From contig CAYOQI010000005.1 in NCBI GenBank assembly GCA_964406075.1, forward strand, positions 14,021-78,020: a DNA stretch of 64,000 bases, written 5' to 3'. The position numbers and the translations under genes were made by a program. Of the stretch, positions 1 to 64,000 are shown in pieces (the first letter of the stretch is position 1; each line of letters starts with the position of its first letter). Under the pieces are notes generated by a model. The model was not told where the DNA came from. It ran no database searches and saw only the letters and a list, made by a program, of their open reading frames with translations. Origin of the DNA: an uncultured Pseudomonadales bacterium. GTDB lineage: Bacteria; Patescibacteriota; Microgenomatia; UBA1400; PJMF01.

Positions 1-180
1 GGAGTATACTTGATGGGGTATAGTATTATTCGTTTCTCTCTAGAGTTCTTGAGAACTGAAACAGCATATTTTGGGAATAATTCGGGTTTCTTGTCAATTA
101 TGCAATGGCTCATGATTGTCGCATTTTGTTCGGGTTTGTATTTTTTCTTTATTTATCAACATCAACAGAAATATGATTAA
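1..180 (+). CDS. lgt: prolipoprotein diacylglyceryl transferase, C-terminal fragment (5' end lies outside the window)
   Basis: Frame 1 is open from the window edge to TAA at 178-180. The translation GVYLMGYSIIRFSLEFLRTE...SIMQWLMIVAF matches the conserved C-terminal G-x-Y-x-GY-x-x-x-RF-x-x-EF-x-R block of Lgt. It is absent from the ORF track because no start codon lies in the window. Confidence 0.6.
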   Translation, partial: GVYLMGYSIIRFSLEFLRTETAYFGNNSGFLSIMQWLMIVAFCSGLYFFFIYQHQQKYD

Positions 181-727
181 AAAAATTGTAATATTTCTTT
201 TTATTTTTCTTTGTATCTTTGGAATTGTTTTCTTGATTGATTTATTTGTCATTCAGCCGAAATCAACAATTTCAGAATTATCAGTAATAGCCGAACCATC
301 AATTGTTACTCAGTCACCACAGACTGAGCCAGCATCGATATACTCAAAAAACCCGAACTTGCATCGAATGGAGATAGGAGAGCAGGTTCTCTATATAGAA
401 GTAGCTGACACACCGGCAAAACAACAGCAAGGTTTAAGTGATAGAGATGAGTTAGGTGCGGATGGAATGTTATTTTCTTTTCCAGTTCCAGCTCAAACAA
501 GTTTTTGGATGGTTGATATGAAATTTGATCTTGATTTTATTTGGATTAAAGATGGAAAGGTATTTGAAATTACGCCAAATGTTCCCCATCCAAGTGTTGG
601 TGTCCCGACAAACGACTTACCGACTTATCGAGCAAGCAGTCCTGTTGATGCCATGTTGGAAGTGAATGCAGGTTTTGCTCAGGCTAAAGGCATTCAAGTG
701 GGTGATGTAGTGAAGTTGATTAAATAA
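173..727 (+). CDS. DUF192-family protein with N-terminal membrane anchor
   Basis: The ORF track gives 116-727. I prefer the ATG at 173 (MIKKIVIFLF...), which overlaps the lgt stop as ATGATTAA. The block A-D-T-P-x-x-x-x-x-GL-x-x-R-x-x-L-x-x-D-GMLF ... FWM-x-x-M-x-x-x-LD-x-IWI is typical of DUF192/COG1430. Confidence 0.7.
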   Translation: MIKKIVIFLFIFLCIFGIVFLIDLFVIQPKSTISELSVIAEPSIVTQSPQTEPASIYSKNPNLHRMEIGEQVLYIEVADTPAKQQQGLSDRDELGADGMLFSFPVPAQTSFWMVDMKFDLDFIWIKDGKVFEITPNVPHPSVGVPTNDLPTYRASSPVDAMLEVNAGFAQAKGIQVGDVVKLIK

Positions 728-753
728 AAAATTTTCAGAAAAAAGGTTTGAAG

Positions 754-1356
754 ATGAGCACAGAATTCGGTCAGGTTATCGTTTTTACCGGTGAGGGAAA
801 AGGAAAAACTTCAGCGGCACTTGGAACTGTCATTCGTGCCTTAGGGAATGGATGGAGAGTGGGTTGGGTTGGATTGTATAAGGAGAAAAGCTGGAAGATG
901 AGTGAAAGTGAGTTCTTCGCTTCCCTACCTTCAGAGTTTAGAAATAGATGCGAATTTATCCTGGCGGGAAAAGGTTTCTATATTGCTAGTGCCGGAAAAA
1001 AAAATTCAAAGTTGAAAACTGCTCCAGTGAATGACCAAGTTGTAATTGATGATGATTCTCCAGAGACTCATCAAAAAGCAGCACAACATGCATTAGAAAT
1101 AGTTGAAGAAATGTTGAAACACGGTGATAAACAGTTGATTGTAGTTGATGAGGTATGGAATGCAGTACATGATCAACTTATTTCTCTGCAGTCGGTGATA
1201 TCACTCATTCAGAATAGAAAACAAACCCACTTAGTATTAACGGGGCGTTATTTTCCTCAGGAAATTATTGATCAAGTTGATGTGGTAACTGAAATGAAGA
1301 AGGTAAAACATCCTTTTGATCAAGGAAAAAATGCTATTAAAGGATTAGATTTTTAA
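754..1356 (+). CDS. cobO: ATP:cob(I)alamin adenosyltransferase (CobA/CobO/BtuR family)
   Basis: P-loop VIVFTGEGKGKTSAALG and the C-terminal block VLTGR...VD-VTEM-x-x-VKHPF-x-x-G-x-x-A-x-x-G-x-x-F are colinear with E. coli BtuR as I recall it. The ATG at 754 follows an AAAGG Shine-Dalgarno; the track starts at TTG 748. Confidence 0.85.
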   Translation: MSTEFGQVIVFTGEGKGKTSAALGTVIRALGNGWRVGWVGLYKEKSWKMSESEFFASLPSEFRNRCEFILAGKGFYIASAGKKNSKLKTAPVNDQVVIDDDSPETHQKAAQHALEIVEEMLKHGDKQLIVVDEVWNAVHDQLISLQSVISLIQNRKQTHLVLTGRYFPQEIIDQVDVVTEMKKVKHPFDQGKNAIKGLDF

Positions 1357-1436
1357 GAAAAGTAGATTTTTATTCATAAACAAAAAGTAATTCCTTTCTT
1401 CATCACGTCGTCCTGATTTGATATGATAGGCAAGTC

Positions 1437-2036
1437 ATGACAGATCCCAAATTACAGACTCTTGCTCCAGTTTCACCAATAACTCCCCTACCTCAGGTAG
1501 CAGAGGAGCCTGTTGGTCCACAAGCTCCGCAAACAGCTTCGACTCAGATTCAACAACCGTTTAGTCAAGATGAAGATCAACGTCCAGGTACTGCGACACA
1601 AGTACTTTCTCAGGCATTGCTGAGTGAAGACCAACCTATACAAGTACAGTATGGATCGACAGGAAAAGAACAAGAAGCATTTGCAAACTCTCAAGAATGG
1701 GAACTCCCATCGAGTATCAGTGCGATTGAGTATGAACCAGTTCCAGAAGTTTCACCGGAAGTGGAAAAGTATGTGACTGCAGTTCAAGATGATCCATCTG
1801 ATTTTCCACAAGAGGTCGTCATTGCCGATAACTCAGTCTCGTCAGGTGTGCAACCTCATTATGTGGCAAAGCCAGTGATTGTGCTTCCTATGACGAAAGC
1901 AGAGCTTGAGGAAGGACTGAAGCAATCTAATGAGAAAAGTGCTCGTTGGTTTGCTGAATGGGCAAATAAGATTTGGAAAATGTTTTCCGGAGAGGTTGTG
2001 TATCAGGATGATGCAAAGCTCTCTAATCAACACTAA
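1437..2036 (+). CDS. hypothetical protein, Pro/Gln/Glu-rich, no TM
   Basis: 199-aa ORF. Its stop lies 2 nt before the start of the VirD4-like gene, suggesting translational coupling. I recognise no motif. Confidence 0.5.
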   Translation: MTDPKLQTLAPVSPITPLPQVAEEPVGPQAPQTASTQIQQPFSQDEDQRPGTATQVLSQALLSEDQPIQVQYGSTGKEQEAFANSQEWELPSSISAIEYEPVPEVSPEVEKYVTAVQDDPSDFPQEVVIADNSVSSGVQPHYVAKPVIVLPMTKAELEEGLKQSNEKSARWFAEWANKIWKMFSGEVVYQDDAKLSNQH

Positions 2037-2038
2037 AT

Positions 2039-4372
2039 ATGCAAAATTTTGATGAATTAATGGCTCGAGGACTTTTTTTCGCTGCAATGCTTGGCGTTGT
2101 TCTGATTTCAATTTTGGGTGCAGTTGTTTTTTTATACATGATCTTTCAGTGGTTAAAACACCGAAATAAAGAGAAATACTCCTTAGATTTTGTTACTTTA
2201 ATTGTATCTTTACCAAAAGATAATGAAATTAAGATTGATGCAGCGGAGCAAATGTATGCTTCTTTGCACTCTTTACGGAAGACAGGGATGGAGTCCTGGT
2301 TTAAATCACAAGACCATATTAGTTTTGAAATTGTGGCATTGAAGGAAGAGATTAAGTTTTATGTCTCTGTTCCAAGAAATTTACGTGATTTAGTAGAAAA
2401 GCAAATTAATGGTGCCTATCCTGATGCCAGGATTGAAGAACATGACGAAGTGAATATCTTCAATGAAAATGGTCGAGTTGCTTTTACTGCGCTAAAATTA
2501 AAAGATTCCGACTTTTATCCTGTTAAGACATATAAAGACCTTCCAACCGATGGACTCTCTTTGCTCACTTCTGCGTTGTCTAAAATGCAAGAAGGTGAGG
2601 GGGCTATTGTGCAAATCCTGATTCAGCCAGAAGGAGAAGGATGGAGAAATCGAGGCTCAAGTTATTTAAGTAACACTAAGAAAAAGGAAGCCGATCCAGA
2701 GAAAGCATCATATAGTAATGATCCGAAGAAGCTCGACAGTATTGATAACAAAGTGAATAAACCAGGTTTTAAAACCAGTATTCGAATTGTAGTGTCTTCT
2801 CCATCTGAGCGTGCCGCCAATTCACATTTAAATAATATTGTCAGTGCGTTTGCCCAGTACACTTCCCCATTCAACTCTTTTGTTCGCTCAAGGATCTGGT
2901 TCAAACAATTGTTCATGATTGATTTTATCTATAGATATATGCCGATGTGGAGTCGAGGAGTTTTTATTCTTAATTCAGAAGAGTTAGCTACTGTTTTTCA
3001 CTATCCAAATAAAACTGTCGAAACGCATCATATTCATTGGTTGAAAGCCAAGAATGCTCCAGCACCAGAAAATATTCCTCAATCAGGAATGTACTTAGGA
3101 AAAAGTTTATATCGAGGGACTGTGAAAAAGATTTTCATTGGTGAGGATGATCGTCGTCGACACATGTACATCATCGGAAAAACCGGAACTGGAAAATCTG
3201 AGTTCCTGAAAGAAATGATTCTTCAAGATATAGAAGCAGGAAAAGGTGTTTGTGCTATTGATCCTCACGGTGAGTTTGTGGAAGACCTTTTACAGTTGGT
3301 TCCTCCTGAACGAGCGGAAGATATCATTTACTTTAATCCTTCTGATATAGAGCGTCCAATGGGTATGAATATGATGGAAGCTTATTCCGAAGAAGAGAAA
3401 CACTTTGTTGCTTCATCGATTATTGGTTTGATGTATAAACTGTACGATCCACATAAAACTGGAATTATTGGGCCACGATTTGAACATGCGATTCGAAATG
3501 CCATGTTAACAATTATGTCCAAGCCAGGAGGAACTTTTATTGAAATGGTGCGTATTTTGACTGATGCGAAGTTTGTTGAGGAGATGCTCCCCTTTGTAAA
3601 AGATCCCATTGTTCGCCGATATTGGACTGATCAAATTGCTCAAACATCGGATTTCCATAAATCTGAAGTTTTGGATTACATCGTTTCTAAATTCGGTCGT
3701 TTCATCACCAATAAAACCATGAGAAATATCATTGGTCAGTCTGAGAGCGCTTTTAATGTTCGAAAAATTATGGATGAACAAAAGATTTTATTAGTAAACC
3801 TTTCTAAGGGGAAACTTGGTGAAGAGGACGCAAAGTTCTTAGGTTTGATTCTGGTTCCGAAAGTACTAACCGCAGCAATGAGTAGACAGGATATTCCGAT
3901 GGATCAACGTAAAGACTTTTATCTGTATGTTGACGAGTTTCAAAATTATGCGACGGAAGATTTTGCGGTCATTTTATCTGAGGCTCGAAAGTATCGTCTA
4001 AACTTGATCGTTGCAAATCAATTTGTGAGCCAGATTGATGAGGATGTTAAAAATGCAGTTTTTGGTAACGTGGGAACAATTGTTTCCTTCCGAGTTGGTG
4101 TTCCTGATGCGAACTTCTTACAACATGAATTTGCTCCGGTTTTTTCCGAAAATGACCTAGTGAATATTGAAAAATATCATGTATACATACGAACCATTGT
4201 GAAGAACGAACCAATTCCGCCGTTTAGCATGTCATTAATGAAAGACATGGATGAGCAAAAAGCACGGATGAATCCAAAATTAGCAGAAATGGTGCGAGAG
4301 TTATCAAGATTGAAGTATGGACGTCCAAGAGAACTGATCGAGGAAGAAATGAATAGAAGAGCAAAGTTGTAA
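2039..4372 (+). CDS. membrane-anchored FtsK/HerA-superfamily ATPase, VirD4/TraD/TraG-like coupling protein
   Basis: N-terminal TM (GLFFAAMLGVVLISILGAVVFLYMIF), Walker A YIIGKTGTGKSEF, Walker B-like FYLYVDEFQNY, and the downstream ARKYRLNLIVANQ motif typical of TraD/TraG-type coupling ATPases. Confidence 0.65.
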   Translation: MQNFDELMARGLFFAAMLGVVLISILGAVVFLYMIFQWLKHRNKEKYSLDFVTLIVSLPKDNEIKIDAAEQMYASLHSLRKTGMESWFKSQDHISFEIVALKEEIKFYVSVPRNLRDLVEKQINGAYPDARIEEHDEVNIFNENGRVAFTALKLKDSDFYPVKTYKDLPTDGLSLLTSALSKMQEGEGAIVQILIQPEGEGWRNRGSSYLSNTKKKEADPEKASYSNDPKKLDSIDNKVNKPGFKTSIRIVVSSPSERAANSHLNNIVSAFAQYTSPFNSFVRSRIWFKQLFMIDFIYRYMPMWSRGVFILNSEELATVFHYPNKTVETHHIHWLKAKNAPAPENIPQSGMYLGKSLYRGTVKKIFIGEDDRRRHMYIIGKTGTGKSEFLKEMILQDIEAGKGVCAIDPHGEFVEDLLQLVPPERAEDIIYFNPSDIERPMGMNMMEAYSEEEKHFVASSIIGLMYKLYDPHKTGIIGPRFEHAIRNAMLTIMSKPGGTFIEMVRILTDAKFVEEMLPFVKDPIVRRYWTDQIAQTSDFHKSEVLDYIVSKFGRFITNKTMRNIIGQSESAFNVRKIMDEQKILLVNLSKGKLGEEDAKFLGLILVPKVLTAAMSRQDIPMDQRKDFYLYVDEFQNYATEDFAVILSEARKYRLNLIVANQFVSQIDEDVKNAVFGNVGTIVSFRVGVPDANFLQHEFAPVFSENDLVNIEKYHVYIRTIVKNEPIPPFSMSLMKDMDEQKARMNPKLAEMVRELSRLKYGRPRELIEEEMNRRAKL

Positions 4373-4479
4373 TCTTGTGAAGTGTGCTTCCACAATGCAC
4401 AATCCATAATTCAATGTATAATTTCCCCTATTCTTGCTGAAATGTATAGCATCGTATCCCTTATCGGGTACGTTATTTA

Positions 4480-4553
4480 GGGCACGTGGCGCAATCGGTT
4501 AGCGCAGGAAGCTTATACCTTCAAGGTTCCTGGTTCGAGTCCAGGCGTGCCCA
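4480..4553 (+). tRNA. tRNA with anticodon UAU (reads AUA, Ile); no encoded CCA
   Basis: Hand-folded cloverleaf. Acceptor GGGCACG/CGTGCCC with A73, U8, D stem GCGC/GCGC with GG in the loop. Anticodon arm GGAAG-CTTATAC-CTTCA has U33, anticodon TAT, A37 and a G27-A43 mismatch. Variable loop is 5 nt; T arm CCTGG-TTCGAGT-CCAGG. Confidence 0.8.
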
Positions 4554-4809
4554 CAGCGTAAACAATTGTTTAATAGCGACTTGCTTCTCAGTAATATTCT
4601 CACCTTCGAACAATGCAGAGTTTCCTATTTATAAATACTTTTAGTTTCAATCCTCATCTGATTTGGTTATGGAGCTCTTTAAGCGTTGGCATATTCCTTT
4701 AAATGGTTGTCAAACATCTAAGTTGAAAGAGGTGATCGTAAGTAAAAACAAGCTGAATTTAGTTAACTAAATATTTCCGCATACGAAGATAGACTTTAAA
4801 ATCAAAATT

Positions 4810-4838
4810 AAAAAGCCGTACATACGTACGGCTTTTTA
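4810..4838. terminator. bidirectional rho-independent terminator
   Basis: AAAAA-GCCGTAC-ATAC-GTACGGC-TTTTT: a 7-bp GC-rich stem flanked by an A-run and a T-run. It sits 20 nt beyond the stop of the last gene of the minus-strand surface-protein operon. Confidence 0.75.
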
Positions 4839-4857
4839 ATTTAATTCATTCTTTTAT

Positions 4858-5907
4858 TTAGAGTACAAACATGAATCCGAGGATTCCAATGATGACTACT
4901 ACTGCACCAGCAGTCAGGATCATCAATGTTGGTGTGCTGTTTCCAGCTTCAGGTAATCCAGTTGGAGTTGGTTTTACTGTTGGAGTAGGAGTGGCATCAC
5001 ATTCTAAGACAGTTACAGGAGGTGAGATACTTGTTTCAAAACAGACTCCGTTCGGATTGATAGTGCTTCGAGCACTTATTCTGGACCGATAGGTACCAGC
5101 GGGTAATTGAGTGACGTACTGACATGTTCCAGAAGCGCAGTTGAATGCACTAGCATCTGTCCAAGTATTATCAATAATGACCTGATTATTTTGATCTAAG
5201 ATGTCAATCTCATACTGATTAGCACCTGCTAAAGCTTGCCATCTCCAAGTTATGGTTGTGGTGGCTACTTCATCAGGAACACATGCTGGTGTTGCCGGAT
5301 CAACTGGTGCGACAGGTGGACAAAATGGTGTACCTGTCGGACTCGGACTTGGTGTGCGTGTCGGACTCGGTGATGGAGATGGAGTTCTGGTCGGGCTAGG
5401 GGTTGGAGTCGGTGTTCTGGTTGGACTTGGAGTCGGACTTGAGCCACCTGTGCCTGGAGTTGGGGTGGGTGTTGATGAAGTAGTAGGTGAAGGTGTAGGA
5501 CTTGGTGTGCGTGTTGGGCTAGGGGTTGGAGTCCTTGTGGATGAAGGTGTAGGAGTTGGAGAAGCAACATTAAAAATAACAGTACATACAGAATTAGTTA
5601 TGGGGTCACCAATAATACAGCCATTAGGAGAACAAATGGCGTCAGAACCCGCACAAGTACTGAGTACGCAGGTAGAGGTTCCATCATTATTATGATCTGC
5701 ACAGATAAAAGGAGATTGGCAACCGGCAGTGGTTACACAAGTTGCACCACACTGAGCTGGCGAGGGAGGTGTTTGGGCTTGTTGTCTCACATCTTGAGAT
5801 CGAGAACTGAGTAGTACAGAAGCAATAATTCCAACTACGAGTAAAAACAGACCAAGTATACCTAAGATAAATGTGGGCTGGTTGGTTAAAGATGTAGTTT
5901 TTTTCAT
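4858..5907 (-). CDS. surface protein P1: N-terminal TM, Cys-rich module, PT linker, FN3-like domain, C-terminal LPEAG + TM anchor
   Basis: Start moved to the [13 protein letters not shown] at 5907, which overlaps the P2 stop as [15 protein letters not shown] follows the TM. The PT-rich tract contains [13 protein letters not shown]. The C-terminus is [11 protein letters not shown] followed by a 22-residue hydrophobic tail. Confidence 0.75.
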
Positions 5908-6827
5908 TGTTGTTCCCAAGGTTGGCAAGATGCTGCATCAGGTCCAGAGCACAGTCTACACTGAGCTCCATGTGGACCACTTTGAGTAATGGTGTATGGC
6001 TGAGATACATTTGATTGAAGTGAGATTGGTTGAAGGGTAATCACACTTCCACCTGGAAGACCAATTCTGAATTCATATCTGTATGTCCCTGCCACATTTC
6101 CACAAGTAAAGGTAACTGGTTGTCCAATTGCAGGGTTGGGTGGAGTCATTTGAAGAGAGATACAAATTGCCAATGGAGTGGCAGTTGGAACTGCACTTGG
6201 AGATGGGCTAGGCGTTCGAGTCGGACTTGGTGTAGGAGTAGCAGTATTAGATGGGGTTGGAGTCGGACTAGGAGTTCTGGTCGGACTCGGCGTTGGAGTA
6301 CTTGTTGATGTACTCGTAGGAGATGGGCTAGGCGTTCGAGTCGGACTTGGTGTAGGAGTAGCAGTATTAGATGGGGTTGGAGTCGGACTAGGAGTTCTGG
6401 TCGGACTCGGCGTTGGTGTAGCGGTATTTGATGGGGTTGGAGTTGGAGAAGAAACATTGAAAATAACCGTACAGAGTGCTGCAGGTGTCGGACTAGGTAA
6501 CCCAGCAATACAATCACAAATAACCGTACTGCCATCCCTTAAAAATTCTTGACAGCTTCCAGATTGTCCTCCGACAGTTTGACAAGAATTTGCCGTTCCA
6601 ACCACATCACCATTACATGAGTTACTTGAAGTAGTACTAGAATTACTTCCTGTACAAGTAACAGCAGGTGGAGTGGTAGGTGCCACCTGAGCTTGTTGTC
6701 TCACATCTTGAGATCGAGAAGATAAATAGGTGGCAGCAACTATTCCAGCAACAACTAATATCAAACCAATAATGGTTAATATTGATTTAGAGGAGACTCC
6801 GACAGTAGGTTTTGTTGCTGATTCCAT
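5904..6827 (-). CDS. surface protein P2: N-terminal TM, Cys-rich module, repeated PT linker, C-terminal CQPWE domain
   Basis: Start moved to [10 protein letters not shown] (ATG 6827), 1 nt after the P3 stop. The TM is followed by [11 protein letters not shown]. The linker repeat is [18 protein letters not shown]. The C-terminal ~90 aa (...[16 protein letters not shown]...GAQCRLCSG...CQPWEQQ) is homologous to the ends of P3 and P5. Confidence 0.75.
6199..6420 (-). repeat. tandem 120-bp coding repeat (2 copies) in the P2 PT linker
   Basis: 6199-6296 is identical to 6319-6416 (98 nt). There is one mismatch at 6297 versus 6417, and the following 3 nt are identical again. Period is 120 bp, or 40 codons. 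Confidence 0.9.
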
Positions 6828-6828
6828 A

Positions 6829-8454
6829 TTAATTTGAGATTTCCCAAGGTTGACATGTACTTGCTGCACTTCCTGTACAAATTCGACACTGTGCCCCGTG
6901 CTGGCCACTTTGATTAATTGTGAAAGGCTGAGAAACTCTTGATTGAGCTGAACTTGGTTGGACTGTGACTAAAGTGTTATTTGGTAAGCCCACTCTGAAT
7001 TCATATCTAAATGCTCCGGCAACGGCACCACAAGTGAGTGTTATTGATTGGTTAATTGTTGGGTTAGGTGGTGTCATAGTTAAAGATACACAGACTGGTC
7101 CAGGAGTAGCCGTGGGGGAAGGGCTTGGAGTAGGTGTTCGAGTTGGAGTCGGGGATGGGGTAGAGGTTTGGGTCGGGTAGACACAGAAGTTGTCATAGGC
7201 GACACCCCAGTTGGCTTTTGTACCTTGAGGGATGACATCAACGTAAGCAATCGGACTACTTCCGATTAAGGTGATTGGATAACTTCTTCCATCAAACTGC
7301 ATATTACCTGAGGCAGCAGCGACAGTCAGTGTGGTCACTAATTGATTACTGGCATTGTAGGCATTAATGATTGACCTTTCTCCATTGTCCACATCAACTA
7401 AGTCAAAGATGAAATCATTGCGTCTAAATCCACTTGCAATACTAATTCTGACCGGACAAGAGAAGCTTTGAAGGTCAGAAGAATCAGTCATGAACGGACT
7501 TTGAGCTCGATCACCAGGATAGGTTAAGTCTGGGAAACCACCAACTCCAGGAGAGGTTTCTTGACCTTGAAAGGCAGTTCGAGGAGCACCAGCTAAAGCA
7601 ATACGAGGACCAGAGGTAGCAGCACAAGCATCACGAGTTTCTTGGGTAGCAGCAAGCTGAGGTTGAAGAGAGAAACTTAAACCAGTCGTTGCTTGATATT
7701 GAGTATTTAACAGTAAGTTATCAGCAGGAGCAGAACCATCATCTAATCGGCTTAAATCGATACGAGATCCGGTACACACGACTGGAGTAGGTGTAGGTAC
7801 ATTGGTAGGAGTATTTGTGGGTGTATTGACCGGAGTATTAACAGGTCCTGGAGTTGGAGTGTTTCCACCAGTCCCAGGTGTTGGTGTAGCTGTAGGTGTG
7901 TTCGTGGGTCGAGGAGTAGGAGTATTTCCTACAGGACAGCACGCAAACCCACCAGTTTCGCTACATTCTTGTTGATTTCCTCGTAAATAATAACCATTTG
8001 AACAATCAAATCCTGGTTCAGCACAAATTCCACCTGTACATAACGGTTCAGTATCCTGAATATCACAAACACATCGACTAGGTTCAGCGTCAAGGACACA
8101 CAATCCATTTTGACCTCCGACACTACATCCACTTCCCTCATTTTGACCTAAACAGACTGACTCAGAACCACTTCCACAAACGACAGTATATACCTGTGCT
8201 TGTTGTCTCAACTCGGTGTTTTTATTTGCAAGAAACATTGCACTTGCTACTCCTACTGCCAACAAGGTGAATACCAATGCCCCAATTAATAAATTGGGTG
8301 ATAAGGAAGGTGTTGATTTCTTTGAACGATTATCAGAATGAGATGAACTTGAATTAGATTTTGATGAAGAAGTAGAAGAACCAAACTTCTTTTCGAGCTC
8401 GTCAAGTATTTCCTCTATAGATTGATTATTAGTAGTTTTGGACGGGTTCGACAT
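6829..8454 (-). CDS. surface protein P3: cytoplasmic N-tail, TM, 14-Cys module, PT linker, ~200-aa unknown core domain, CQPWE domain
   Basis: 541-aa paralog of P5. N-tail motif [22 protein letters not shown], Cys-dense block [20 protein letters not shown]...FACCPVG, then the core [17 protein letters not shown]...NFCVYPTQ. It ends ...RYEFR...AQCRICTG...CQPWEISN. Confidence 0.8.
7175..7764 (-). repeat. 590-bp perfect repeat, copy A (inside P3)
   Basis: By eye, base-for-base identical to 10517-11106 (offset 3342). Both flanks become mismatched within a few nt. Confidence 0.85.
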
Positions 8455-8467
8455 GGTAATCAGTTTT

Positions 8468-10156
8468 TTATAGCAATAAGAGTAGTCCTAAGGCTGCCAA
8501 GACAAGGATAGTGATAGCTGTTGCTACGATGACAAATGTTGAACCTGTTCCACCAGCTGCAGGTAACTGAGGTTGGTTGGTAGGAGCAGGAGTTGATGTT
8601 GCACCAACACAGGTGCTACTTGTGGGATTACTGGCTAAACGACAGACCGTCTTAGAACCTGTATTGAAACAGATATGATTACTATCGGCACAATCTGAGT
8701 TATAGGTACATGTTTGTTCACATTGAGCAAGCACTTTGGTGGAGTTTAATGTGACATCATCTTGATCGTCTTCACCAGTCACGTTATTTCCTGGAGTGGA
8801 ATCTGGATCAGGTAATGTACTAGTCACAACTTCCGCAATGTTGGTGATACTTGCAGCAGAATCAACACGTGCCGTTATGTATAAGTACACAGTTTCGTTG
8901 AGTGATAATGTTCCAATTGTCCAGATGCCGTTAGAAGAGTTGTATGAACCTTTGGTGGCATTTGCTGAGACAAAAGTAAGTGATGAAGGTAACACATCTT
9001 TGACAGTCACATTTTCTGTTGTATTCGGACCCTTATTTGTCACTTGAATAGTAAAGGTGATGTTCTGACCCACCGTAGGTGTAGTTGTACTAACTGTTTT
9101 TTGTAATTCTAAGTCAGCTCGAGGAGTTGGTGAACTCGTTGGTGTAGGTGTCGGAGTATTTCCACCTGTTCCTGGGGTAGGAGTTGGTGAATTTGTTGGT
9201 GTGGCACCTGGAGTTGGTGTGCTCACTGGGGTTGGGGTAGCAGTACTAATAGGTGTACTAGTCGGGATAGGACTTGGTGTTGATGTTGGAATAGGTGTTG
9301 GTGTATTACCACCAGTTCCTGGTGTGGGAGTAGGAGTATTGGTTGGTACAGGAGTAGGAGTCGGTGAATTAGATGGGGTACTGGTTGGATTAGGTGTTGG
9401 AGTAGATGCTGTACAAATACAGTCCGCTTCACTAGAACAACTCACATTTCGACAGAAGAAACCTGCTCCAGTATCAACACAACGCTGGTTCTGAGCATCA
9501 TCACACTCTTTATCTGATTCACAAGCTTCGTTACAGATTTTTTGCCCAGATTCTTCATCGATGGTTAAATCTACACTACATGAATTAGAAACATCACCAC
9601 CCGCTATACTAGCTGAGTTAGTAATAACAGTTCCAACTGGAGTGTTATCAGCAATTCTGACGCGAAAAACAACTCGAGCTTGACCAGAAGAAGCAACTAA
9701 ATCAGAAAGTGCGCAAGTGAGTGTCCTGTTTGATGTGTTATAAGCATTAGGGCCACAATTGGAATCAACAAACGTCACATAATTAAGATTATTGGGTGAA
9801 AGTACATCAGTGAGTGAAATTGTTACGGGGGTGGAACCAGTATTTGTGACATCAATTGCCCATACTATCGTGTCACCAGCTTTGGCTGTCTGAAGAACTC
9901 TTCTTAAATAATATGTACCGGGAACATTATCAAATTCATCTTGGTAGGTCTTTTTAACACAATTCACATCTGGAGGTGTCCCAATTGTAATGTCTAAAGA
10001 ACAAGTTCCTGATTCCACTACTTGAGCTTGCTCTCTGAGATCTTGAGATCGAGAGTTAAGAATAATTGAAGCAATAATACCAACTCCCAATACAAGTAAT
10101 CCAGTTAAACCTAAAAGAAATGCGGGTTGGTTGGTAATGGGCGTGGTTTTTTTCAT
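8468..10156 (-). CDS. surface protein P4: N-terminal TM, two DUF11-like repeat domains, Cys-rich modules, PT linkers, C-terminal LPAAG + TM anchor
   Basis: Start moved to the [13 protein letters not shown] at 10156, 2 nt after the P5 stop. [11 protein letters not shown] follows the TM. The DUF11-type block is LELQKTVS...[17 protein letters not shown]...NVTVKDVLP...[19 protein letters not shown] occurs twice. The C-terminus is [11 protein letters not shown] plus a hydrophobic tail. Confidence 0.75.
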
Positions 10157-10158
10157 TG

Positions 10159-11778
10159 TTATTCCCAAGCTTGGCAAGTGGATTCATCTGTTCCCGTACA
10201 AGGTCGGCATTGAGCTCTATAGTTACCATTTTCAGAATAGGTGAATGGTGCTGAGACACGAGCTCCGGCAGCGCTAGGATTCAAAGCATTCCAGCTACCA
10301 TTTGGAGTGCGCACTCTGAACTCATATCGGGTTGCTCCAGCTACTTCTCCACAGGTGAATGTGACTGAGTCGTTGATCTGAGGTGCTTGAGTGCTTCCAT
10401 TTAAGTTTGTCATTGAAATAGACACACAGAGTCCAGCTTGTGGCGTAGGAGTTGGAGTAGCTGTGGAACCAGGAATGGTTGCTGTTGGTGTAGGACTTGG
10501 GGTAGAGGTTTGAGTTGGGTAGACACAGAAGTTGTCATAGGCGACACCCCAGTTGGCTTTTGTACCTTGAGGGATGACATCAACGTAAGCAATCGGACTA
10601 CTTCCGATTAAGGTGATTGGATAACTTCTTCCATCAAACTGCATATTACCTGAGGCAGCAGCGACAGTCAGTGTGGTCACTAATTGATTACTGGCATTGT
10701 AGGCATTAATGATTGACCTTTCTCCATTGTCCACATCAACTAAGTCAAAGATGAAATCATTGCGTCTAAATCCACTTGCAATACTAATTCTGACCGGACA
10801 AGAGAAGCTTTGAAGGTCAGAAGAATCAGTCATGAACGGACTTTGAGCTCGATCACCAGGATAGGTTAAGTCTGGGAAACCACCAACTCCAGGAGAGGTT
10901 TCTTGACCTTGAAAGGCAGTTCGAGGAGCACCAGCTAAAGCAATACGAGGACCAGAGGTAGCAGCACAAGCATCACGAGTTTCTTGGGTAGCAGCAAGCT
11001 GAGGTTGAAGAGAGAAACTTAAACCAGTCGTTGCTTGATATTGAGTATTTAACAGTAAGTTATCAGCAGGAGCAGAACCATCATCTAATCGGCTTAAATC
11101 GATACGTGAACCGGTACACACCACTGGAGTAGGAGTAGGAACATTGGTCGGTGTATTGACAGGAGTATTCGTTGGCCTTGGAGTTGGAGTGTTTCCTCCA
11201 CCCGTCCCAGGGGTTGGTGTAGCAGTAGCCTGAGCAATAGTTGTAGGAGTAGGGGTTGGTGTGTTTCCACCACCTACAGGACAACATGCAAATCCACCAG
11301 TTTCACTACATTCTTGTTGATTCCCTCGAAGTTGATACCCACTGGAACAATCAAATCCTGGTTCAGCACAAATCCCACCAGTACACAGAGGTTGAGTATC
11401 TTGAATATCACAAGCACAGCGACTGGGTTCAGCGTCAAGGACACACAATCCATCCTGATTTCCTACACTACATCCACTTCCAACATTCTGACCTAAACAG
11501 ACTGAATCCGAACCATTTCCACAAACAATAGGATATACCTGTGCTTGTTGACGTAAGTCTTGATTCTCACGAGCAAGGAACATTGCACTAGCTACTCCCA
11601 CTGCAAGTAAAGTGAACACTAAGGCGCCAATGATGGTATTAGGCGAAAAAGAAGATTTTTTCTTGTTGTGTGAGTTATGGTTTGAGTGAGAAGAAGCGTT
11701 ATCAGAACCAAAGCGTTGTTCTAATTCAGCTAAAATATCGTCTAATGATTTGTTTGCTGGAGATGAGTGGTTTGGCAT
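10159..11778 (-). CDS. surface protein P5: paralog of P3 (N-tail, TM, 14-Cys module, identical core domain, CQAWE domain)
   Basis: 539 aa. N-tail [22 protein letters not shown], then the same Cys spacing as P3. The core domain is identical to P3. It ends ...RYEFR...AQCRPCTG...CQAWE. Confidence 0.8.
10517..11106 (-). repeat. 590-bp perfect repeat, copy B (inside P5)
   Basis: Identical to 7175-7764. Confidence 0.85.
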
Positions 11779-11827
11779 GATGTTGTGTATGAACGTTATT
11801 AAAATCTGAAAAAATACTCGTGCATTA

Positions 11828-11857
11828 AGAATACTCAGTCTTGTATCCTCGCGTCAA
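11828..11857 (-). promoter_or_regulatory. candidate sigma70-type promoter for the surface-protein operon
   Basis: The minus strand reads TTGACG - 18 nt - TATTCT, about 50 nt upstream of the P5 ATG. Found by eye only. Confidence 0.3.
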
Positions 11858-11956
11858 TAGGTGAGTGAGGGAAAATATGAGAGATTTAAAGAAGTTGTAA
11901 GAATATGCTTCATATTTAAAAATGTTGCTTATCTTAAAACAAGCTGAAATGGTAAG

Positions 11957-12790
11957 ATGCAAACCTCATCTATGATGAAAACAATTTCGCACTCTTTTTT
12001 AAAAAAACAGTATTGGGATTTCCTTTTTGCCATGACGGAAAAAGAAATCAAAGCCAGATATAAATTCGCAATTCTTGGGTTTCTCTGGGTTATTTTGAAC
12101 CCTCTACTTCAGATGCTGGTGATCGGTTTCATTTTCCAATTCTTCGTTCCGGTCAAAGTTGACAACTATTTTTTATTCCTTTTTGCTGGTTTACTACCGT
12201 GGAATTTTTTCTCCATGACGGTTCAGAAAGCTACTCCTTCTATCGTTTTTGAGCGAGGACTGATTCAAAAAGCAAAATTTCCTCGAGAGGCAATCGTATT
12301 GTCAATAGTTTTATCAAATTTGTTTCATTTTTTAATTGCACTCAGTTTACTGATACTGGCATTAGTGATAGATAAAATTGTTTTTGATCATTATGGAATA
12401 AGTCAATCCATTTCTTATATATTCCGAATGTTATGGCTTTTGCCTTTACTTTTCTCTTTGACTTTACTGACTTCGGGATTCTCACTTATTTGTTCAGCAC
12501 TCAATGTGAAGTATCGTGATGTGAACTTTATTACTCAAGCCATTTTGCCTTTATGGTTCTATGCTACTCCCCTCGTGTACACACTCACTCTTCTTCCTGA
12601 ACGATTTCGAATTTTCTATTTGCTCAATCCCATGGCTGGAATCATTGAACTTTTTCATCTAGTTTTATTAAACTTACCACTCACTTCAGTATATTTAGCT
12701 GTAGTAAGTTTGGCTATGAGCATAGTAACTTTTTTGATTGGGTGGATACTTTTCCAAAAAGAAAGTAAATTTTTTGATGACTGGATTTAG
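11957..12790 (+). CDS. wzm: ABC-2 type polysaccharide/teichoic-acid exporter permease (Wzm/TagG-like)
   Basis: 277-aa multi-TM protein. The N-terminal block KEIKARYKFAILGFLWVILNPLLQMLV is characteristic of the ABC-2 permease family, and the gene is followed by its cognate ATPase. Confidence 0.8.
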   Translation: MQTSSMMKTISHSFLKKQYWDFLFAMTEKEIKARYKFAILGFLWVILNPLLQMLVIGFIFQFFVPVKVDNYFLFLFAGLLPWNFFSMTVQKATPSIVFERGLIQKAKFPREAIVLSIVLSNLFHFLIALSLLILALVIDKIVFDHYGISQSISYIFRMLWLLPLLFSLTLLTSGFSLICSALNVKYRDVNFITQAILPLWFYATPLVYTLTLLPERFRIFYLLNPMAGIIELFHLVLLNLPLTSVYLAVVSLAMSIVTFLIGWILFQKESKFFDDWI

Positions 12791-12837
12791 GTCAGTTATC
12801 GGAGATCAGTTGTCACTTAACAGAAAATTTCAACATT

Positions 12838-13557
12838 ATGAAAAAGAAAAAAGAAATTGCTATTGAGCTAAAAAATGTCTCGAAGCATTACATCTTGCAT
12901 CATGAGAAGCCGACGTTTAGTGAACGATTAGTGCATCGAACGAAAAAGGAAGTCTTTACAGCCTTGGATGATATTTCTTTAACGATTTATAAAGGAGAGA
13001 AGGTAGGGATTATTGGTCGTAATGGAGCAGGGAAAACGACATTATTGAAAATAATTGCAGGTATTACCACCTCTAATTCAGGCAGTCTAAAAACCAATGG
13101 GAAAATCGTCTCTTTAATTGATTTAGAGGCAGGTTTTCATCCAGATTTATCTGGAGAGGAAAATATTTTTTTGAACGGAATGGTGATTGGAATGACGAAA
13201 AAAGAAATTAAACAAAAATTTCAAAAAATTGTAGCATTTGCTGATATTGGTCAATTTATTGATGCACCTTTATATACATACTCAGCTGGAATGAAATTAC
13301 GGTTAGGGTTTTCAATAGCTGTTCATGCAGATCCAGACATTCTGATTTTAGATGAAGGTATTACAGCAGGTGATCAAGATTTTCAGGAAAAATCCATGAA
13401 AAAAATAAATGAATTTTTTAAAGCAGGCAAAACAATATTAGTTGTAACTCATTGGATAGAGTTTTTGGAAAAGAATGTGGAAAGAATAATTTGGGTTGAT
13501 GAGCATAGGGTCAAAAAAGATGGAAATATAAAAATTATACGATCCTATCTTCAATGA
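12838..13557 (+). CDS. wzt: ABC polysaccharide exporter ATP-binding protein (Wzt/TagH-like)
   Basis: Walker A GRNGAGKTTLLK, signature YSAGMKLRLGF, Walker B ILILDE. Confidence 0.85.
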   Translation: MKKKKEIAIELKNVSKHYILHHEKPTFSERLVHRTKKEVFTALDDISLTIYKGEKVGIIGRNGAGKTTLLKIIAGITTSNSGSLKTNGKIVSLIDLEAGFHPDLSGEENIFLNGMVIGMTKKEIKQKFQKIVAFADIGQFIDAPLYTYSAGMKLRLGFSIAVHADPDILILDEGITAGDQDFQEKSMKKINEFFKAGKTILVVTHWIEFLEKNVERIIWVDEHRVKKDGNIKIIRSYLQ

Positions 13558-14498
13558 TTTCCATTTCGATAGTAATTATTTCTAAAAATAGATTTGCTGA
13601 AGCAAAAAAATGTTTGGAATCCATACTTAGACAAGAACCTTTGCCCAACGAACTTCTTTTCATAGAAGACATAGAAAATAACAAATTTTTTTCACAGGAA
13701 GAATTGGTGAACTTATTTAAATTAGTCACAACGAAAGTAAGATATTATTCTGTAAATAAAAAAAACTCCTCATATTCAAGAAATTTAGGTTTAAAGAATG
13801 CTAAAAGTGATGTCATTTTATTTGTTGATGACGATGTCATTTTAGACTCTTCCTATATTAAGAATTTATTAAAGCTTTACAAAAACAAAGGTACGGCTTT
13901 AGGGTTTGTCGGGAAAATACTCCCTCAAAATAAAAATATATTTGGCCAATTTTCATCCGAATTTTTTATGCAAGAAATCCAATCAAAAGATAAAGAGCAA
14001 AAAATAATAACCTATCCTTCAGCTGCATTTTCTATTTTAAGAAAAAAAATTATTAAAAAATCAATTTACTTTAGGGAAGACTTTTCATATTGTGAAGATA
14101 TCGACTTTTTTTTAAATCTTTATAAAAATAAATGCACCATTTATTTTTCGCCATCACTTTTAGTAAACCATAAATTTAGAACATCTATTAGTGGATTCCT
14201 CTTAACATATTTTAAATACGCACAATATTATCTTCTCTTACAGAAGTATCATAAAGAAAATTTCAATTTCACTTATTTTTTTCCAAGCAGAAAATTCCAT
14301 TTAGTATTTTTCCCACTTTTCTTATTGAATTTATTTAGAAGTTTAATGTCAGATTTTTGGATAAAAACAAAAAAAACAGAAATGATCTATATATTTCCTT
14401 TGATTCTCTATGCATTGGCAACTATTTGTGGAGTATATTCTTCAAAAGAAGGCAAAAACTTTTTTAAAAAAAAATTACATATAATATTTACTCAATAG
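13554..14498 (+). CDS. glycosyltransferase family 2 (GT-A)
   Basis: ISIVIISKNR...CLESILRQ and the DxD-type LFVDDDV. ATGA overlap with wzt. Confidence 0.7.
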   Translation: MISISIVIISKNRFAEAKKCLESILRQEPLPNELLFIEDIENNKFFSQEELVNLFKLVTTKVRYYSVNKKNSSYSRNLGLKNAKSDVILFVDDDVILDSSYIKNLLKLYKNKGTALGFVGKILPQNKNIFGQFSSEFFMQEIQSKDKEQKIITYPSAAFSILRKKIIKKSIYFREDFSYCEDIDFFLNLYKNKCTIYFSPSLLVNHKFRTSISGFLLTYFKYAQYYLLLQKYHKENFNFTYFFPSRKFHLVFFPLFLLNLFRSLMSDFWIKTKKTEMIYIFPLILYALATICGVYSSKEGKNFFKKKLHIIFTQ

Positions 14499-15273
14499 AA
14501 AAATCATTAACTTTAATTTTCCATTTTTTTTCAAACTTTTTTTTATCTTTTAAAACATTAGTTTTAAATTCTTTTTTAACTACTTTTGAATAACTTTTCC
14601 GTCCATAATGAAAAACATAACAACCAAAAATTTCAACAATGGCTTCAAGGTTATATTTTCTAGCATAATCAAGTAACCTCATCTGATAATCATCATCTCC
14701 AAACCAGATCGAAAAACTCTCATCAAACAGTCCAACCTTTTCAACAGTTTTTTCGGGAAGAAAAAAACAGAAACCTTTCATCCATTGAGTAGGTGTTAAT
14801 TTTATTTGTAATGTTTTAGTCATCCAGGTAAAATTTTCATCAATATTTTCTATCCTTGCGCCTTTCCAAGCCGCAGTAGGGACATAACAAAGATGACCTT
14901 TTTGTTTTAATGCGGATAAGATTTCAATAAAATTTAGTGGAATTAGTATGTCGTCGTTCAAAATCAAATAGTCTGACTTTTTTGATTGCTTGATACCTTT
15001 ATTCCAAGCTTGATAAATATTGCCTTCGAAATTAGCAATGATTTTTACGTTTGTTGATGGTAAACGCACATAATCAACAATCATTTTTGCAGATTGTTCT
15101 TTAGAAGAGTCAATAATTGTTATGTTTTTTATCCTTTTTGTTTGCTGCTGAAGTAAAAGTAAAATTGTTGTTAATCCGATGGTATTTGAGTAGTAAGGAA
15201 TAACTACACTGATATTGGTAGGTAAAAAGTGGCTTTTTTTAAAGCTGAAAATTTTTTTTATTGTTAAAAACAT
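14488..15273 (-). CDS. glycosyltransferase family 2 (GT-A)
   Basis: ISVVIPYYSN ... QQQT ... YLILNDDIL. Its 3' end overlaps the convergent gene by 11 nt. Confidence 0.65.
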   Translation of the reverse strand: MFLTIKKIFSFKKSHFLPTNISVVIPYYSNTIGLTTILLLLQQQTKRIKNITIIDSSKEQSAKMIVDYVRLPSTNVKIIANFEGNIYQAWNKGIKQSKKSDYLILNDDILIPLNFIEILSALKQKGHLCYVPTAAWKGARIENIDENFTWMTKTLQIKLTPTQWMKGFCFFLPEKTVEKVGLFDESFSIWFGDDDYQMRLLDYARKYNLEAIVEIFGCYVFHYGRKSYSKVVKKEFKTNVLKDKKKFEKKWKIKVNDFSIE

Positions 15274-16526
15274 TAGTGGATTAGATTAAAATACAACTTT
15301 TTATAATTACTAATATTTTGTTTATAACTAAATTGAGTTTTTATTTTTTTCTTAGCCGTACTAGAAATAGTATGAAGTTTCTTCTTATTAAGATCGATAA
15401 TATTTAATATTTTTTGTACTAATTCATTTTCTTTAAATAAAATCCCATCTTGGCCTTGTTCGATGATCTCATCTGCTCCTTCACCTTGTGAACTAATCAA
15501 AATATATCCTAAGGCCATGAACTCGATATTCACAAAACCAAACGGTTCATGACGAGAAGGTACTATAGCTACACCTTTTATTTTTTTTAAGAGCTCTATC
15601 AAACTGTTTTTATCATCTATCTGTGGAAAAAAATAAATCCTTTTTTTCACATTTTTAAGAATTTTTAAGTTTGAGTACCAGTCCATAAAATTAATATATT
15701 CATTTTTAATGAAAACTTGATGTTTTGAGTCTCCGATTAGATATAAATTCAGAAATTTATTATTTTGGGCTAACTTAATGAAAGATTTGATAAGAAGATC
15801 TATTCCTTTCCGATGTTCAAACCTTCCAATAAACACAATATTATTTGTGTTCACTTTAATTTGGTTTTCATATAGATCTGGGTAAATAAAATTGTAAATA
15901 ACTGTTGTTTTTGTTGTATATTCTGGAAATTTTTTCAGAATATTTCGAGAAATTTTTTTGGAACAAGGTACAAAATAATCGGCTTTTTTTAAAAATGTGT
16001 TTTCTAGCCATTTTTGAATACGCAGGTCAAAAGTAGATTTGTAGAATTTTCCACTCAATTCTTGAAAACTTTGTATGTGAATAATTAGAGGTATTTTTTG
16101 CCAAATAATTTTGATAAGTAAACTTGGTGATAAATAACTTACAGAATGAATAATATTAAATTGATATTGTTCATGAAGTTGTTTGAAGCTTAAAAAAGAA
16201 AAAAAATTCCATTCTAAAATTAATAATGTTAAGGGGAATAAATTCTTAAGGTAATTTCGAACTAAACTAAAAGGAAATCGATAGTAAAAAAAGTTGATCA
16301 ATTTAGAGGAAGTCTTAAAGGGGACGTAGTGGATATATAAATTTTTCTCTGGATTTTTAGTTTTTAGAACATCTCCAACATTATCATAAGTAATAACATG
16401 AACTTCATGACCGATCTCATTTAAGAGTAAAGAAAGATTTTCGTTAAATGTTGCAATTCCACCCCAATTTGTGAGAGGGGGGTACTCAGGGGAGATAATG
16501 GCTATGACGAGTTTCTTTTCTTTCAT
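15273..16526 (-). CDS. glycosyltransferase family 4 (GT-B, group 1)
   Basis: N-terminal VIAIISPEYPPLTNWGGIATF and C-terminal VPSRHEPFGFVNIEFMALG (the E-x7-E type region). Confidence 0.75.
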   Translation of the reverse strand: MKEKKLVIAIISPEYPPLTNWGGIATFNENLSLLLNEIGHEVHVITYDNVGDVLKTKNPEKNLYIHYVPFKTSSKLINFFYYRFPFSLVRNYLKNLFPLTLLILEWNFFSFLSFKQLHEQYQFNIIHSVSYLSPSLLIKIIWQKIPLIIHIQSFQELSGKFYKSTFDLRIQKWLENTFLKKADYFVPCSKKISRNILKKFPEYTTKTTVIYNFIYPDLYENQIKVNTNNIVFIGRFEHRKGIDLLIKSFIKLAQNNKFLNLYLIGDSKHQVFIKNEYINFMDWYSNLKILKNVKKRIYFFPQIDDKNSLIELLKKIKGVAIVPSRHEPFGFVNIEFMALGYILISSQGEGADEIIEQGQDGILFKENELVQKILNIIDLNKKKLHTISSTAKKKIKTQFSYKQNISNYKKLYFNLIH

Positions 16527-17718
16527 TGTTGAATATAATCTTTAAGATTGATGATACTTTCTTTTCCCAGATATTTTCTTCAGCCAGTTTTCGTTGTTGC
16601 TGTTTATACCTTTCAGACCAAGGTTTAGCAAGCGATTCCTTGATCTGTTTTTCCCATTCTTGAGCCGTTGAGCCAATTTTGACATATCGAGGGAATCTCT
16701 TCAGTTCTTCAATTGGAGTAGAAATCACTGGTTTTCCGATATAAAAGTATTCAAATAATTTCATTGGATAACAGTAGGTATTAAATTGAAAACGTATATC
16801 GTATGGGATGATTCCAATATCAAGTGCTTTGATATACGGAATTAAGTTCCGTCTAGCAAGTTTAGGAATCCAAAAAATATTCTTATATCTTTTTAATTCT
16901 TCAATCATTTTTTCTGTATCACACATACTGTCTTCGGGATCACAGGGGAGATATGTATCTGAAATGAGGAAGAGGTGATTTGGATGTTGAGCAATCAACT
17001 TATTAAGTAGCTCGTAGTCAATTCGGTATGTTAAATTGCCAACAAAGCCGATCTTTTTCCTTCTGTCCTTTTTAAGGACATCTGGTAATAAATCAAATTC
17101 TGAACGTAAAAAGGTTTCTTCATCAAATCCTTGGGGAACTAAGTGTGTGTTTTTATTTAATTTATTACAAAAAGAATACAGAACGTGTGAGTTAGCGCAC
17201 ACAACATTTGACTGTTTTAAACTTTCATGAAATGCATCTTCGATTTCAATTTTTTTTTCAGGAATGATACTGGTGTAGTAGTCCACACAGTCAAAAAGTG
17301 TTGTAATTTTAAGTTCGTTGATTTCTTTTAACAAATCAATGTTGAATGGATCAAAATTCCAAAATATATCAGCACTTTGGTAGGAAATAAAATGCTTCAA
17401 AATAAATAGTGAAAATCTTCTGTTTATTTCCATCATACCTGGTAAGAAGTTTAAAAAGGTGGGAATAAGCACAGGAGTCTTGAAGACTTTCAGATTATTA
17501 GTATCAAAATCTGCTGAAATATCTAAATGAAGATGATGTCTTTTCCAAAAAAAATTGAATAAGAAGATAGGAAACCAAATAAAATGTTGACGTAAGAGAA
17601 CGGTAACTTTAATGGACCGTTTTTGTAGCTCTTTAACTGTTTGAAAAATGAAATCACATTTTAAATCTAGGTCTTGGTGATGATATGGGATGATTACACT
17701 TTGTATATTATTGATCAT
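16486..17718 (-). CDS. probable GT-B glycosyltransferase (group 1 / TuaH-like)
   Basis: IGFVGNLTYRIDYELL ... MKLFEYFYIGKPVIST resembles the C-terminal half of GT1-family enzymes. The N-terminal half is unrecognised. Confidence 0.5.
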   Translation of the reverse strand: MINNIQSVIIPYHHQDLDLKCDFIFQTVKELQKRSIKVTVLLRQHFIWFPIFLFNFFWKRHHLHLDISADFDTNNLKVFKTPVLIPTFLNFLPGMMEINRRFSLFILKHFISYQSADIFWNFDPFNIDLLKEINELKITTLFDCVDYYTSIIPEKKIEIEDAFHESLKQSNVVCANSHVLYSFCNKLNKNTHLVPQGFDEETFLRSEFDLLPDVLKKDRRKKIGFVGNLTYRIDYELLNKLIAQHPNHLFLISDTYLPCDPEDSMCDTEKMIEELKRYKNIFWIPKLARRNLIPYIKALDIGIIPYDIRFQFNTYCYPMKLFEYFYIGKPVISTPIEELKRFPRYVKIGSTAQEWEKQIKESLAKPWSERYKQQQRKLAEENIWEKKVSSILKIIFNNERKETRHSHYLP

Positions 17719-18122
17719 TGAAAGAGATTAGCTATTTTATTGAGGTTATTCTCCCGAAATATTTTTCTTGTATTTTCGGAAATGGTAGTTGTCGCTACGA
17801 ATGTCCAAAGTATATTTTCATAGTTATTAGAATCTAAGACGATTTTCATGGGCGGAATATCTAACTTTATATTTGATAAATTCAGTAATGGCCGACCAAT
17901 TTTTATTGTAGTGCAAACTTTATATTGGAAGTGATTTTCCAGATAGTTTGTAAAAAATGAAAGCAGTTTTTTTTCTTTATTTGACATATAAACTACTCTT
18001 GTAAGTTTGAAATGTATCTGAAGAATTTGAAGAAAATAGTAGCCATACCCAATGATTGGAATGGAAGGTATAGAAGAGTATCTAATCTGACAAGTTGTAG
18101 CATTCATTTGAAGCATGATCAT
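17715..18122 (-). CDS. hypothetical protein
   Basis: 135-aa ORF with ATGA overlaps at both ends, suggesting translational coupling inside the GT operon. No motif recognised. Confidence 0.4.
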   Translation of the reverse strand: MIMLQMNATTCQIRYSSIPSIPIIGYGYYFLQILQIHFKLTRVVYMSNKEKKLLSFFTNYLENHFQYKVCTTIKIGRPLLNLSNIKLDIPPMKIVLDSNNYENILWTFVATTTISENTRKIFRENNLNKIANLFQ

Positions 18123-18886
18123 TTAAGTGGTTTCATTTTTAATATGGTAACTTCATCACTTAACATTTCATAAAGATGAAGCTTACTATCACTGTTTGGA
18201 TTATGTCGGTTATATGCTGAAAGGGGGGTGGAAATAACTTCATACCTTCCGTCGGCTTTTTCAAGCAGTGGCAAAAAAATAGCTTGATCTTCACAGAATT
18301 GTACCCAATTTCCATCTGATCTCAGAAAATATTTTTTTGGAATGTTTTTAAATTCACGAGCTTTCCAAGTTCTGAGATGCAGTGGGCGGAAACCTTCTTT
18401 TCGATAACTGCTCAAATTCTCTACCTTATCAGGGTATCGTTGATTAATAGTTGGAATAACTTCTGAACCTTTTTTGTTATGAAAAGCTTCTCCGGGAGCA
18501 TGGTATACACAATTCCCATATGTGAGTAGACAATGGTGCACTTCATAAGTTTTATCAACGACGTCAATTACGTCATCTCGAATAAGCCAATCATCCCCAT
18601 CAAGATTAATAATTATCGCTTCATCATTGTCTACATGCTCATGAATCATCTCGTAAGCATTTCTTAGAGAAAATTTTTGTTCTTGATTAAATTGGACAAT
18701 ATGCCCTTTGAGCCTTTGTTTGATGTAATTTTGTTGAGCTCGGGTATACTCTGAAGCATCATCGACAAATAAGACTTTATAGTTTTGTCGCGATTGCCTT
18801 TGTAGTGAATCGAGGCATTTTCCTAGATAAGGAAATGCATTGTGAGATCGAATTAAAAAATAAAAAGAAATTTTTGGTTTTGACAT
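18119..18886 (-). CDS. glycosyltransferase family 2-like (GT-A)
   Basis: ISFYFLIRSHN ... LDSLQRQ ... VLFVDDAS ... NLDGDDWL. Confidence 0.65.
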   Translation of the reverse strand: MSKPKISFYFLIRSHNAFPYLGKCLDSLQRQSRQNYKVLFVDDASEYTRAQQNYIKQRLKGHIVQFNQEQKFSLRNAYEMIHEHVDNDEAIIINLDGDDWLIRDDVIDVVDKTYEVHHCLLTYGNCVYHAPGEAFHNKKGSEVIPTINQRYPDKVENLSSYRKEGFRPLHLRTWKAREFKNIPKKYFLRSDGNWVQFCEDQAIFLPLLEKADGRYEVISTPLSAYNRHNPNSDSKLHLYEMLSDEVTILKMKPLK

Positions 18887-20486
18887 GAAAAAATGGATTC
18901 TTTTTGTTACTCGTATTTACTCAAGCATCTTCGCTCAAGCATTCTTTATTTCTTGTGTGACATATTTGTTTCCTGACAATTTTAAAGCATATTTTGGTGT
19001 TATTTGCATGTTATTTGTGGGAAGTATTGTTTCGCAGAAAAGTTTACTAATTCCTCTCAGTATATTTTTTATAGTATTGCTTCAATTTCAGATACCAGGA
19101 AAGTACTACAGCTTTGAACTCATTCCTCCCGGGAATTACAGTTATGAGCAAGAAGGTTTTGAAGCAGGGATTTCCGAGGGGTATGGAATCATAATGTCTG
19201 ATTTTATTGCTATTTGGATCTTACTTTATTTTCTAAAAAAAACTGTCTCGATGCTCTCATCGAGAGCATCTTTTATTATAATTTCTCATTATAAGTTAAA
19301 TTCGTCACTTTTCTTTTTAACGATGGTTTCCTGGGGATTAGCATTTTTTCTTGCTCTTTTGGGAAGTCTCTATTTCTCTTTTTTTCCTTCTTTTTCTGTA
19401 ATCGTGCTTTTACAACACATGAAAATTTTGGTGGCTTTTTGGCTGATTTACTATCTTTTATACAATCATCAATCAATAGGGAAAAAAATCATAAAGGAAA
19501 CGATCTTTGCCGTTCTGGTTTTCCAGATCATTCTGGGTATTTCTCAAATTTCCGCTCAGCTACTATCTTTCAATCTGAACTCTGGGTTTCGTCCGACCTA
19601 TATAGTTCCTGATGAAAGCGTTTTTAGTCTACGTCCGTATGGCTCATTTGCCTATGCAAATCAGTATGCTTTCATTTTATCAATGATACTGTTTATTTAT
19701 TCTGTAACTTTCGTTCAGGATCACGAGAAATCTTTTAGTGTTGAAAACACTAAGAGAACTAATCAGGAAGCAAAGGTATTCTTGAAAAATAAGAAGGCTC
19801 GGTTGTTAACAATTATTCCCTGTTTAGCGATGATGATCTTGACTCAAAGTAGAGTGATCTGGTTAATAATATTATTGGGCGGAATATTGTTTTACCGAGA
19901 AATTATCGAAATTTTGAAAGAGTTGAAATCATTCTTAACAAACAATAGTAAATTTTTCATATTCTTTATCATTATTTTTGAAGTATTTTTCATCCTTATT
20001 TTTCCGCGTTTTCTCGGGTCAGCCACTTTTTTTTCTGAAGAAGGAGGTGGATATCTTCGGTATAAAATGATTCGTGACGGCCTACAAATCTTACAAACGG
20101 CGCCAGTTTTGGGATATGGGGTGGAAACTAGTATTTACCAAGCTTTTCAATTATTGCCATCTGGTTATATATTTGAATTTCCGTTTGCTATTCACAATGC
20201 TTTTTTACAACTTGCTATAGAACAAGGGATACTTGGTATTCTATTATTTTTCTTTCCATTTTTATATCTTTTCAGAAAAACCGTAAATCTGCTTATTGAG
20301 CATAGGAATTGGATATTAAAGTTAAATCACTTAGTTTTACTCAGTTTTTTTCTTTACTATAGTCTTCATCCATCATACGGCAGAGTAGAATTTCCCTTTT
20401 TAGGGATATCTTTGGCATTAGTCATTTATAATCTTGATACTTTCCCCAAAAAGTATATAAAGAGCAAACATGTTTCAATCACTTAA
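18885..20486 (+). CDS. O-antigen ligase/polymerase-like membrane protein (Wzy_C domain)
   Basis: Polytopic membrane protein with TQSRVIWLIILLG and the HNAFLQLAIEQGILGILLF block typical of the Wzy_C / WaaL / PglL family. The start is uncertain, because its ATG shares the CATG at 18884-18887 with the divergent gene. Confidence 0.65.
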   Translation: MKKWILFVTRIYSSIFAQAFFISCVTYLFPDNFKAYFGVICMLFVGSIVSQKSLLIPLSIFFIVLLQFQIPGKYYSFELIPPGNYSYEQEGFEAGISEGYGIIMSDFIAIWILLYFLKKTVSMLSSRASFIIISHYKLNSSLFFLTMVSWGLAFFLALLGSLYFSFFPSFSVIVLLQHMKILVAFWLIYYLLYNHQSIGKKIIKETIFAVLVFQIILGISQISAQLLSFNLNSGFRPTYIVPDESVFSLRPYGSFAYANQYAFILSMILFIYSVTFVQDHEKSFSVENTKRTNQEAKVFLKNKKARLLTIIPCLAMMILTQSRVIWLIILLGGILFYREIIEILKELKSFLTNNSKFFIFFIIIFEVFFILIFPRFLGSATFFSEEGGGYLRYKMIRDGLQILQTAPVLGYGVETSIYQAFQLLPSGYIFEFPFAIHNAFLQLAIEQGILGILLFFFPFLYLFRKTVNLLIEHRNWILKLNHLVLLSFFLYYSLHPSYGRVEFPFLGISLALVIYNLDTFPKKYIKSKHVSIT

Positions 20487-21330
20487 ACAATTGGTAAAAA
20501 AACTGAGCATATTCGATCTAAGTTTGCTTGTTGTAGCAGTTCTCATTCCAGCTTTTATTTTTTTATTCTTTCGTCGTCAGGAAGATGTTATAGAAATAAA
20601 GTTGCAAGTGACTGATAAAGATGTCCTATATGCCGGCACAGCGCCTAATTTGACATATTCTGACAGTTTCAGAGTAGGAGATGTGGAGAAAAATGAAATA
20701 GGACAAATCATAGCTGAGATTACGAAAGTTGATGCTTTCCCTATTTCACGCACCCACAAAATCACTTTTTTGACTATAAAAGTGAAGAGTTTATATAATC
20801 CAAGAAAAGAATTGTTTTCTTTGAGAGGGAAACCAATAATTTATGGGGAATCTTTTAAATTTAACTTTAGAAATGCCGTCGTTGAAGGTTTAATCGTTAA
20901 TTATCCAGGATATACTCCATCCTCATCTGAGGATAAAACTATCCATGTTGAAACACAACTCAGATATGACGATCGACAATTTTCTGATGTGTATGGAGTG
21001 CCGGGCTACATCGCTGATCAAGTAAAAGAGAATGATGAGGTAAAAGACTCACAAGGTAGAGTTTATGCCAAGATTTTAACGAAGAGAGTGGTTCCAGCCA
21101 AAAGAACGGTTTTAATGAATGGGAGCGCTGTTCAAGTGGTGGACCCAGATCTAAAAGATGTTTATTTCACAATAGAATTGTATGTGAAAAAGAGAGGAAA
21201 TGATTATTTCCTGTATGACCTTATCCCTGTAGCGGTGACTGAATCACTACCGCTCAGCTTTTCAAATATTAGTGTTTTCCCAACAATATTAAAAATCCTT
21301 GATGAAGAAAACGAATTCGGAAAAGAATAA
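20470..21330 (+). CDS. hypothetical membrane-anchored protein
   Basis: 286 aa with a single N-terminal TM (LSLLVVAVLIPAFIFLFF). Embedded in the glycan operon. No motif I can name with confidence. Confidence 0.5.
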   Translation: MFQSLKQLVKKLSIFDLSLLVVAVLIPAFIFLFFRRQEDVIEIKLQVTDKDVLYAGTAPNLTYSDSFRVGDVEKNEIGQIIAEITKVDAFPISRTHKITFLTIKVKSLYNPRKELFSLRGKPIIYGESFKFNFRNAVVEGLIVNYPGYTPSSSEDKTIHVETQLRYDDRQFSDVYGVPGYIADQVKENDEVKDSQGRVYAKILTKRVVPAKRTVLMNGSAVQVVDPDLKDVYFTIELYVKKRGNDYFLYDLIPVAVTESLPLSFSNISVFPTILKILDEENEFGKE

Positions 21331-22210
21331 ACACCCAAAAATTTCAGTCGTCATCATTACGAAAGATCGAAGGAGTGAACTTCGGGAATGTTTAACTTCC
21401 TTAGTCGTTCAAACTGTTGCTCCAGATGAAGTAATAATTGTAGATAGTAGTGTTTCATTTGCGATTAAAAAATTGGTTCAAAAATTTCAAAAAAGATCGC
21501 GTTTTCCTATTCGTTATTGGGCTAATCAAAGTCACTCATATGGGGCATTGAGAAATTTTGGTATTAAAAACACGAAACATTCTTGGGTTGCTTTTATAGA
21601 CGATGATTGTGTTGCTGAGTTAGAGTGGTTTTCCACAATGAAGAAGGTGGTAAAGAGTAGCCAAGCCGAGGTTTATTTAGGATTATCACAGACATATTTT
21701 CAAAACAATCTTCCATCTTTAGTCACTTCTTTCCTAGATACCTACTGGAAAAGAAGAAGAATAGATGCAAATTACAGCATTACAGATTTTGAAATCACCG
21801 ATACTAAAAATTTACTTGTGAGTAAAACATTTTTAACTAAAAATAATATTTCGTTTCATGAAGACCTATCATATGGCGGGAAAGGTGAAGACTGTCTTCT
21901 GGGTGTAGATTTAGAAGGAGCAGGTGGTACCGGAAGATTTTTACCCAGTATGAAAGTCCTACACAAGGACCCAATAACTTGGAAACAGTATTATCTTAAA
22001 CTTTATCAAGAGGTTTTCGCTTATCGTACAAACGTTCAAAATTATAAAAAGAGAAAAATTCCTAATAACCCTCAGTTAAGAAAAGTAAATTTCACGATGT
22101 TTTTCAAAGAGTGGATCGAAACATATAAGCTAAATTTCTTAGAAAGAATTTCTTTTGGCTTCAATATTTTTTTAACAGTTATTCTTATTAAAATAACAAA
22201 ATTTTTCTGA
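21302..22210 (+). CDS. glycosyltransferase family 2 (GT-A)
   Basis: ISVVIITKDR ... CLTSLVVQT ... WVAFIDDDCVA. Tandem paralog of the next gene. ATG at 21302; the track begins at TTG 21299. Confidence 0.7.
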   Translation: MKKTNSEKNKHPKISVVIITKDRRSELRECLTSLVVQTVAPDEVIIVDSSVSFAIKKLVQKFQKRSRFPIRYWANQSHSYGALRNFGIKNTKHSWVAFIDDDCVAELEWFSTMKKVVKSSQAEVYLGLSQTYFQNNLPSLVTSFLDTYWKRRRIDANYSITDFEITDTKNLLVSKTFLTKNNISFHEDLSYGGKGEDCLLGVDLEGAGGTGRFLPSMKVLHKDPITWKQYYLKLYQEVFAYRTNVQNYKKRKIPNNPQLRKVNFTMFFKEWIETYKLNFLERISFGFNIFLTVILIKITKFF

Positions 22211-22216
22211 TTCTTT

Positions 22217-23104
22217 ATGGTTAAGAAACTTTTGTCACCTCAAATTTCTGTCGTGATTGTTACGAAGAATAGAAGCCGTGATCTAATTGCTTGTATTGGA
22301 TCACTTCTAGTACAGTCTGAAGAAATTGATGAACTAATTATTGTTGATAACGATTCTTCAGATGAAACTGCAAGTTTAATCTTGAATCTAAAAAAAAATT
22401 GTGTAATGAATATTAAATACATCCAAGAAAGAAGAGTTGGATATCCCATTATTTATAACCGAGGATTAAAAGAAACCCGGTTTCCATGGGTAGCATTTAT
22501 AGATGATGATTGTGTGGCGCACCCTGATTGGTTCAGTTCAATAAAAAAATCTATTAAAAAACATAGAAATGCAGCAGTAATTGTTGGAAAATCAAATACG
22601 TATTTCAATAAAAACATGTTTTCTTTAGCTACTCTCTTCTTTAATCAAATGTGGAAAGAGAATGGAAAAATTGAAGAAAAAATCACTTATTTTGAAACAC
22701 TAGATAATAAAAATATTACCTATAACAAAGATTTTCTAGTAAAAAATAATCTTGAGTTTAATGAAAAAAGATTTAAAGAAAATAATGGTGCAGGAGAAGA
22801 TGTAGATTTGGGGCTTCAAATCTCTAAGAAAAAAGGAAAGGCCTTTTTTGTTTCAAATATGCTAATTCAACACAAAGATCCAATTACATTTTCTTCATAT
22901 TTTATGAAGCTAAAGTTCGCCCAAAATGCTGCTAAAACTGTAGAAAACTATTCTGAACCTATTGCTAAAGATAGAAAATACAGAATAAGGAATTGGTTTC
23001 ATGTTTTTTCTGATCAACAATCTTTAAATACTTTCCTCAAAATAAAAGTTTTTTCATTAATCGTTACAACTGTTTTCTGGCAAAGATTATGGCTCCGGCA
23101 CTAA
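22217..23104 (+). CDS. glycosyltransferase family 2 (GT-A), tandem paralog
   Basis: ISVVIVTKNR ... CIGSLLVQS ... WVAFIDDDCVA, colinear with the 21302-22210 product. Confidence 0.7.
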   Translation: MVKKLLSPQISVVIVTKNRSRDLIACIGSLLVQSEEIDELIIVDNDSSDETASLILNLKKNCVMNIKYIQERRVGYPIIYNRGLKETRFPWVAFIDDDCVAHPDWFSSIKKSIKKHRNAAVIVGKSNTYFNKNMFSLATLFFNQMWKENGKIEEKITYFETLDNKNITYNKDFLVKNNLEFNEKRFKENNGAGEDVDLGLQISKKKGKAFFVSNMLIQHKDPITFSSYFMKLKFAQNAAKTVENYSEPIAKDRKYRIRNWFHVFSDQQSLNTFLKIKVFSLIVTTVFWQRLWLRH

Positions 23105-24273
23105 AAAAAATTCTTTTTGTTTCACAACTCCCGCCATATCCAATTTCAGGTGGAACGTGGAAGTCGTGGAATCTTATTGAGGGATTATTAAATGAAGGAT
23201 TTTCGGTAGATGTGTGTTGTTTTCAAGATCCAAGTTTGCCAAGTCAAGAAATTAAAAGAAAAAACCTCAGAGTATTTTCCTTTCAAAAGAAAATACTACA
23301 CCTCCACTTTGTCGAAATTGCCATCATATTGTTTAAGAGTTTCTTCAAATTAACTCCTTTACGGGTGTTGAAATTTTTTGATTCCGATTTTTTAGTTAAG
23401 CTAAAGCAATTACAAAAAGAAAACATGTATGAATTCTACTTGTTTGAAGTACTATCTTCACTTCAATACTTGCCATATTTGAAAAATATTAATAAATCAA
23501 TTTATATTGAACAAAATATAGAATCAAATTTAGTTTTTCGGCGAAGAAAAACCTCATCCTTTCCTCAAAACATATTTTGGTTTATTGAGGAAAAACTTAC
23601 AAAAAAGTTTGAAAGAATCTATCTAAAACAAGTAGATAAAATTTTTGCGATTAGCTCAGAAGATAAAAATAAACTATTTACATCTTTTAATCTGTCTTCT
23701 TCAGTATTACCTATATGTCTTCCTTGGGTAGGAAAGAAATATCTTTCGAAAAAGATAAAATATCTTGTATTCATTGGGTTATTAAGTTGGCCTGAGAACG
23801 AACAAGGTTTGAGATGGTTCCTAATAAAAGTTTGGCCAAAAGTAAAAAAAGACTTTCCTAATAGCTGTTTGATTGTTTGTGGCTCAAACCCATCCACGGC
23901 TTTAAAACTAGAAATTGAACAGCAAGGAGCGGAGTATAAAGGATTTATTGAAAATCTTGATAGTTTCTTAGAAGAAAGACAATATGACAGTATAGGAGTA
24001 GTTCCCATACTAAGTGGCTCTGGGATTCGAATAAAAATTCTAAAACTGTTACAGTACGGTATTCCAATTATTTCAACATCTATTGGAGCAGAAGGAATTG
24101 ACCGAAGACTCGTGGAAATTGCTGACACTAATCAAGAGTTTGTAAAGAAAATTAGAACTATGGTCTTAAGTTCTGAGAGGCGACGAGAAAAGTTTCATAA
24201 GATTAAAAAGATTCTTAGTAAAGACTATAACGAACAAAATTTAAGAAGTTTCTTAAAAAGAGAATTAGTATGA
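23089..24273 (+). CDS. glycosyltransferase family 4/1 (GT-B)
   Basis: ILFVSQLPPYPISGGTWKSWNLIEGL at the N-terminus and a GSGIRIKILKLLQYGIPIISTSIGAEG C-terminal region. Confidence 0.65.
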   Translation: MAPALKKILFVSQLPPYPISGGTWKSWNLIEGLLNEGFSVDVCCFQDPSLPSQEIKRKNLRVFSFQKKILHLHFVEIAIILFKSFFKLTPLRVLKFFDSDFLVKLKQLQKENMYEFYLFEVLSSLQYLPYLKNINKSIYIEQNIESNLVFRRRKTSSFPQNIFWFIEEKLTKKFERIYLKQVDKIFAISSEDKNKLFTSFNLSSSVLPICLPWVGKKYLSKKIKYLVFIGLLSWPENEQGLRWFLIKVWPKVKKDFPNSCLIVCGSNPSTALKLEIEQQGAEYKGFIENLDSFLEERQYDSIGVVPILSGSGIRIKILKLLQYGIPIISTSIGAEGIDRRLVEIADTNQEFVKKIRTMVLSSERRREKFHKIKKILSKDYNEQNLRSFLKRELV

Positions 24274-24719
24274 AAATTTGTATGGTAGTTTCACCTGGGG
24301 GTCATCTTTATCAGGCAATGATGTTAAAAGACTGGTGGGGAAATTTTTCTAGGTTTTGGATCACGTTAAATTCTCCAGATTCGTCTTATTTATTAAAAGA
24401 TGAAAGAGTGAGATATGGGTTTGGCCCTGAAAATAGAAATGTAGTTAACTTTTTTCGCAATTTTATATTGGCATTTTTTATTTTAATAAAGGAAAAACCT
24501 CAATTAATATTTAGTACAGGTGCTGGAATTGCTCCGCCCTTTTTTATTTGGGCAAAAATAATGGGAATTAAAACAATTTATTTGGAACCATACGATTTTA
24601 TTGAAGAGCTATCTTTGACGGGAAAGTTAGTTATGCCGATTTCAACACATTTCTTAGTTCAGCATGAGCAGCTTACTCAAAAGTATCCGAAAGCAAAGCA
24701 TCAGGGTAGCATTGTATGA
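24270..24719 (+). CDS. Alg14-like / PssD/CpsF-type glycosyltransferase membrane subunit
   Basis: MKICMVVSPGGHLYQ ... FWIT ... IFSTGAGIAPPFF is the Alg14-like pattern. ATGA-coupled to the Alg13-like partner. Confidence 0.7.
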   Translation: MKICMVVSPGGHLYQAMMLKDWWGNFSRFWITLNSPDSSYLLKDERVRYGFGPENRNVVNFFRNFILAFFILIKEKPQLIFSTGAGIAPPFFIWAKIMGIKTIYLEPYDFIEELSLTGKLVMPISTHFLVQHEQLTQKYPKAKHQGSIV

Positions 24720-25189
24720 TATTTGTTACGGTAGGAACCACTCAGTATCCTTTTCGACGCTTAATTGATTGGTCAATTCAGCAAGCAAAATCATATCCGA
24801 ATGAAAAAGTAGTGATTCAAAGTGGAGTGTATAAAGTAATTCAGAATGTTTCGGATAATATATTGATTCAGCAGTCTTTCGCATTTCCTGAGGTTCAAGA
24901 ATATATTAAAAAATCCGATCAAATCATTTGCCATGCGGGAATGGGAACAATTATTCAGTGTTGGTCTTTTGGGAAAAAGCCTTTTGTTGTTCCACGATTA
25001 GAAAAATATGGAGAACACGCAAATGATCACGAAACTCAAATTTGTCGTTATTTATATCATCAAGATAAAATAAACATATTGAATATGAATTCCCAGCTGA
25101 ATCTAGGGTTCATAAAAAGTTGGAATATGAAAGTATCTGACTCGTCTAAAAAATTGAATTTAATAAAGTATTTAGCTTTAGTATGTTGA
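24716..25189 (+). CDS. Alg13-like / PssE/Cps14G-type glycosyltransferase catalytic subunit (GT28 C-terminal domain)
   Basis: MIFVTVGTTQYPFRRL ... ICHAGMGTI ... GKKPFVVPR ... HANDHE. Confidence 0.7.
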   Translation: MIFVTVGTTQYPFRRLIDWSIQQAKSYPNEKVVIQSGVYKVIQNVSDNILIQQSFAFPEVQEYIKKSDQIICHAGMGTIIQCWSFGKKPFVVPRLEKYGEHANDHETQICRYLYHQDKINILNMNSQLNLGFIKSWNMKVSDSSKKLNLIKYLALVC

Positions 25190-26658
25190 AAAATATTGAT
25201 CAGTTTCTTGAGAAATTAAACTCAGATCATAGCCAGGTTTATCGTTTAACACGGTGGGGGATTTTGGTTTTGATTAGTGTTTTTTTTCTTTTTTTACGAG
25301 TTTCACATTTAACCTATTTATCTTTAGATTCTGATGAAATTTTTTCGGTAAATTTTTCAAAATGGTTTACTTATAATCCTTTAAATTTTCAAAATCCATT
25401 TGATGATGGAAATCCACCATTACATTTTATATTGATTAAATTTTGGACGAGTGTTTTTGGATTTTCGGATGTATCTTTAAGATCTCTTCCTCTTTTATTT
25501 TTTATCTTTGCATATGGGTATATTTATCTTATTGCAAGAGACATCCTTAAATTATCTTTTTATCAAAAAGTACTCTTATTAATTCTTTTTGGAGGATCTT
25601 CAGTACTCTTTCATTATTCTTTAAACATTCGGCCTTATATATTGTTAGTGCTCACTGCTTTAGGTACATATTTTCATGTAACGAAAATATTACTTCAGAA
25701 TGAAATTTCGAAGAAAAATATCATATTTGGAAATTTATGGATGCTGATAGGTTTGTACAACCATTACAGTTTTGTCATTTTCTTTTTGTCTTTCTTTCTA
25801 ACATGTATACTTTTTCATCCAAAAAAAATTCTCAAACTCATTTTGTATCTTCTTCCGTCTTTCCTACTTTTTACACCTTGGGCTATTCGATATTTATTAA
25901 GTCAAATTTATCCAGAACAATTTGGACTTGGAGTGAGCTACTATTTTTGGCAAGCTGAAGAAGTGCCACTTACTTTTTTCAGATGGGTGAATGTTGTTTC
26001 AAATTATTTGCTAGAGAAGCAGTTTGGAAATCTACTAAGTATAGGAATATCTTTTGTTTTTTTGGTATCTAGCATTCTTTCGCTGAAAAATAACAAAAAT
26101 GACCCATTTCAAAAATTTACAATAATCTTCACTTTAATTTCTTTTACTATATTCTTTCTTACTCCGATTCATCAATTTCTTACAATACCAAGATATTCTA
26201 TTTTCCTAATACCTTTTTTCTATCTGGTGTTATCTCAAAGTATCTTACTTAAAAAAAAATATTACTCAATTTTCTTTATCATTGTAGTAAGTATTTTCTT
26301 TATTAAAAACTATGATATTCCTCAAGGAAATGAAGACTGGCGAGGGGTTGGAGATTATCTCTCTCAAGCTACAACATCACATTCGAACTCACTGATTCTT
26401 GCTGATGTATATTATTTAGTTCCCGTAACGAAGTATTATTATGAGGGAAAAACAAGCATCGGATGCTTATCTCAAGGTGATGAGTCAGGAGAATGTGAAT
26501 ATAGTACTGATACCTTGGAAGGTTTTGAGTATATTTACTATGTTCAAAGTGCTTGGAATTACCCTTATGATGGGTTTTTAGAAAATGAAAAAATTAAACT
26601 GATTGATCATCAAACATTTCCTTCAGTGAATATCTATGCATTTTCAAAAAATGATTGA
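25183..26658 (+). CDS. GT-C fold membrane glycosyltransferase (PMT_2 / ArnT / GT39-GT83-like)
   Basis: 491 aa and polytopic. The first extracytoplasmic loop carries LSLDSDEIFS, a DE-type catalytic motif of GT-C enzymes. A soluble C-terminal domain follows. Confidence 0.6.
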   Translation: MLKNIDQFLEKLNSDHSQVYRLTRWGILVLISVFFLFLRVSHLTYLSLDSDEIFSVNFSKWFTYNPLNFQNPFDDGNPPLHFILIKFWTSVFGFSDVSLRSLPLLFFIFAYGYIYLIARDILKLSFYQKVLLLILFGGSSVLFHYSLNIRPYILLVLTALGTYFHVTKILLQNEISKKNIIFGNLWMLIGLYNHYSFVIFFLSFFLTCILFHPKKILKLILYLLPSFLLFTPWAIRYLLSQIYPEQFGLGVSYYFWQAEEVPLTFFRWVNVVSNYLLEKQFGNLLSIGISFVFLVSSILSLKNNKNDPFQKFTIIFTLISFTIFFLTPIHQFLTIPRYSIFLIPFFYLVLSQSILLKKKYYSIFFIIVVSIFFIKNYDIPQGNEDWRGVGDYLSQATTSHSNSLILADVYYLVPVTKYYYEGKTSIGCLSQGDESGECEYSTDTLEGFEYIYYVQSAWNYPYDGFLENEKIKLIDHQTFPSVNIYAFSKND

Positions 26659-28204
26659 AAATCCTGATCTTAAGAATCTTACTTTGATAGGATTTTTTCT
26701 TCTGTGTAGTTATTTATTGCTATATTGGCAGGATCCTCCTTTAATGTTAGTTTTTCTTTTTGGTAGCTTTTTTATATATTTATTTTCACAACTTTTATAT
26801 TGGATTTTAAATATCTCCTCATGGCGTGAAATAAGTATTATTTTCTTATCTCAATTGTTTATTGTTGCACTCGTTTTCCCAAGGATAAATTCTTTGGAAT
26901 TATGGGGTGACGAGATTGGTGTTATTGAATTATCTGAGTCTCCATTCGAGACAATCAGTCATTTGGTAGCAATTTCACATGCATCTGTTCCACCTTTTGA
27001 TTATTGGATCATGCATTTGTGGGGGGGGATTGTTGGACGATTTGATGTATATTATCAAGAATTTTTATATAGAATTCCTTATCTTTTTTATCACATTCTC
27101 GCAACGATTTTTTTCTTTTTAATTTTGAAACATGAATCTTTATATTTAAAACTCAAAGAGTCTCTAACTATCAAAAAAATCATTTTGATAACCACTTCTC
27201 TAGGATATTTTGTCCATCCTCTTTTATTTCTCTATGCTGTTGAAGTTCGATTCTATTCATTGGCAATTTTAGGTGTAGTTGTTACTTTATATTTATTTTT
27301 AACAAAACGCTTGCAAACAACTTCAGCCATTATTATTTCTGGAATATTTTGTCTAAATTCAATCTTTCAATTCATTATTATTTTTCCGCTGCTAGTTGTT
27401 AGTTTAATTGAAAAGAAATTTCGTAAACAAGCTTTTTTTGCTTTGATTTTTCACCTGATTTTATTAAAAATTATTTGGCCTAGATTAAACATGTACCTGC
27501 CAATTTCAGGAAATGAATCGATTGCTTTAATTCAAAGTTCTTTTAGTAACTTTGTTGCGAATCTGTTTGTAAGTTCATTACAGTTAACGATTTTCAGTAT
27601 CGTGGTAGCAGTATATATATTTAAAATTAAACGGAAAAAACACCAATTTTTAATTAGTTTAACAGGGGTTTGTTTGTTTGTTATTGCATTCTCCTCATAC
27701 CACAAGGGATATTTTGATTTCCATCTCAGACATTTTATCTTCACTTTGCCAATTATTTTATTTTTATTATTATCTTTTCCATTGCGTATTTCACATCGTT
27801 TTCCCAGAATATTAATCTTGGGTTTTATGGTTGTATTTACAGTACCGTGGTTTATTAGCACTTGGTATTCTTTAGGTGGTCAGAATTCTTTTTCAAAAAG
27901 TTTAGTTGGAGCGAAACAAATTGTGAGCAAGGCAAAAAGAGAAAATAAGACTTTAATGGTTTTTCCCATTAGTAAAATACATGATTCTTATCTCGAAGGT
28001 GTGTACAGCTTTAATGCAAGAACACTGTTTTGGTATGCAAAAAGATACAAAATTGAGATTAGCAATGAAAAATTAAGTAGTATTTCTTGTGAAGAGATTA
28101 CGAGTTCAATAATTGTTGTGCGTTTTTGGGATGCAATAGATTGTCTTGAAAAGGAACAAATTGAAAAAGAAGTAATTTTTGATTCAAATGTTTATACTTT
28201 GTAG
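26636..28204 (+). CDS. GT-C fold membrane glycosyltransferase, tandem paralog
   Basis: 522 aa and polytopic, with LELWGDEIGV in the first loop and the same architecture as the previous gene. It contains a G8 homopolymer at 27021-27028. Confidence 0.6.
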   Translation: MHFQKMIENPDLKNLTLIGFFLLCSYLLLYWQDPPLMLVFLFGSFFIYLFSQLLYWILNISSWREISIIFLSQLFIVALVFPRINSLELWGDEIGVIELSESPFETISHLVAISHASVPPFDYWIMHLWGGIVGRFDVYYQEFLYRIPYLFYHILATIFFFLILKHESLYLKLKESLTIKKIILITTSLGYFVHPLLFLYAVEVRFYSLAILGVVVTLYLFLTKRLQTTSAIIISGIFCLNSIFQFIIIFPLLVVSLIEKKFRKQAFFALIFHLILLKIIWPRLNMYLPISGNESIALIQSSFSNFVANLFVSSLQLTIFSIVVAVYIFKIKRKKHQFLISLTGVCLFVIAFSSYHKGYFDFHLRHFIFTLPIILFLLLSFPLRISHRFPRILILGFMVVFTVPWFISTWYSLGGQNSFSKSLVGAKQIVSKAKRENKTLMVFPISKIHDSYLEGVYSFNARTLFWYAKRYKIEISNEKLSSISCEEITSSIIVVRFWDAIDCLEKEQIEKEVIFDSNVYTL

Positions 28205-28252
28205 AGAAAAAAAAGTTTTAACCTTAAGTTAAATAAGGAAAGTCCTATTAGT

Positions 28253-28885
28253 ATGGAATCTTCACTACTTGTGCATGATATTTTTATTTCGATTTCTGAA
28301 CATCAGGCCAAAAAAATTGGAATATTGTTAAATACTCATACACCAATGAATATTCTCCAAATTGGTTGTGGAAATGGAGATTCGACTTACTGGATTGAAA
28401 AATTGTACACGCATACGCATAAACACACCGTAGTTGATCATGAGGAAAAATTTATTCAATCTACCAAACAGCTTATTAAAAAACACAAATTATTATTGCC
28501 ACAGTTTATTCATTCATCTTCTCAAATATTTTTAGCAAGCAGACCTAGAAAAAATTACTATGATTTCTGTTTATTAGATGGTGATGAAAGGTTTGATGGT
28601 TGTTTGACTGATTGGTTTTATTTAAAAGATTTGATTAATAAAGAGGGGATAGTTGTAATGAGAAATATTTGGAACCCTTCTGTACGAAAAGTGATTTCAT
28701 TTATATTAAAAAATTATCCATTTGTACTAACTGAAACTAGCTCTATAGATAATATTTTTCTTAAAATTCCTTGGCTTCATGATTTCTGGTTAGAGAGATT
28801 AGGAAGAAAAAAATGGCTAGATTTATGTGTGCTTAAGAAAATTGATGAAGATAAAAGGAACTGGAATCATTATGTTAGGTTTTAA
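28253..28885 (+). CDS. class I SAM-dependent methyltransferase
   Basis: ILQIGCGNGDST (motif I, GxGxG) and CLLDGDE (motif II-like). Confidence 0.6.
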   Translation: MESSLLVHDIFISISEHQAKKIGILLNTHTPMNILQIGCGNGDSTYWIEKLYTHTHKHTVVDHEEKFIQSTKQLIKKHKLLLPQFIHSSSQIFLASRPRKNYYDFCLLDGDERFDGCLTDWFYLKDLINKEGIVVMRNIWNPSVRKVISFILKNYPFVLTETSSIDNIFLKIPWLHDFWLERLGRKKWLDLCVLKKIDEDKRNWNHYVRF

Positions 28886-28894
28886 GAAATTATT

Positions 28895-29812
28895 ATGAAA
28901 ATAATATTGATTGGCTATGGTTATTGGGGAAAAAAAATTTTCCAAACACTTCATAAAATAACTGAAGAAGAAATTATTGTTTTTGATAAAATTGTTACGC
29001 CTGAAGCTGAGGTAGAAATCCATAAAATTGAAGAATTTGATGGTTTCTTAAATACTTTAGAAAAAGGCAAAGGATTTTTTTTCATTGCCACCCCTGAGCA
29101 TACGCATTATGCGTTGGCAAAAAAAATATTACTTTGTGGTCAAAATGTTTTTGTAGAGAAACCGTTGTGTTTAAAACACCATCAAGCACTTGAACTGGTT
29201 AAAATTGCAAAAAATAATTCATGTTGCGTATTTGTAGATCGAATATTTCTTTATGACGAAGTGTATCAACTTATTAAGTCTACAGTAATGTTAGGAGCGA
29301 TAGGCTCGATTACTAACGTTAGTTCAATTCGTCATAGTAATAATATTTACAAGCCAAATTTATCTGTAATCGAAGATTTAGTTCCTCATGATATTTATCT
29401 CCTTAAAGATTTAATGAATGTATACCCGATTAAAACTGATGTTGAGATTATAAAAAAAGAAGGAAATCAGTTAATCGAAGTGAACTTAAGCTGGGAAGTA
29501 AAAGGATGTATTTGGCAGAATTGGTATAGTTGGAACACTCACGAGACGGAGAGAACTCTTCAAATTACTGGAACTTATGGAAGTATTCTTTGGAAAAAAG
29601 GTGAAAATGGTGATGAGTTACTTTTAACAAAGGGCATCGAAGAAAAAAAACATGTCTTTCAAAAAAAGGCTTCATCTCTCGAATTGATTATTAAGGATTT
29701 TTTTCAGACCAACTCGGAAGAGAATTTAGCTATCAGAGACACTCGATATGAGTCATATATTCATGAAATAGCTGTGCTAGAATCCATTCGTGTACAAAGT
29801 TCCACTCTTTAA
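28895..29812 (+). CDS. Gfo/Idh/MocA-family NAD(P)-dependent sugar oxidoreductase
   Basis: MKIILIGYGYWGKK Rossmann start and ATPEHTHYALAKKILLCGQNVFVEKPL, the signature EKP motif. Confidence 0.75.
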   Translation: MKIILIGYGYWGKKIFQTLHKITEEEIIVFDKIVTPEAEVEIHKIEEFDGFLNTLEKGKGFFFIATPEHTHYALAKKILLCGQNVFVEKPLCLKHHQALELVKIAKNNSCCVFVDRIFLYDEVYQLIKSTVMLGAIGSITNVSSIRHSNNIYKPNLSVIEDLVPHDIYLLKDLMNVYPIKTDVEIIKKEGNQLIEVNLSWEVKGCIWQNWYSWNTHETERTLQITGTYGSILWKKGENGDELLLTKGIEEKKHVFQKKASSLELIIKDFFQTNSEENLAIRDTRYESYIHEIAVLESIRVQSSTL

Positions 29813-30926
29813 TTTAACTAGCCAACACGCTCCATTAAAATCAGAAATTCTTCAAGAAGTATCAGATATTATTGATCAGACATCCTTCACCCATGGTCAA
29901 CAAACAACAGATTTTGAAAAATCTTTTGCCATGCTCTGTGCAACGAAATATGCGCTAGGAATGCGATCGGGTACAGCATCTTTATTCGTTGCTTTAAGTA
30001 CTTTACAACTTCAGCCCGAAGATGAAGTAATTACGACTCCGGCTACTTTTTCAGCAACTGCCGATGCAATCAAATTTGCAGGAGGGAAACCTGTTTTTGT
30101 CGACGTTCAACCTTTAACTGGAAATATTAATCCGAAAGAACTAGAAAAAAATATTACTCCTCGGACAAAAGCGGTGGTGATTGTTCACTTATATGGAGTT
30201 CCTTGTGATATGGATGAAATTATTAAGATTTGTAAAAAACACAAACTAGTTTTGATTGAAGATGCTTCACATGCACATGGAAGTTTATATAAAGGTGAAC
30301 CTGTTGGAAGTTTCGGTCGCTTTGGTTGTTTCTCCTTATACCCTTCTAAGACATTAGGAGCGATTGGAAATGCGGGAATTATTACCACAAATTCGTTGCA
30401 AGCGTATAAGTTAATTAACTTATACGCAAATCATGGGGTGAAATCTCCTGAAACAAAGTATAGACATCATGTAAGCGGCTACAATGAGTTAATTGATAAT
30501 ATTCAATCAGCCGTTTTACTTTTAAAGTTAAAAAAATTAAAAAAATGGATTAAGAGAAAACGGAATATTGCTGAGTATTACAATCAATTTTTTCAAAAAT
30601 ATGAACATGCTGGCATGGTTTGGCCTGAGTATGTTGAACCATCCTTATATGTTTATGCAATTCAAATCAAAGATAGGATCAGGTTTCAGGAACATTTTCA
30701 TAAAAAAAATATTCAAACTGGAATCTATTACCCAATCCCGCTTCACCTACAACCGTCAATGGAAAAACTTGGCTATAGTAAAGGTGATTTTCCTCTGGCT
30801 GAGCAATTTTTTGACCGTACAATATCTCTGCCACTGTATCCAGAATTAAGTGACAGCCAAGTCGAATATGTTGGACAGTCAATTACTTCTTTTTTTACCT
30901 CAAGTTTTGCTATCATTAAGAGATGA
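29790..30926 (+). CDS. DegT/DnrJ/EryC1/StrS-family sugar aminotransferase (PLP-dependent)
   Basis: GTASLFVAL ... IEDASHAHGS ... FSLYPSKTLGAIGNAG, containing the PLP lysine. GTG start. Confidence 0.85.
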   Translation: MYKVPLFNLTSQHAPLKSEILQEVSDIIDQTSFTHGQQTTDFEKSFAMLCATKYALGMRSGTASLFVALSTLQLQPEDEVITTPATFSATADAIKFAGGKPVFVDVQPLTGNINPKELEKNITPRTKAVVIVHLYGVPCDMDEIIKICKKHKLVLIEDASHAHGSLYKGEPVGSFGRFGCFSLYPSKTLGAIGNAGIITTNSLQAYKLINLYANHGVKSPETKYRHHVSGYNELIDNIQSAVLLLKLKKLKKWIKRKRNIAEYYNQFFQKYEHAGMVWPEYVEPSLYVYAIQIKDRIRFQEHFHKKNIQTGIYYPIPLHLQPSMEKLGYSKGDFPLAEQFFDRTISLPLYPELSDSQVEYVGQSITSFFTSSFAIIKR

Positions 30927-32971
30927 GTGGATCTCAACAATTTAGCTTTATCATTTTTTTAGTACTCCTGCTTCTCACACTCATTTTAGGAGAATCATTT
31001 CTACGATTTATCATATTGGGTACATGGTCAATTTACTTTTTGACTCATTGGAAGATCCTTCAATTTAATGCCATTATTCAACATAAATGGGTAGCATTCA
31101 GTTGGTTAGTTTATTTATTAGGTTTATTGACCTCTTCACTTTTTACCCACAGTATTCCATTCACTCTTGATTTTGTATTTTTCTCATTAACAGGGTTTAT
31201 AGTTTTTTGGTTTTTTGTTTTACTTCCAAAAGATTATTTTTCTCAAAAACTTTTTTCAGCGGGATTATTGGTTCTTGGTGTAATCATGACCTTCATTGGG
31301 ACCTATTTCTATTTTTCGCCAGGTTTAGCAGTAAATTTACCAGGAATGAACTTATTTTACTCAACATATGGACACAATCATTTGTCAGCATTTTTACTAT
31401 TACTTTTCCCACTCTCAATATCAAAGTTAGTTGAACAAACAGATCGAAAAAGAAAAACAATTTATGGATTTATCGTTCTTTTATTTGGACTAGGAATGAT
31501 ATTTAGTTTTGGTCGAATAGCTTTGTTGTTATCTGCACTTGAAGTATTGGTATTGCTCTTTTTTTACCGATCTCAAAAACAAAAAATTCAGTCCCGATTA
31601 ATAGTAAGCGGTTTTTTTGCCACTATTCTTATAGTCGCAGTTATATATGTTTTGTTTTCCTTTTTACCTGTCATTCATTCAAATTTTTCCTGTTCCGGAA
31701 TTTTGATACAAATACGGTTATGTAAAAACATTCAGGAGGAAGCGAGACCTTTATATTGGTTACAGGCTTTTTATGCTTTTCGTGAGTACTTTTGGGAAGG
31801 GTATGGTCCCGGAACATTCTCTTTAATTTCTCAGAAATATCAACAGTCTCCAGGAATATATACAGGGTATGCGCATAATGCTTTTTTTCAGCACTTTGCA
31901 GAAACTGGCTTAGTAGGTGGGATGAGTTTTCTGTTCTTAATTGCAGTTTTGTTGTATAAAAGTACACTGAGTTTTTTTAATAACAGAAAAAAAGATGTTG
32001 CGATTTTAATCGCTTTGTTGGTATCAGCTCTTAATGCTGGAGTTGATTTTGATTGGAGCTTTTCTGGTATTTTCTTGTTAACACTTATTTTTGGTGCTTC
32101 TTTACTGAGAAATGTCAGAGTCGAAGAAGTTACAAATTATGCTTCATCATTTGTCGTGAGAACCTTTCAAGTTTTGTTTCTTATGATTAGTACATTTTGT
32201 ATAAGTATCATGATTGTCAGTGCAATCACGGAGATACTCTTTATAAGAAAAGACTATGATCCTGTGATTCGTTTTTTTCCTTATATATCTTCTCAACGTC
32301 TGTTTTTATTTACTCCTGAACGAAGTGATTCCCAGAAAGATAAAATAATTAGAATCTACTTTTATCATTCCGATATGCAATTTCAGTTTGAAGAATATAT
32401 TCTTCAAAGAAAAATGTTGAGTAAAGAACAGTTAGCAAGTCAACAATTTATCATGAACCCTTGGAATAGAATATTTAATGAACTGAGTTCGATTGAACAT
32501 TTAAAAGTTGTTGATCTCAATGAATCAGAGCAATACTCGATATATATAAGGTTTTTAATAGATGCGAAACAAAAATATGGATATGAACTGTCACATGAGC
32601 AAATGAAAAAAATATTAGAGCAGTTCTTGCTCATAGCAGATGCAAAAGCGAACAAAGGTTCAATAGAAATAGCGGGTAATGATTATCTTTTAGCCTATCA
32701 ATTACACCCATGGATTATTAATGATCACAAACCTTTCTTTACTTCTCAACAATTAACTGCTGATCAAATTTCTTTACTAATTCCATTATTATCACAAATA
32801 AAATCAGATGACTTCGGTCAATATTCCGATGAATATGCAAGAATATATCTTCAGTTTGTTCTTGAAAAAGGAAGTGAATTATCTGAGGATGATCGACAAA
32901 TACTTCTTCAGCGTATTTTAGCGATTGCACCATGGAAGGAAGATGAGGTGAAAAACATTACTTTTGAATAA
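30923..32971 (+). CDS. O-antigen ligase/polymerase-like membrane protein (Wzy_C) with ~270-aa soluble C-terminal extension
   Basis: SFGRIALLLSALE and GYAHNAFFQHFAETGLVGGMSFLFL are Wzy_C motifs. The C-terminal third is helical and unrecognised. Confidence 0.65.
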   Translation: MSGSQQFSFIIFLVLLLLTLILGESFLRFIILGTWSIYFLTHWKILQFNAIIQHKWVAFSWLVYLLGLLTSSLFTHSIPFTLDFVFFSLTGFIVFWFFVLLPKDYFSQKLFSAGLLVLGVIMTFIGTYFYFSPGLAVNLPGMNLFYSTYGHNHLSAFLLLLFPLSISKLVEQTDRKRKTIYGFIVLLFGLGMIFSFGRIALLLSALEVLVLLFFYRSQKQKIQSRLIVSGFFATILIVAVIYVLFSFLPVIHSNFSCSGILIQIRLCKNIQEEARPLYWLQAFYAFREYFWEGYGPGTFSLISQKYQQSPGIYTGYAHNAFFQHFAETGLVGGMSFLFLIAVLLYKSTLSFFNNRKKDVAILIALLVSALNAGVDFDWSFSGIFLLTLIFGASLLRNVRVEEVTNYASSFVVRTFQVLFLMISTFCISIMIVSAITEILFIRKDYDPVIRFFPYISSQRLFLFTPERSDSQKDKIIRIYFYHSDMQFQFEEYILQRKMLSKEQLASQQFIMNPWNRIFNELSSIEHLKVVDLNESEQYSIYIRFLIDAKQKYGYELSHEQMKKILEQFLLIADAKANKGSIEIAGNDYLLAYQLHPWIINDHKPFFTSQQLTADQISLLIPLLSQIKSDDFGQYSDEYARIYLQFVLEKGSELSEDDRQILLQRILAIAPWKEDEVKNITFE

Positions 32972-32974
32972 AGT

Positions 32975-33616
32975 TTATTTTTTCAATTTGGTCAAGAAAT
33001 ACAGTAAAGGTATTTCAAGTGCTCTTAAAAGTATCCGAACATCTTTTTTAACCGAGCTAAATTTTAATGTTTCAGTTTCCAATTCTTCCCAAAGTTCTTT
33101 GGATGAGTGTCTAGATTTTGATAAAGCCCATAACGATAGAATACCTGGTCGTACAGTGTGTCTAATTTGCCAATGAGTCGGCAAATTTGAGGCTTCTTCT
33201 ACAGGTAAAGGGCGTGGTCCAATCAAACTCATTTCTCCTTTTAAAATATTAATCAGCTGAGGGATTTCATCCATACCTGTTTTTGATAAAAATTTTCCGA
33301 TACCGATAAAACGTGGATCATCAGAAATTTTAAAGGTTGGAAAAGGTGACTCATTCTTTTTGATCAATTTTTTTTGATCTTGGTGAGCTCCTTTGTACAT
33401 AGTTCTAAATTTGATCATTTTAAATGGTTTGTTATTTTTTCCGGTCCGTAGTTGTGTAAAGAATATTGGCCAACCACTGGTGAGCAGAATAGAAACAGAA
33501 ATGATTATCAAGAAAGGTATGAGTAGTATGAAGCCTACCGTTGAGAGCGTTAAATCAAAGATTCTCTTCTGTTTTGAAAAATAATATGAAGAAATAAAAT
33601 CGTGAGACGTATTCAT
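32975..33616 (-). CDS. initiating polyprenyl-phosphate sugar-phosphate transferase (small monotopic PglC/WbaP C-terminal type)
   Basis: KRIFDL ... re-entrant helix ... PIFFTQLRTGKNNKPFKMIKFRTM ... DEIPQLINILKGEMSLIGPRP, the bacterial sugar transferase family signature. Confidence 0.85.
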   Translation of the reverse strand: MNTSHDFISSYYFSKQKRIFDLTLSTVGFILLIPFLIIISVSILLTSGWPIFFTQLRTGKNNKPFKMIKFRTMYKGAHQDQKKLIKKNESPFPTFKISDDPRFIGIGKFLSKTGMDEIPQLINILKGEMSLIGPRPLPVEEASNLPTHWQIRHTVRPGILSLWALSKSRHSSKELWEELETETLKFSSVKKDVRILLRALEIPLLYFLTKLKK

Positions 33617-33641
33617 GATTAATCAAATTTGACCGAGGTTT

Positions 33642-34772
33642 TTAGTGACTTTTACCCGTGGTAACTAAGTACACTCCACTGAGTGTGAAGAAAAGACCTC
33701 CCAGTAATAGTAAAAGCGTTGTCTCAGAAGAGCCAGATACTGGCTGTTCTTGAGTCTGGGCAGGTTGTGAGACAGATTGTGCGGTAGGTACGGGGGATGG
33801 AGTGGAAGTTGCAGTTCCACCTGTACTCACACTGGTTGGAGTAGGTGTTCCTGTGGGAGTTGGTGTAGCCGTATTTGCCACATTGGGTGTTGCAGTAGCT
33901 AAAGATGTTGGTGTGGGCGTAGGAGAATTTCCACCAGCTCCTGGCGTTGGTGATGGAGTTGATGTGGCGACAGTTGTTGGTATAGGCGTAGGAGTATTAT
34001 TACCAGGAACTACGGTAGGAGTTGGGGCAGGTGTGTTAGTAGCCCCAGATCCAGAAGAAAATGTGTAGATTTGAGGTTCACCGGGAGTTCGTAAAACATC
34101 ACTTTTGGTTTGATTCTGAAGGATCTTAGATAAAGTAGGATTAAATGTAAGTGTCATACTTCCAGATTCAGGAACAGTGAATTGGAGTGTTCCGACGACT
34201 AAATCAGTGTTGTTGGCACTATACACACTTGGTGGTGTTGTAATGTACGCAACTGATAATTTTTTCCCCGTAGCGGTATCGATAAGTGAAGTAGTTACAG
34301 GATTTAGACCAGGGATCGTGGCTTGTGTGAAAGAAAGATTGGTGGGAATCGTACCAGAAATATCAGCTATATATTGGATCCCATCAATATTAATTTGTTC
34401 AACACCCATATTTATTTTCAAGATGAGAGTTTGTTCACTTCCTGGTGAAAAAGATGTTGATTCAGGAGAAATCGTAAGAACCGCAGTTCCTGTGGGACTT
34501 GAAGCTTGTTGGCGAATTTCTTGACTGGTTTGACTCAGATAAAAACCAACTCCGCCTCCGATGGTAACAATCATCAACAGTAGTCCACCTAAAATAAGTT
34601 TTATAGGAACTTTTTTGGGTTTGTTTATAGGAACAGGAGTAGCAGCGGTTGCCGGTTTTTGCAGAATTGGTGATTCTTGAATTGCTGAAGCAACTTTTGC
34701 TGATCCATTTGAATTAAAAGTTGATTGAGGGAAAATGCCAGCTGGTGGAGGATTAGGATAAGGAGATTGCAT
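33642..34772 (-). CDS. PT-rich anchored surface protein (N-terminal TM, beta-sandwich cohesin-like region, PT linker, C-terminal QPVSG + TM)
   Basis: The TM is followed by SQEIRQQAS. The hinge is SPTPGAGGNSPTPTP. The C-terminus is QPVSGSSETT plus a hydrophobic helix plus TTGKSH. The cohesin-like call is a tentative impression only. Confidence 0.65.
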   Translation of the reverse strand: MQSPYPNPPPAGIFPQSTFNSNGSAKVASAIQESPILQKPATAATPVPINKPKKVPIKLILGGLLLMIVTIGGGVGFYLSQTSQEIRQQASSPTGTAVLTISPESTSFSPGSEQTLILKINMGVEQINIDGIQYIADISGTIPTNLSFTQATIPGLNPVTTSLIDTATGKKLSVAYITTPPSVYSANNTDLVVGTLQFTVPESGSMTLTFNPTLSKILQNQTKSDVLRTPGEPQIYTFSSGSGATNTPAPTPTVVPGNNTPTPIPTTVATSTPSPTPGAGGNSPTPTPTSLATATPNVANTATPTPTGTPTPTSVSTGGTATSTPSPVPTAQSVSQPAQTQEQPVSGSSETTLLLLLGGLFFTLSGVYLVTTGKSH

Positions 34773-34791
34773 ATTTATAGTAGATTCAAAT

Positions 34792-35928
34792 CTATTTGTT
34801 GATTACCTCTTGAGGTTTTAATGCTAGATAAATCATTCCACCGACTGCTGTTAATGATAAACCAAGTACGAAGAAGAACAATGTATATTCTGCATTTCCA
34901 GAGATCGGTTTAGCACTATCTGTTGCGGGCATACTGACTGATGCACTTGATGGGGTGGGGGTCAGCTTCGGAATTGCCGTTGCTGTAGCCACAGGTGTGG
35001 CAGATGCAGAGGCAACTGGAGTTGCGGTTGCTTTGATGGTCGGAGAAGGACTTGGGCTCAATTGGGCTGAACCACTGGCTGTAAATGTTGGTTGAGCGGT
35101 AGTTCCAGCACTAGGAGATTGAGTGGGGTTTGTACTAGAAATAGGAGCGGCGGATGTGGTGGTAGTGGGTGATGGAGCTTGTCCTAAAGTAATAGTTTCT
35201 ACAGGGAGTTGCGGTTGTCCAACGGTTGTTGCGAGCTGGGCAGTTTCGGTATTCTTTTTTCCTTGAACAAATACTGACATTGGTGTGGAAGACGAAATCT
35301 GAGGGATACTCTTTCCATCGGTTGATCGAAGCTGGGCTAATGGAATCGCCCATGTTCCGGAAGAGCGTACTAACGCTGAAAGCTCTTGAGAGTTTTCGAT
35401 TGTGATATACACCATACTTCCTTCAGCTGGTGTAGAAGCGTTGGTCAGCACAGTACCATATATGGTTTGGGCTAGACTCGATCCACTTACCTTTGCTCCA
35501 GTTTTAATGGTATATGGTTGGCCATTGTTATCAAAAGAAGAAGTACTTCCAGTTCCCAAGGTGAAGAAATATGAGGTATTCGGTTGTAAACCTCTTACCG
35601 TGATGTGATGTGTCGTATAGGTTCCAACATTGCCAGTGAGCTGATCTCGATCATCACTTGCTTGAGATTTTAAGGCGTTTGCTGATGTTCCGTACTTTAA
35701 AAATCCAGCTGTTATATCTGTCGTGAGAAATGAAACGGTAAAAGAACTATCAGTAATATTGGTGATTTTAACTTGAGATGGAGTAGTCTCCGGCGTTGCT
35801 CTAGGAGAAAAAACACCAGGGCCCGAACCAATGAAAAAAATACCCGCTACTAAAGCGCCGAGTAAAATAGTGAGTCCGATGACGGTCGGAAACTTTTTTT
35901 CAAGTACTGATAATCTGGGAACTTTCAT
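34792..35928 (-). CDS. anchored surface protein with FN3-like domain and Ser/Thr/Pro/Ala-rich stalk
   Basis: N-terminal TM. VKITNITDSSFTVSFLT...YGTS...HHITVRGLQPNTSYFF is an FN3 / purple-acid-phosphatase-N type pattern. The C-terminus is KPISGNAEYT plus a TM plus KPQEVINK. Confidence 0.65.
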   Translation of the reverse strand: MKVPRLSVLEKKFPTVIGLTILLGALVAGIFFIGSGPGVFSPRATPETTPSQVKITNITDSSFTVSFLTTDITAGFLKYGTSANALKSQASDDRDQLTGNVGTYTTHHITVRGLQPNTSYFFTLGTGSTSSFDNNGQPYTIKTGAKVSGSSLAQTIYGTVLTNASTPAEGSMVYITIENSQELSALVRSSGTWAIPLAQLRSTDGKSIPQISSSTPMSVFVQGKKNTETAQLATTVGQPQLPVETITLGQAPSPTTTTSAAPISSTNPTQSPSAGTTAQPTFTASGSAQLSPSPSPTIKATATPVASASATPVATATAIPKLTPTPSSASVSMPATDSAKPISGNAEYTLFFFVLGLSLTAVGGMIYLALKPQEVINK

Positions 35929-36017
35929 GAGGCAGCAACTAATCGCTATTTTAAATATGTAATACTCACTGTAGAGAATACTTCAGAGAAGCACAAGGTG
36001 AAAAAAAGGCGAATTAC

Positions 36018-36041
36018 TTGAGATAACGTTTCTTATCTCAA
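36018..36041 (-). terminator. intra-operon hairpin (possible attenuator/terminator)
   Basis: TTGAGATAA-6 nt-TTATCTCAA, a 9-bp AT-rich stem, lies 9 nt after the stop of the 129-aa gene. On the minus strand a T7 run follows about 10 nt later. This is weaker than a classic terminator. Confidence 0.3.
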
Positions 36042-36049
36042 ACACTTTT

Positions 36050-36439
36050 TTAAAGTGAAGAGGGTGAAGGAGTGGAGGAAGATTGTGGTTGTGCAGAATC
36101 GGAAGCTATCTCCTCTACCGTTTCTATAAGTGATTCATCTTCTACTGGTACTTCCGTCACTGGAATACTGACCGAAAAACTTTGCAAATCTTCGTCAGAG
36201 AATCCTCTTCGACTTTCTATTTCTTGTAATGCATTTCGATCGATATTAGGGTTAAGTGGTAATGTATATCGTTGATAGTCTTCTGGAACTTTCGTTCTTT
36301 GTTGTGAAAGATAAATTTCAAATCCTATCCAAAAGAAAACGGTAACTAACGTAAAGATAAAAATACGTAACAAATCCTCTCGCTGACGCAAACCTTCTAG
36401 AAGTGAAAGGTAGCTGGTGGATGATTTTGTTTGTGTCAT
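36050..36439 (-). CDS. hypothetical single-TM protein
   Basis: 129 aa with TM IFIFTLVTVFFWIGFEIYL and an acidic C-tail. ATGA-type overlap with the PilO-like gene. Confidence 0.5.
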   Translation of the reverse strand: MTQTKSSTSYLSLLEGLRQREDLLRIFIFTLVTVFFWIGFEIYLSQQRTKVPEDYQRYTLPLNPNIDRNALQEIESRRGFSDEDLQSFSVSIPVTEVPVEDESLIETVEEIASDSAQPQSSSTPSPSSL

Positions 36440-37140
36440 ATGCTTGGTTCTGGAGTAGCAGAAGCTGAAGGAGTTTCTGACCCTTTTCCATAGTAGTGTA
36501 GCTCAAGTCGTAAGGTAGCTGAAATGTACTCTTCCTGATTAATAACTTCACCTTGATCATTAGTGGGGCGATTGGCTTTCGCTAAACTGATGGTATCTAA
36601 AGTGATGAGTGGTCGAACAAACAAGAGTTGTTCGAGAAAGTTGCGAAGCGATGTGTATGAGCCGTTTGTTGATATGACAATTTCTGTAGTGGTTGGTTGT
36701 TTTTGTCGGAATTCCAACGTTGACGCAGCATTTCGGATTGGTACTTCTTTCAGACTCAGATTTGAGACTGACAATTGATTTTCAACGGCGAGTTTTTCAA
36801 TAATTTTGAGTATTTTTTTGGTCTCAGGTTCTTGCGTGATAATCTCGTCTAAAAGGGGAAATTGATTTTGTAAAGCAAAGTACTCCACTTGAACTGAAGA
36901 AAGGGAAGCAACTTTTTTTGAAAGAGCTTCAGATGTAGTTCTTTTATCTTCAATTTCTTTTATGAGATCTGTCATAGTTAAAATAGTTGGACGAATAGCA
37001 AATACGGCGAAAAAAACCACCGCTCCAATTGTAAAGAAAAGTTCAGTTGAAACCTGGGCAACAGGCTTTTGGTAGAAAGCCAACAAAGCCTTTGAAACCT
37101 GTGGTTGAGAAGCAGATGATGAGTTAAATGAAGTAGCCAT
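36436..37140 (-). CDS. pilO: PilO-like type IV pilus assembly protein
   Basis: Bitopic protein: TM (FFTIGAVVFFAVFAI), a coiled-coil, then a ferredoxin-like C-terminal region. It sits directly downstream of the PilN-like gene. The assignment rests mainly on architecture and synteny. Confidence 0.5.
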   Translation of the reverse strand: MATSFNSSSASQPQVSKALLAFYQKPVAQVSTELFFTIGAVVFFAVFAIRPTILTMTDLIKEIEDKRTTSEALSKKVASLSSVQVEYFALQNQFPLLDEIITQEPETKKILKIIEKLAVENQLSVSNLSLKEVPIRNAASTLEFRQKQPTTTEIVISTNGSYTSLRNFLEQLLFVRPLITLDTISLAKANRPTNDQGEVINQEEYISATLRLELHYYGKGSETPSASATPEPSI

Positions 37141-37151
37141 GTGTTCGGTTT

Positions 37152-37709
37152 TTACTCGATTGAGGCTTCGATTCGAAAATCAAAACCTGGATTTTTACTA
37201 TCTTTGTTTGAGATATGTTCCACTCTGACTTCAGAGAAATACTGACTCAACTGAACATTCGTAATGAACTGACTTAAAGCTTGAGTCGACTGAGTTCTGC
37301 CGCTAATTTGAACAAGATTATTTTTTATTGTCAAATCGATGTATTCAATATCTCTAGGTGTGACAGTTGTCAGTTGATCAAAAACTTCGTTTATCGGTTG
37401 CTTCGGTTTCAACTGTTGATAGGTGTCAATTTTTTTCTGAATATCTCGAACATTTTGTTCAAGCTCTCCAAACGATTCAATCACTGTTTTCTTTTCAACA
37501 ATTTCCTTATTCAAATCAGTTAATTGTCGATCGAGCTGAAATCGAGAAAGGAAACTCATAATCACAACTATTTCTGTAAAGATCACGATATATCGACCGA
37601 CTGAGAGTGCCCATGTGGTGCTTTTGCCAAGGATACTATCGTAAAACGCATCTTTGGGTAAAAGATTTACTTTCAATTTTGTGGAGGTGGGCAGTTTTTT
37701 TTTCAGCAT
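37152..37709 (-). CDS. pilN: PilN-like type IV pilus assembly protein
   Basis: N-terminal KVNLLPKD (the PilN INLLP-type motif), one TM, a coiled-coil, and a C-terminal alpha/beta region (ISGRTQSTQALSQFITNV). Confidence 0.6.
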   Translation of the reverse strand: MLKKKLPTSTKLKVNLLPKDAFYDSILGKSTTWALSVGRYIVIFTEIVVIMSFLSRFQLDRQLTDLNKEIVEKKTVIESFGELEQNVRDIQKKIDTYQQLKPKQPINEVFDQLTTVTPRDIEYIDLTIKNNLVQISGRTQSTQALSQFITNVQLSQYFSEVRVEHISNKDSKNPGFDFRIEASIE

Positions 37710-37824
37710 TCGACATTTGGCAAAACGTACTTATTTCATTCTACGTGAGTTTTGCATGACAGTGTAGATGATCAAAAAATTGAGATGAATATTTATTCAG
37801 TTTGAAGGAGAAAAAACACAAACT

Positions 37825-39528
37825 TTAAACAGCTGATTCATCACTTTGACCGGCTGTTTCCATAGTTTCAGTAGTGCGCGAAAGGTTTGTTTTCCAAGAA
37901 GTGATGACGGTTGCAACTTTTCGAAGCATATAGAGTTCTTTGACTTCCAGTAAAGTTGCGAATAATAAATATGTCAGCATTCCAATAGTACTGACAATAA
38001 TTGTGAGTCCAATCAGTTCAATAGTACGGGTAGTGTCAAAAATAAGTTCGTCAAAGATCCGAAAAGGAAGGTAGATAAAAACAGCCATTAAGAAACTGGC
38101 AACCAGCATTTTTAATTGAGGTATCCATAACTCAGCCGAGTCGAAACCTCGAACTTCTCTGTTGAGCAAATACAGAAGTAAAAACATTTCGAATACACTT
38201 GATATTGTTAGAGCAAGCGCCAATCCCAGTAAGCCAAATTGAAAATAGAAAACAGATCCAACACTCAGTGCTAAGAAAATAGCGGTTGAAAAAAGGGAAA
38301 CACTGAGAGGATGTTTTGTATTATGAAGCGCATAAAAAGCACGGATTAAAATATGAGTCATGGCTTGAGCTGCAATCGAAATTGTTAAAATTGCTACGAG
38401 TCTGCCGGTAAGCAGAGTGGCAGGCCATGGAAACTCTTTCGCTCCATACGCTAAACGAACAATCGGAATTCTTAAAATGAGTAATAATATCGAAGCGGGC
38501 ATGGCTAAAAAAGAAATTTGATGAAGAGATCGTAAAACTAATGCTTTAAAGTGGCTCAAATCTCCTTCTCCTGATTCTCTCGACAGAAAAGGTAGGGCAG
38601 CTTGACCGATTGGGGCACCAAAGATACGAATGGGAAATGTCATGAGTTGCTGTGCCAGGCTCATGATAGTTAAACTAATTCCACCTAATTGAGTAGCGAA
38701 AAAAACAATCGAAAAAATTTGAATTTGGCCAATTGATAAAGAAAGTGTTCTTGGTCCCATCAGTCGTATTATTTCTTTCACACCAGGATGACTGAGATTA
38801 ATTTTGAAACTATATTGAAAACCGAGTTTTTTAGCTAAAGGAAGCTGTAAGAAAAAATGCAAAAATGATCCTAAAACTACTCCGATGGTTGGTCCGTATA
38901 CACCCAGATATGGACTAAGAAGTAAAGTTCCCAGGATAATACCAAGATTGTATGCAATTGGGGATAAAGCAGGAATAATAAAACGTTGATAGGACTGGAT
39001 AGCACCAGAAAGAAAGTTTGAAATTGCAAAGAAAAATTGAGCGACTAACATTACTCGAGTGAGATTTGCAGACAACATAATTTGAGCTTCAGAGAAACCA
39101 TCTCCAGTCATAAGTCTGGTTAGCGGAACAGCAAAAATGAAAATAAATACAGAAAAAATTGCAAACCCTAGCAGAATTAAATTCAAGACACTTGAAGCCA
39201 TGAGAAAAGCATCTTGTTTAGATTTTTTTTCATACTTAGTAAAAACAGGAATAAACGCAGCAGATAAAGCCCCAATAACGAGCAGCTGAAAAACTAACTC
39301 TGGCAGTCGAAAGGATACCCAGTAGGCTTCGAGTTCCATTTGTAGTTGAGGAGTTTTGAAAAAAGTAGTGACCAACAGGCGATTTCTGACAAGTCCTGTT
39401 AATGAAGAAAGAAAAACTGCCGCGGTGATGATAGCTGCAGCTGAAAGAATACTCACTTGTTGTGTTTCAAGCCATTTATTGCCATTAGAAAAAAGTTGTG
39501 AAATTCGAAGTGTCATACCATTGAGCAT
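37825..39528 (-). CDS. murJ: lipid II flippase MurJ
   Basis: Polytopic protein of about 567 aa. N-terminal SAAAIITAAVFLSSLTGLVRNRLL, and throughout it resembles MurJ/MviN. The start is trimmed to M36 (or M40 at 39516), because the ORF's first 35 codons overlap the rpsT promoter region. Confidence 0.8.
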   Translation of the reverse strand: MLNGMTLRISQLFSNGNKWLETQQVSILSAAAIITAAVFLSSLTGLVRNRLLVTTFFKTPQLQMELEAYWVSFRLPELVFQLLVIGALSAAFIPVFTKYEKKSKQDAFLMASSVLNLILLGFAIFSVFIFIFAVPLTRLMTGDGFSEAQIMLSANLTRVMLVAQFFFAISNFLSGAIQSYQRFIIPALSPIAYNLGIILGTLLLSPYLGVYGPTIGVVLGSFLHFFLQLPLAKKLGFQYSFKINLSHPGVKEIIRLMGPRTLSLSIGQIQIFSIVFFATQLGGISLTIMSLAQQLMTFPIRIFGAPIGQAALPFLSRESGEGDLSHFKALVLRSLHQISFLAMPASILLLILRIPIVRLAYGAKEFPWPATLLTGRLVAILTISIAAQAMTHILIRAFYALHNTKHPLSVSLFSTAIFLALSVGSVFYFQFGLLGLALALTISSVFEMFLLLYLLNREVRGFDSAELWIPQLKMLVASFLMAVFIYLPFRIFDELIFDTTRTIELIGLTIIVSTIGMLTYLLFATLLEVKELYMLRKVATVITSWKTNLSRTTETMETAGQSDESAV

Positions 39529-39598
39529 TATAGAAAGATCGGTGTAGAAAAGGAACGAGCAGGTGTGTGTACTTAATAAGTACAGCATCTTGAGGTGC

Positions 39599-39627
39599 TT
39601 GATCTGGAAAAGGAAAAACTGTACAAT
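39599..39627 (+). promoter_or_regulatory. candidate promoter of rpsT
   Basis: TTGATC - 17 nt - TACAAT with TG immediately upstream of the -10. It is followed by the TGGAGAA Shine-Dalgarno and the ATG at 39660. Confidence 0.4.
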
Positions 39628-39659
39628 CACCACTTAGCTATCTTTTTGATTGGAGAATT

Positions 39660-39905
39660 ATGCCACTTTTACAAAATGCCAAAAAAGCTTTACGAGTAAG
39701 TAAACGAAAAGCAATTGTAAACAAAACTTTACGATCTAAAGTAAAGACCATGACCGACAAAGTAAGAGAAACTGTGTCTGCAGAGAATATGTCTTCAGCG
39801 TTCTCGAGTATTGATAAAGCTGTTAAGAAAAACCTTCTTCACAGAAACAAAGCAGCTCGGATGAAATCTCAGCTTAGTCGTTTATCGAAAGTTGCTTCAA
39901 AGTAA
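39660..39905 (+). CDS. rpsT: 30S ribosomal protein S20
   Basis: MPLLQNAKKALRVSKRKAIVNKTLRSKVKT..., basic and 81 aa, a typical bS20. Confidence 0.9.
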   Translation: MPLLQNAKKALRVSKRKAIVNKTLRSKVKTMTDKVRETVSAENMSSAFSSIDKAVKKNLLHRNKAARMKSQLSRLSKVASK

Positions 39906-39922
39906 GATAGCATTACGAGACT

Positions 39923-41695
39923 GTGAACTCATCTCATATCCGAAACTTTTCTATCATTGCGCATATTGATCACGGTAAGACTACTCTTACTGATCGACTT
40001 CTTCGTCTAACAAATACAGTTTCAGACCGACTTTTTCAGGAAAGAATGATGGATAGTAATCCAATAGAGCGTGAGCGAGGAATCACTATTAAGCTTGCGC
40101 CAGTTCGTTTGAACTATAAAGGATATCAATTAAATTTAATTGATACACCTGGTCATGTAGATTTTGGGTATGAAGTTTCTCGATCCTTAGCTGCTTGTGA
40201 AGGAGCATTATTGGTGGTGGATGCAACTCAAGGTATTCAAGCTCAAACGCTTTCTAATTATGAAAAAGCTAAAGCACTTGGATTGAAGATCATTCCCGTC
40301 ATTAATAAAATTGATCTTCCTGCGGCAGATGCTGATCAGGCGATGCTCGATATTATCGAAACCTTTGGTTTAGATGAAGATAGTATTGTAAAAGTCAGCG
40401 CTAAAACTGGAATTAATATTGATGGTTTATTGGAAAAAATTATTACCCATATTCCAGCACCGACAGGTCTTGAAGAAGATCCGCTTCGAACACTCGTTTT
40501 TACGTCCTTATATCATCCTCATAAAGGGGTGATTGCCTATGTTCGAGTAGTTGAGGGAACTTTAAAAAAAGAAAAGTTAAAATCAATGGGTACGAGTAAT
40601 GATTTTACTCCGATTGAACTCGGGATTTTCTCTCCCCAAATGGTTCCCGTCACTGAGCTAAAAGCTGGTGAAGTCGGATACATTGCAACAGGACTGAAAG
40701 ATGTTCGTCAGCTTCGAGTAGGTGACACTATCACTTCAGCAAGCAACTTTGCTGAGAATCCGTTACCTGGCTACATAGAACCTCAACCGATGGTGTATAT
40801 GGAGTTTTACCCAATGGATGGAGATGACTATGCTCTGCTTACAGATGCGATGGGAAAACTAGCACTGCATGATGCAGCACTTCAATATCAATCCACTCAC
40901 TCTCAAGCCTTAGGAAATGGATTACGAGTTGGTTTCTTAGGAATTCTTCATGCCACTATTGTTCAAGAAAGATTAGAAAATGAATACGATATTGGATTGA
41001 TCGCAACTTCTCCTTCAGTTCGTTACAACATCAACTTGCGTTCAGGAGAAAAACAGGAAATTCATACACCAATCGAATATCCAGATCCGACTATAATTGC
41101 CTCAATTCATGAACCTATTACTCTGTCGACAATTTTTACCCCGAAAGATTACTTAGGTGCAGTCATGCGGTTATGTGAGACTCATCGGGCAAGTCTAGAA
41201 GGAATTGAGGATCACGGTGCTCGTGTCAAAGTGACTTACTTTCTTCCTTTGTCTGAGTTAATTGTGAATTTTCATGATGAGCTGAAGTCAGTTTCTTCTG
41301 GATTTGCAAGTTTGGAATATGAGTTGTTTGATTTTCAAGAAGTTGACGCTGTTAAGCTTGATGTAATGATTCATGGTGAAAAAATTGAAGCACTTTCTCA
41401 AATCGTTGTCCGAAGTCAGGCAGAGCAAATTGGTCGAAAGTTAGTGAAAAAATTAAAAGAAGTCATCCCTCGTCAAAATTTTGAAATAGCGATTCAAGCT
41501 GCCATTGGTGGCAAAATCATTGCTCGAGAATCTTTGAGTGGATATAGAAAAGATGTGACTGCTGGCATGTACGGAGGAGATCAAACTCGAAAAGATAAAT
41601 TGTTACGTAAGCAGAAAAAAGGGAAAGCCAGAATGAAAGAGTTTGGGAAAGTTAGTTTGCCTCAAGAAGCATTTCTGGCTGTTTTGGAGAGATAA
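39923..41695 (+). CDS. lepA: translation elongation factor 4 (LepA)
   Basis: IRNFSIIAHIDHGKTTLTDRLL, DTPGHVDF, NKIDL, and the LepA-specific C-terminus ...KKQKKGKARMKEFGKVSLPQEAF. GTG start. Confidence 0.95.
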   Translation: MNSSHIRNFSIIAHIDHGKTTLTDRLLRLTNTVSDRLFQERMMDSNPIERERGITIKLAPVRLNYKGYQLNLIDTPGHVDFGYEVSRSLAACEGALLVVDATQGIQAQTLSNYEKAKALGLKIIPVINKIDLPAADADQAMLDIIETFGLDEDSIVKVSAKTGINIDGLLEKIITHIPAPTGLEEDPLRTLVFTSLYHPHKGVIAYVRVVEGTLKKEKLKSMGTSNDFTPIELGIFSPQMVPVTELKAGEVGYIATGLKDVRQLRVGDTITSASNFAENPLPGYIEPQPMVYMEFYPMDGDDYALLTDAMGKLALHDAALQYQSTHSQALGNGLRVGFLGILHATIVQERLENEYDIGLIATSPSVRYNINLRSGEKQEIHTPIEYPDPTIIASIHEPITLSTIFTPKDYLGAVMRLCETHRASLEGIEDHGARVKVTYFLPLSELIVNFHDELKSVSSGFASLEYELFDFQEVDAVKLDVMIHGEKIEALSQIVVRSQAEQIGRKLVKKLKEVIPRQNFEIAIQAAIGGKIIARESLSGYRKDVTAGMYGGDQTRKDKLLRKQKKGKARMKEFGKVSLPQEAFLAVLER

Positions 41696-41726
41696 TGTCC
41701 AGAAAGTGATATAATAAATTTCACTC

Positions 41727-42455
41727 ATGCCTGAAATTTTTTCTTCTCAATCAAAGTCACCTACTGGAAGTACTACCGTTGTTTCCAAAGATGAGGTGCA
41801 TCCACCTAAAAAAAATCACTCTGAAGCGAAGCCACATATTGTTCATCATCGAAGTGTTGACGAGTATTCTGAAGTCATGAGACATGAGCATCCAAACGGA
41901 AATCCGTTAGCGGCTTATTCTCCGAAACCTCACAATGCCCATTTCGAATCTCAAGCTGAATCAGAACATGTAGTTCTTCTTTTACGTCGTCACCCTATTA
42001 CCAACTTGTCATGGATTTTTCTTACTGTTCTACTCTTGATTGCTCCGATCATATTGCAGTTTGTTCCATTTATTACTTTCTTTCCATCAATGTATCAAAC
42101 GGTTGTGCTTTTAGGGTGGTACATGATTGTGTTTGCGTATGCTTTGGAGAAGTTCTTAACTTGGTTTTTCAATGTCATGATTATCACTGATGAAAGAATA
42201 GTTGATATTGATTTTGAAAACTTAATTTACAAGCGCGTTTCCTCAGCCAAAATTGATAATATTGAAGATATTACTGGTACCACTGGTGGATTTATTCGCT
42301 CTTTACTAAATTTTGGAACTGTTATTGTTCAGACAGCTGGAGTTGAACAAGAGTTTGATTTTCATGATATTCCTCATCCGGATCGAGTCATAAAGTTGTT
42401 GAATGAATTACTCTTAGAAGAAGAAAGAGAAGTGTTGGAAGGGAGAGTTAATTAA
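41727..42455 (+). CDS. membrane protein with bacterial PH-like (YdbS/YdbT-type) domain
   Basis: Two adjacent TM helices are followed by ITDERIVDIDFENL...KIDNIEDI...GTVIVQTAG, which resembles bPH_2 domains. Tentative. Confidence 0.45.
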   Translation: MPEIFSSQSKSPTGSTTVVSKDEVHPPKKNHSEAKPHIVHHRSVDEYSEVMRHEHPNGNPLAAYSPKPHNAHFESQAESEHVVLLLRRHPITNLSWIFLTVLLLIAPIILQFVPFITFFPSMYQTVVLLGWYMIVFAYALEKFLTWFFNVMIITDERIVDIDFENLIYKRVSSAKIDNIEDITGTTGGFIRSLLNFGTVIVQTAGVEQEFDFHDIPHPDRVIKLLNELLLEEEREVLEGRVN

Positions 42456-42716
42456 ATGTTTAATGCTCAAGGTTTTGACCAGTTTTTGCAAAAGCTTCTT
42501 GATCCAGGTGTCGAGCTTTTCCTTTTCACTTCATTTTTAAAAGTAATGTTTTTACTCGGTTTTGGAATATATATATTATTTGCTGGGATGGTGGTGAAGC
42601 AAATATTTATGATGACTAAAACAATTCAAACACCACTTGCGCCTTTTTTAAAGATATTTGGTTTAGGTTACTTAGTGCTTTCAATTATTGTTTTCTTTTT
42701 TGTCACTCTGATTTAA
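42456..42716 (+). CDS. small two-TM membrane protein, hypothetical
   Basis: 86-aa ORF starting 1 nt after the previous stop. Two hydrophobic helices. Confidence 0.45.
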   Translation: MFNAQGFDQFLQKLLDPGVELFLFTSFLKVMFLLGFGIYILFAGMVVKQIFMMTKTIQTPLAPFLKIFGLGYLVLSIIVFFFVTLI

Positions 42717-42749
42717 TATTTTTGTAGTTCTTTGAGTGTATGAAATCCA

Positions 42750-44510
42750 ATGCAACTTCACTCATTTGCTTTTTCTAATCCATCAGAAAATTCATCTACC
42801 CAAACCTGGGTGAATGAAACTAAAAACGTATTTTTTACTTTTGCGTTGTATGGCGCTTCGGCCAGATCTGATGCTGAAAAGATAGTTTCTATCCTGCAAT
42901 CTCCTTGCGATTCTCCTGAAGAATTCATTGCTCTTTTTAACACTATTCAAGATCTCTCATCTCCTGGAGATGAAATTGTGTCGCTGTGGAGAAAAGATGG
43001 TCAAATTGTAACAGCGGTAAAAAATGGAAAAATTTGGTTAAAACGAGGTAGTAAAGTTGGAGTGTTAATTCAAGGTTTGGAGGAATCCAAGATCATCCAA
43101 GGAAAACTTCAAGATCAAGACCTTTTTGTGCTTCTGAATGCTCAAGCTTCAAAAGAGTTAGATGAGTATTTAAGCGAAGTATTACCTTCAGCTTCAGATC
43201 CAGAATTATTAAATACACTACTAATGAGCCAAGCTCAGGAATTTGAGCAAATAGCAGTGGCAGGTATGATCGTGACTTCATCGTCCGATCAAGAAAACTT
43301 TCCAATTGAACCCCAAAATGAAAAAATTTCTACTAAAGGTCCGGTTATTGGGACAAATATTCTGAAATCACTTTCTTTAAAAGGTGGACTTTTTTGGCGA
43401 AGATTCAGAGAAAAGAACGCAAAGATTTTCCGCTTGGTATTTTTATTAGTAATAATAATTGTTGTCGTGATTGGGATCATTTGGGGAATGAAAAAAATTG
43501 AGTTGCGTAATACACAACAATTTATCTCATCGTTTGAGGTGAAGTTACAACAAATTCAAGAACAGGCGAATTCAGACAAACTTTTGGCGAGAGACCAATC
43601 TCTACAATTGTTAAAGGAATGGGAAGCAGAAAATGAAGCCAAAAATTTTCGAGGAGCTTCAAAGGAATTATCAGACGCTTTCCAACAAAAAATACAAGAA
43701 ACGTATGGCACTCTATCAGGACGAACGGAGTACTCTGTGCTTCCTACTTTCTATGATTTTAGATTGGTCCGTTCTGATTTTATTGCAACATACTCTGATT
43801 TAGATGGGAATCTCGCTCAATTTCTTGATCCTTCAAAAAGTGTACTCATCCAATTAAACCTTGATAACAAGCAACAACTGGTATTGCCAATCGGTGAGTA
43901 TGAGACATTGAAAGATATCAGTTTTACTCAGGAAAAGGTGTATTTGCTTAGTAATGGATTGTTTGAGTTTCAGATCGATTCTAAAAATGATGCAGTTAAA
44001 ATCCTTAATGAAGATGAAGAAAATAAAAACGCAAAATACCTAGGAGCGTTTGAGAATTTTTTATATGTGTTTAATGCGGAGAAAAGAAATATTTTTAGGT
44101 ACAACTTAGATGATACTGAGAACTCAACGACAGCAATTGGCTGGATTCAAGATAAGAAAGATTTGGATTTTGATCAAGTACATTCTATGACAATTGATGG
44201 AAATATTTGGTTAGGAACGAATACTGGTCAGATTTTTCGATATGAACGGGGAACGAAAGTCGAGTTTGTACCCAAAGGTGTAGAAAAGGATTTTTCTTCT
44301 CCAATCAAAATTTTCACCAAGCCAGACTTTACCCATATTTATGTCTTGGAACCTTCTCAAAAACGTGTCGTTGTTCTGTTGAAAGATGGAACATATGTCA
44401 AAGAATTTGTTCACTCTTCTCTTGAGGCCGGTTCAGATATTATTGCTCGAGAAGAAACGAATAGTATCTATGTGGTTTCTGGAAGTCTTTTATATGAAAT
44501 GAAGTACTAA
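42750..44510 (+). CDS. hypothetical bitopic protein (cytoplasmic N-domain, TM, extracytoplasmic repeat/propeller-like C-domain)
   Basis: 586 aa with a central TM (FRLVFLLVIIIVVVIGIIWGM). No catalytic motif recognised. Confidence 0.5.
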   Translation: MQLHSFAFSNPSENSSTQTWVNETKNVFFTFALYGASARSDAEKIVSILQSPCDSPEEFIALFNTIQDLSSPGDEIVSLWRKDGQIVTAVKNGKIWLKRGSKVGVLIQGLEESKIIQGKLQDQDLFVLLNAQASKELDEYLSEVLPSASDPELLNTLLMSQAQEFEQIAVAGMIVTSSSDQENFPIEPQNEKISTKGPVIGTNILKSLSLKGGLFWRRFREKNAKIFRLVFLLVIIIVVVIGIIWGMKKIELRNTQQFISSFEVKLQQIQEQANSDKLLARDQSLQLLKEWEAENEAKNFRGASKELSDAFQQKIQETYGTLSGRTEYSVLPTFYDFRLVRSDFIATYSDLDGNLAQFLDPSKSVLIQLNLDNKQQLVLPIGEYETLKDISFTQEKVYLLSNGLFEFQIDSKNDAVKILNEDEENKNAKYLGAFENFLYVFNAEKRNIFRYNLDDTENSTTAIGWIQDKKDLDFDQVHSMTIDGNIWLGTNTGQIFRYERGTKVEFVPKGVEKDFSSPIKIFTKPDFTHIYVLEPSQKRVVVLLKDGTYVKEFVHSSLEAGSDIIAREETNSIYVVSGSLLYEMKY

Positions 44511-44587
44511 TTTTGAATATATTTCCCAATTTTTGACAACGAAGTTTTGATAGCAGATGATAGGAAGAGTAGTACAATACGGCCATT

Positions 44588-45037
44588 ATGATTTTAGTTG
44601 ATAACAGAAAAGCTAGAGCAGAGTATGAAATACTGGAGCGTTTTCAGGCTGGAGTAGAACTAAATGGAGCTGAAGTTAAAAGTATTCGGTTAAAAAGTGC
44701 TAGTTTGCAAGGTAGCTTTGTGAAAGTTATCGGTCAAGAATTATTTCTCCTGAATGCTCAAGTTACCCCGTACAAGTTTGCCCGTCAGGAAGATATTGAT
44801 TCTAGAAGAACTCGAAGATTGTTGGTTCATCGTCGGGAGTTAATTAAATTGCAGGAAATTACCACTCAAAAAGGAAAAACACTTATTCCGTTGTCATTCG
44901 AATTAGCGCACAATTTAATTAAACTAAACTTCGCAGTTGCACGCGGAAAAAAACAATTTGAAAGAAAAGAAGATATAAAGAAGCGAGATCTGAAACGAGA
45001 ATTAGGACGAGAGATGAAAGGGCAGAGATTTTCATAA
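44588..45037 (+). CDS. smpB: SsrA-binding protein SmpB
   Basis: NRKARAEYEILERFQAGVELNGAEVKSIR ... RTRRLLVHRRE ... a basic C-tail. Confidence 0.95.
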   Translation: MILVDNRKARAEYEILERFQAGVELNGAEVKSIRLKSASLQGSFVKVIGQELFLLNAQVTPYKFARQEDIDSRRTRRLLVHRRELIKLQEITTQKGKTLIPLSFELAHNLIKLNFAVARGKKQFERKEDIKKRDLKRELGREMKGQRFS

Positions 45038-45060
45038 GTACAAGTTAGGAAGGAAATGGT

Positions 45061-45993
45061 ATGTACGATTGTAGTTTCAAAGTTGCTGTCATTGGTTGTG
45101 GACATGTTGGGGTTACGGCTGCATATGCGATGTTGCTGAATGGTTCACCGACAGAATTAGTATTGTATGCACGTGATAGAAAAAAAGCAGAAGGTGAAGC
45201 GCTTGATCTCGAGCATGGTCAAGCTTTTTTAGGTTCAACAAACGTAATTCCTACTGATAATTTTGATGATGTAGCTGGTTCTCAGTTCATCGTTGTGACT
45301 GCTGGAGTTGCACAAAAACCTGGGCAAACTCGATTAGATTTAGTAAAAGAAAACCTCGAAATTTTAGAAAAGACAATTCCTCCATTAGTAGCGGTAGCTC
45401 CAGATGCCACAATTTTAATTGTTGCAAATCCGGTTGATATTTTGACCCATCATGCTGTGAAAATTGGTGGTCGGAAACCAGGCCAAATTTTCGGTTCAGG
45501 AACATTGCTTGATACCGCCCGTTTTCGATTCCACCTAGGAGAAGTGTTAGGTGTTCACCCACGAAGTGTTCATGCATACATACTTGGCGAACATGGTGAT
45601 AGTTCTTTTCCTACCATTGCTGGAGCCACAATTGGAGGACAACCGCTCTTAAGTTTTCCCGGTTGTTCGAAAGAAACGGTTATTGAAGCATATAATCAAA
45701 ACAAGAATGCAGCGTATAAAATTATAGAAGCCAAAGGTGCGACGTATTACGCGATTGGGGTGGTGATTATGAAAGTGATGGAAGCAGTATTTCAAGATTC
45801 ACGTTCGGTCTTACCTGTCTCCATTCCTTTGAATAACTATCATGGAATATCAGATGTATGTTTGAGTGTGCCCTGCATTGTAGGAAGACAAGGCGTCAGT
45901 CATATTTTAGATATTCAACTGTCCGAAGAAGAATTACATTCATTACAAAAGTCAGCTGAAACTGTAAAGCAATTTATTCCAGGAACATTATGA
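45061..45993 (+). CDS. ldh: L-lactate dehydrogenase
   Basis: KVAVIGCGHVGVTAAYA Rossmann fold. The substrate loop TAGVAQKPGQTRLDL has Gln at the LDH/MDH specificity position. ILGEHGDS is also present. Confidence 0.85.
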   Translation: MYDCSFKVAVIGCGHVGVTAAYAMLLNGSPTELVLYARDRKKAEGEALDLEHGQAFLGSTNVIPTDNFDDVAGSQFIVVTAGVAQKPGQTRLDLVKENLEILEKTIPPLVAVAPDATILIVANPVDILTHHAVKIGGRKPGQIFGSGTLLDTARFRFHLGEVLGVHPRSVHAYILGEHGDSSFPTIAGATIGGQPLLSFPGCSKETVIEAYNQNKNAAYKIIEAKGATYYAIGVVIMKVMEAVFQDSRSVLPVSIPLNNYHGISDVCLSVPCIVGRQGVSHILDIQLSEEELHSLQKSAETVKQFIPGTL

Positions 45994-46703
45994 CAACTTC
46001 TCACTTTAGAATTGCGATAGATGGACCAGTCGCCGCTGGAAAAGGAACAATAGCTCGTTTAGTGGCAAGTAAGCTGGGATATTTGTATGTAGATACTGGG
46101 GCAATGTATAGAGCTACCGCGTATGTTGCAACTCAAAAAAAAGTTTCCTTAGAAAATGAAGACGAGGTAGTTCAGATGTTGCAGTCAGTAAAAATTGAGC
46201 TTCGTAACCCAAATGAAATGGAAAAAGATGGACGTTTGACCACAGTATTGCTTGATGGAGAAGACATTTCTTGGAAAATTCGTACAGAGCAAATGAGCCA
46301 AGGCTCGTCGAAAGTTGCCAAATTGGCAAAAGTTCGAGCGGAACTCGTAAAGCACCAGCAAAAAATTGCACTTTCTCAGGATGTAGTCATGGAAGGAAGA
46401 GACATTACTTTTCGAGTGCTTCCGGATGCGGAATTAAAAATTTATTTAACTGCTTCCGATACAGTGAGAGGAAAAAGAAGATACTTAGAACTACAAATCC
46501 GAGGTGAAATTGCAAGCTTTGAGGAAGTTTACAAAGATTTATTGCTCAGAGATGAACAAGATATGCATAGAACCATCGATCCGCTTCATATTGAACCAGA
46601 TGCGTGGGTTATCGACACAAGTGACTTATCAATTGATAAAGTTGTAGATATGATTGTTACGAGAGTTGCTATTATGAAGTCTCATTCAAATAAACAAAAA
46701 TAA
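45990..46703 (+). CDS. cmk: cytidylate kinase
   Basis: IAIDGPVAAGKGTIARLVASKLGYLYVDTGAMYRA. ATGA overlap with ldh. Confidence 0.9.
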   Translation: MTTSHFRIAIDGPVAAGKGTIARLVASKLGYLYVDTGAMYRATAYVATQKKVSLENEDEVVQMLQSVKIELRNPNEMEKDGRLTTVLLDGEDISWKIRTEQMSQGSSKVAKLAKVRAELVKHQQKIALSQDVVMEGRDITFRVLPDAELKIYLTASDTVRGKRRYLELQIRGEIASFEEVYKDLLLRDEQDMHRTIDPLHIEPDAWVIDTSDLSIDKVVDMIVTRVAIMKSHSNKQK

Positions 46704-46704
46704 A

Positions 46705-46890
46705 ATGAAAAATGATTCAGAATTAAATAAAAAAGTTTCAGAATCAGTCACCACTAAAAAAACTACAGAGAGTGGAGAACGTCGTGTATCCACAAAAAAG
46801 AAAGAAGAAGTTGGTCCAGGGAGATATTGGGGAATTGTGATCTTGTTGTTAACCGTTGTGGCTTCACTTTTATTTCGTTTTTTTAGCTAA
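46705..46890 (+). CDS. small tail-anchored membrane protein, hypothetical
   Basis: 61 aa with a Lys-rich N-half and a C-terminal TM (WGIVILLLTVVASLLF). It starts 1 nt after the cmk stop. Confidence 0.4.
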   Translation: MKNDSELNKKVSESVTTKKTTESGERRVSTKKKEEVGPGRYWGIVILLLTVVASLLFRFFS

Positions 46891-47056
46891 GAGCCTGTTT
46901 GAAAAGTCGCATTGAACTGCAAGTCAACAGGATTTGGTAAAAAAGATCTTTTCTCTCTCCTGAAGTAGGCAATGCTACTAGGCGTCGAGAAAAAACACTT
47001 TTTTATTCAAACCTGATTGTCTTTCGTTACGAAAGGGACTTTTCAAACAGGCTCTT
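46889..47056. repeat. 168-bp intergenic module bracketed by a perfect 20-bp inverted repeat (MITE-like element or structured RNA / bidirectional terminator)
   Basis: AAGAGCCTGTTTGAAAAGTC (46889-46908) is the exact reverse complement of 47037-47056. Nested pairings occur inside: GCATTG 46909-14 with CAATGC 46970-75, CAGGA 46928-32 with TCCTG 46958-62, the palindrome AAAAGATCTTTT at 46941-52, and the hairpin CTTTCG-TTA-CGAAAG. The arms abut the stop codons of the two convergent genes. Confidence 0.7.
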
Positions 47057-47058
47057 CT

Positions 47059-49437
47059 TCAAATTGGCTTGTCCTCTTTTTTCCTAAATTGGTTCGCTAC
47101 ACATTTTTGATTGGGTTCAGTGCCTGGCAGAAAATACTCTTCCTTTGTGGAAGGACAACCTTCACAAGCCAGTGTCCCGGTTGTGGTGCAGATCGCTACT
47201 TTAATAAGTTGGGTTGGCTGAGCAAAAACGTGAGGACTTTCTTCATGTAGTTGTGTGCGGATAATTTTATTCCAAATAGGTGATGCACCCGTTATTCCAG
47301 AGGCAACATAACTCATTGGAGTATTGTCATTATTTCCCACCCAGACAGCTACTACTCTTTCAGTGGTGTATCCGATGGTCCAGTTATCTCTCAAACTGTT
47401 TGTGGTTCCTGTTTTGACCGCAACTTGTTGATTTGGAATACTGAGGACTGAGTTAGTTCCGAATGCTGATGATCGAGCTTGATTGTCAGATAAAATATCC
47501 GTAATCTGGTACGCTACTCTTGGATCAAGACTGCGGCGTTTTTCGCAATCAAGGGAGACGTTCACACATGGATTTTCATATAAAATTTTTCCTTCAGAAT
47601 TTTTAATTAATAAAATTGGATTTAATTCGACTGTCTGGCCATTATTTGCAAAAGTTCCATACAGTTCAGCCATATCGGTCATTTTGACTTCACCTCCTCC
47701 AAGCGTTAAAGACAAACCAAACCTTGATCGATCATTCCAAGTATCAATCCCCATAAGCTTTCCTTTATCAATCATTTTATCTATACCAATAACTGAAAGG
47801 GTTTTTACCGCGGGGATGTTGTACGAATTTGCTAACGCTTCGCGAATTCTTACTTTGCCATGAAATTTTCCATCGTAATTTTGTGGTGAGTACGGAGGGC
47901 TCCCTGGAATTGAATATGTAATAGGAGCGTCTTCAATCGTAGTAGCAGGGGTCATTCCATTTTCTAAGGCTATAGCATAGGTCAGAGGTTTAATAGAAGA
48001 ACCTGGAAGTCTCAATCTGTCGGTGATATTTACTTGTCCATCATGCTCAATATCAAAGTAGTTGGTGCTACCAACCATAGCGAGTATCTCTCCGGTTTGA
48101 GGCTCAGTTACGAGGGCAGAACCATTACTTATTCTGAAACCTTTCAATTGCTCAATTTCTTCGGTCACGATTTGCTGAGCTGTTTGTTGAAGTGAAAAAT
48201 CAAGTGTTGTATACACTTCTAGACCACCTTGAGAAACCATGGTTTCGCCATACTGTTCGTCTAATATTGATCGCACGTACATGACAAAATGTGGAGCAAG
48301 AATATCTGTTTTATTTTCATTAAAGATCAGTTCTTCCGTCATGGCTTGATTCGCAAGTTCAGGAGTAATGTGTTGTTCTTCAACCATTCGTCGTAATACT
48401 TCGTGTTGTCTCTTAAACACAAGTTCAGGATTATTTCCAAAAGGTGAGTATGTGGTAGGAGCAGCTGGAATTGCAGCAAGCAGTGCGGCTTCACTGACAG
48501 TTAGATCTTTGGCATGTTTTCCAAAATATTTCAGTGAGGCTTGTTCAATACCATATATCGCCCCACCATAAGAAATTTGATTAAAGTACATGCTCAATAT
48601 TTCATCTTTTGTATAGAGAGCATCGACAGCAATCGCCAATAAGACTTCTCGTAACTTCCGTTTATATTTTTTTTCTGATGTAAGCAAAATATTTTTGACT
48701 AATTGCTGAGTAATAGTAGAACCGCCTTGAACTTTCCCTTCAGTGAAGTTGACTTTCACGGCCCGCAAAATTCCTTTTGGAGAAAAGCCGGGGTGTTGAA
48801 AAAAGTCAGCATCTTCAATTGCAAGCGTGGCATTTATAACATGAGGTGGCAGATCAGATAATGGGACTAGAGTCCGATTTTCATCTTTAAAAATACTGTA
48901 CAGTTCTTTCCCGTGTCGATCGTATATTCGAGTTGTGAGAATTTTTTCTTTTCGAGAAACTTCCAGCGGTGAAGGTAAGTCTTGGAAAATGAATTCATAG
49001 ATGAACCAAGCAGTCGTAGAAATAAGTCCAACTGTGATCGCCAGAGTGGTAAGGGATTTTCCTACTCTTGAGCTAAAAAAGAAAGAAAAAAGTGTAACAA
49101 AAAAAAGAATAATATTTTTGAAGAGAAAAGTTATTACTGAAGTAAGAAGTTTAATGAAAGAAAGTAAGACATGAAGGAAAAAATTTGCGACGACAGTACT
49201 TTTATGAGTGAAAGAATTTTTTATCGGTTGTAATGCGTATTCTTTATTACCAGTGGTTTGAGTCTGAGTGAAAAAGGAAAATCTGAAAAAATCAAAAAAT
49301 TTGGAAATAAACCACATGCTCACGAGCCAACTTCCCAAAAACACACTCGCGCATACGTAGTACAAAGGTTGACCAATATACTGAAGCAAGTGAATAAGTA
49401 CAAAACGATGAGAAGTCCGAGAAAATTTTTGTCTCAC
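47059..49437 (-). CDS. class A penicillin-binding protein (PBP1A-type transglycosylase/transpeptidase) with long hydrophobic N-terminal extension
   Basis: GT51 motifs AIEDADFFQHPGF and GGSTITQQLVKN. Transpeptidase motifs PGSSIKPL (SxxK), SYN and KTGTTN. About 150 aa of extra hydrophobic N-terminus. Confidence 0.9.
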   Translation of the reverse strand: MRQKFSRTSHRFVLIHLLQYIGQPLYYVCASVFLGSWLVSMWFISKFFDFFRFSFFTQTQTTGNKEYALQPIKNSFTHKSTVVANFFLHVLLSFIKLLTSVITFLFKNIILFFVTLFSFFFSSRVGKSLTTLAITVGLISTTAWFIYEFIFQDLPSPLEVSRKEKILTTRIYDRHGKELYSIFKDENRTLVPLSDLPPHVINATLAIEDADFFQHPGFSPKGILRAVKVNFTEGKVQGGSTITQQLVKNILLTSEKKYKRKLREVLLAIAVDALYTKDEILSMYFNQISYGGAIYGIEQASLKYFGKHAKDLTVSEAALLAAIPAAPTTYSPFGNNPELVFKRQHEVLRRMVEEQHITPELANQAMTEELIFNENKTDILAPHFVMYVRSILDEQYGETMVSQGGLEVYTTLDFSLQQTAQQIVTEEIEQLKGFRISNGSALVTEPQTGEILAMVGSTNYFDIEHDGQVNITDRLRLPGSSIKPLTYAIALENGMTPATTIEDAPITYSIPGSPPYSPQNYDGKFHGKVRIREALANSYNIPAVKTLSVIGIDKMIDKGKLMGIDTWNDRSRFGLSLTLGGGEVKMTDMAELYGTFANNGQTVELNPILLIKNSEGKILYENPCVNVSLDCEKRRSLDPRVAYQITDILSDNQARSSAFGTNSVLSIPNQQVAVKTGTTNSLRDNWTIGYTTERVVAVWVGNNDNTPMSYVASGITGASPIWNKIIRTQLHEESPHVFAQPTQLIKVAICTTTGTLACEGCPSTKEEYFLPGTEPNQKCVANQFRKKEDKPI

Positions 49438-49542
49438 TGAAACGGCATTATAGAAAGCAAAAAGCTGTAACTCAACAAGGTAATTTCATCCATGAAAGCA
49501 AAGATTTTATTGAAAATGATCCTTTTATAAAACAAATTTCTG

Positions 49543-50700
49543 TTACAGTTCATCTCTAATAACGTTCCACAGTTCTCTACTTTCACCTTCGTACCCAAGT
49601 GCCCAAATTGCAATACCTCCAATATCAAGCTGTTGTACGAGATCAAGCTTATATTTGAGGGACTGGGCATTTTCATAACTAATCATAAAGTGCTTGTCTT
49701 CTTTTTGAACGTAAAGAAACGGAGAAAGTGTGTCATCCTCCCAAAAATGTTGAATGATACTGCTTGAATCCAGAAGAAGAGTGTTGATGCGTTCAATGCT
49801 TGCCGTTGATCCAGTTCGAGGAAGGGTAAAAGAACGCGGAAAAGGATCGGTTGTTTCCCATTCATATCCATAAAAAGGAATGCCTAACAAAATTTTTTCT
49901 TTCGGAACTACTTTTACAAACTTTGCTAAGTAGTAAGTGATATTTTTTTCTTTTTCTTTCGTCCCGGTGTTTAACAGTGGAGAAATGGGACCGGCGTTAT
50001 TAGAAGAAGCGCGATGAAAATCGTAGGTCATGACGACAATATAATCGACAGGTTCATGGAGTGCTGGGATATCCCAGAGCGTCGTTCGTTCAATACTGCT
50101 CGGATAGACGTCAATCGCGAGTGTGAGATTTTTATCGTGACCATCTAGCCAGATATTCGTTCTTTTTATAAATTCTGTGAATTGAGTTCGTTGTTCGTCT
50201 GTAACGTCGCCGGTAACTTCAAAGTCAATATTTATTCCTTGAATAGAGTATTGATTCATAATACTTTCCAACTCAATGAAAAACTGGCGTTGAGCGGTGG
50301 TCGAACTTAAAAAAGCTAACACTTTTTCTTTTTCAAATTGGGCGAATGTGATATCAGTTTTAATGTTCTTTGATTGTGCGTCTTGATAAAGGGTTGAGAA
50401 ACTCTTATTGAAAAAAGCATAATCAGGAGTTTTAGTTTTTACTAGCGTTCCATCACTGTCAATTGTTAAGGAGAAATATGCCCAATCAGTCAGCTCCGGT
50501 TGGAAAGTAGCTTTTGAACCTAACCAATATGGAACGAACCCATACACTTTTTTGGATGAAGTAGTCTTGGGTATTAGCTTTTTTTCCGAGGAAATACTTA
50601 GAGGGTTACTGAGACTTCTTTCTTCTAATGAATATCCCATCTTCCACGCGAAAAAAGTTGCAATGAACACACAGATAAAAAACAATAAAAGCAACTTCAT
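49543..50700 (-). CDS. glycoside hydrolase family 18 protein (chitinase/YaaH-like)
   Basis: Signal/anchor MKLLLLFFICVFIATFF. The catalytic-type block IQGINIDFEV (DxxDxDxE-like, Glu retained). MTYDFH and GGIAIWALG are typical GH18 strands. Confidence 0.75.
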   Translation of the reverse strand: MKLLLLFFICVFIATFFAWKMGYSLEERSLSNPLSISSEKKLIPKTTSSKKVYGFVPYWLGSKATFQPELTDWAYFSLTIDSDGTLVKTKTPDYAFFNKSFSTLYQDAQSKNIKTDITFAQFEKEKVLAFLSSTTAQRQFFIELESIMNQYSIQGINIDFEVTGDVTDEQRTQFTEFIKRTNIWLDGHDKNLTLAIDVYPSSIERTTLWDIPALHEPVDYIVVMTYDFHRASSNNAGPISPLLNTGTKEKEKNITYYLAKFVKVVPKEKILLGIPFYGYEWETTDPFPRSFTLPRTGSTASIERINTLLLDSSSIIQHFWEDDTLSPFLYVQKEDKHFMISYENAQSLKYKLDLVQQLDIGGIAIWALGYEGESRELWNVIRDEL

Positions 50701-50731
50701 GGTGCTATTGTACGATATGAAGTAGTGAAGG

Positions 50732-53107
50732 TTATTCTTGAGGAGTTAATTCAGTCTCCAGAGATTTTTTTTCTTCTTCAGTTAAAGAAAAGTTGGAAGG
50801 CACAATATATCTTTCGTATACTGTTTTTCCTTCTGGTGTAAGAGCTCGAGTACAGTCGACACAGTACTCATTTGTAAATGGATCAGAGTAGACTGTGTGT
50901 TTTTGGAGTTGTAAGTTTAATCCTTCCCACGAAACTCCACTTTTAGGTGGTAGGCCTGTAGTTGGATCGATCCAGATTTCTTTTGTTGTTTGGTCTGATT
51001 GAGTTGGCTCAGTTCCCTTCCAAAAGAATTCATTGCGAGTGCCACATCCACCTTCACCACTCGGAAGCAAACCAGAGACTGAACAAATGGCTTTACTGAT
51101 GACATCTGCAGGTTGTTCAGGCCATTGGGAAGGCTTATTCGCTAAGGTAAGTGTCATGATATCGTTCCAAATGGGAGCAGCGCCTGTCACACCTGAAACA
51201 AGTGCTTGATTCATCGGAGTATTATCATTATTTCCAACCCACACTACGGTTAAATATTCAGGTGTATACCCAACAGTCCAGTTATCTCGTAAGTTATTGG
51301 TTGTTCCGGTTTTGACACTGACGACTTGATCTTTTATGACTAGCTGAGAATTTGATCCGAATGCACCAGAGCGTGCATTGTTATCCAAAAGTATATGACT
51401 GACAAGATAAGCAGGCGCTCGATGAAGAATACGTTTTAAATCTCCGAACTCAGTCACTTCCTCATCATCCATCATTTCTTTTAATTGTGATTTTCGCTCT
51501 TCAGTGTCAACAGCTTCCAAGGTATTCCCTTGGTAATCTTTGACTTCCAAGATACTTAATATTGGCGTTTTAACTCCTTGGTTTGCTAACACTCCATATG
51601 CTTGAGCCATATCAATCATTTTGACTTCACCTGCACCCAAACCCAGTGAAATTCCATATCGACTTGGATCATTCCAAGTTGATATTCCCATAGCGGAGGC
51701 GGTAGCAATTAATGAATCCACTCCATTAATATACGTCGTTTTTACTGCAGGGATGTTATACGAGTTACCCAGAGCAAATCGTTGTTGTACCGGTCCTCGG
51801 AATCCACCGTCATAGTTTTTAGGACAATAGAGTGGCTGACCTGGTTGTTCGAAACAAGTTGGAATATCAAGCAGCATACTGGCAGGTGTGAGTTTTTTCA
51901 GCTCAAAAGCTGTTGCAAGGTTCAAAGGCTTGATTGATGAGCCAGGTTGTCTTTCCTCGATCGTGACGTTAACTTTGCCATCAATCGTGGCATCGAAGTA
52001 GTCTTTCGATCCAATCATGGCTAAAACTTCACCCGTATTGGGCTTCGTTATGATTGCCGCACCATTACTCACTTTATAGCGAGTTAATGTTTTAATTTCA
52101 GCCGCGACTGATGCTTGAGCCTGTTCATGTAAGTCGAGATCCAATGTCGTTTTTACTCTGAGACCGCCACGTTCAACTTTTTCTATTCCATATTTTTCTA
52201 CCAATTGGTCTTTCACAAAAAATACAAAGTGAGGAGCTCTGATGTTGGTTGTTGAAAGGGCAAACTTCAGTTCAGTATTTTTTGCTTCTTCAGCTTGTTC
52301 AGGAGTGATAAAGCCTTCTTCTTCCATTCTTCTTAGCACTTCGGCTTGACGATTCTTTGAATGTTTAGGATCAGCTTGAAAAGGCGAGTAACGAGAAGGA
52401 GCCTGAGGTAATCCAGCTAACAGTGCTGCTTCTGCAATACTGAGATCTTTGGCTGGCTTATCAAAGTAGGTTTGAGATGCTGCACCAATTCCCCAAGAAG
52501 TGCCTCCATATGGAATATGATTGAGATACATTTCTAAGATCTGATCTTTTGAGTACAGCACTTCGGTTGCAACGGTGAGGACTGCTTCTTTGGCTTTGCG
52601 TTCCAGTGTTTTTTCTCGAGTAAGCAGTGCTGTTTTTACGAGTTGTTGAGTAATTGTAGAGCCACCTTGAATGGATTGTCTAAAAAGGATATTTCTCATT
52701 GCCCGAGCGATTCCTACGAGATCAAATCCAAAATGACGATAGAAACTTTGGTCTTCAATTGCAATGGATGCTTGATAGACATGTGGAGGAAGTTCACTCA
52801 ATTGAATAGGAAGTCTGTTTTCATCAGAATATATTTCATATAGTAGCTTTCCATTTCGGTCAAAAATTTGAGTACTGACTGGAAAGTTTTCCGGTGCGTT
52901 TAATTCCTGAGGTGAAGGGAGATCTCTCAGGACATATAACATCCAAACAATGAAAGCCAATACTAAAATCAGAAAAACGACAAGCAGTTTCTTTTTAAAC
53001 CCAAAGGAAGTTTTTTTCCTTTTTTTTGGAACTGAATGCTTGTGACTTGAGTCCGTCACTGGTTTTGACGCAGAGCTAGTCTTTTTTTTTGATCGGCGAA
53101 ATGGCAT
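50732..53107 (-). CDS. class A penicillin-binding protein (PBP1A-type), second copy
   Basis: AIEDQSFYRHFGF, GGSTITQQLVKT, PGSSIKPL, SYN, KTGTTN. Start trimmed to MPFRRSKKK (53107). The track's 53215 start would overlap the divergent gene. Confidence 0.9.
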   Translation of the reverse strand: MPFRRSKKKTSSASKPVTDSSHKHSVPKKRKKTSFGFKKKLLVVFLILVLAFIVWMLYVLRDLPSPQELNAPENFPVSTQIFDRNGKLLYEIYSDENRLPIQLSELPPHVYQASIAIEDQSFYRHFGFDLVGIARAMRNILFRQSIQGGSTITQQLVKTALLTREKTLERKAKEAVLTVATEVLYSKDQILEMYLNHIPYGGTSWGIGAASQTYFDKPAKDLSIAEAALLAGLPQAPSRYSPFQADPKHSKNRQAEVLRRMEEEGFITPEQAEEAKNTELKFALSTTNIRAPHFVFFVKDQLVEKYGIEKVERGGLRVKTTLDLDLHEQAQASVAAEIKTLTRYKVSNGAAIITKPNTGEVLAMIGSKDYFDATIDGKVNVTIEERQPGSSIKPLNLATAFELKKLTPASMLLDIPTCFEQPGQPLYCPKNYDGGFRGPVQQRFALGNSYNIPAVKTTYINGVDSLIATASAMGISTWNDPSRYGISLGLGAGEVKMIDMAQAYGVLANQGVKTPILSILEVKDYQGNTLEAVDTEERKSQLKEMMDDEEVTEFGDLKRILHRAPAYLVSHILLDNNARSGAFGSNSQLVIKDQVVSVKTGTTNNLRDNWTVGYTPEYLTVVWVGNNDNTPMNQALVSGVTGAAPIWNDIMTLTLANKPSQWPEQPADVISKAICSVSGLLPSGEGGCGTRNEFFWKGTEPTQSDQTTKEIWIDPTTGLPPKSGVSWEGLNLQLQKHTVYSDPFTNEYCVDCTRALTPEGKTVYERYIVPSNFSLTEEEKKSLETELTPQE

Positions 53108-53155
53108 AACTAGTAAACCATTATATCTTCGTTTTACAATCTTGCGTAAGAAATT

Positions 53156-53635
53156 ATGAATGTACCACTCCTCATCCGACAACAATGGTTTAAAAATCTT
53201 CCATCGATCCAACAAAAGATGATTCGTCAGTCATTGGAATTACTTGAAAGGGAAAAAAGACTGGCAACTACATGGAGTGATTATTCATTCATCCTTTTCC
53301 CAATGGCCAAAGCCTATGAAGGTTTTATTAAAGAGTTTTTTTATAGAAGAGGATTAATTTCTCATCAAACATATATAGGAAGAAAATTCCGAGTTGGAAG
53401 ATCGCTCAATCCAGATATATCTCAACATCATCAAGATGAATGGTGGTTATACGATGATCTGAGTAAACAGTGTGGTGTTGGAGTTGCTAGAAAACTGTGG
53501 GATGCTTGGATTGAGTGTCGAAATCATGTATTTCACTATTTTCCCCAGCAACAAGCAGAATATTCTTTGGTAGAAATAGAAAAAAAAATACATTTACTGA
53601 TTGATGTGATGACATATGCCAGTGAATGTGAATAA
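53156..53635 (+). CDS. small HEPN-motif protein (putative)
   Basis: 159 aa and predicted helical. C-terminal WIECRNHVFHY contains an R-x4-H HEPN-type motif. An alternative start lies at 53219. No partner gene is evident. Confidence 0.35.
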   Translation: MNVPLLIRQQWFKNLPSIQQKMIRQSLELLEREKRLATTWSDYSFILFPMAKAYEGFIKEFFYRRGLISHQTYIGRKFRVGRSLNPDISQHHQDEWWLYDDLSKQCGVGVARKLWDAWIECRNHVFHYFPQQQAEYSLVEIEKKIHLLIDVMTYASECE

Positions 53636-53717
53636 TCCAGATGTATCCTCTGCTGTGTTTCCGTAAATCGTGGTAACATATCTGACCAACCGTCTATATT
53701 TTTTGAAAAGGTGACAT

Positions 53718-54371
53718 ATGTCTGCAGATTTTTTCAACATTACTATTTCTGGATTACCAGGTTCAGGTTCTACGACTCTGTTGCGAGGGTTAAAAGAGGC
53801 GCTGCAATTTGAAGGATGGAAAGGATTTAGTGGTGGTGAGTTTATGCGTGCATATGCGGAAGAAAAAGGACTTTTTAAAGTAAATGCAGGGATGCATCAT
53901 GATTCTCGTCATTATGAGGATGATTTTGATCGAAAAATCGACATGGGAATGAGACAAAAACTTCAATCAGAAAAGCAATGGATTATTGAGTCATGGTTAT
54001 CAGGCTTTTTAGCTCAAGGTGTTCCAGGAGTATTAAAAGTTCTGATGTTTTGTAGCGATGAAGCAGTAAAAATTGATCGAATTGTAAATCGCGACAGTAT
54101 TACCCCTGATGTTGCCAAACACAATATGAGAGAGAGATATGACGCTAATCTTTCTAAGTGGGCAAGAATGTATGAAAAAGAGTGGCAAGACTGGGTAGTG
54201 AACTCAGGTGTCATGAAAGCTGACGATCAGATTGATTTTTGGGATCCAAAACTCTACGATATTGTTATAGATACATATTCTCAAAATCAGGAAGCAGTTT
54301 TAACAACTGTATTGAGTGCTTTAAAAAAGAAAATCGAAGATGGTAGTCGCCCAATTACACCAGGAAAATAA
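53718..54371 (+). CDS. P-loop nucleoside/nucleotide kinase-like protein (cytidylate-kinase-like family)
   Basis: ITISGLPGSGSTTLLRGL Walker A at the extreme N-terminus, 217 aa, an architecture like archaeal-type CMP/adenylate kinases. Substrate unknown. Confidence 0.5.
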   Translation: MSADFFNITISGLPGSGSTTLLRGLKEALQFEGWKGFSGGEFMRAYAEEKGLFKVNAGMHHDSRHYEDDFDRKIDMGMRQKLQSEKQWIIESWLSGFLAQGVPGVLKVLMFCSDEAVKIDRIVNRDSITPDVAKHNMRERYDANLSKWARMYEKEWQDWVVNSGVMKADDQIDFWDPKLYDIVIDTYSQNQEAVLTTVLSALKKKIEDGSRPITPGK

Positions 54372-55029
54372 GTCTGATATATCGACCGTAAATCGACATA
54401 AAATTTTTGTTCCTCTTCTCCTTATCCTTTTTCTCATCTGGACTTTGTATCGGGTGTTATTCTCGTTTCCAGTCTGGTTTGACGAAACAATTGGAAAACT
54501 TATTTTTTTTGGATTACCAGTTTGGATGTACGTTGTAGTTGTCCAAACTCGAATTATTGAAAGCACATTGAAATTTGCCAAACTGATTCCCGGACTGTAT
54601 CTGGGATTAGCAATTGGTGGACTGTATGGCTTTGTCGGTGTTTTAGCGATGACGGCAGGCAAGCAAGAGTTTACGACGGTCTTTTTATTTTTTTCAGCTC
54701 GATTTTGGTGGGAATTTCTTCTGGCTTTACTAACTGGTTTTTGGGAAAGTTTATTCTTTTTTGGATGGGTGTTTTTAGTGGCAGAAAAACGATTTATTGC
54801 CCGATGGCAATTAACAGGAGTTTTACTTTTTACTGCGCTCGTTTTTATTCTTTTTCATATTCCCAACACAATCTTAAGATTCCCTCTGGCCTCGGTCCTT
54901 CCTCAACTGTTTCTCCTCTTCTTTTTTGCGATTGGACAAGGTTTGCTCTTCTTTCGTTATCGTAATATTTATGCAATTGCTCTCTCTCATGCAATCTGGG
55001 GTATGGTGCTACTTATTTATGGGTCATAG
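54340..55029 (+). CDS. CPBP-family intramembrane metalloprotease (CAAX/Abi family)
   Basis: Polytopic. Motif 1-like TGFWESLFFFGW (degenerate EExxxR), motif 2 FILFHIPN, motif 3 LSHAIWGMV. The 5' end overlaps the upstream gene by 32 nt, so the start is uncertain. Confidence 0.6.
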   Translation: MVVAQLHQENKSDISTVNRHKIFVPLLLILFLIWTLYRVLFSFPVWFDETIGKLIFFGLPVWMYVVVVQTRIIESTLKFAKLIPGLYLGLAIGGLYGFVGVLAMTAGKQEFTTVFLFFSARFWWEFLLALLTGFWESLFFFGWVFLVAEKRFIARWQLTGVLLFTALVFILFHIPNTILRFPLASVLPQLFLLFFFAIGQGLLFFRYRNIYAIALSHAIWGMVLLIYGS

Positions 55030-55070
55030 GTTTTTTTGAAAAATTTGCTAGAATAGGCTTTCACCTGATT

Positions 55071-55604
55071 ATGTGGATTCGATTGTCATTCATTACTCTA
55101 GCTTTTTTATTTGGTTGTGGGATTGTGGGTGTCTCCTTAGTGAGTGCAGCCACAGTTTTTCCAACTGAAGTAATTCCTTCGACAGCTCCTGTCGTATCGC
55201 ATCTTTCTGATTCTTTACTCCCTGGTCATCTTGGCTATCCTGTCATGGCTGCAACGCAAAAAGTTCAATTGTATTTTATGGAAGGCGAAGAGCAATCGTA
55301 TGAACGTTTACGTATTGCGACGGAGAGATGGCAAAGTGCTGAGGAATTAATAAAACTGAATAAATTGGACCTGGCTGTTTCAACAACACTTAAAGGTCAT
55401 CAATATGTCGCAGAAACGGCATTAAAGGTACAACAACTTCCAAGTGATCATCCTCTCAAACTCAACGTCATTCAAAAGCTCTACGATTTTCGCGTTCATG
55501 TTGATGTCATGAAATCTGCTTTCTCAGATCAGCAGAAAGTACTTTTAGACCAAGCCCTTGCCGAGAATGAAGCCCTCTTGACTCACTTGGGTGCACGACT
55601 TTAA
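55071..55604 (+). CDS. putative lipoprotein, helical, hypothetical
   Basis: Signal peptide with the lipobox-like FLFGC. The remainder is helical and I recognise no motif. Confidence 0.5.
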   Translation: MWIRLSFITLAFLFGCGIVGVSLVSAATVFPTEVIPSTAPVVSHLSDSLLPGHLGYPVMAATQKVQLYFMEGEEQSYERLRIATERWQSAEELIKLNKLDLAVSTTLKGHQYVAETALKVQQLPSDHPLKLNVIQKLYDFRVHVDVMKSAFSDQQKVLLDQALAENEALLTHLGARL

Positions 55605-55743
55605 TTTTCTCCATTTTGATCTCATTTGATATATTGACTCGCTTCCGTTGAGCGTGGTTCACTTATACTCCTTTCACTTATTTTCATCGAAACACAATAG
55701 GTTGTAGGTTAAAAAACAAGGTGTAACAGGATGTGGTATAGGT

Positions 55744-56265
55744 ATGAAATGTCCATATTGTTTCCATGATGGTTCAGCTGTTTTAGATTCCCGGGATTGT
55801 GAAGAGGGGGAAGTAATTCGTCGTCGCAGAGTGTGTGAAAAATGTGGAAAAAGGTGGACGACCTATGAGCGAGTTCAAGGTGTAGATCTGTGGGTAATCA
55901 AAAAGGACGGAAACAAACAGGTTTTTGATCGAGAAAAATTAAAACGTGGCATTGTAAAAGCAACTTGGAAACGTCCCGTTTCAATGTCAGATATTGAAGA
56001 CTTACTCGATGATGTTGAGCGACGACTAAGATCGCGGGCATCGACAGAAGTGAAAAGTTGGGAAATAGGGAATTTAGTTATTAATAGATTGCGCAAAGTT
56101 GATGCGTTGTCTTACTTACTTTTTGCAAGTGTATATAGAGATTTTGAAAGTGTTGAAGATTTCCAGAACGAAATCAAAAAATTACTTATAAGTCCAGAAG
56201 AAGCATTTACTTCGGACACAATTGAAAAACGGTCTGCTCAAGAATACTCAGACCAGACACTCTAA
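55744..56265 (+). CDS. nrdR: transcriptional repressor NrdR
   Basis: MKCPYCFHDGSAVLDSR...RRRRVCEKCGKRWTTYE zinc ribbon followed by an ATP-cone. Confidence 0.95.
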   Translation: MKCPYCFHDGSAVLDSRDCEEGEVIRRRRVCEKCGKRWTTYERVQGVDLWVIKKDGNKQVFDREKLKRGIVKATWKRPVSMSDIEDLLDDVERRLRSRASTEVKSWEIGNLVINRLRKVDALSYLLFASVYRDFESVEDFQNEIKKLLISPEEAFTSDTIEKRSAQEYSDQTL

Positions 56266-56273
56266 GGAGAGGT

Positions 56274-58493
56274 ATGATTTCACAGTCTTCGGGTAAACTT
56301 CCCAAGAAAAAAATGACATTTATCGATCGTAAGCTTGATGGTGGGATGGGGATGGCTGTGGCGAAGCGGACATATTTGCGTACTGTCATTGATAAAGAGA
56401 CTAAAGAGGAGCGATGGGAAACTTGGGCTGAAGTAGCTGATCGGGTTGCGAAAGGGAATACTGGTTTATTAAAGAAATTGAACAAAAAATTTGACGCAGA
56501 TCGCAGAACCGATTATGCCCTAATGAAGAAACATATTAGTAATGGTTCGCTTTTGATGTCAGGACGTCACTTGCAGCACGGAGACGAGACTCAATCTGAC
56601 CGTAACATGGAGGTTTTCACCAACTGTAGTACAGCTTCTTCGTCATATATTTTGTTTTATCTACTGATGAATGGATCAGGTGTTGGTCGTCCGTATGACG
56701 ATGATATGACTATCGTGAACTGGGACAACATGCCGAATGTTCGTTGTGTGATTGATGAAACTCATGGTGATTTTGTTTGGGGATTTGATGAAAGTACCAA
56801 AGATGCTCGTCACAAATATGGCGATCTTGATGAAGAAGATAATGTGCATTGGTTTGAAGTTCCTGACAGTCGTGAGGGTTGGGCTCAAGCAATTGAAATG
56901 ATGGAAGTTATGGCATATGAGAAAAAATTTAAAGATGACGTCTTAATTTTGGATTTCTCAAAAGTTCGCCCAAAAGGTGCTCCAATCGCTGGGATGCAAA
57001 ACCGTCCTTCTTCTGGTCCCAAGCCCTTGATGAACGCAATTCAAAAAGTGACGACGCTCAAAGGAGCGGGTATGTCACCTTGGAAGCAAGCGATTTTTGT
57101 TGATCATTACTTAGCTGAGTGTGTATTAGTTGGTGGAGCTCGTCGCAGTGCTCGCATCGCTACTAAAACTTGGAGTGACCCTGAAATCTTTGACTTTATT
57201 AACATCAAACGAGGTGGCTTCTTATGGAGTGCCAATAACTCAGTTGCAGTTGATGAAAAATTTTGGAAACAACGAAGTAATCACGCACGCAAAGTTTTGA
57301 CTGCGATCATGAAGGCCAGTTACGAAGATGGTACTGGTGAGCCAGGTTTTATTAATCAACATCGCTTAGTCCAGAATGATGATGGCTACGAAGGATACCA
57401 AGATGGAAAGTATGCTGAAAGTGCTAAGTACAAACCGTTTAAACGTACCGAAAAAATGTTGTCACACATAGCTCGCAATGCTGGTGCCAAAATTTACTCT
57501 CAGATTCCCAACCCATGTGGTGAGATTTCACTCAACATGTTGGGTGGGTATTGTGTGATTGCTGACGTTGTGCCGTATTTTGCACCCACTATTGACGACG
57601 CTGAAGAAGCTTTTCGTACTGCCACTAGAGCATTAATTCGCGTCAACACCATGGATTCTCTCTACAAGCGAGAAGTGCAACGGACCAACCGAATTGGTGT
57701 GGGTATGACCGGTATTCACGAGTTTGCGTGGAACAACTTTGGATACAGTTTTCGCGACCTGATTGATGAAAAAAAGTCTCAGGATTTCTGGCAAACTATT
57801 GCTCGTTTCAAACGTGCAGTGGTAGATGAAGCAGAGATGTACTCCAAGAAGCTTGGAGTGGTAGTCCCTCATACCAATACCACTATTAAACCATCGGGGA
57901 CGATTTCTAAATTGTTTGCTCTGACTGAAGGTGCACACTTACCCTCAATGCGTGAGTACATTCGTTGGGTGCAGTATCGTAGTGATGATCCCATGGTCAA
58001 AAAATATCAGAAAAAAGGTTACCCAGTCAAAGAACTGAAGAGTTACTCGGGTTCGACTGCGGTCGGTTTTCCTACTCAGCCATTGATCTGTCGTTTAGGT
58101 ATGGATGACTTACTCGTCACGGCTGCTGAAGCCACTCCTGAAGAACAATACAAATGGTTGATGTTGCTCGAAAAATACTGGATTGTCGGGATAGATGAAA
58201 AAGGAGAGCCACTCCCAGATACAGGAAATCAAGTTTCCTACACGCTTAAGTACAACCCTTCAGTGGTGTCTTATAAAGGTTATTCTAAAATGGTTGAAAA
58301 ATACCAGAGTCAGGTCAAGTGTTGTAGTGTCATGCCACAGCAAGATTCGACGGCGTATGAATACCAGCCAGAGCAACCCGTGACCATTTCAGAGTTTATG
58401 AAAGCATTAAATGAAATTGAGGCTGATGAGACGCTCTTAGAGGATATTGATTACGAGCATTTGAAGTGTGAAAGTGGAGCGTGTCCAATTTAA
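56274..58493 (+). CDS. nrdJ: adenosylcobalamin-dependent ribonucleotide reductase, class II (monomeric RTPR-like)
   Basis: 739 aa. The active-site loop is IPNPCGEISL. The C-terminal redox pair is C-E-S-G-A-C-P-I. Directly downstream of nrdR. The length and C-x4-C tail recall Lactobacillus leichmannii RTPR. Confidence 0.75.
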   Translation: MISQSSGKLPKKKMTFIDRKLDGGMGMAVAKRTYLRTVIDKETKEERWETWAEVADRVAKGNTGLLKKLNKKFDADRRTDYALMKKHISNGSLLMSGRHLQHGDETQSDRNMEVFTNCSTASSSYILFYLLMNGSGVGRPYDDDMTIVNWDNMPNVRCVIDETHGDFVWGFDESTKDARHKYGDLDEEDNVHWFEVPDSREGWAQAIEMMEVMAYEKKFKDDVLILDFSKVRPKGAPIAGMQNRPSSGPKPLMNAIQKVTTLKGAGMSPWKQAIFVDHYLAECVLVGGARRSARIATKTWSDPEIFDFINIKRGGFLWSANNSVAVDEKFWKQRSNHARKVLTAIMKASYEDGTGEPGFINQHRLVQNDDGYEGYQDGKYAESAKYKPFKRTEKMLSHIARNAGAKIYSQIPNPCGEISLNMLGGYCVIADVVPYFAPTIDDAEEAFRTATRALIRVNTMDSLYKREVQRTNRIGVGMTGIHEFAWNNFGYSFRDLIDEKKSQDFWQTIARFKRAVVDEAEMYSKKLGVVVPHTNTTIKPSGTISKLFALTEGAHLPSMREYIRWVQYRSDDPMVKKYQKKGYPVKELKSYSGSTAVGFPTQPLICRLGMDDLLVTAAEATPEEQYKWLMLLEKYWIVGIDEKGEPLPDTGNQVSYTLKYNPSVVSYKGYSKMVEKYQSQVKCCSVMPQQDSTAYEYQPEQPVTISEFMKALNEIEADETLLEDIDYEHLKCESGACPI

Positions 58494-58508
58494 AAAAAGA
58501 ATAAAAAT

Positions 58509-58545
58509 AAATAAGCGTGCTCTTTTGGGCACGCTTATTTTGTAA
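58509..58545 (+). terminator. rho-independent terminator after nrdJ
   Basis: AAATAAGCGTGC-tcttttgg-GCACGCTTATTT followed by TGT. Confidence 0.75.
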
Positions 58546-58572
58546 GAAGAACAATGGTATATAATTACAACT

Positions 58573-58920
58573 ATGAAGTTTTTTCCGTTAGCTGATCTGC
58601 AACCTCAAACTCGAACACCGTCGTCTCAAGGATTTACTACGCTACTTTTTCAACGAACCGTCACATTAGAGGGATTGCAAAAAGAATTTACGAAAATTTT
58701 GCTTTTTCCACGTCGACGTCGCGAAAAATGGCTTGATCAACATCAAGATTTTATTTATCAAATGCTTCATCATGTTCGTCAAGAAAGTTCTTTTGTCGTC
58801 AATGAATTAATTACTCAGAAAACAAGTCAGCAACAAGTCACCGAGTATATGGTTACACTTCAGCAAACGCTCATAACACTTGAAAGAATCGTTGACGAAG
58901 CAGATGAATTGAAAGTCTAG
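58573..58920 (+). CDS. hypothetical protein (sits in the position usually held by rnpA upstream of yidC; no RnpA motif seen)
   Basis: 115-aa ORF. TATAAT lies 7 nt upstream of the ATG with no Shine-Dalgarno, so it may be leaderless. Confidence 0.4.
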   Translation: MKFFPLADLQPQTRTPSSQGFTTLLFQRTVTLEGLQKEFTKILLFPRRRREKWLDQHQDFIYQMLHHVRQESSFVVNELITQKTSQQQVTEYMVTLQQTLITLERIVDEADELKV

Positions 58921-58937
58921 ATACACGTCATTTTCCT

Positions 58938-59723
58938 ATGTTCCACCTATTTCAGGTATTTATTTACCAACCTTTTTTTAATTTACTCGTTGGGTTGTAT
59001 TGGTTATTGAACCAAATTCCTGGTGCCGATTTGGATATGGGTGTGGCAGTCATCGTATTTACGATTCTGATCCGTATCCTTTTACTTCCCATTTCCTTAG
59101 CCGCCCATCGTCAGGAAAAGACGCGCAAAGAGATTGAGTCAGAAATCAAATCAATTGAAGAAAAATATGCAAATGATCCTGTCATCCTTCGGCAAGAATC
59201 AAAAAAAACTTTTCGTCGCAATAGAGGTGTCGTAGTAGCTGAGTTATTTAGTTTAGCTCTTCAGGTTATTGTGGCATTGATGTTGTGGAAAGTATTTGGA
59301 AGTGGATTACGAGGTGAAGATGTTCACTTGGTTTATTCGTGGATGCCAGAGATTTTCCCCATTCCGGACGAAAAACTCATGTTTATGGGATATTCTCTCT
59401 GGGAACCACATTGGCAACTCAATTTGATCCAATCGTTATTAATTTTCGTGGTGGAAACCTTAGCCGTCTATGTATCACCGTATCCTATCTCCAAAGGAGA
59501 AGTCGTTCGATTGCAACTGGTATTACCAGTTATTTCTTTTGCGATCTTCTCTCAACTCCCCGGTGGAAAAAAACTTTTTGTGATTGTAACGCTGCTTTTT
59601 AGTCTGGCAATCATTCTCATTCGAGCGATTAGCTTGAAACTCAGAGAAATTCAGAACAGAATAGAAAAGAAAGAAGAATTGGCTCAAAAACAGGAAGATC
59701 AAGTACTGGTAGATGTCCATTAA
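58938..59723 (+). CDS. yidC: membrane protein insertase YidC/Oxa1 (short form)
   Basis: GVAVIVFTILIRILLLPISL...Q-x-K-x-x-x-I-x-x-E-I-K-x-I-x-x-KY and 5 predicted TM helices. Confidence 0.8.
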   Translation: MFHLFQVFIYQPFFNLLVGLYWLLNQIPGADLDMGVAVIVFTILIRILLLPISLAAHRQEKTRKEIESEIKSIEEKYANDPVILRQESKKTFRRNRGVVVAELFSLALQVIVALMLWKVFGSGLRGEDVHLVYSWMPEIFPIPDEKLMFMGYSLWEPHWQLNLIQSLLIFVVETLAVYVSPYPISKGEVVRLQLVLPVISFAIFSQLPGGKKLFVIVTLLFSLAIILIRAISLKLREIQNRIEKKEELAQKQEDQVLVDVH

Positions 59724-59786
59724 GCCATATCTTACGTATTTCTGGAATTCAGAGTAAAATACGTACATTACATAACCGGTTATTTT

Positions 59787-60449
59787 ATGGAATTTGATCG
59801 ATTAGTTGTTTCATTTCTTGTAGATGAAGTCGTAGGTGGCTTTTTTATTTCTGTTCCTCCAGGACATGTTGCGTGTGTATATGACCGTGGTCGAGGAGTA
59901 CTTCCTCATGTCTGGGGTCCAGGTCTTCACTTCAAAATTCCTTTTTGGCAAATTGCAAAACTTTTTAATGCTCAAATACTCGAGTACACTATTCGACGAA
60001 ATTTTGATTTCACCAGTAATAAAGAATCATTGGGTGATGAACCAATCGTCATTACTACCAAAGATGGAAAAACGGTATCGATGGAAGGTTCAATCTTATT
60101 CCGTATTGATCGTCATAATGCTCCAGAACTATGGGAAAATCTCGGTGAAAATGTGGTTTCAAAAGTAGTGAGACCTTTTGCTCGTAGTCGAATCAGTGCC
60201 GGCTTCTCAGTTTTTACTGCTCAAGAGATTGCCGCCAATCGAACTCGAATTGAAAATTTACTCAAAGAAGAACTAAACCGATCTTTTGAAGATAAGGGAT
60301 TACTGTGTGAAGGTGTGTTGTTGTCAGAGGTAAAATTACTTGAAAATGGACACCGAGAGCAGACCTTGATTCAAGAAGATACACATATTGTAGGCGCAGG
60401 GACGCATGCTTCCTTACCGACAAATGTTGATGATCCTTCCTCGAACTAA
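59787..60449 (+). CDS. SPFH/Band 7 (prohibitin-like) domain protein
   Basis: VPPGHVACVYDRGRGVL...GPGLHFKIPFWQ ... ITTKDGKTVSMEGSILFRI, typical of the SPFH fold. Confidence 0.75.
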   Translation: MEFDRLVVSFLVDEVVGGFFISVPPGHVACVYDRGRGVLPHVWGPGLHFKIPFWQIAKLFNAQILEYTIRRNFDFTSNKESLGDEPIVITTKDGKTVSMEGSILFRIDRHNAPELWENLGENVVSKVVRPFARSRISAGFSVFTAQEIAANRTRIENLLKEELNRSFEDKGLLCEGVLLSEVKLLENGHREQTLIQEDTHIVGAGTHASLPTNVDDPSSN

Positions 60450-60468
60450 TTTTTCGTCACTTGTGTAC

Positions 60469-60506
60469 TTGACAGCCCCTTAGCACTTATATAATATAAC
60501 TGCTAC
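60469..60506 (+). promoter_or_regulatory. groES promoter with overlapping degenerate CIRCE-like inverted repeat
   Basis: TTGACA (60469-74) - 17 nt - TAATAT (60492-97). TTAGCACTT-N9-AACTGCTAC (60480-60506) compares with the CIRCE consensus TTAGCACTC-N9-GAGTGCTAA. The left arm matches 8/9 and the right arm 6/9. Confidence 0.4.
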
Positions 60507-60572
60507 CTAAGAAACTTCTGTCCATTCTTAAAATTTCATTTATATATCAATATATTTATAGGAGAAAACTGT

Positions 60573-60875
60573 ATGGTATCTCTTTCCCCAAAACAGATTA
60601 ACCCAGCGCCAGGGTACGTATTCGTAGAACCGGCGGAAGCTCAAAAACAAACATCTTCAGGAATTTATCTCCCTGATTCACATGGTGAAAAACCTCAGCA
60701 CGGAAAAGTGTTAGCTGTTGGTGATGCTGCGATGGACGATGGAGCTGAGATCAAAAGTCCCGTCAAAGTCGGTCAAACCGTGATTTACAAAAAATGGGGT
60801 GGAAATGAACTCAAAATTGGCGATATTGAGTACCAATTTTTGAAATTTGAGGATATTTTAGCGATTATAAAGTAA
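60573..60875 (+). CDS. groES: co-chaperonin GroES
   Basis: PAPGYVFVEPAEAQKQTSSGIYLPDS...HGKVLAVG...VGQTVIYKKWGG. Confidence 0.95.
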   Translation: MVSLSPKQINPAPGYVFVEPAEAQKQTSSGIYLPDSHGEKPQHGKVLAVGDAAMDDGAEIKSPVKVGQTVIYKKWGGNELKIGDIEYQFLKFEDILAIIK

Positions 60876-60887
60876 TTAAGGATATGA

Positions 60888-61166
60888 ATGAATCAAGAAG
60901 AATTAAGGCAAAAAACTGAAGAAATTGAAAGAAAAGTAGAGCAATTAGGAATAGAAGCTCTTAAGCGAGATCCGAAAATATCTGTGGAAGATTTAAACGG
61001 ATTGCGAGCTGAAATAGAACAGATTGAGAGTGAATCAACTATTTCTGTTTCAGAAGGGGAATATTCTAGAAGTCAGCTTGAAGCATTGTTGAATGAATTT
61101 CCTAATTGGGAGGGTAAAAGACGCCTACTAAATACAATTGAAAAATCTATAAGAAGAAAAAATTAA
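60888..61166 (+). CDS. hypothetical acidic coiled-coil protein inserted between groES and groEL
   Basis: 92-aa ORF with an AAGGA Shine-Dalgarno 6-7 nt upstream. Heptad-like EELRQKTEEIERKVEQL. Confidence 0.5.
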   Translation: MNQEELRQKTEEIERKVEQLGIEALKRDPKISVEDLNGLRAEIEQIESESTISVSEGEYSRSQLEALLNEFPNWEGKRRLLNTIEKSIRRKN

Positions 61167-61184
61167 AAGATTAAATTAAAATAA

Positions 61185-62822
<1,638 letters not shown>

Positions 62823-62843
62823 TTTTGAGTAAAAATTATTTAG

Positions 62844-62877
62844 AAACGGCTCTCGAAAGAGAGCCGTTTTATTTTGT
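62844..62877 (+). terminator. rho-independent terminator after groEL
   Basis: AAACGGCTCTC-GAAA-GAGAGCCGTTT followed by TATTTTG. Confidence 0.85.
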
Positions 62878-62902
62878 CTAGTAAAAGCTTACAATTTAAG
62901 AT

Positions 62903-63973
62903 ATGGATATTCCAGAAAATAAAGTACAAAAAACTCGAAGTTTTTCTTCACAGTTAATTTTTACATTTGTCGCATTTTTTATTACTTCAAATATCTTGAC
63001 TTTTTATCTGACCCGAACATTGAATACTAGACTTGATAATGAGTCCTTATCAGGATCGGAACCTCAAATTATCAATGTCAGACCAGCTCCCACTTCCTAC
63101 TATCCAAGTTATAAACTTCACAAAATGATTGAGGGGAAAATTTATACTCTGATAAGTAAAGAAGAAGTTACTTCGGAAGAAGAGTATTTTAGCAATTTGC
63201 AATTGAAAGAAAATGGCGAGCCTCTTTCGAATGACTATTCCGAGCTTGGTCGAGAGATGGCTAGATTCATTACTCCTCAAACGAAAGATTTTTGGATTGA
63301 TTTTGAGAATAATCGGTTCTATTTACTGAATACACGTTCGTCTCAGTCTGGAGGAAAGGCTTCATCTGATTTTGTTCTTTTGGAAGAGTTCTCTTACGAT
63401 GACTCGAGTTTACGAGGAGGACAATATAAAGTTGTTCGAGCACTTCCAATCTCTGTATATTCAGGATGGGAAATACTTCACTTTGATAAAAACAGACAAG
63501 CATTTGTTTTAAAGATGGGACAAGGTGACGGTTGCGGTGGAGGTGGGAGTATTTATACTTTGCCTTTGGGTTCAGCTGTGATGAAGAATATTGTCTCCTA
63601 TGGAAGAGGATGCGCTTTTGATGAAAAAAATCCATATCGATTTGGAGGCATGCTCAATGGAAGACTTATCTTGTCTGAAGCTGAGCTAGCGAAAGAAAAT
63701 TTTAATGGATATATTTCAGTAGATTTGAAAAATATTTATTTGCTTGATCCCTTTTCTTTAAATAAAGAAGTCATAACTGATGATAAAGAAATTTTATTTG
63801 GAAAAGATCTGGATGGTTGGAGAGCAAGTGAGCGAAGCATGTTTACTGAAGGTATTTATTTAAGTGGTTACACTGCAACTCAATTGCAAGAATTAAATAA
63901 CAATAATTTGGGTACGGCAGAACTTTTCCAATATGATTTATTGACCAATACTTTAAATCAAGTGGCACAGTAA
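62903..63973 (+). CDS. hypothetical membrane-anchored extracytoplasmic protein
   Basis: 356 aa with an N-terminal TM (LIFTFVAFFITSNILTFYL). No motif recognised. Confidence 0.5.
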   Translation: MDIPENKVQKTRSFSSQLIFTFVAFFITSNILTFYLTRTLNTRLDNESLSGSEPQIINVRPAPTSYYPSYKLHKMIEGKIYTLISKEEVTSEEEYFSNLQLKENGEPLSNDYSELGREMARFITPQTKDFWIDFENNRFYLLNTRSSQSGGKASSDFVLLEEFSYDDSSLRGGQYKVVRALPISVYSGWEILHFDKNRQAFVLKMGQGDGCGGGGSIYTLPLGSAVMKNIVSYGRGCAFDEKNPYRFGGMLNGRLILSEAELAKENFNGYISVDLKNIYLLDPFSLNKEVITDDKEILFGKDLDGWRASERSMFTEGIYLSGYTATQLQELNNNNLGTAELFQYDLLTNTLNQVAQ

Positions 63974-64000
63974 TGACAATTTCCGAAATTTATTCCCATT
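63973..64000 (+). CDS. 5' end of an unidentified gene running off the window
   Basis: ATG overlapping the previous stop (TAATG), open to the window edge, only 9 codons visible. Confidence 0.2.

Follow-up and report, generated by a model that had tools for sequence, protein, structure and literature searches.

Six motif-bearing genes in the window

The window (the whole 64,000-nt stretch of DNA that was analysed) contains six minus-strand genes, P1 to P6, in which the motif [DE][ILV]R[QE]QA lies 10–11 residues past an N-terminal hydrophobic helix (Table 1). The presence of the motif behind such a helix in six proteins had been pointed out in an earlier note, and all six copies were found where it had placed them; the motif peptide of P6 reads QTSQEIRQQAS. 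A C-terminal hydrophobic anchor is also present in P1, P4 and P6, with the LPEAG of P1 and the LPAAG of P4 having neither a basic tail nor a model match to the LPXTG signal, and with PVSG being the commonest pre-anchor motif in the P6 family. P2, P3 and P5 possess no anchor other than the N-terminal helix and have a C-terminal Cys domain in common. The ectodomain of P6 gave Foldseek top matches that are all cohesin modules (E from 2e-6, probability 1.00), and Pfam PF00963 is annotated on distant P6 homologues. Classical AxA leaders are present beside the motif leaders within the same window.

Table 1. Features of the six motif-bearing genes of the window
Feature	Coordinates	Strand	Description
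P1 leader	5776..5907	(-)	Residues 1-44, ATG at 5907; short n-region, then hydrophobic helix; motif core 5776-5796
P2 leader	6690..6827	(-)	Residues 1-46, ATG at 6827; motif core 6690-6710
P3 leader	8197..8454	(-)	Residues 1-86: 55-residue cytoplasmic tail with tail motif, helix, motif; motif core 8197-8217
P4 leader	10025..10156	(-)	Residues 1-44, ATG at 10156; motif core 10025-10045; paralogue of P1 leader
P5 leader	11542..11778	(-)	Residues 1-79 including tail motif; motif core 11542-11562; paralogue of P3 leader
P6 leader	34503..34772	(-)	Residues 1-90: 55-residue cytoplasmic tail, predicted helix 57-90 ending in Ala90; motif core 34503-34523
P6 predicted mature part	33744..34502	(-)	Cohesin-fold domain (residues 98-238), then Pro/Thr-rich linker
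P6 C-terminal sorting-like signal	33645..33743	(-)	PVSGSS, hydrophobic helix, GKSH
P1 C-terminal LPXTG-like signal	4861..4956	(-)	LPEAG and hydrophobic helix
P4 C-terminal LPXTG-like signal	8471..8566	(-)	LPAAG and hydrophobic helix

Chance is ruled out as the origin of the six window motifs: translated in six frames, the window contains R[QE]QA at the six motif sites and nowhere else, whereas shuffled sequences give a mean expectation of 0.47 for R[QE]QA and of 0.005 for [DE][ILV]R[QE]QA. A relaxed pattern gives 85 six-frame matches, 45 of which are preceded by a hydrophobic helix; of 53 matches to the reversed pattern, 1 is. The signal suspected in the earlier note is thus genuine, selectively maintained and confined to exported proteins. 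The motif DNA of P1 and P2 (5773-5799 and 6687-6713), described earlier as one identical string of about 27 nt, agrees in fact at 25 of 27 nt, the stretch of full identity, about 30 nt long, being located a little further upstream. The remaining motif copies use different synonymous codons, which argues that selection acts on the peptide.

Some of the six genes are clearly related to each other. The leader regions of P1 and P4 are 73% identical over 227 nt, and P3 and P5 share 98% DNA identity over at least 300 nt, so that the cytoplasmic tail motif previously remarked on in P3 and P5 is present but belongs to two paralogues. Taking together the P1/P4 and P3/P5 duplications and the Cys domain common to P2, P3 and P5, about three independent leader lineages are left in the window. 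The description of the ectodomains as otherwise unrelated was therefore overstated for the operon proteins, although it does apply to related genomes, where many unrelated ectodomains are found behind the motif.

Architecture and carriers of the leader in related genomes

The module is not confined to the window: it forms the N-terminus of about 70 different proteins, spread over 52 Pacebacteria/Woesebacteria/Patescibacteria loci. It consists of a K-rich stretch, a helix of about 20 residues and a polar segment of 10–11 residues ending in the motif, the key positions being Gly -19, a small residue at -15, Leu -12, Q -7, D/E -6, a hydrophobic residue at -5, R -4 and Ala -1, followed by S/A, with polar or basic residues at -3 and -2. 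In the strict set of 69 unique Pacebacteria-type leaders, R-4, Q-2 and A-1 are each found in 69/69, L-12 in 68/69, G-19 and Q-3 in 67/69, Q-7 and D-6 in 66/69 and S+1 in 52/69, and past +1 the position-specific conservation collapses. Lys and Arg dominate positions -38 to -33 (K34 and R9 of 69 at -33), forming a positive n-region before the core. The median uncharged hydrophobic run is 20 residues, and the helix end is separated from Ala by 10–11 residues. The leader has a median length of 43 residues, reaching 106 in the P6 family and about 230 in the loci, and the cytoplasmic tail, which ends in a Lys/Arg cluster, ranges from 8 to about 230 residues. The long tails carry conserved motifs of their own, and tails conserved over up to about 230 residues suggest a leader function beyond targeting, a point against the cleavable-leader reading discussed below. 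The motif also has lineage flavours: Pacebacteria-type genomes have RQQA and other genomes R[SQ][RK]A or RE/KKA, with the looser forms RKKA, REKA and RSRA in other CPR lineages. Judged from these sequences, the leader most likely represents a class that Microgenomatia-group CPR bacteria employ for some of their cell-surface proteins.

The carriers contain 4.9 Cys per 100 residues compared to 0.39 in other exported proteins, and 20% Pro+Thr compared to 12%, these subset statistics being biased since the loci were selected by the motif. LP.[TSA]G occurs near the C-terminus in 19 of 70 carriers, and in many carriers among the relatives the C-terminus reads LPx[TS]G followed by a hydrophobic helix, one of them (L048:9788-10606) scoring 17.2 bits against the NCBIfam model LPXTG_anchor TIGR01167, the cut-off of which is 15.9. 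In one locus (L058), classical and motif-type leaders are found within a single operon. On the sequence evidence, the motif marks a Cys-rich, Pro/Thr-rich subset of predicted exported proteins, many of which appear to be sortase substrates.

The CPR/Patescibacteria are a very large, mostly uncultured radiation living attached to other cells, which makes surface proteins central to their biology, and most of these surface proteins are unannotated. The leader class allows a coherent part of the CPR surface proteome to be picked from sequence, including cohesin/dockerin proteins, sortase substrates and giant adhesins. Predictors trained on cultured bacteria may misplace the cut site or call a membrane anchor for the motif leaders.

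The motif alanine and the possible readings of the leader

An exhaustive phmmer search with P6 residues 50-241 as the query gave 274 relatives, 152 of which are alignable. R-x-x-A is present in 113 of the 152, and in 100 of these 113 its Ala aligns exactly one residue before Ser91 of P6; the residue at -3 in the 113 relatives is distributed as Q62, N13, R13, K10, E5 and S4. Many degenerate relatives also keep Ala at -1. Within this one protein family, the P6 cohesin-fold family covered by the alignment, five members (P0117, P0119, P0128, P0133 and P0138) have short classical leaders with the cut predicted at the same aligned position as the motif Ala, their leader ends being ..VLA|AT, ..VEA|AT, ..AYA|AS, ..TQA|AS and ..VYA|AT. 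A probable sixth classical leader, that of P0140, is less clean, as it ends in ..IFLA and position -3 is not occupied by a small residue. In the AlphaFold2 model, P6 shows one continuous helix over residues 57-90 that ends in Ala90, a low-confidence hinge at 89-92 and the cohesin domain from residue 98.

As the motif Ala stands at the signal-peptidase P1 position of the classical relatives, processing at RQQA is the reading that we favour. The motif would be the C-terminal part (an extended helical c-region) of a long Sec-type leader predicted to be cut after Ala by an S26-type peptidase, a proposal that we consider to have an even chance of being correct. The basic cluster would fix the N-in orientation, the helix would be inserted via Sec/YidC, and the polar segment would extend the helix by about three turns above the membrane, where the precursor would be cut after the invariant Ala by a signal peptidase of type I (S26-type), which may be the housekeeping one or a paralogue of it. 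The cut would free the ectodomain, which could then be linked to the wall by the LPXTG-like C-terminal signal or retained by cohesin-dockerin or Cys-domain contacts. Cleavage is supported by the LPXTG-type wall-sorted carriers, since these need to be released from an N-terminal anchor.

The earlier statement that the motif fits neither the AxA rule of signal peptidase I nor a lipobox is right as regards the lipobox: L-[AS]-[GA]-C is absent, no Cys is located near the helix end in the six leaders and the +1 residue is S, A or Q, so that a lipoprotein signal (signal peptidase II) was rejected. It needs to be amended for AxA, as Ala fits the -1 half of the rule (a small residue, Ala in 69/69 of the strict set) and it is the -3 residue, the spacer length and the helix length that are abnormal. 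In place of the small or aliphatic uncharged residue that signal peptidase I takes at -3, Q is found in 67/69 of the strict set, and the motif leaders do not have the classical h-region of about 7–15 residues with a c-region of 3–7 residues. The type I signal peptidases LepB of E. coli and Sip of Bacillus disfavour Q, N, R, K and E at -3.

Several observations stand against cleavage. The Ala is located 10–11 residues beyond a hydrophobic segment of transmembrane length (about 20 residues), and a helix is predicted at the motif whereas signal peptidase binds an extended strand. Cleavage by an S26 enzyme in particular has against it that no S26 gene was found near the motif genes in 771 kb.

An Arg that is fixed at -4, a polar residue at -3 and a helical spacer of 11 residues point to a signal peptidase with an unusual substrate groove or to a separate processing enzyme. 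It may be speculated that cleavage is slowed or gated by the stable helix together with the non-canonical -3, keeping the Cys-rich, probably glycosylated proteins tethered to the membrane during folding and sorting; if the cut is gated, this would amount to a general timing mechanism for the release of surface proteins in minimal-genome organisms.

It is possible, though unlikely, that the leader stays uncleaved and acts as a type II signal anchor whose juxtamembrane helix serves as a stalk or docking element for a common partner, or sets the height of the ectodomain. The hydrophobic segment of about 20 residues, the non-canonical -3, the AlphaFold2 helix running unbroken through the motif, the conserved motifs within the long cytoplasmic tails, the lack of any other anchor in P2, P3 and P5, and the GxxxG-like pair formed by G-19 and the small -15, typical of helix-helix packing, all agree with an anchor. 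Such an anchor would nevertheless leave the coincidence of the Ala with the cut sites of classical-leader homologues and the sharp end of conservation at +1 without a reason, and carriers of LPXTG-type signals or dockerins would be double-tethered or unable to dock. Besides, homologues function with ordinary cleavable leaders, which indicates that the segment is dispensable for the domain.

Rather less probable is a dedicated N-terminal sorting signal, composed of the basic cluster, the Gly-containing transmembrane helix and Q-D/E-x-R-x-x-A as a mirror image of the C-terminal signals recognised by sortase or exosortase. It would be read by a putative CPR-specific, non-S26 membrane peptidase or transpeptidase that cuts or transfers after Ala, and would route a defined set of surface proteins that are Cys-rich and glycosylated, among them partners of the type IV pilus PilN/PilO operon. 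Conservation is far above what a signal peptidase needs (the substrate positions P7, P6, P5 and P4 are fixed, with R-4 invariant in the strict set), the motif flavour varies by lineage, the Gly in the helix suggests intramembrane recognition, and the carriers form a compositionally distinct subset of exported proteins, although one described by statistics biased through the choice of loci by motif. Against dedicated machinery, no peptidase or sortase gene or other candidate enzyme gene was found linked to the motif genes in 771 kb except the sortase of locus L053. A regex and phmmer scan of the 771 kb of loci for S26 signal peptidase, sortase, rhomboid, prepilin peptidase and SppA gave nothing convincing adjoining the motif genes apart from that L053 gene, the only locus with a Pfam-annotated sortase, which the phmmer scan missed, so the sensitivity of the scan is low. 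What is conserved beside the motif genes is either housekeeping or a MacAB-like transporter that the window lacks, and Ala at P1 with Ser/Ala at P1' is the preference of S26 enzymes.

A linked machine had also been considered from the synteny rpsA-pgk-[motif operon]-macA-ABC-macB-...-VirD4-like, which was rejected as evidence because part of it is housekeeping, only close relatives share it and the window lacks its MacAB block.

An earlier cut by signal peptidase I, after the small -15 (G-x-[GAV]-[AV]-[GA]|[FLY][YFW]L), appears doubtful; the 14-residue peptide [FY][YFW]L[ST]Q..QD[ILV]RQQA would then be the mature N-terminus, acting as a tether or tag and maybe as a propeptide removed later. 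All 69 Pacebacteria-type leaders have a small residue or Val at position -15 (G31, A26, T5, S5, V2), -17 is compatible as the -3 residue and G-19 stands where a helix breaker is expected. However, a small residue occupies -15 in only 73% of the broad P6 family, the equivalent region in locus L054, from another lineage, reads P-L-T-[VI]-Y, which is a poor site, and the classical-leader homologues start at +1 without the 14-residue peptide.

That the motif has no function of its own and is shared only through recent duplication or gene conversion within one operon family is very improbable: the P1/P4 and P3/P5 leaders are paralogous in DNA and the motif DNA of P1 and P2 is nearly identical, but P6, at a distance of 22 kb, differs from them in helix sequence and in codons, the motif is retained on the about 70 proteins of the 52 loci while the flanks diverge, it is found in 113 cluster representatives at no more than 50% identity, and this cross-genome conservation contradicts the duplication-only reading.

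Comparison with described signal classes

The motif leader had been regarded as not assignable to any described system, and this was borne out in that no curated family covers it: there was no family match in Pfam or NCBIfam, a PDB profile search gave generic transmembrane helices only, and a literature search, including one with the literal motif peptides, found no description of the leader. The leaders mentioned in the Pam-pilus preprint on CPR pilins are generic SignalP ones only. A profile of the six leaders gave nothing at E<=10 against an index of 5.8 billion proteins, where a 50-residue profile cannot reach significance, and 24 pattern matches on viral contigs were not confirmed.

Several known classes were compared and rejected, and those named earlier as potential explanations (SipW-cognate and prepilin-like signals) gave no model match. 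None of the NCBIfam/TIGRFAM models for YSIRK-G/S, KxYKxGKxW and SipW-cognate leaders matched the six window proteins (threshold E<=0.1) or ten relatives (threshold E<=1). A Tat signal does not fit, as the n-regions are Lys-rich without an RR motif and there is no Pfam/NCBIfam match. For a type IV prepilin (class III), the G|F-x-x-x-E before the helix is absent and there is no IV_pilin_GFxxxE match. Rhomboid cleavage would have the wrong topology and Arg at P4, the rhomboid recognition motif having a large hydrophobic residue at P4.

Among the classes with partial likeness, YSIRK-G/S is found in the leaders of LPXTG surface proteins of staphylococci and streptococci, on the cytoplasmic side where the n-region meets the h-region, together with an ordinary AxA cleavage site. 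Like the CPR motif, it is conserved in the Sec leaders of some surface proteins only, many of which are sortase substrates; its leaders are longer than usual and occur beside ordinary ones in the same cell. The CPR motif differs in that it stands behind the helix and takes in the presumed cleavage site, and there is neither sequence similarity nor an NCBIfam match. SipW serves TasA/TapA (cognate leader class TIGR04088), and LepB2 of Actinomyces serves fimbrial and LPXTG proteins, so that in both cases a paralogous S26 peptidase recognises a leader class of its own, one associated with surface fibres or with substrates of sortase, whereas the SipW-cognate model does not match the CPR leaders and no peptidase gene adjoins them.

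RsiV of Bacillus subtilis is a type II membrane protein which signal peptidase cuts several residues outside the transmembrane helix, a helix beside the site blocking cleavage until a trigger. This offers a precedent for a helical post-membrane segment gating a signal-peptidase cut, although RsiV, with its AxA site, is just one regulatory protein and the CPR leader is a class found on dozens of surface proteins. The accessory-Sec leaders (KxYKxGKxW, serine-rich glycoproteins) and the ESPR of autotransporters are likewise very long, have conserved elements and head large, repetitive, often glycosylated adhesins, with core glycines that matter for routing; their conserved part, however, is N-terminal to the hydrophobic core, and the CPR leaders match none of their models. 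No SecA2 or SecY2 genes were seen in the window. The LPXTG/sortase and PEP-CTERM/exosortase signals consist of the same three elements (an outside motif, a transmembrane helix and an inside basic cluster), are limited to surface proteins and have lineage flavours as well, whereas the CPR leader has the reversed order at the opposite end of the protein, and several of its carriers possess an LPXTG-like signal too.

The motif in the window and in other genomes

Six proteins encoded in the window (P1 to P5, the surface proteins of one operon, and P6) carry [DE][ILV]R[QE]QA 10-11 residues behind a hydrophobic N-terminal helix, the peptides matching exactly those listed in the earlier note. Translated in six frames, the 64 kb window contains R[QE]QA just six times, always at the P1-P6 sites; in shuffled DNA the mean count is 0.47 for this pattern and 0.005 for the core of six residues. 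The DNA string of about 27 nt described previously as identical in P1 and P2 turned out to match at 25 of 27 positions as delimited there, and a run of about 30 nt without mismatch is common to the two copies. The Arg, Gln and Ala codons differ in the other four copies, so it is the peptide and not the DNA which is under selection. Leaders without the motif also exist in the window, such as the ordinary leader (ending VSA/AT, the slash here and below marking the cut) of the DUF5667 protein.

Homologues of P6 with 26-69% identity retain variant motifs (QELRKKAA, QDFREKAA, QEIRSRAT, QDIREKAA). Scanning public metagenomes with the strict peptide resulted in 25 confirmed loci, and scanning 185,579 species genomes for [SN]QD[IVL]RQQAS resulted in 56 matches, 27 of them confirmed, where chance alone would be expected to give about 25 matches by our own estimate from average residue frequencies. 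According to the record titles, from which all taxon labels were taken, the confirmed genomes belong to Pacebacteria, Paceibacterota, Woesebacteria or Patescibacteria, together with some "uncultured Pseudomonadales" MAGs. The latter have gene order and a CPR leader in common with the window and the Pacebacteria records, and the title label is evidently wrong.

In loci L026-L052 plus the window, six-frame matches to the relaxed pattern x[DE][ILVFMT]RxxA lie behind a hydrophobic helix in 45 of 85 cases, those to the reversed pattern in 1 of 53 (43/55 and 0/11 in an earlier helix-context count). The earlier note had named equal frequency in cytoplasmic proteins as evidence against a dedicated signal; the motif was not encountered in cytoplasmic contexts. 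Five different proteins of locus L054, which represents another lineage, carry YLVRQQQEIRSRAT, YIQQQQQRTRSKAS, YIAQQQQELRQRAS or YVAQQQQNLQQRAD, and the subtilisin adjoining the motif genes there has a plain AxA leader.

Positions of the features discussed, in window coordinates unless preceded by the handle (L) of a locus fetched from another genome or metagenome
Feature	Position	Strand	Remark
P1	4858-5907	minus	motif protein
P2	5904-6827	minus	motif protein
P3	6829-8454	minus	motif protein
P4	8468-10156	minus	motif protein
P5	10159-11778	minus	motif protein
P6	33642-34772	minus	motif protein
Cytoplasmic tail motif	P3 8380-8454; P5 11700-11778	minus	
Tail-motif look-alikes	L049:4209-4763; L049:4978-5970; L052:9395-10255		
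M-I-N-type N-termini	L005, L009, L012, L020, L025, L026, L031-L034, L036, L048, L050		and others
Cys domain	P2 5904-6100; P3 6829-7030; P5 10159-10360	minus	many relatives
C-terminal sorting-like signal, P1	4861-4956	minus	LPEAG + hydrophobic helix
C-terminal sorting-like signal, P4	8471-8566	minus	LPAAG + hydrophobic helix
C-terminal sorting-like signal, P6	33645-33743	minus	P[VI]SG[SN] + hydrophobic helix
C-terminal sorting-like signal, P7	34795-34908		P[VI]SG[SN] + hydrophobic helix
C-terminal sorting-like signals, relatives	L028:9650-12052; L048:9788-10606		examples
Third conserved leader type	L028:7480-9561; L033:3845-6142; L036:3136-3996; L042:8194-9357; L048:11630-12385; L050:11566-12618		
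P6/P7-pilN-pilO operon	33642-37709; L056:7086-11143; L057:7012-11227		downstream of murJ; includes small membrane protein
Low-GC (26-35%) glycan island	11957-33616		between P1-P5 operon and P6
VirD4/TraD-like coupling ATPase region	1437-4372; L006, L028, L033, L042, L050		and others
Rce1-like CPBP intramembrane protease gene + DUF5667 gene	54340-55604		DUF5667 protein 55071-55604
Records titled "uncultured Pseudomonadales bacterium"	L026, L030, L037, L040, L041, L045-L047, L049, L052		

The leader and its putative cleavage site

An exhaustive HMMER search with P6 residues 50-241 against 1.84 billion cluster representatives (E ≤ 0.001) gave 274 relatives, and 161 sequences were aligned to the P6 mature region, 152 of them being alignable. 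R-x-x-A is found in 113 of the 152, its Ala lying exactly one residue before the equivalent of P6 Ser91 in 100. Numbering the motif Ala as -1 and the next residue as +1, the broad consensus is G at -19, a small residue at -15, L/A at -12, Q at -7 (83%), D/E at -6 (97%), a hydrophobic residue or T/N at -5, R at -4, Q/N/R/K at -3, K/Q/R at -2, A at -1 and A/S at +1.

Five relatives have short canonical signal peptides (PIVLA/ATENGTA, HIVEA/ATPSGTV, SPAYA/ASSTGTA, NITQA/ASGTGTA, QLVYA/ATSSGTV), the -3/-1 cut of which falls in the alignment column of the motif Ala; the cut of a sixth, P0140 (IFLA/STSANA), has the same aligned position but is less certain, as the -3 residue is not small. One of these relatives with a classical leader, P0128, shares an operon with two motif-type proteins. 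As the two columns coincide in this alignment, drawn from one domain family, the Ala is most simply the P1 residue (in the protease sense) of the leader cleavage site, and the motif would be an extended c-region of the leader. A boundary at this point also fits the P6 structure modelled with AlphaFold2 (alignment of 15 sequences; pLDDT averaging 69 overall and above 90 in the domain), with a single helix predicted from residue 57 to Ala90, pLDDT below 50 at 89-92 and a cohesin-fold sandwich from residue 98.

The 69 unique Pacebacteria-type leaders, aligned on the Ala, contain a Lys/Arg cluster at about -38 to -33 and a hydrophobic run from -32 to -12 with Gly at -19 (67/69), a small residue at -15, aromatics at -14 and -13 and Leu at -12 (68/69). 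There follow S/T at -11, S/N at -8, Q at -7 and D at -6 (66/69 each), I/L/V at -5, R at -4 (69/69), Q at -3 (67/69), Q at -2 and A at -1 (both 69/69) and S at +1 (52/69), past which conservation is absent. The cytoplasmic tails are often long and Pro-rich, reaching about 230 residues when the first ATG of the ORF is taken as the start codon. An M-I-N-[AV]-[VA]-like N-terminus is present in 25 of 70 motif proteins; one would not expect a leader that is discarded to keep its very first residues conserved at the tip of a long cytoplasmic tail. In the M-I-N-type proteins a Pro-rich low-complexity tail of 40-200 residues comes next, and then PKKK. The tail motif shared by P3 and P5 may be a second, cytoplasmic recognition element, beyond a mere mark of paralogy; look-alikes in motif-protein tails of other genomes read TLDELLQEI, VDALLDGIL and SLDEILTSLE.

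The leader departs from classical type I signal peptides in its hydrophobic run of about 20 residues, its 10-11-residue spacer to the presumed cut, its median length of 43 residues and its -3 residue, which is long and polar or charged. K/R occupies -2 in 63 of the 113 relatives, and judging by sequence D/E at -6 and K/R at -2 can form an i to i+4 salt bridge, while L at -12, the hydrophobic residue at -5 and A at -1 would share one face, which is consistent with a deliberately stable helix. Type I signal peptidases (LepB, SipS) bind the substrate as an extended strand and favour small or aliphatic residues at -3, so with a helical segment and a polar -3 either the enzyme would be unusual or a paralogue, or the cut would be slow or gated. 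A site-adjacent helix in RsiV of B. subtilis is reportedly able to gate a signal-peptidase cut several residues outside the transmembrane helix.

About an even chance is given to a mechanism in which the leader would insert N-in via Sec/YidC, the long helix would keep the precursor transiently tethered to the membrane, an S26-type peptidase would cleave after the Ala, and the ectodomain would be passed on either to sortase, by way of a C-terminal LPXTG-like signal, or to partners of the cohesin-dockerin or Cys-domain kind. The sequences show how the leader is built, that it is specific to a subset of proteins, that it is conserved across lineages and that its Ala lines up with the cut sites of classical leaders; topology, cleavage and type of enzyme are inferred from them, and a gating role of the leader is speculative. 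The leader might alternatively be an uncleaved anchor with a stalk motif, which is unlikely given where classical leaders are cut in the alignment. Processing by a dedicated non-S26 enzyme, making the leader a mirror image of sortase-type signals, is a little less likely still. It is quite improbable that an earlier cut at -15/-14, where a small residue is conserved, leaves the motif on the mature N-terminus. Mere paralogy is hardly credible, although the window copies are not independent of each other: P1 and P4 are 73% identical across 227 nt of their leader regions, P3 and P5 84-98% along long stretches, and P2, P3 and P5 have a C-terminal Cys domain in common. The P6 helix differs and P6 lies 22 kb off beyond a low-GC glycan-synthesis island, and the window therefore contains about three leader lineages.

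None of the Pfam or NCBIfam models, among them those of the YSIRK, KxYKxGKxW, SipW-cognate, Tat and prepilin classes, covers the leader segment, no similar PDB chain was detected, and literature searches found no description of the motif. By function the leader can be grouped with the specialised Sec leaders of surface proteins, such as YSIRK, accessory-Sec and ESPR leaders and SipW or LepB2 substrates, from all of which it differs in that the conserved element sits after the hydrophobic core, takes in the presumed cut site and has fixed R at -4, D/E at -6 and Q at -7, residues that no signal peptidase is known to require.

Proteins carrying the leader

The 70 unique carriers recovered include proteins with LPx[TS]G-PEDWL and a helix at the C-terminus, proteins with a C-terminal AQCRxC...WE Cys domain as in P2, P3 and P5, dockerin-bearing proteins and two proteins longer than 3,300 residues. 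Among proteins of the fetched loci that have a single N-terminal hydrophobic segment, carriers are compositionally distinct from non-carriers, being richer in Cys (median 4.9 versus 0.39 per 100 residues) and Pro+Thr (20% versus 12%), these frequencies being biased since the loci were fetched via the motif. The Cys domain, ending G.[HY].AQCR.C.G.....C.[PA]WE and without a Pfam match, is the last domain in 14 of the 70, and its gene usually adjoins that of an LPXTG-type partner.

The C-termini of P1, P4, P6 and P7 (the protein encoded beside P6) look like variant sortase signals by their sequence. Those of relatives are strongly conserved as LPx[TS]G-PEDWL..[KQ].GL..LG.G..LLLL, and PVSG is the most frequent pre-anchor motif within the P6 family. 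In this cohesin family, C-terminal hydrophobic anchors are limited to members with motif-type leaders (30/113), those with classical leaders having anchors in 0 of 9 and dockerins in 7 of 9, numbers too small for a firm link. LPXTG-type proteins of motif operons show a third conserved leader type without R-x-x-A, in which a helix ending GV[LF]IAQ[KR]Q is followed by VAPNAP.S.P.A.

Genomic surroundings

The window is CPR-like chromosomal DNA with genes for LepA, SmpB, GroEL, YidC, NrdR, two class A PBPs, MurJ, PilN and PilO, and a homologous contig bears the name Microgenomatia_UBA1400. P6 is the last gene of the operon pilN-pilO-small protein-P7-P6, which is kept in two relatives with P6 homologues 47-48% identical, and P6 and P7 may be envelope components linked to a type IV pilus. 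P6 has a cohesin fold; P7 is fibronectin-III/purple-acid-phosphatase-N-like and has a conserved leader of its own, which ends in GPG[IV]F[SA]PRA/T.

No signal peptidase or sortase was detected among the Pfam-scanned window ORFs (those outside about 16.5-30.9 kb) or by regular expressions across all six window frames. The sole membrane protease among the scanned ORFs is an Rce1-like CPBP protein without any link to the motif, its gene lying directly upstream of that of the DUF5667 secreted protein with its classical leader.

In 13 loci, genes for a 777-residue VirD4/TraD-like coupling ATPase with an N-terminal helix and for an adjoining unannotated protein of about 200 residues are kept beside the region of the motif operon. 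The wider conserved block is rpsA-pgk-operon-macA/ABC/macB, the MacAB-like part being absent from the window. The annotated ORFs of the glycan island (those outside about 16.5-30.9 kb) code for several GT2 and GT4 glycosyltransferases, a Bac_transf sugar transferase, an ABC-2 transporter pair and a Wzy_C/O-antigen-ligase-like protein of 682 residues. Glycosylation of the Pro/Thr-rich linkers in motif proteins could be the work of this island.
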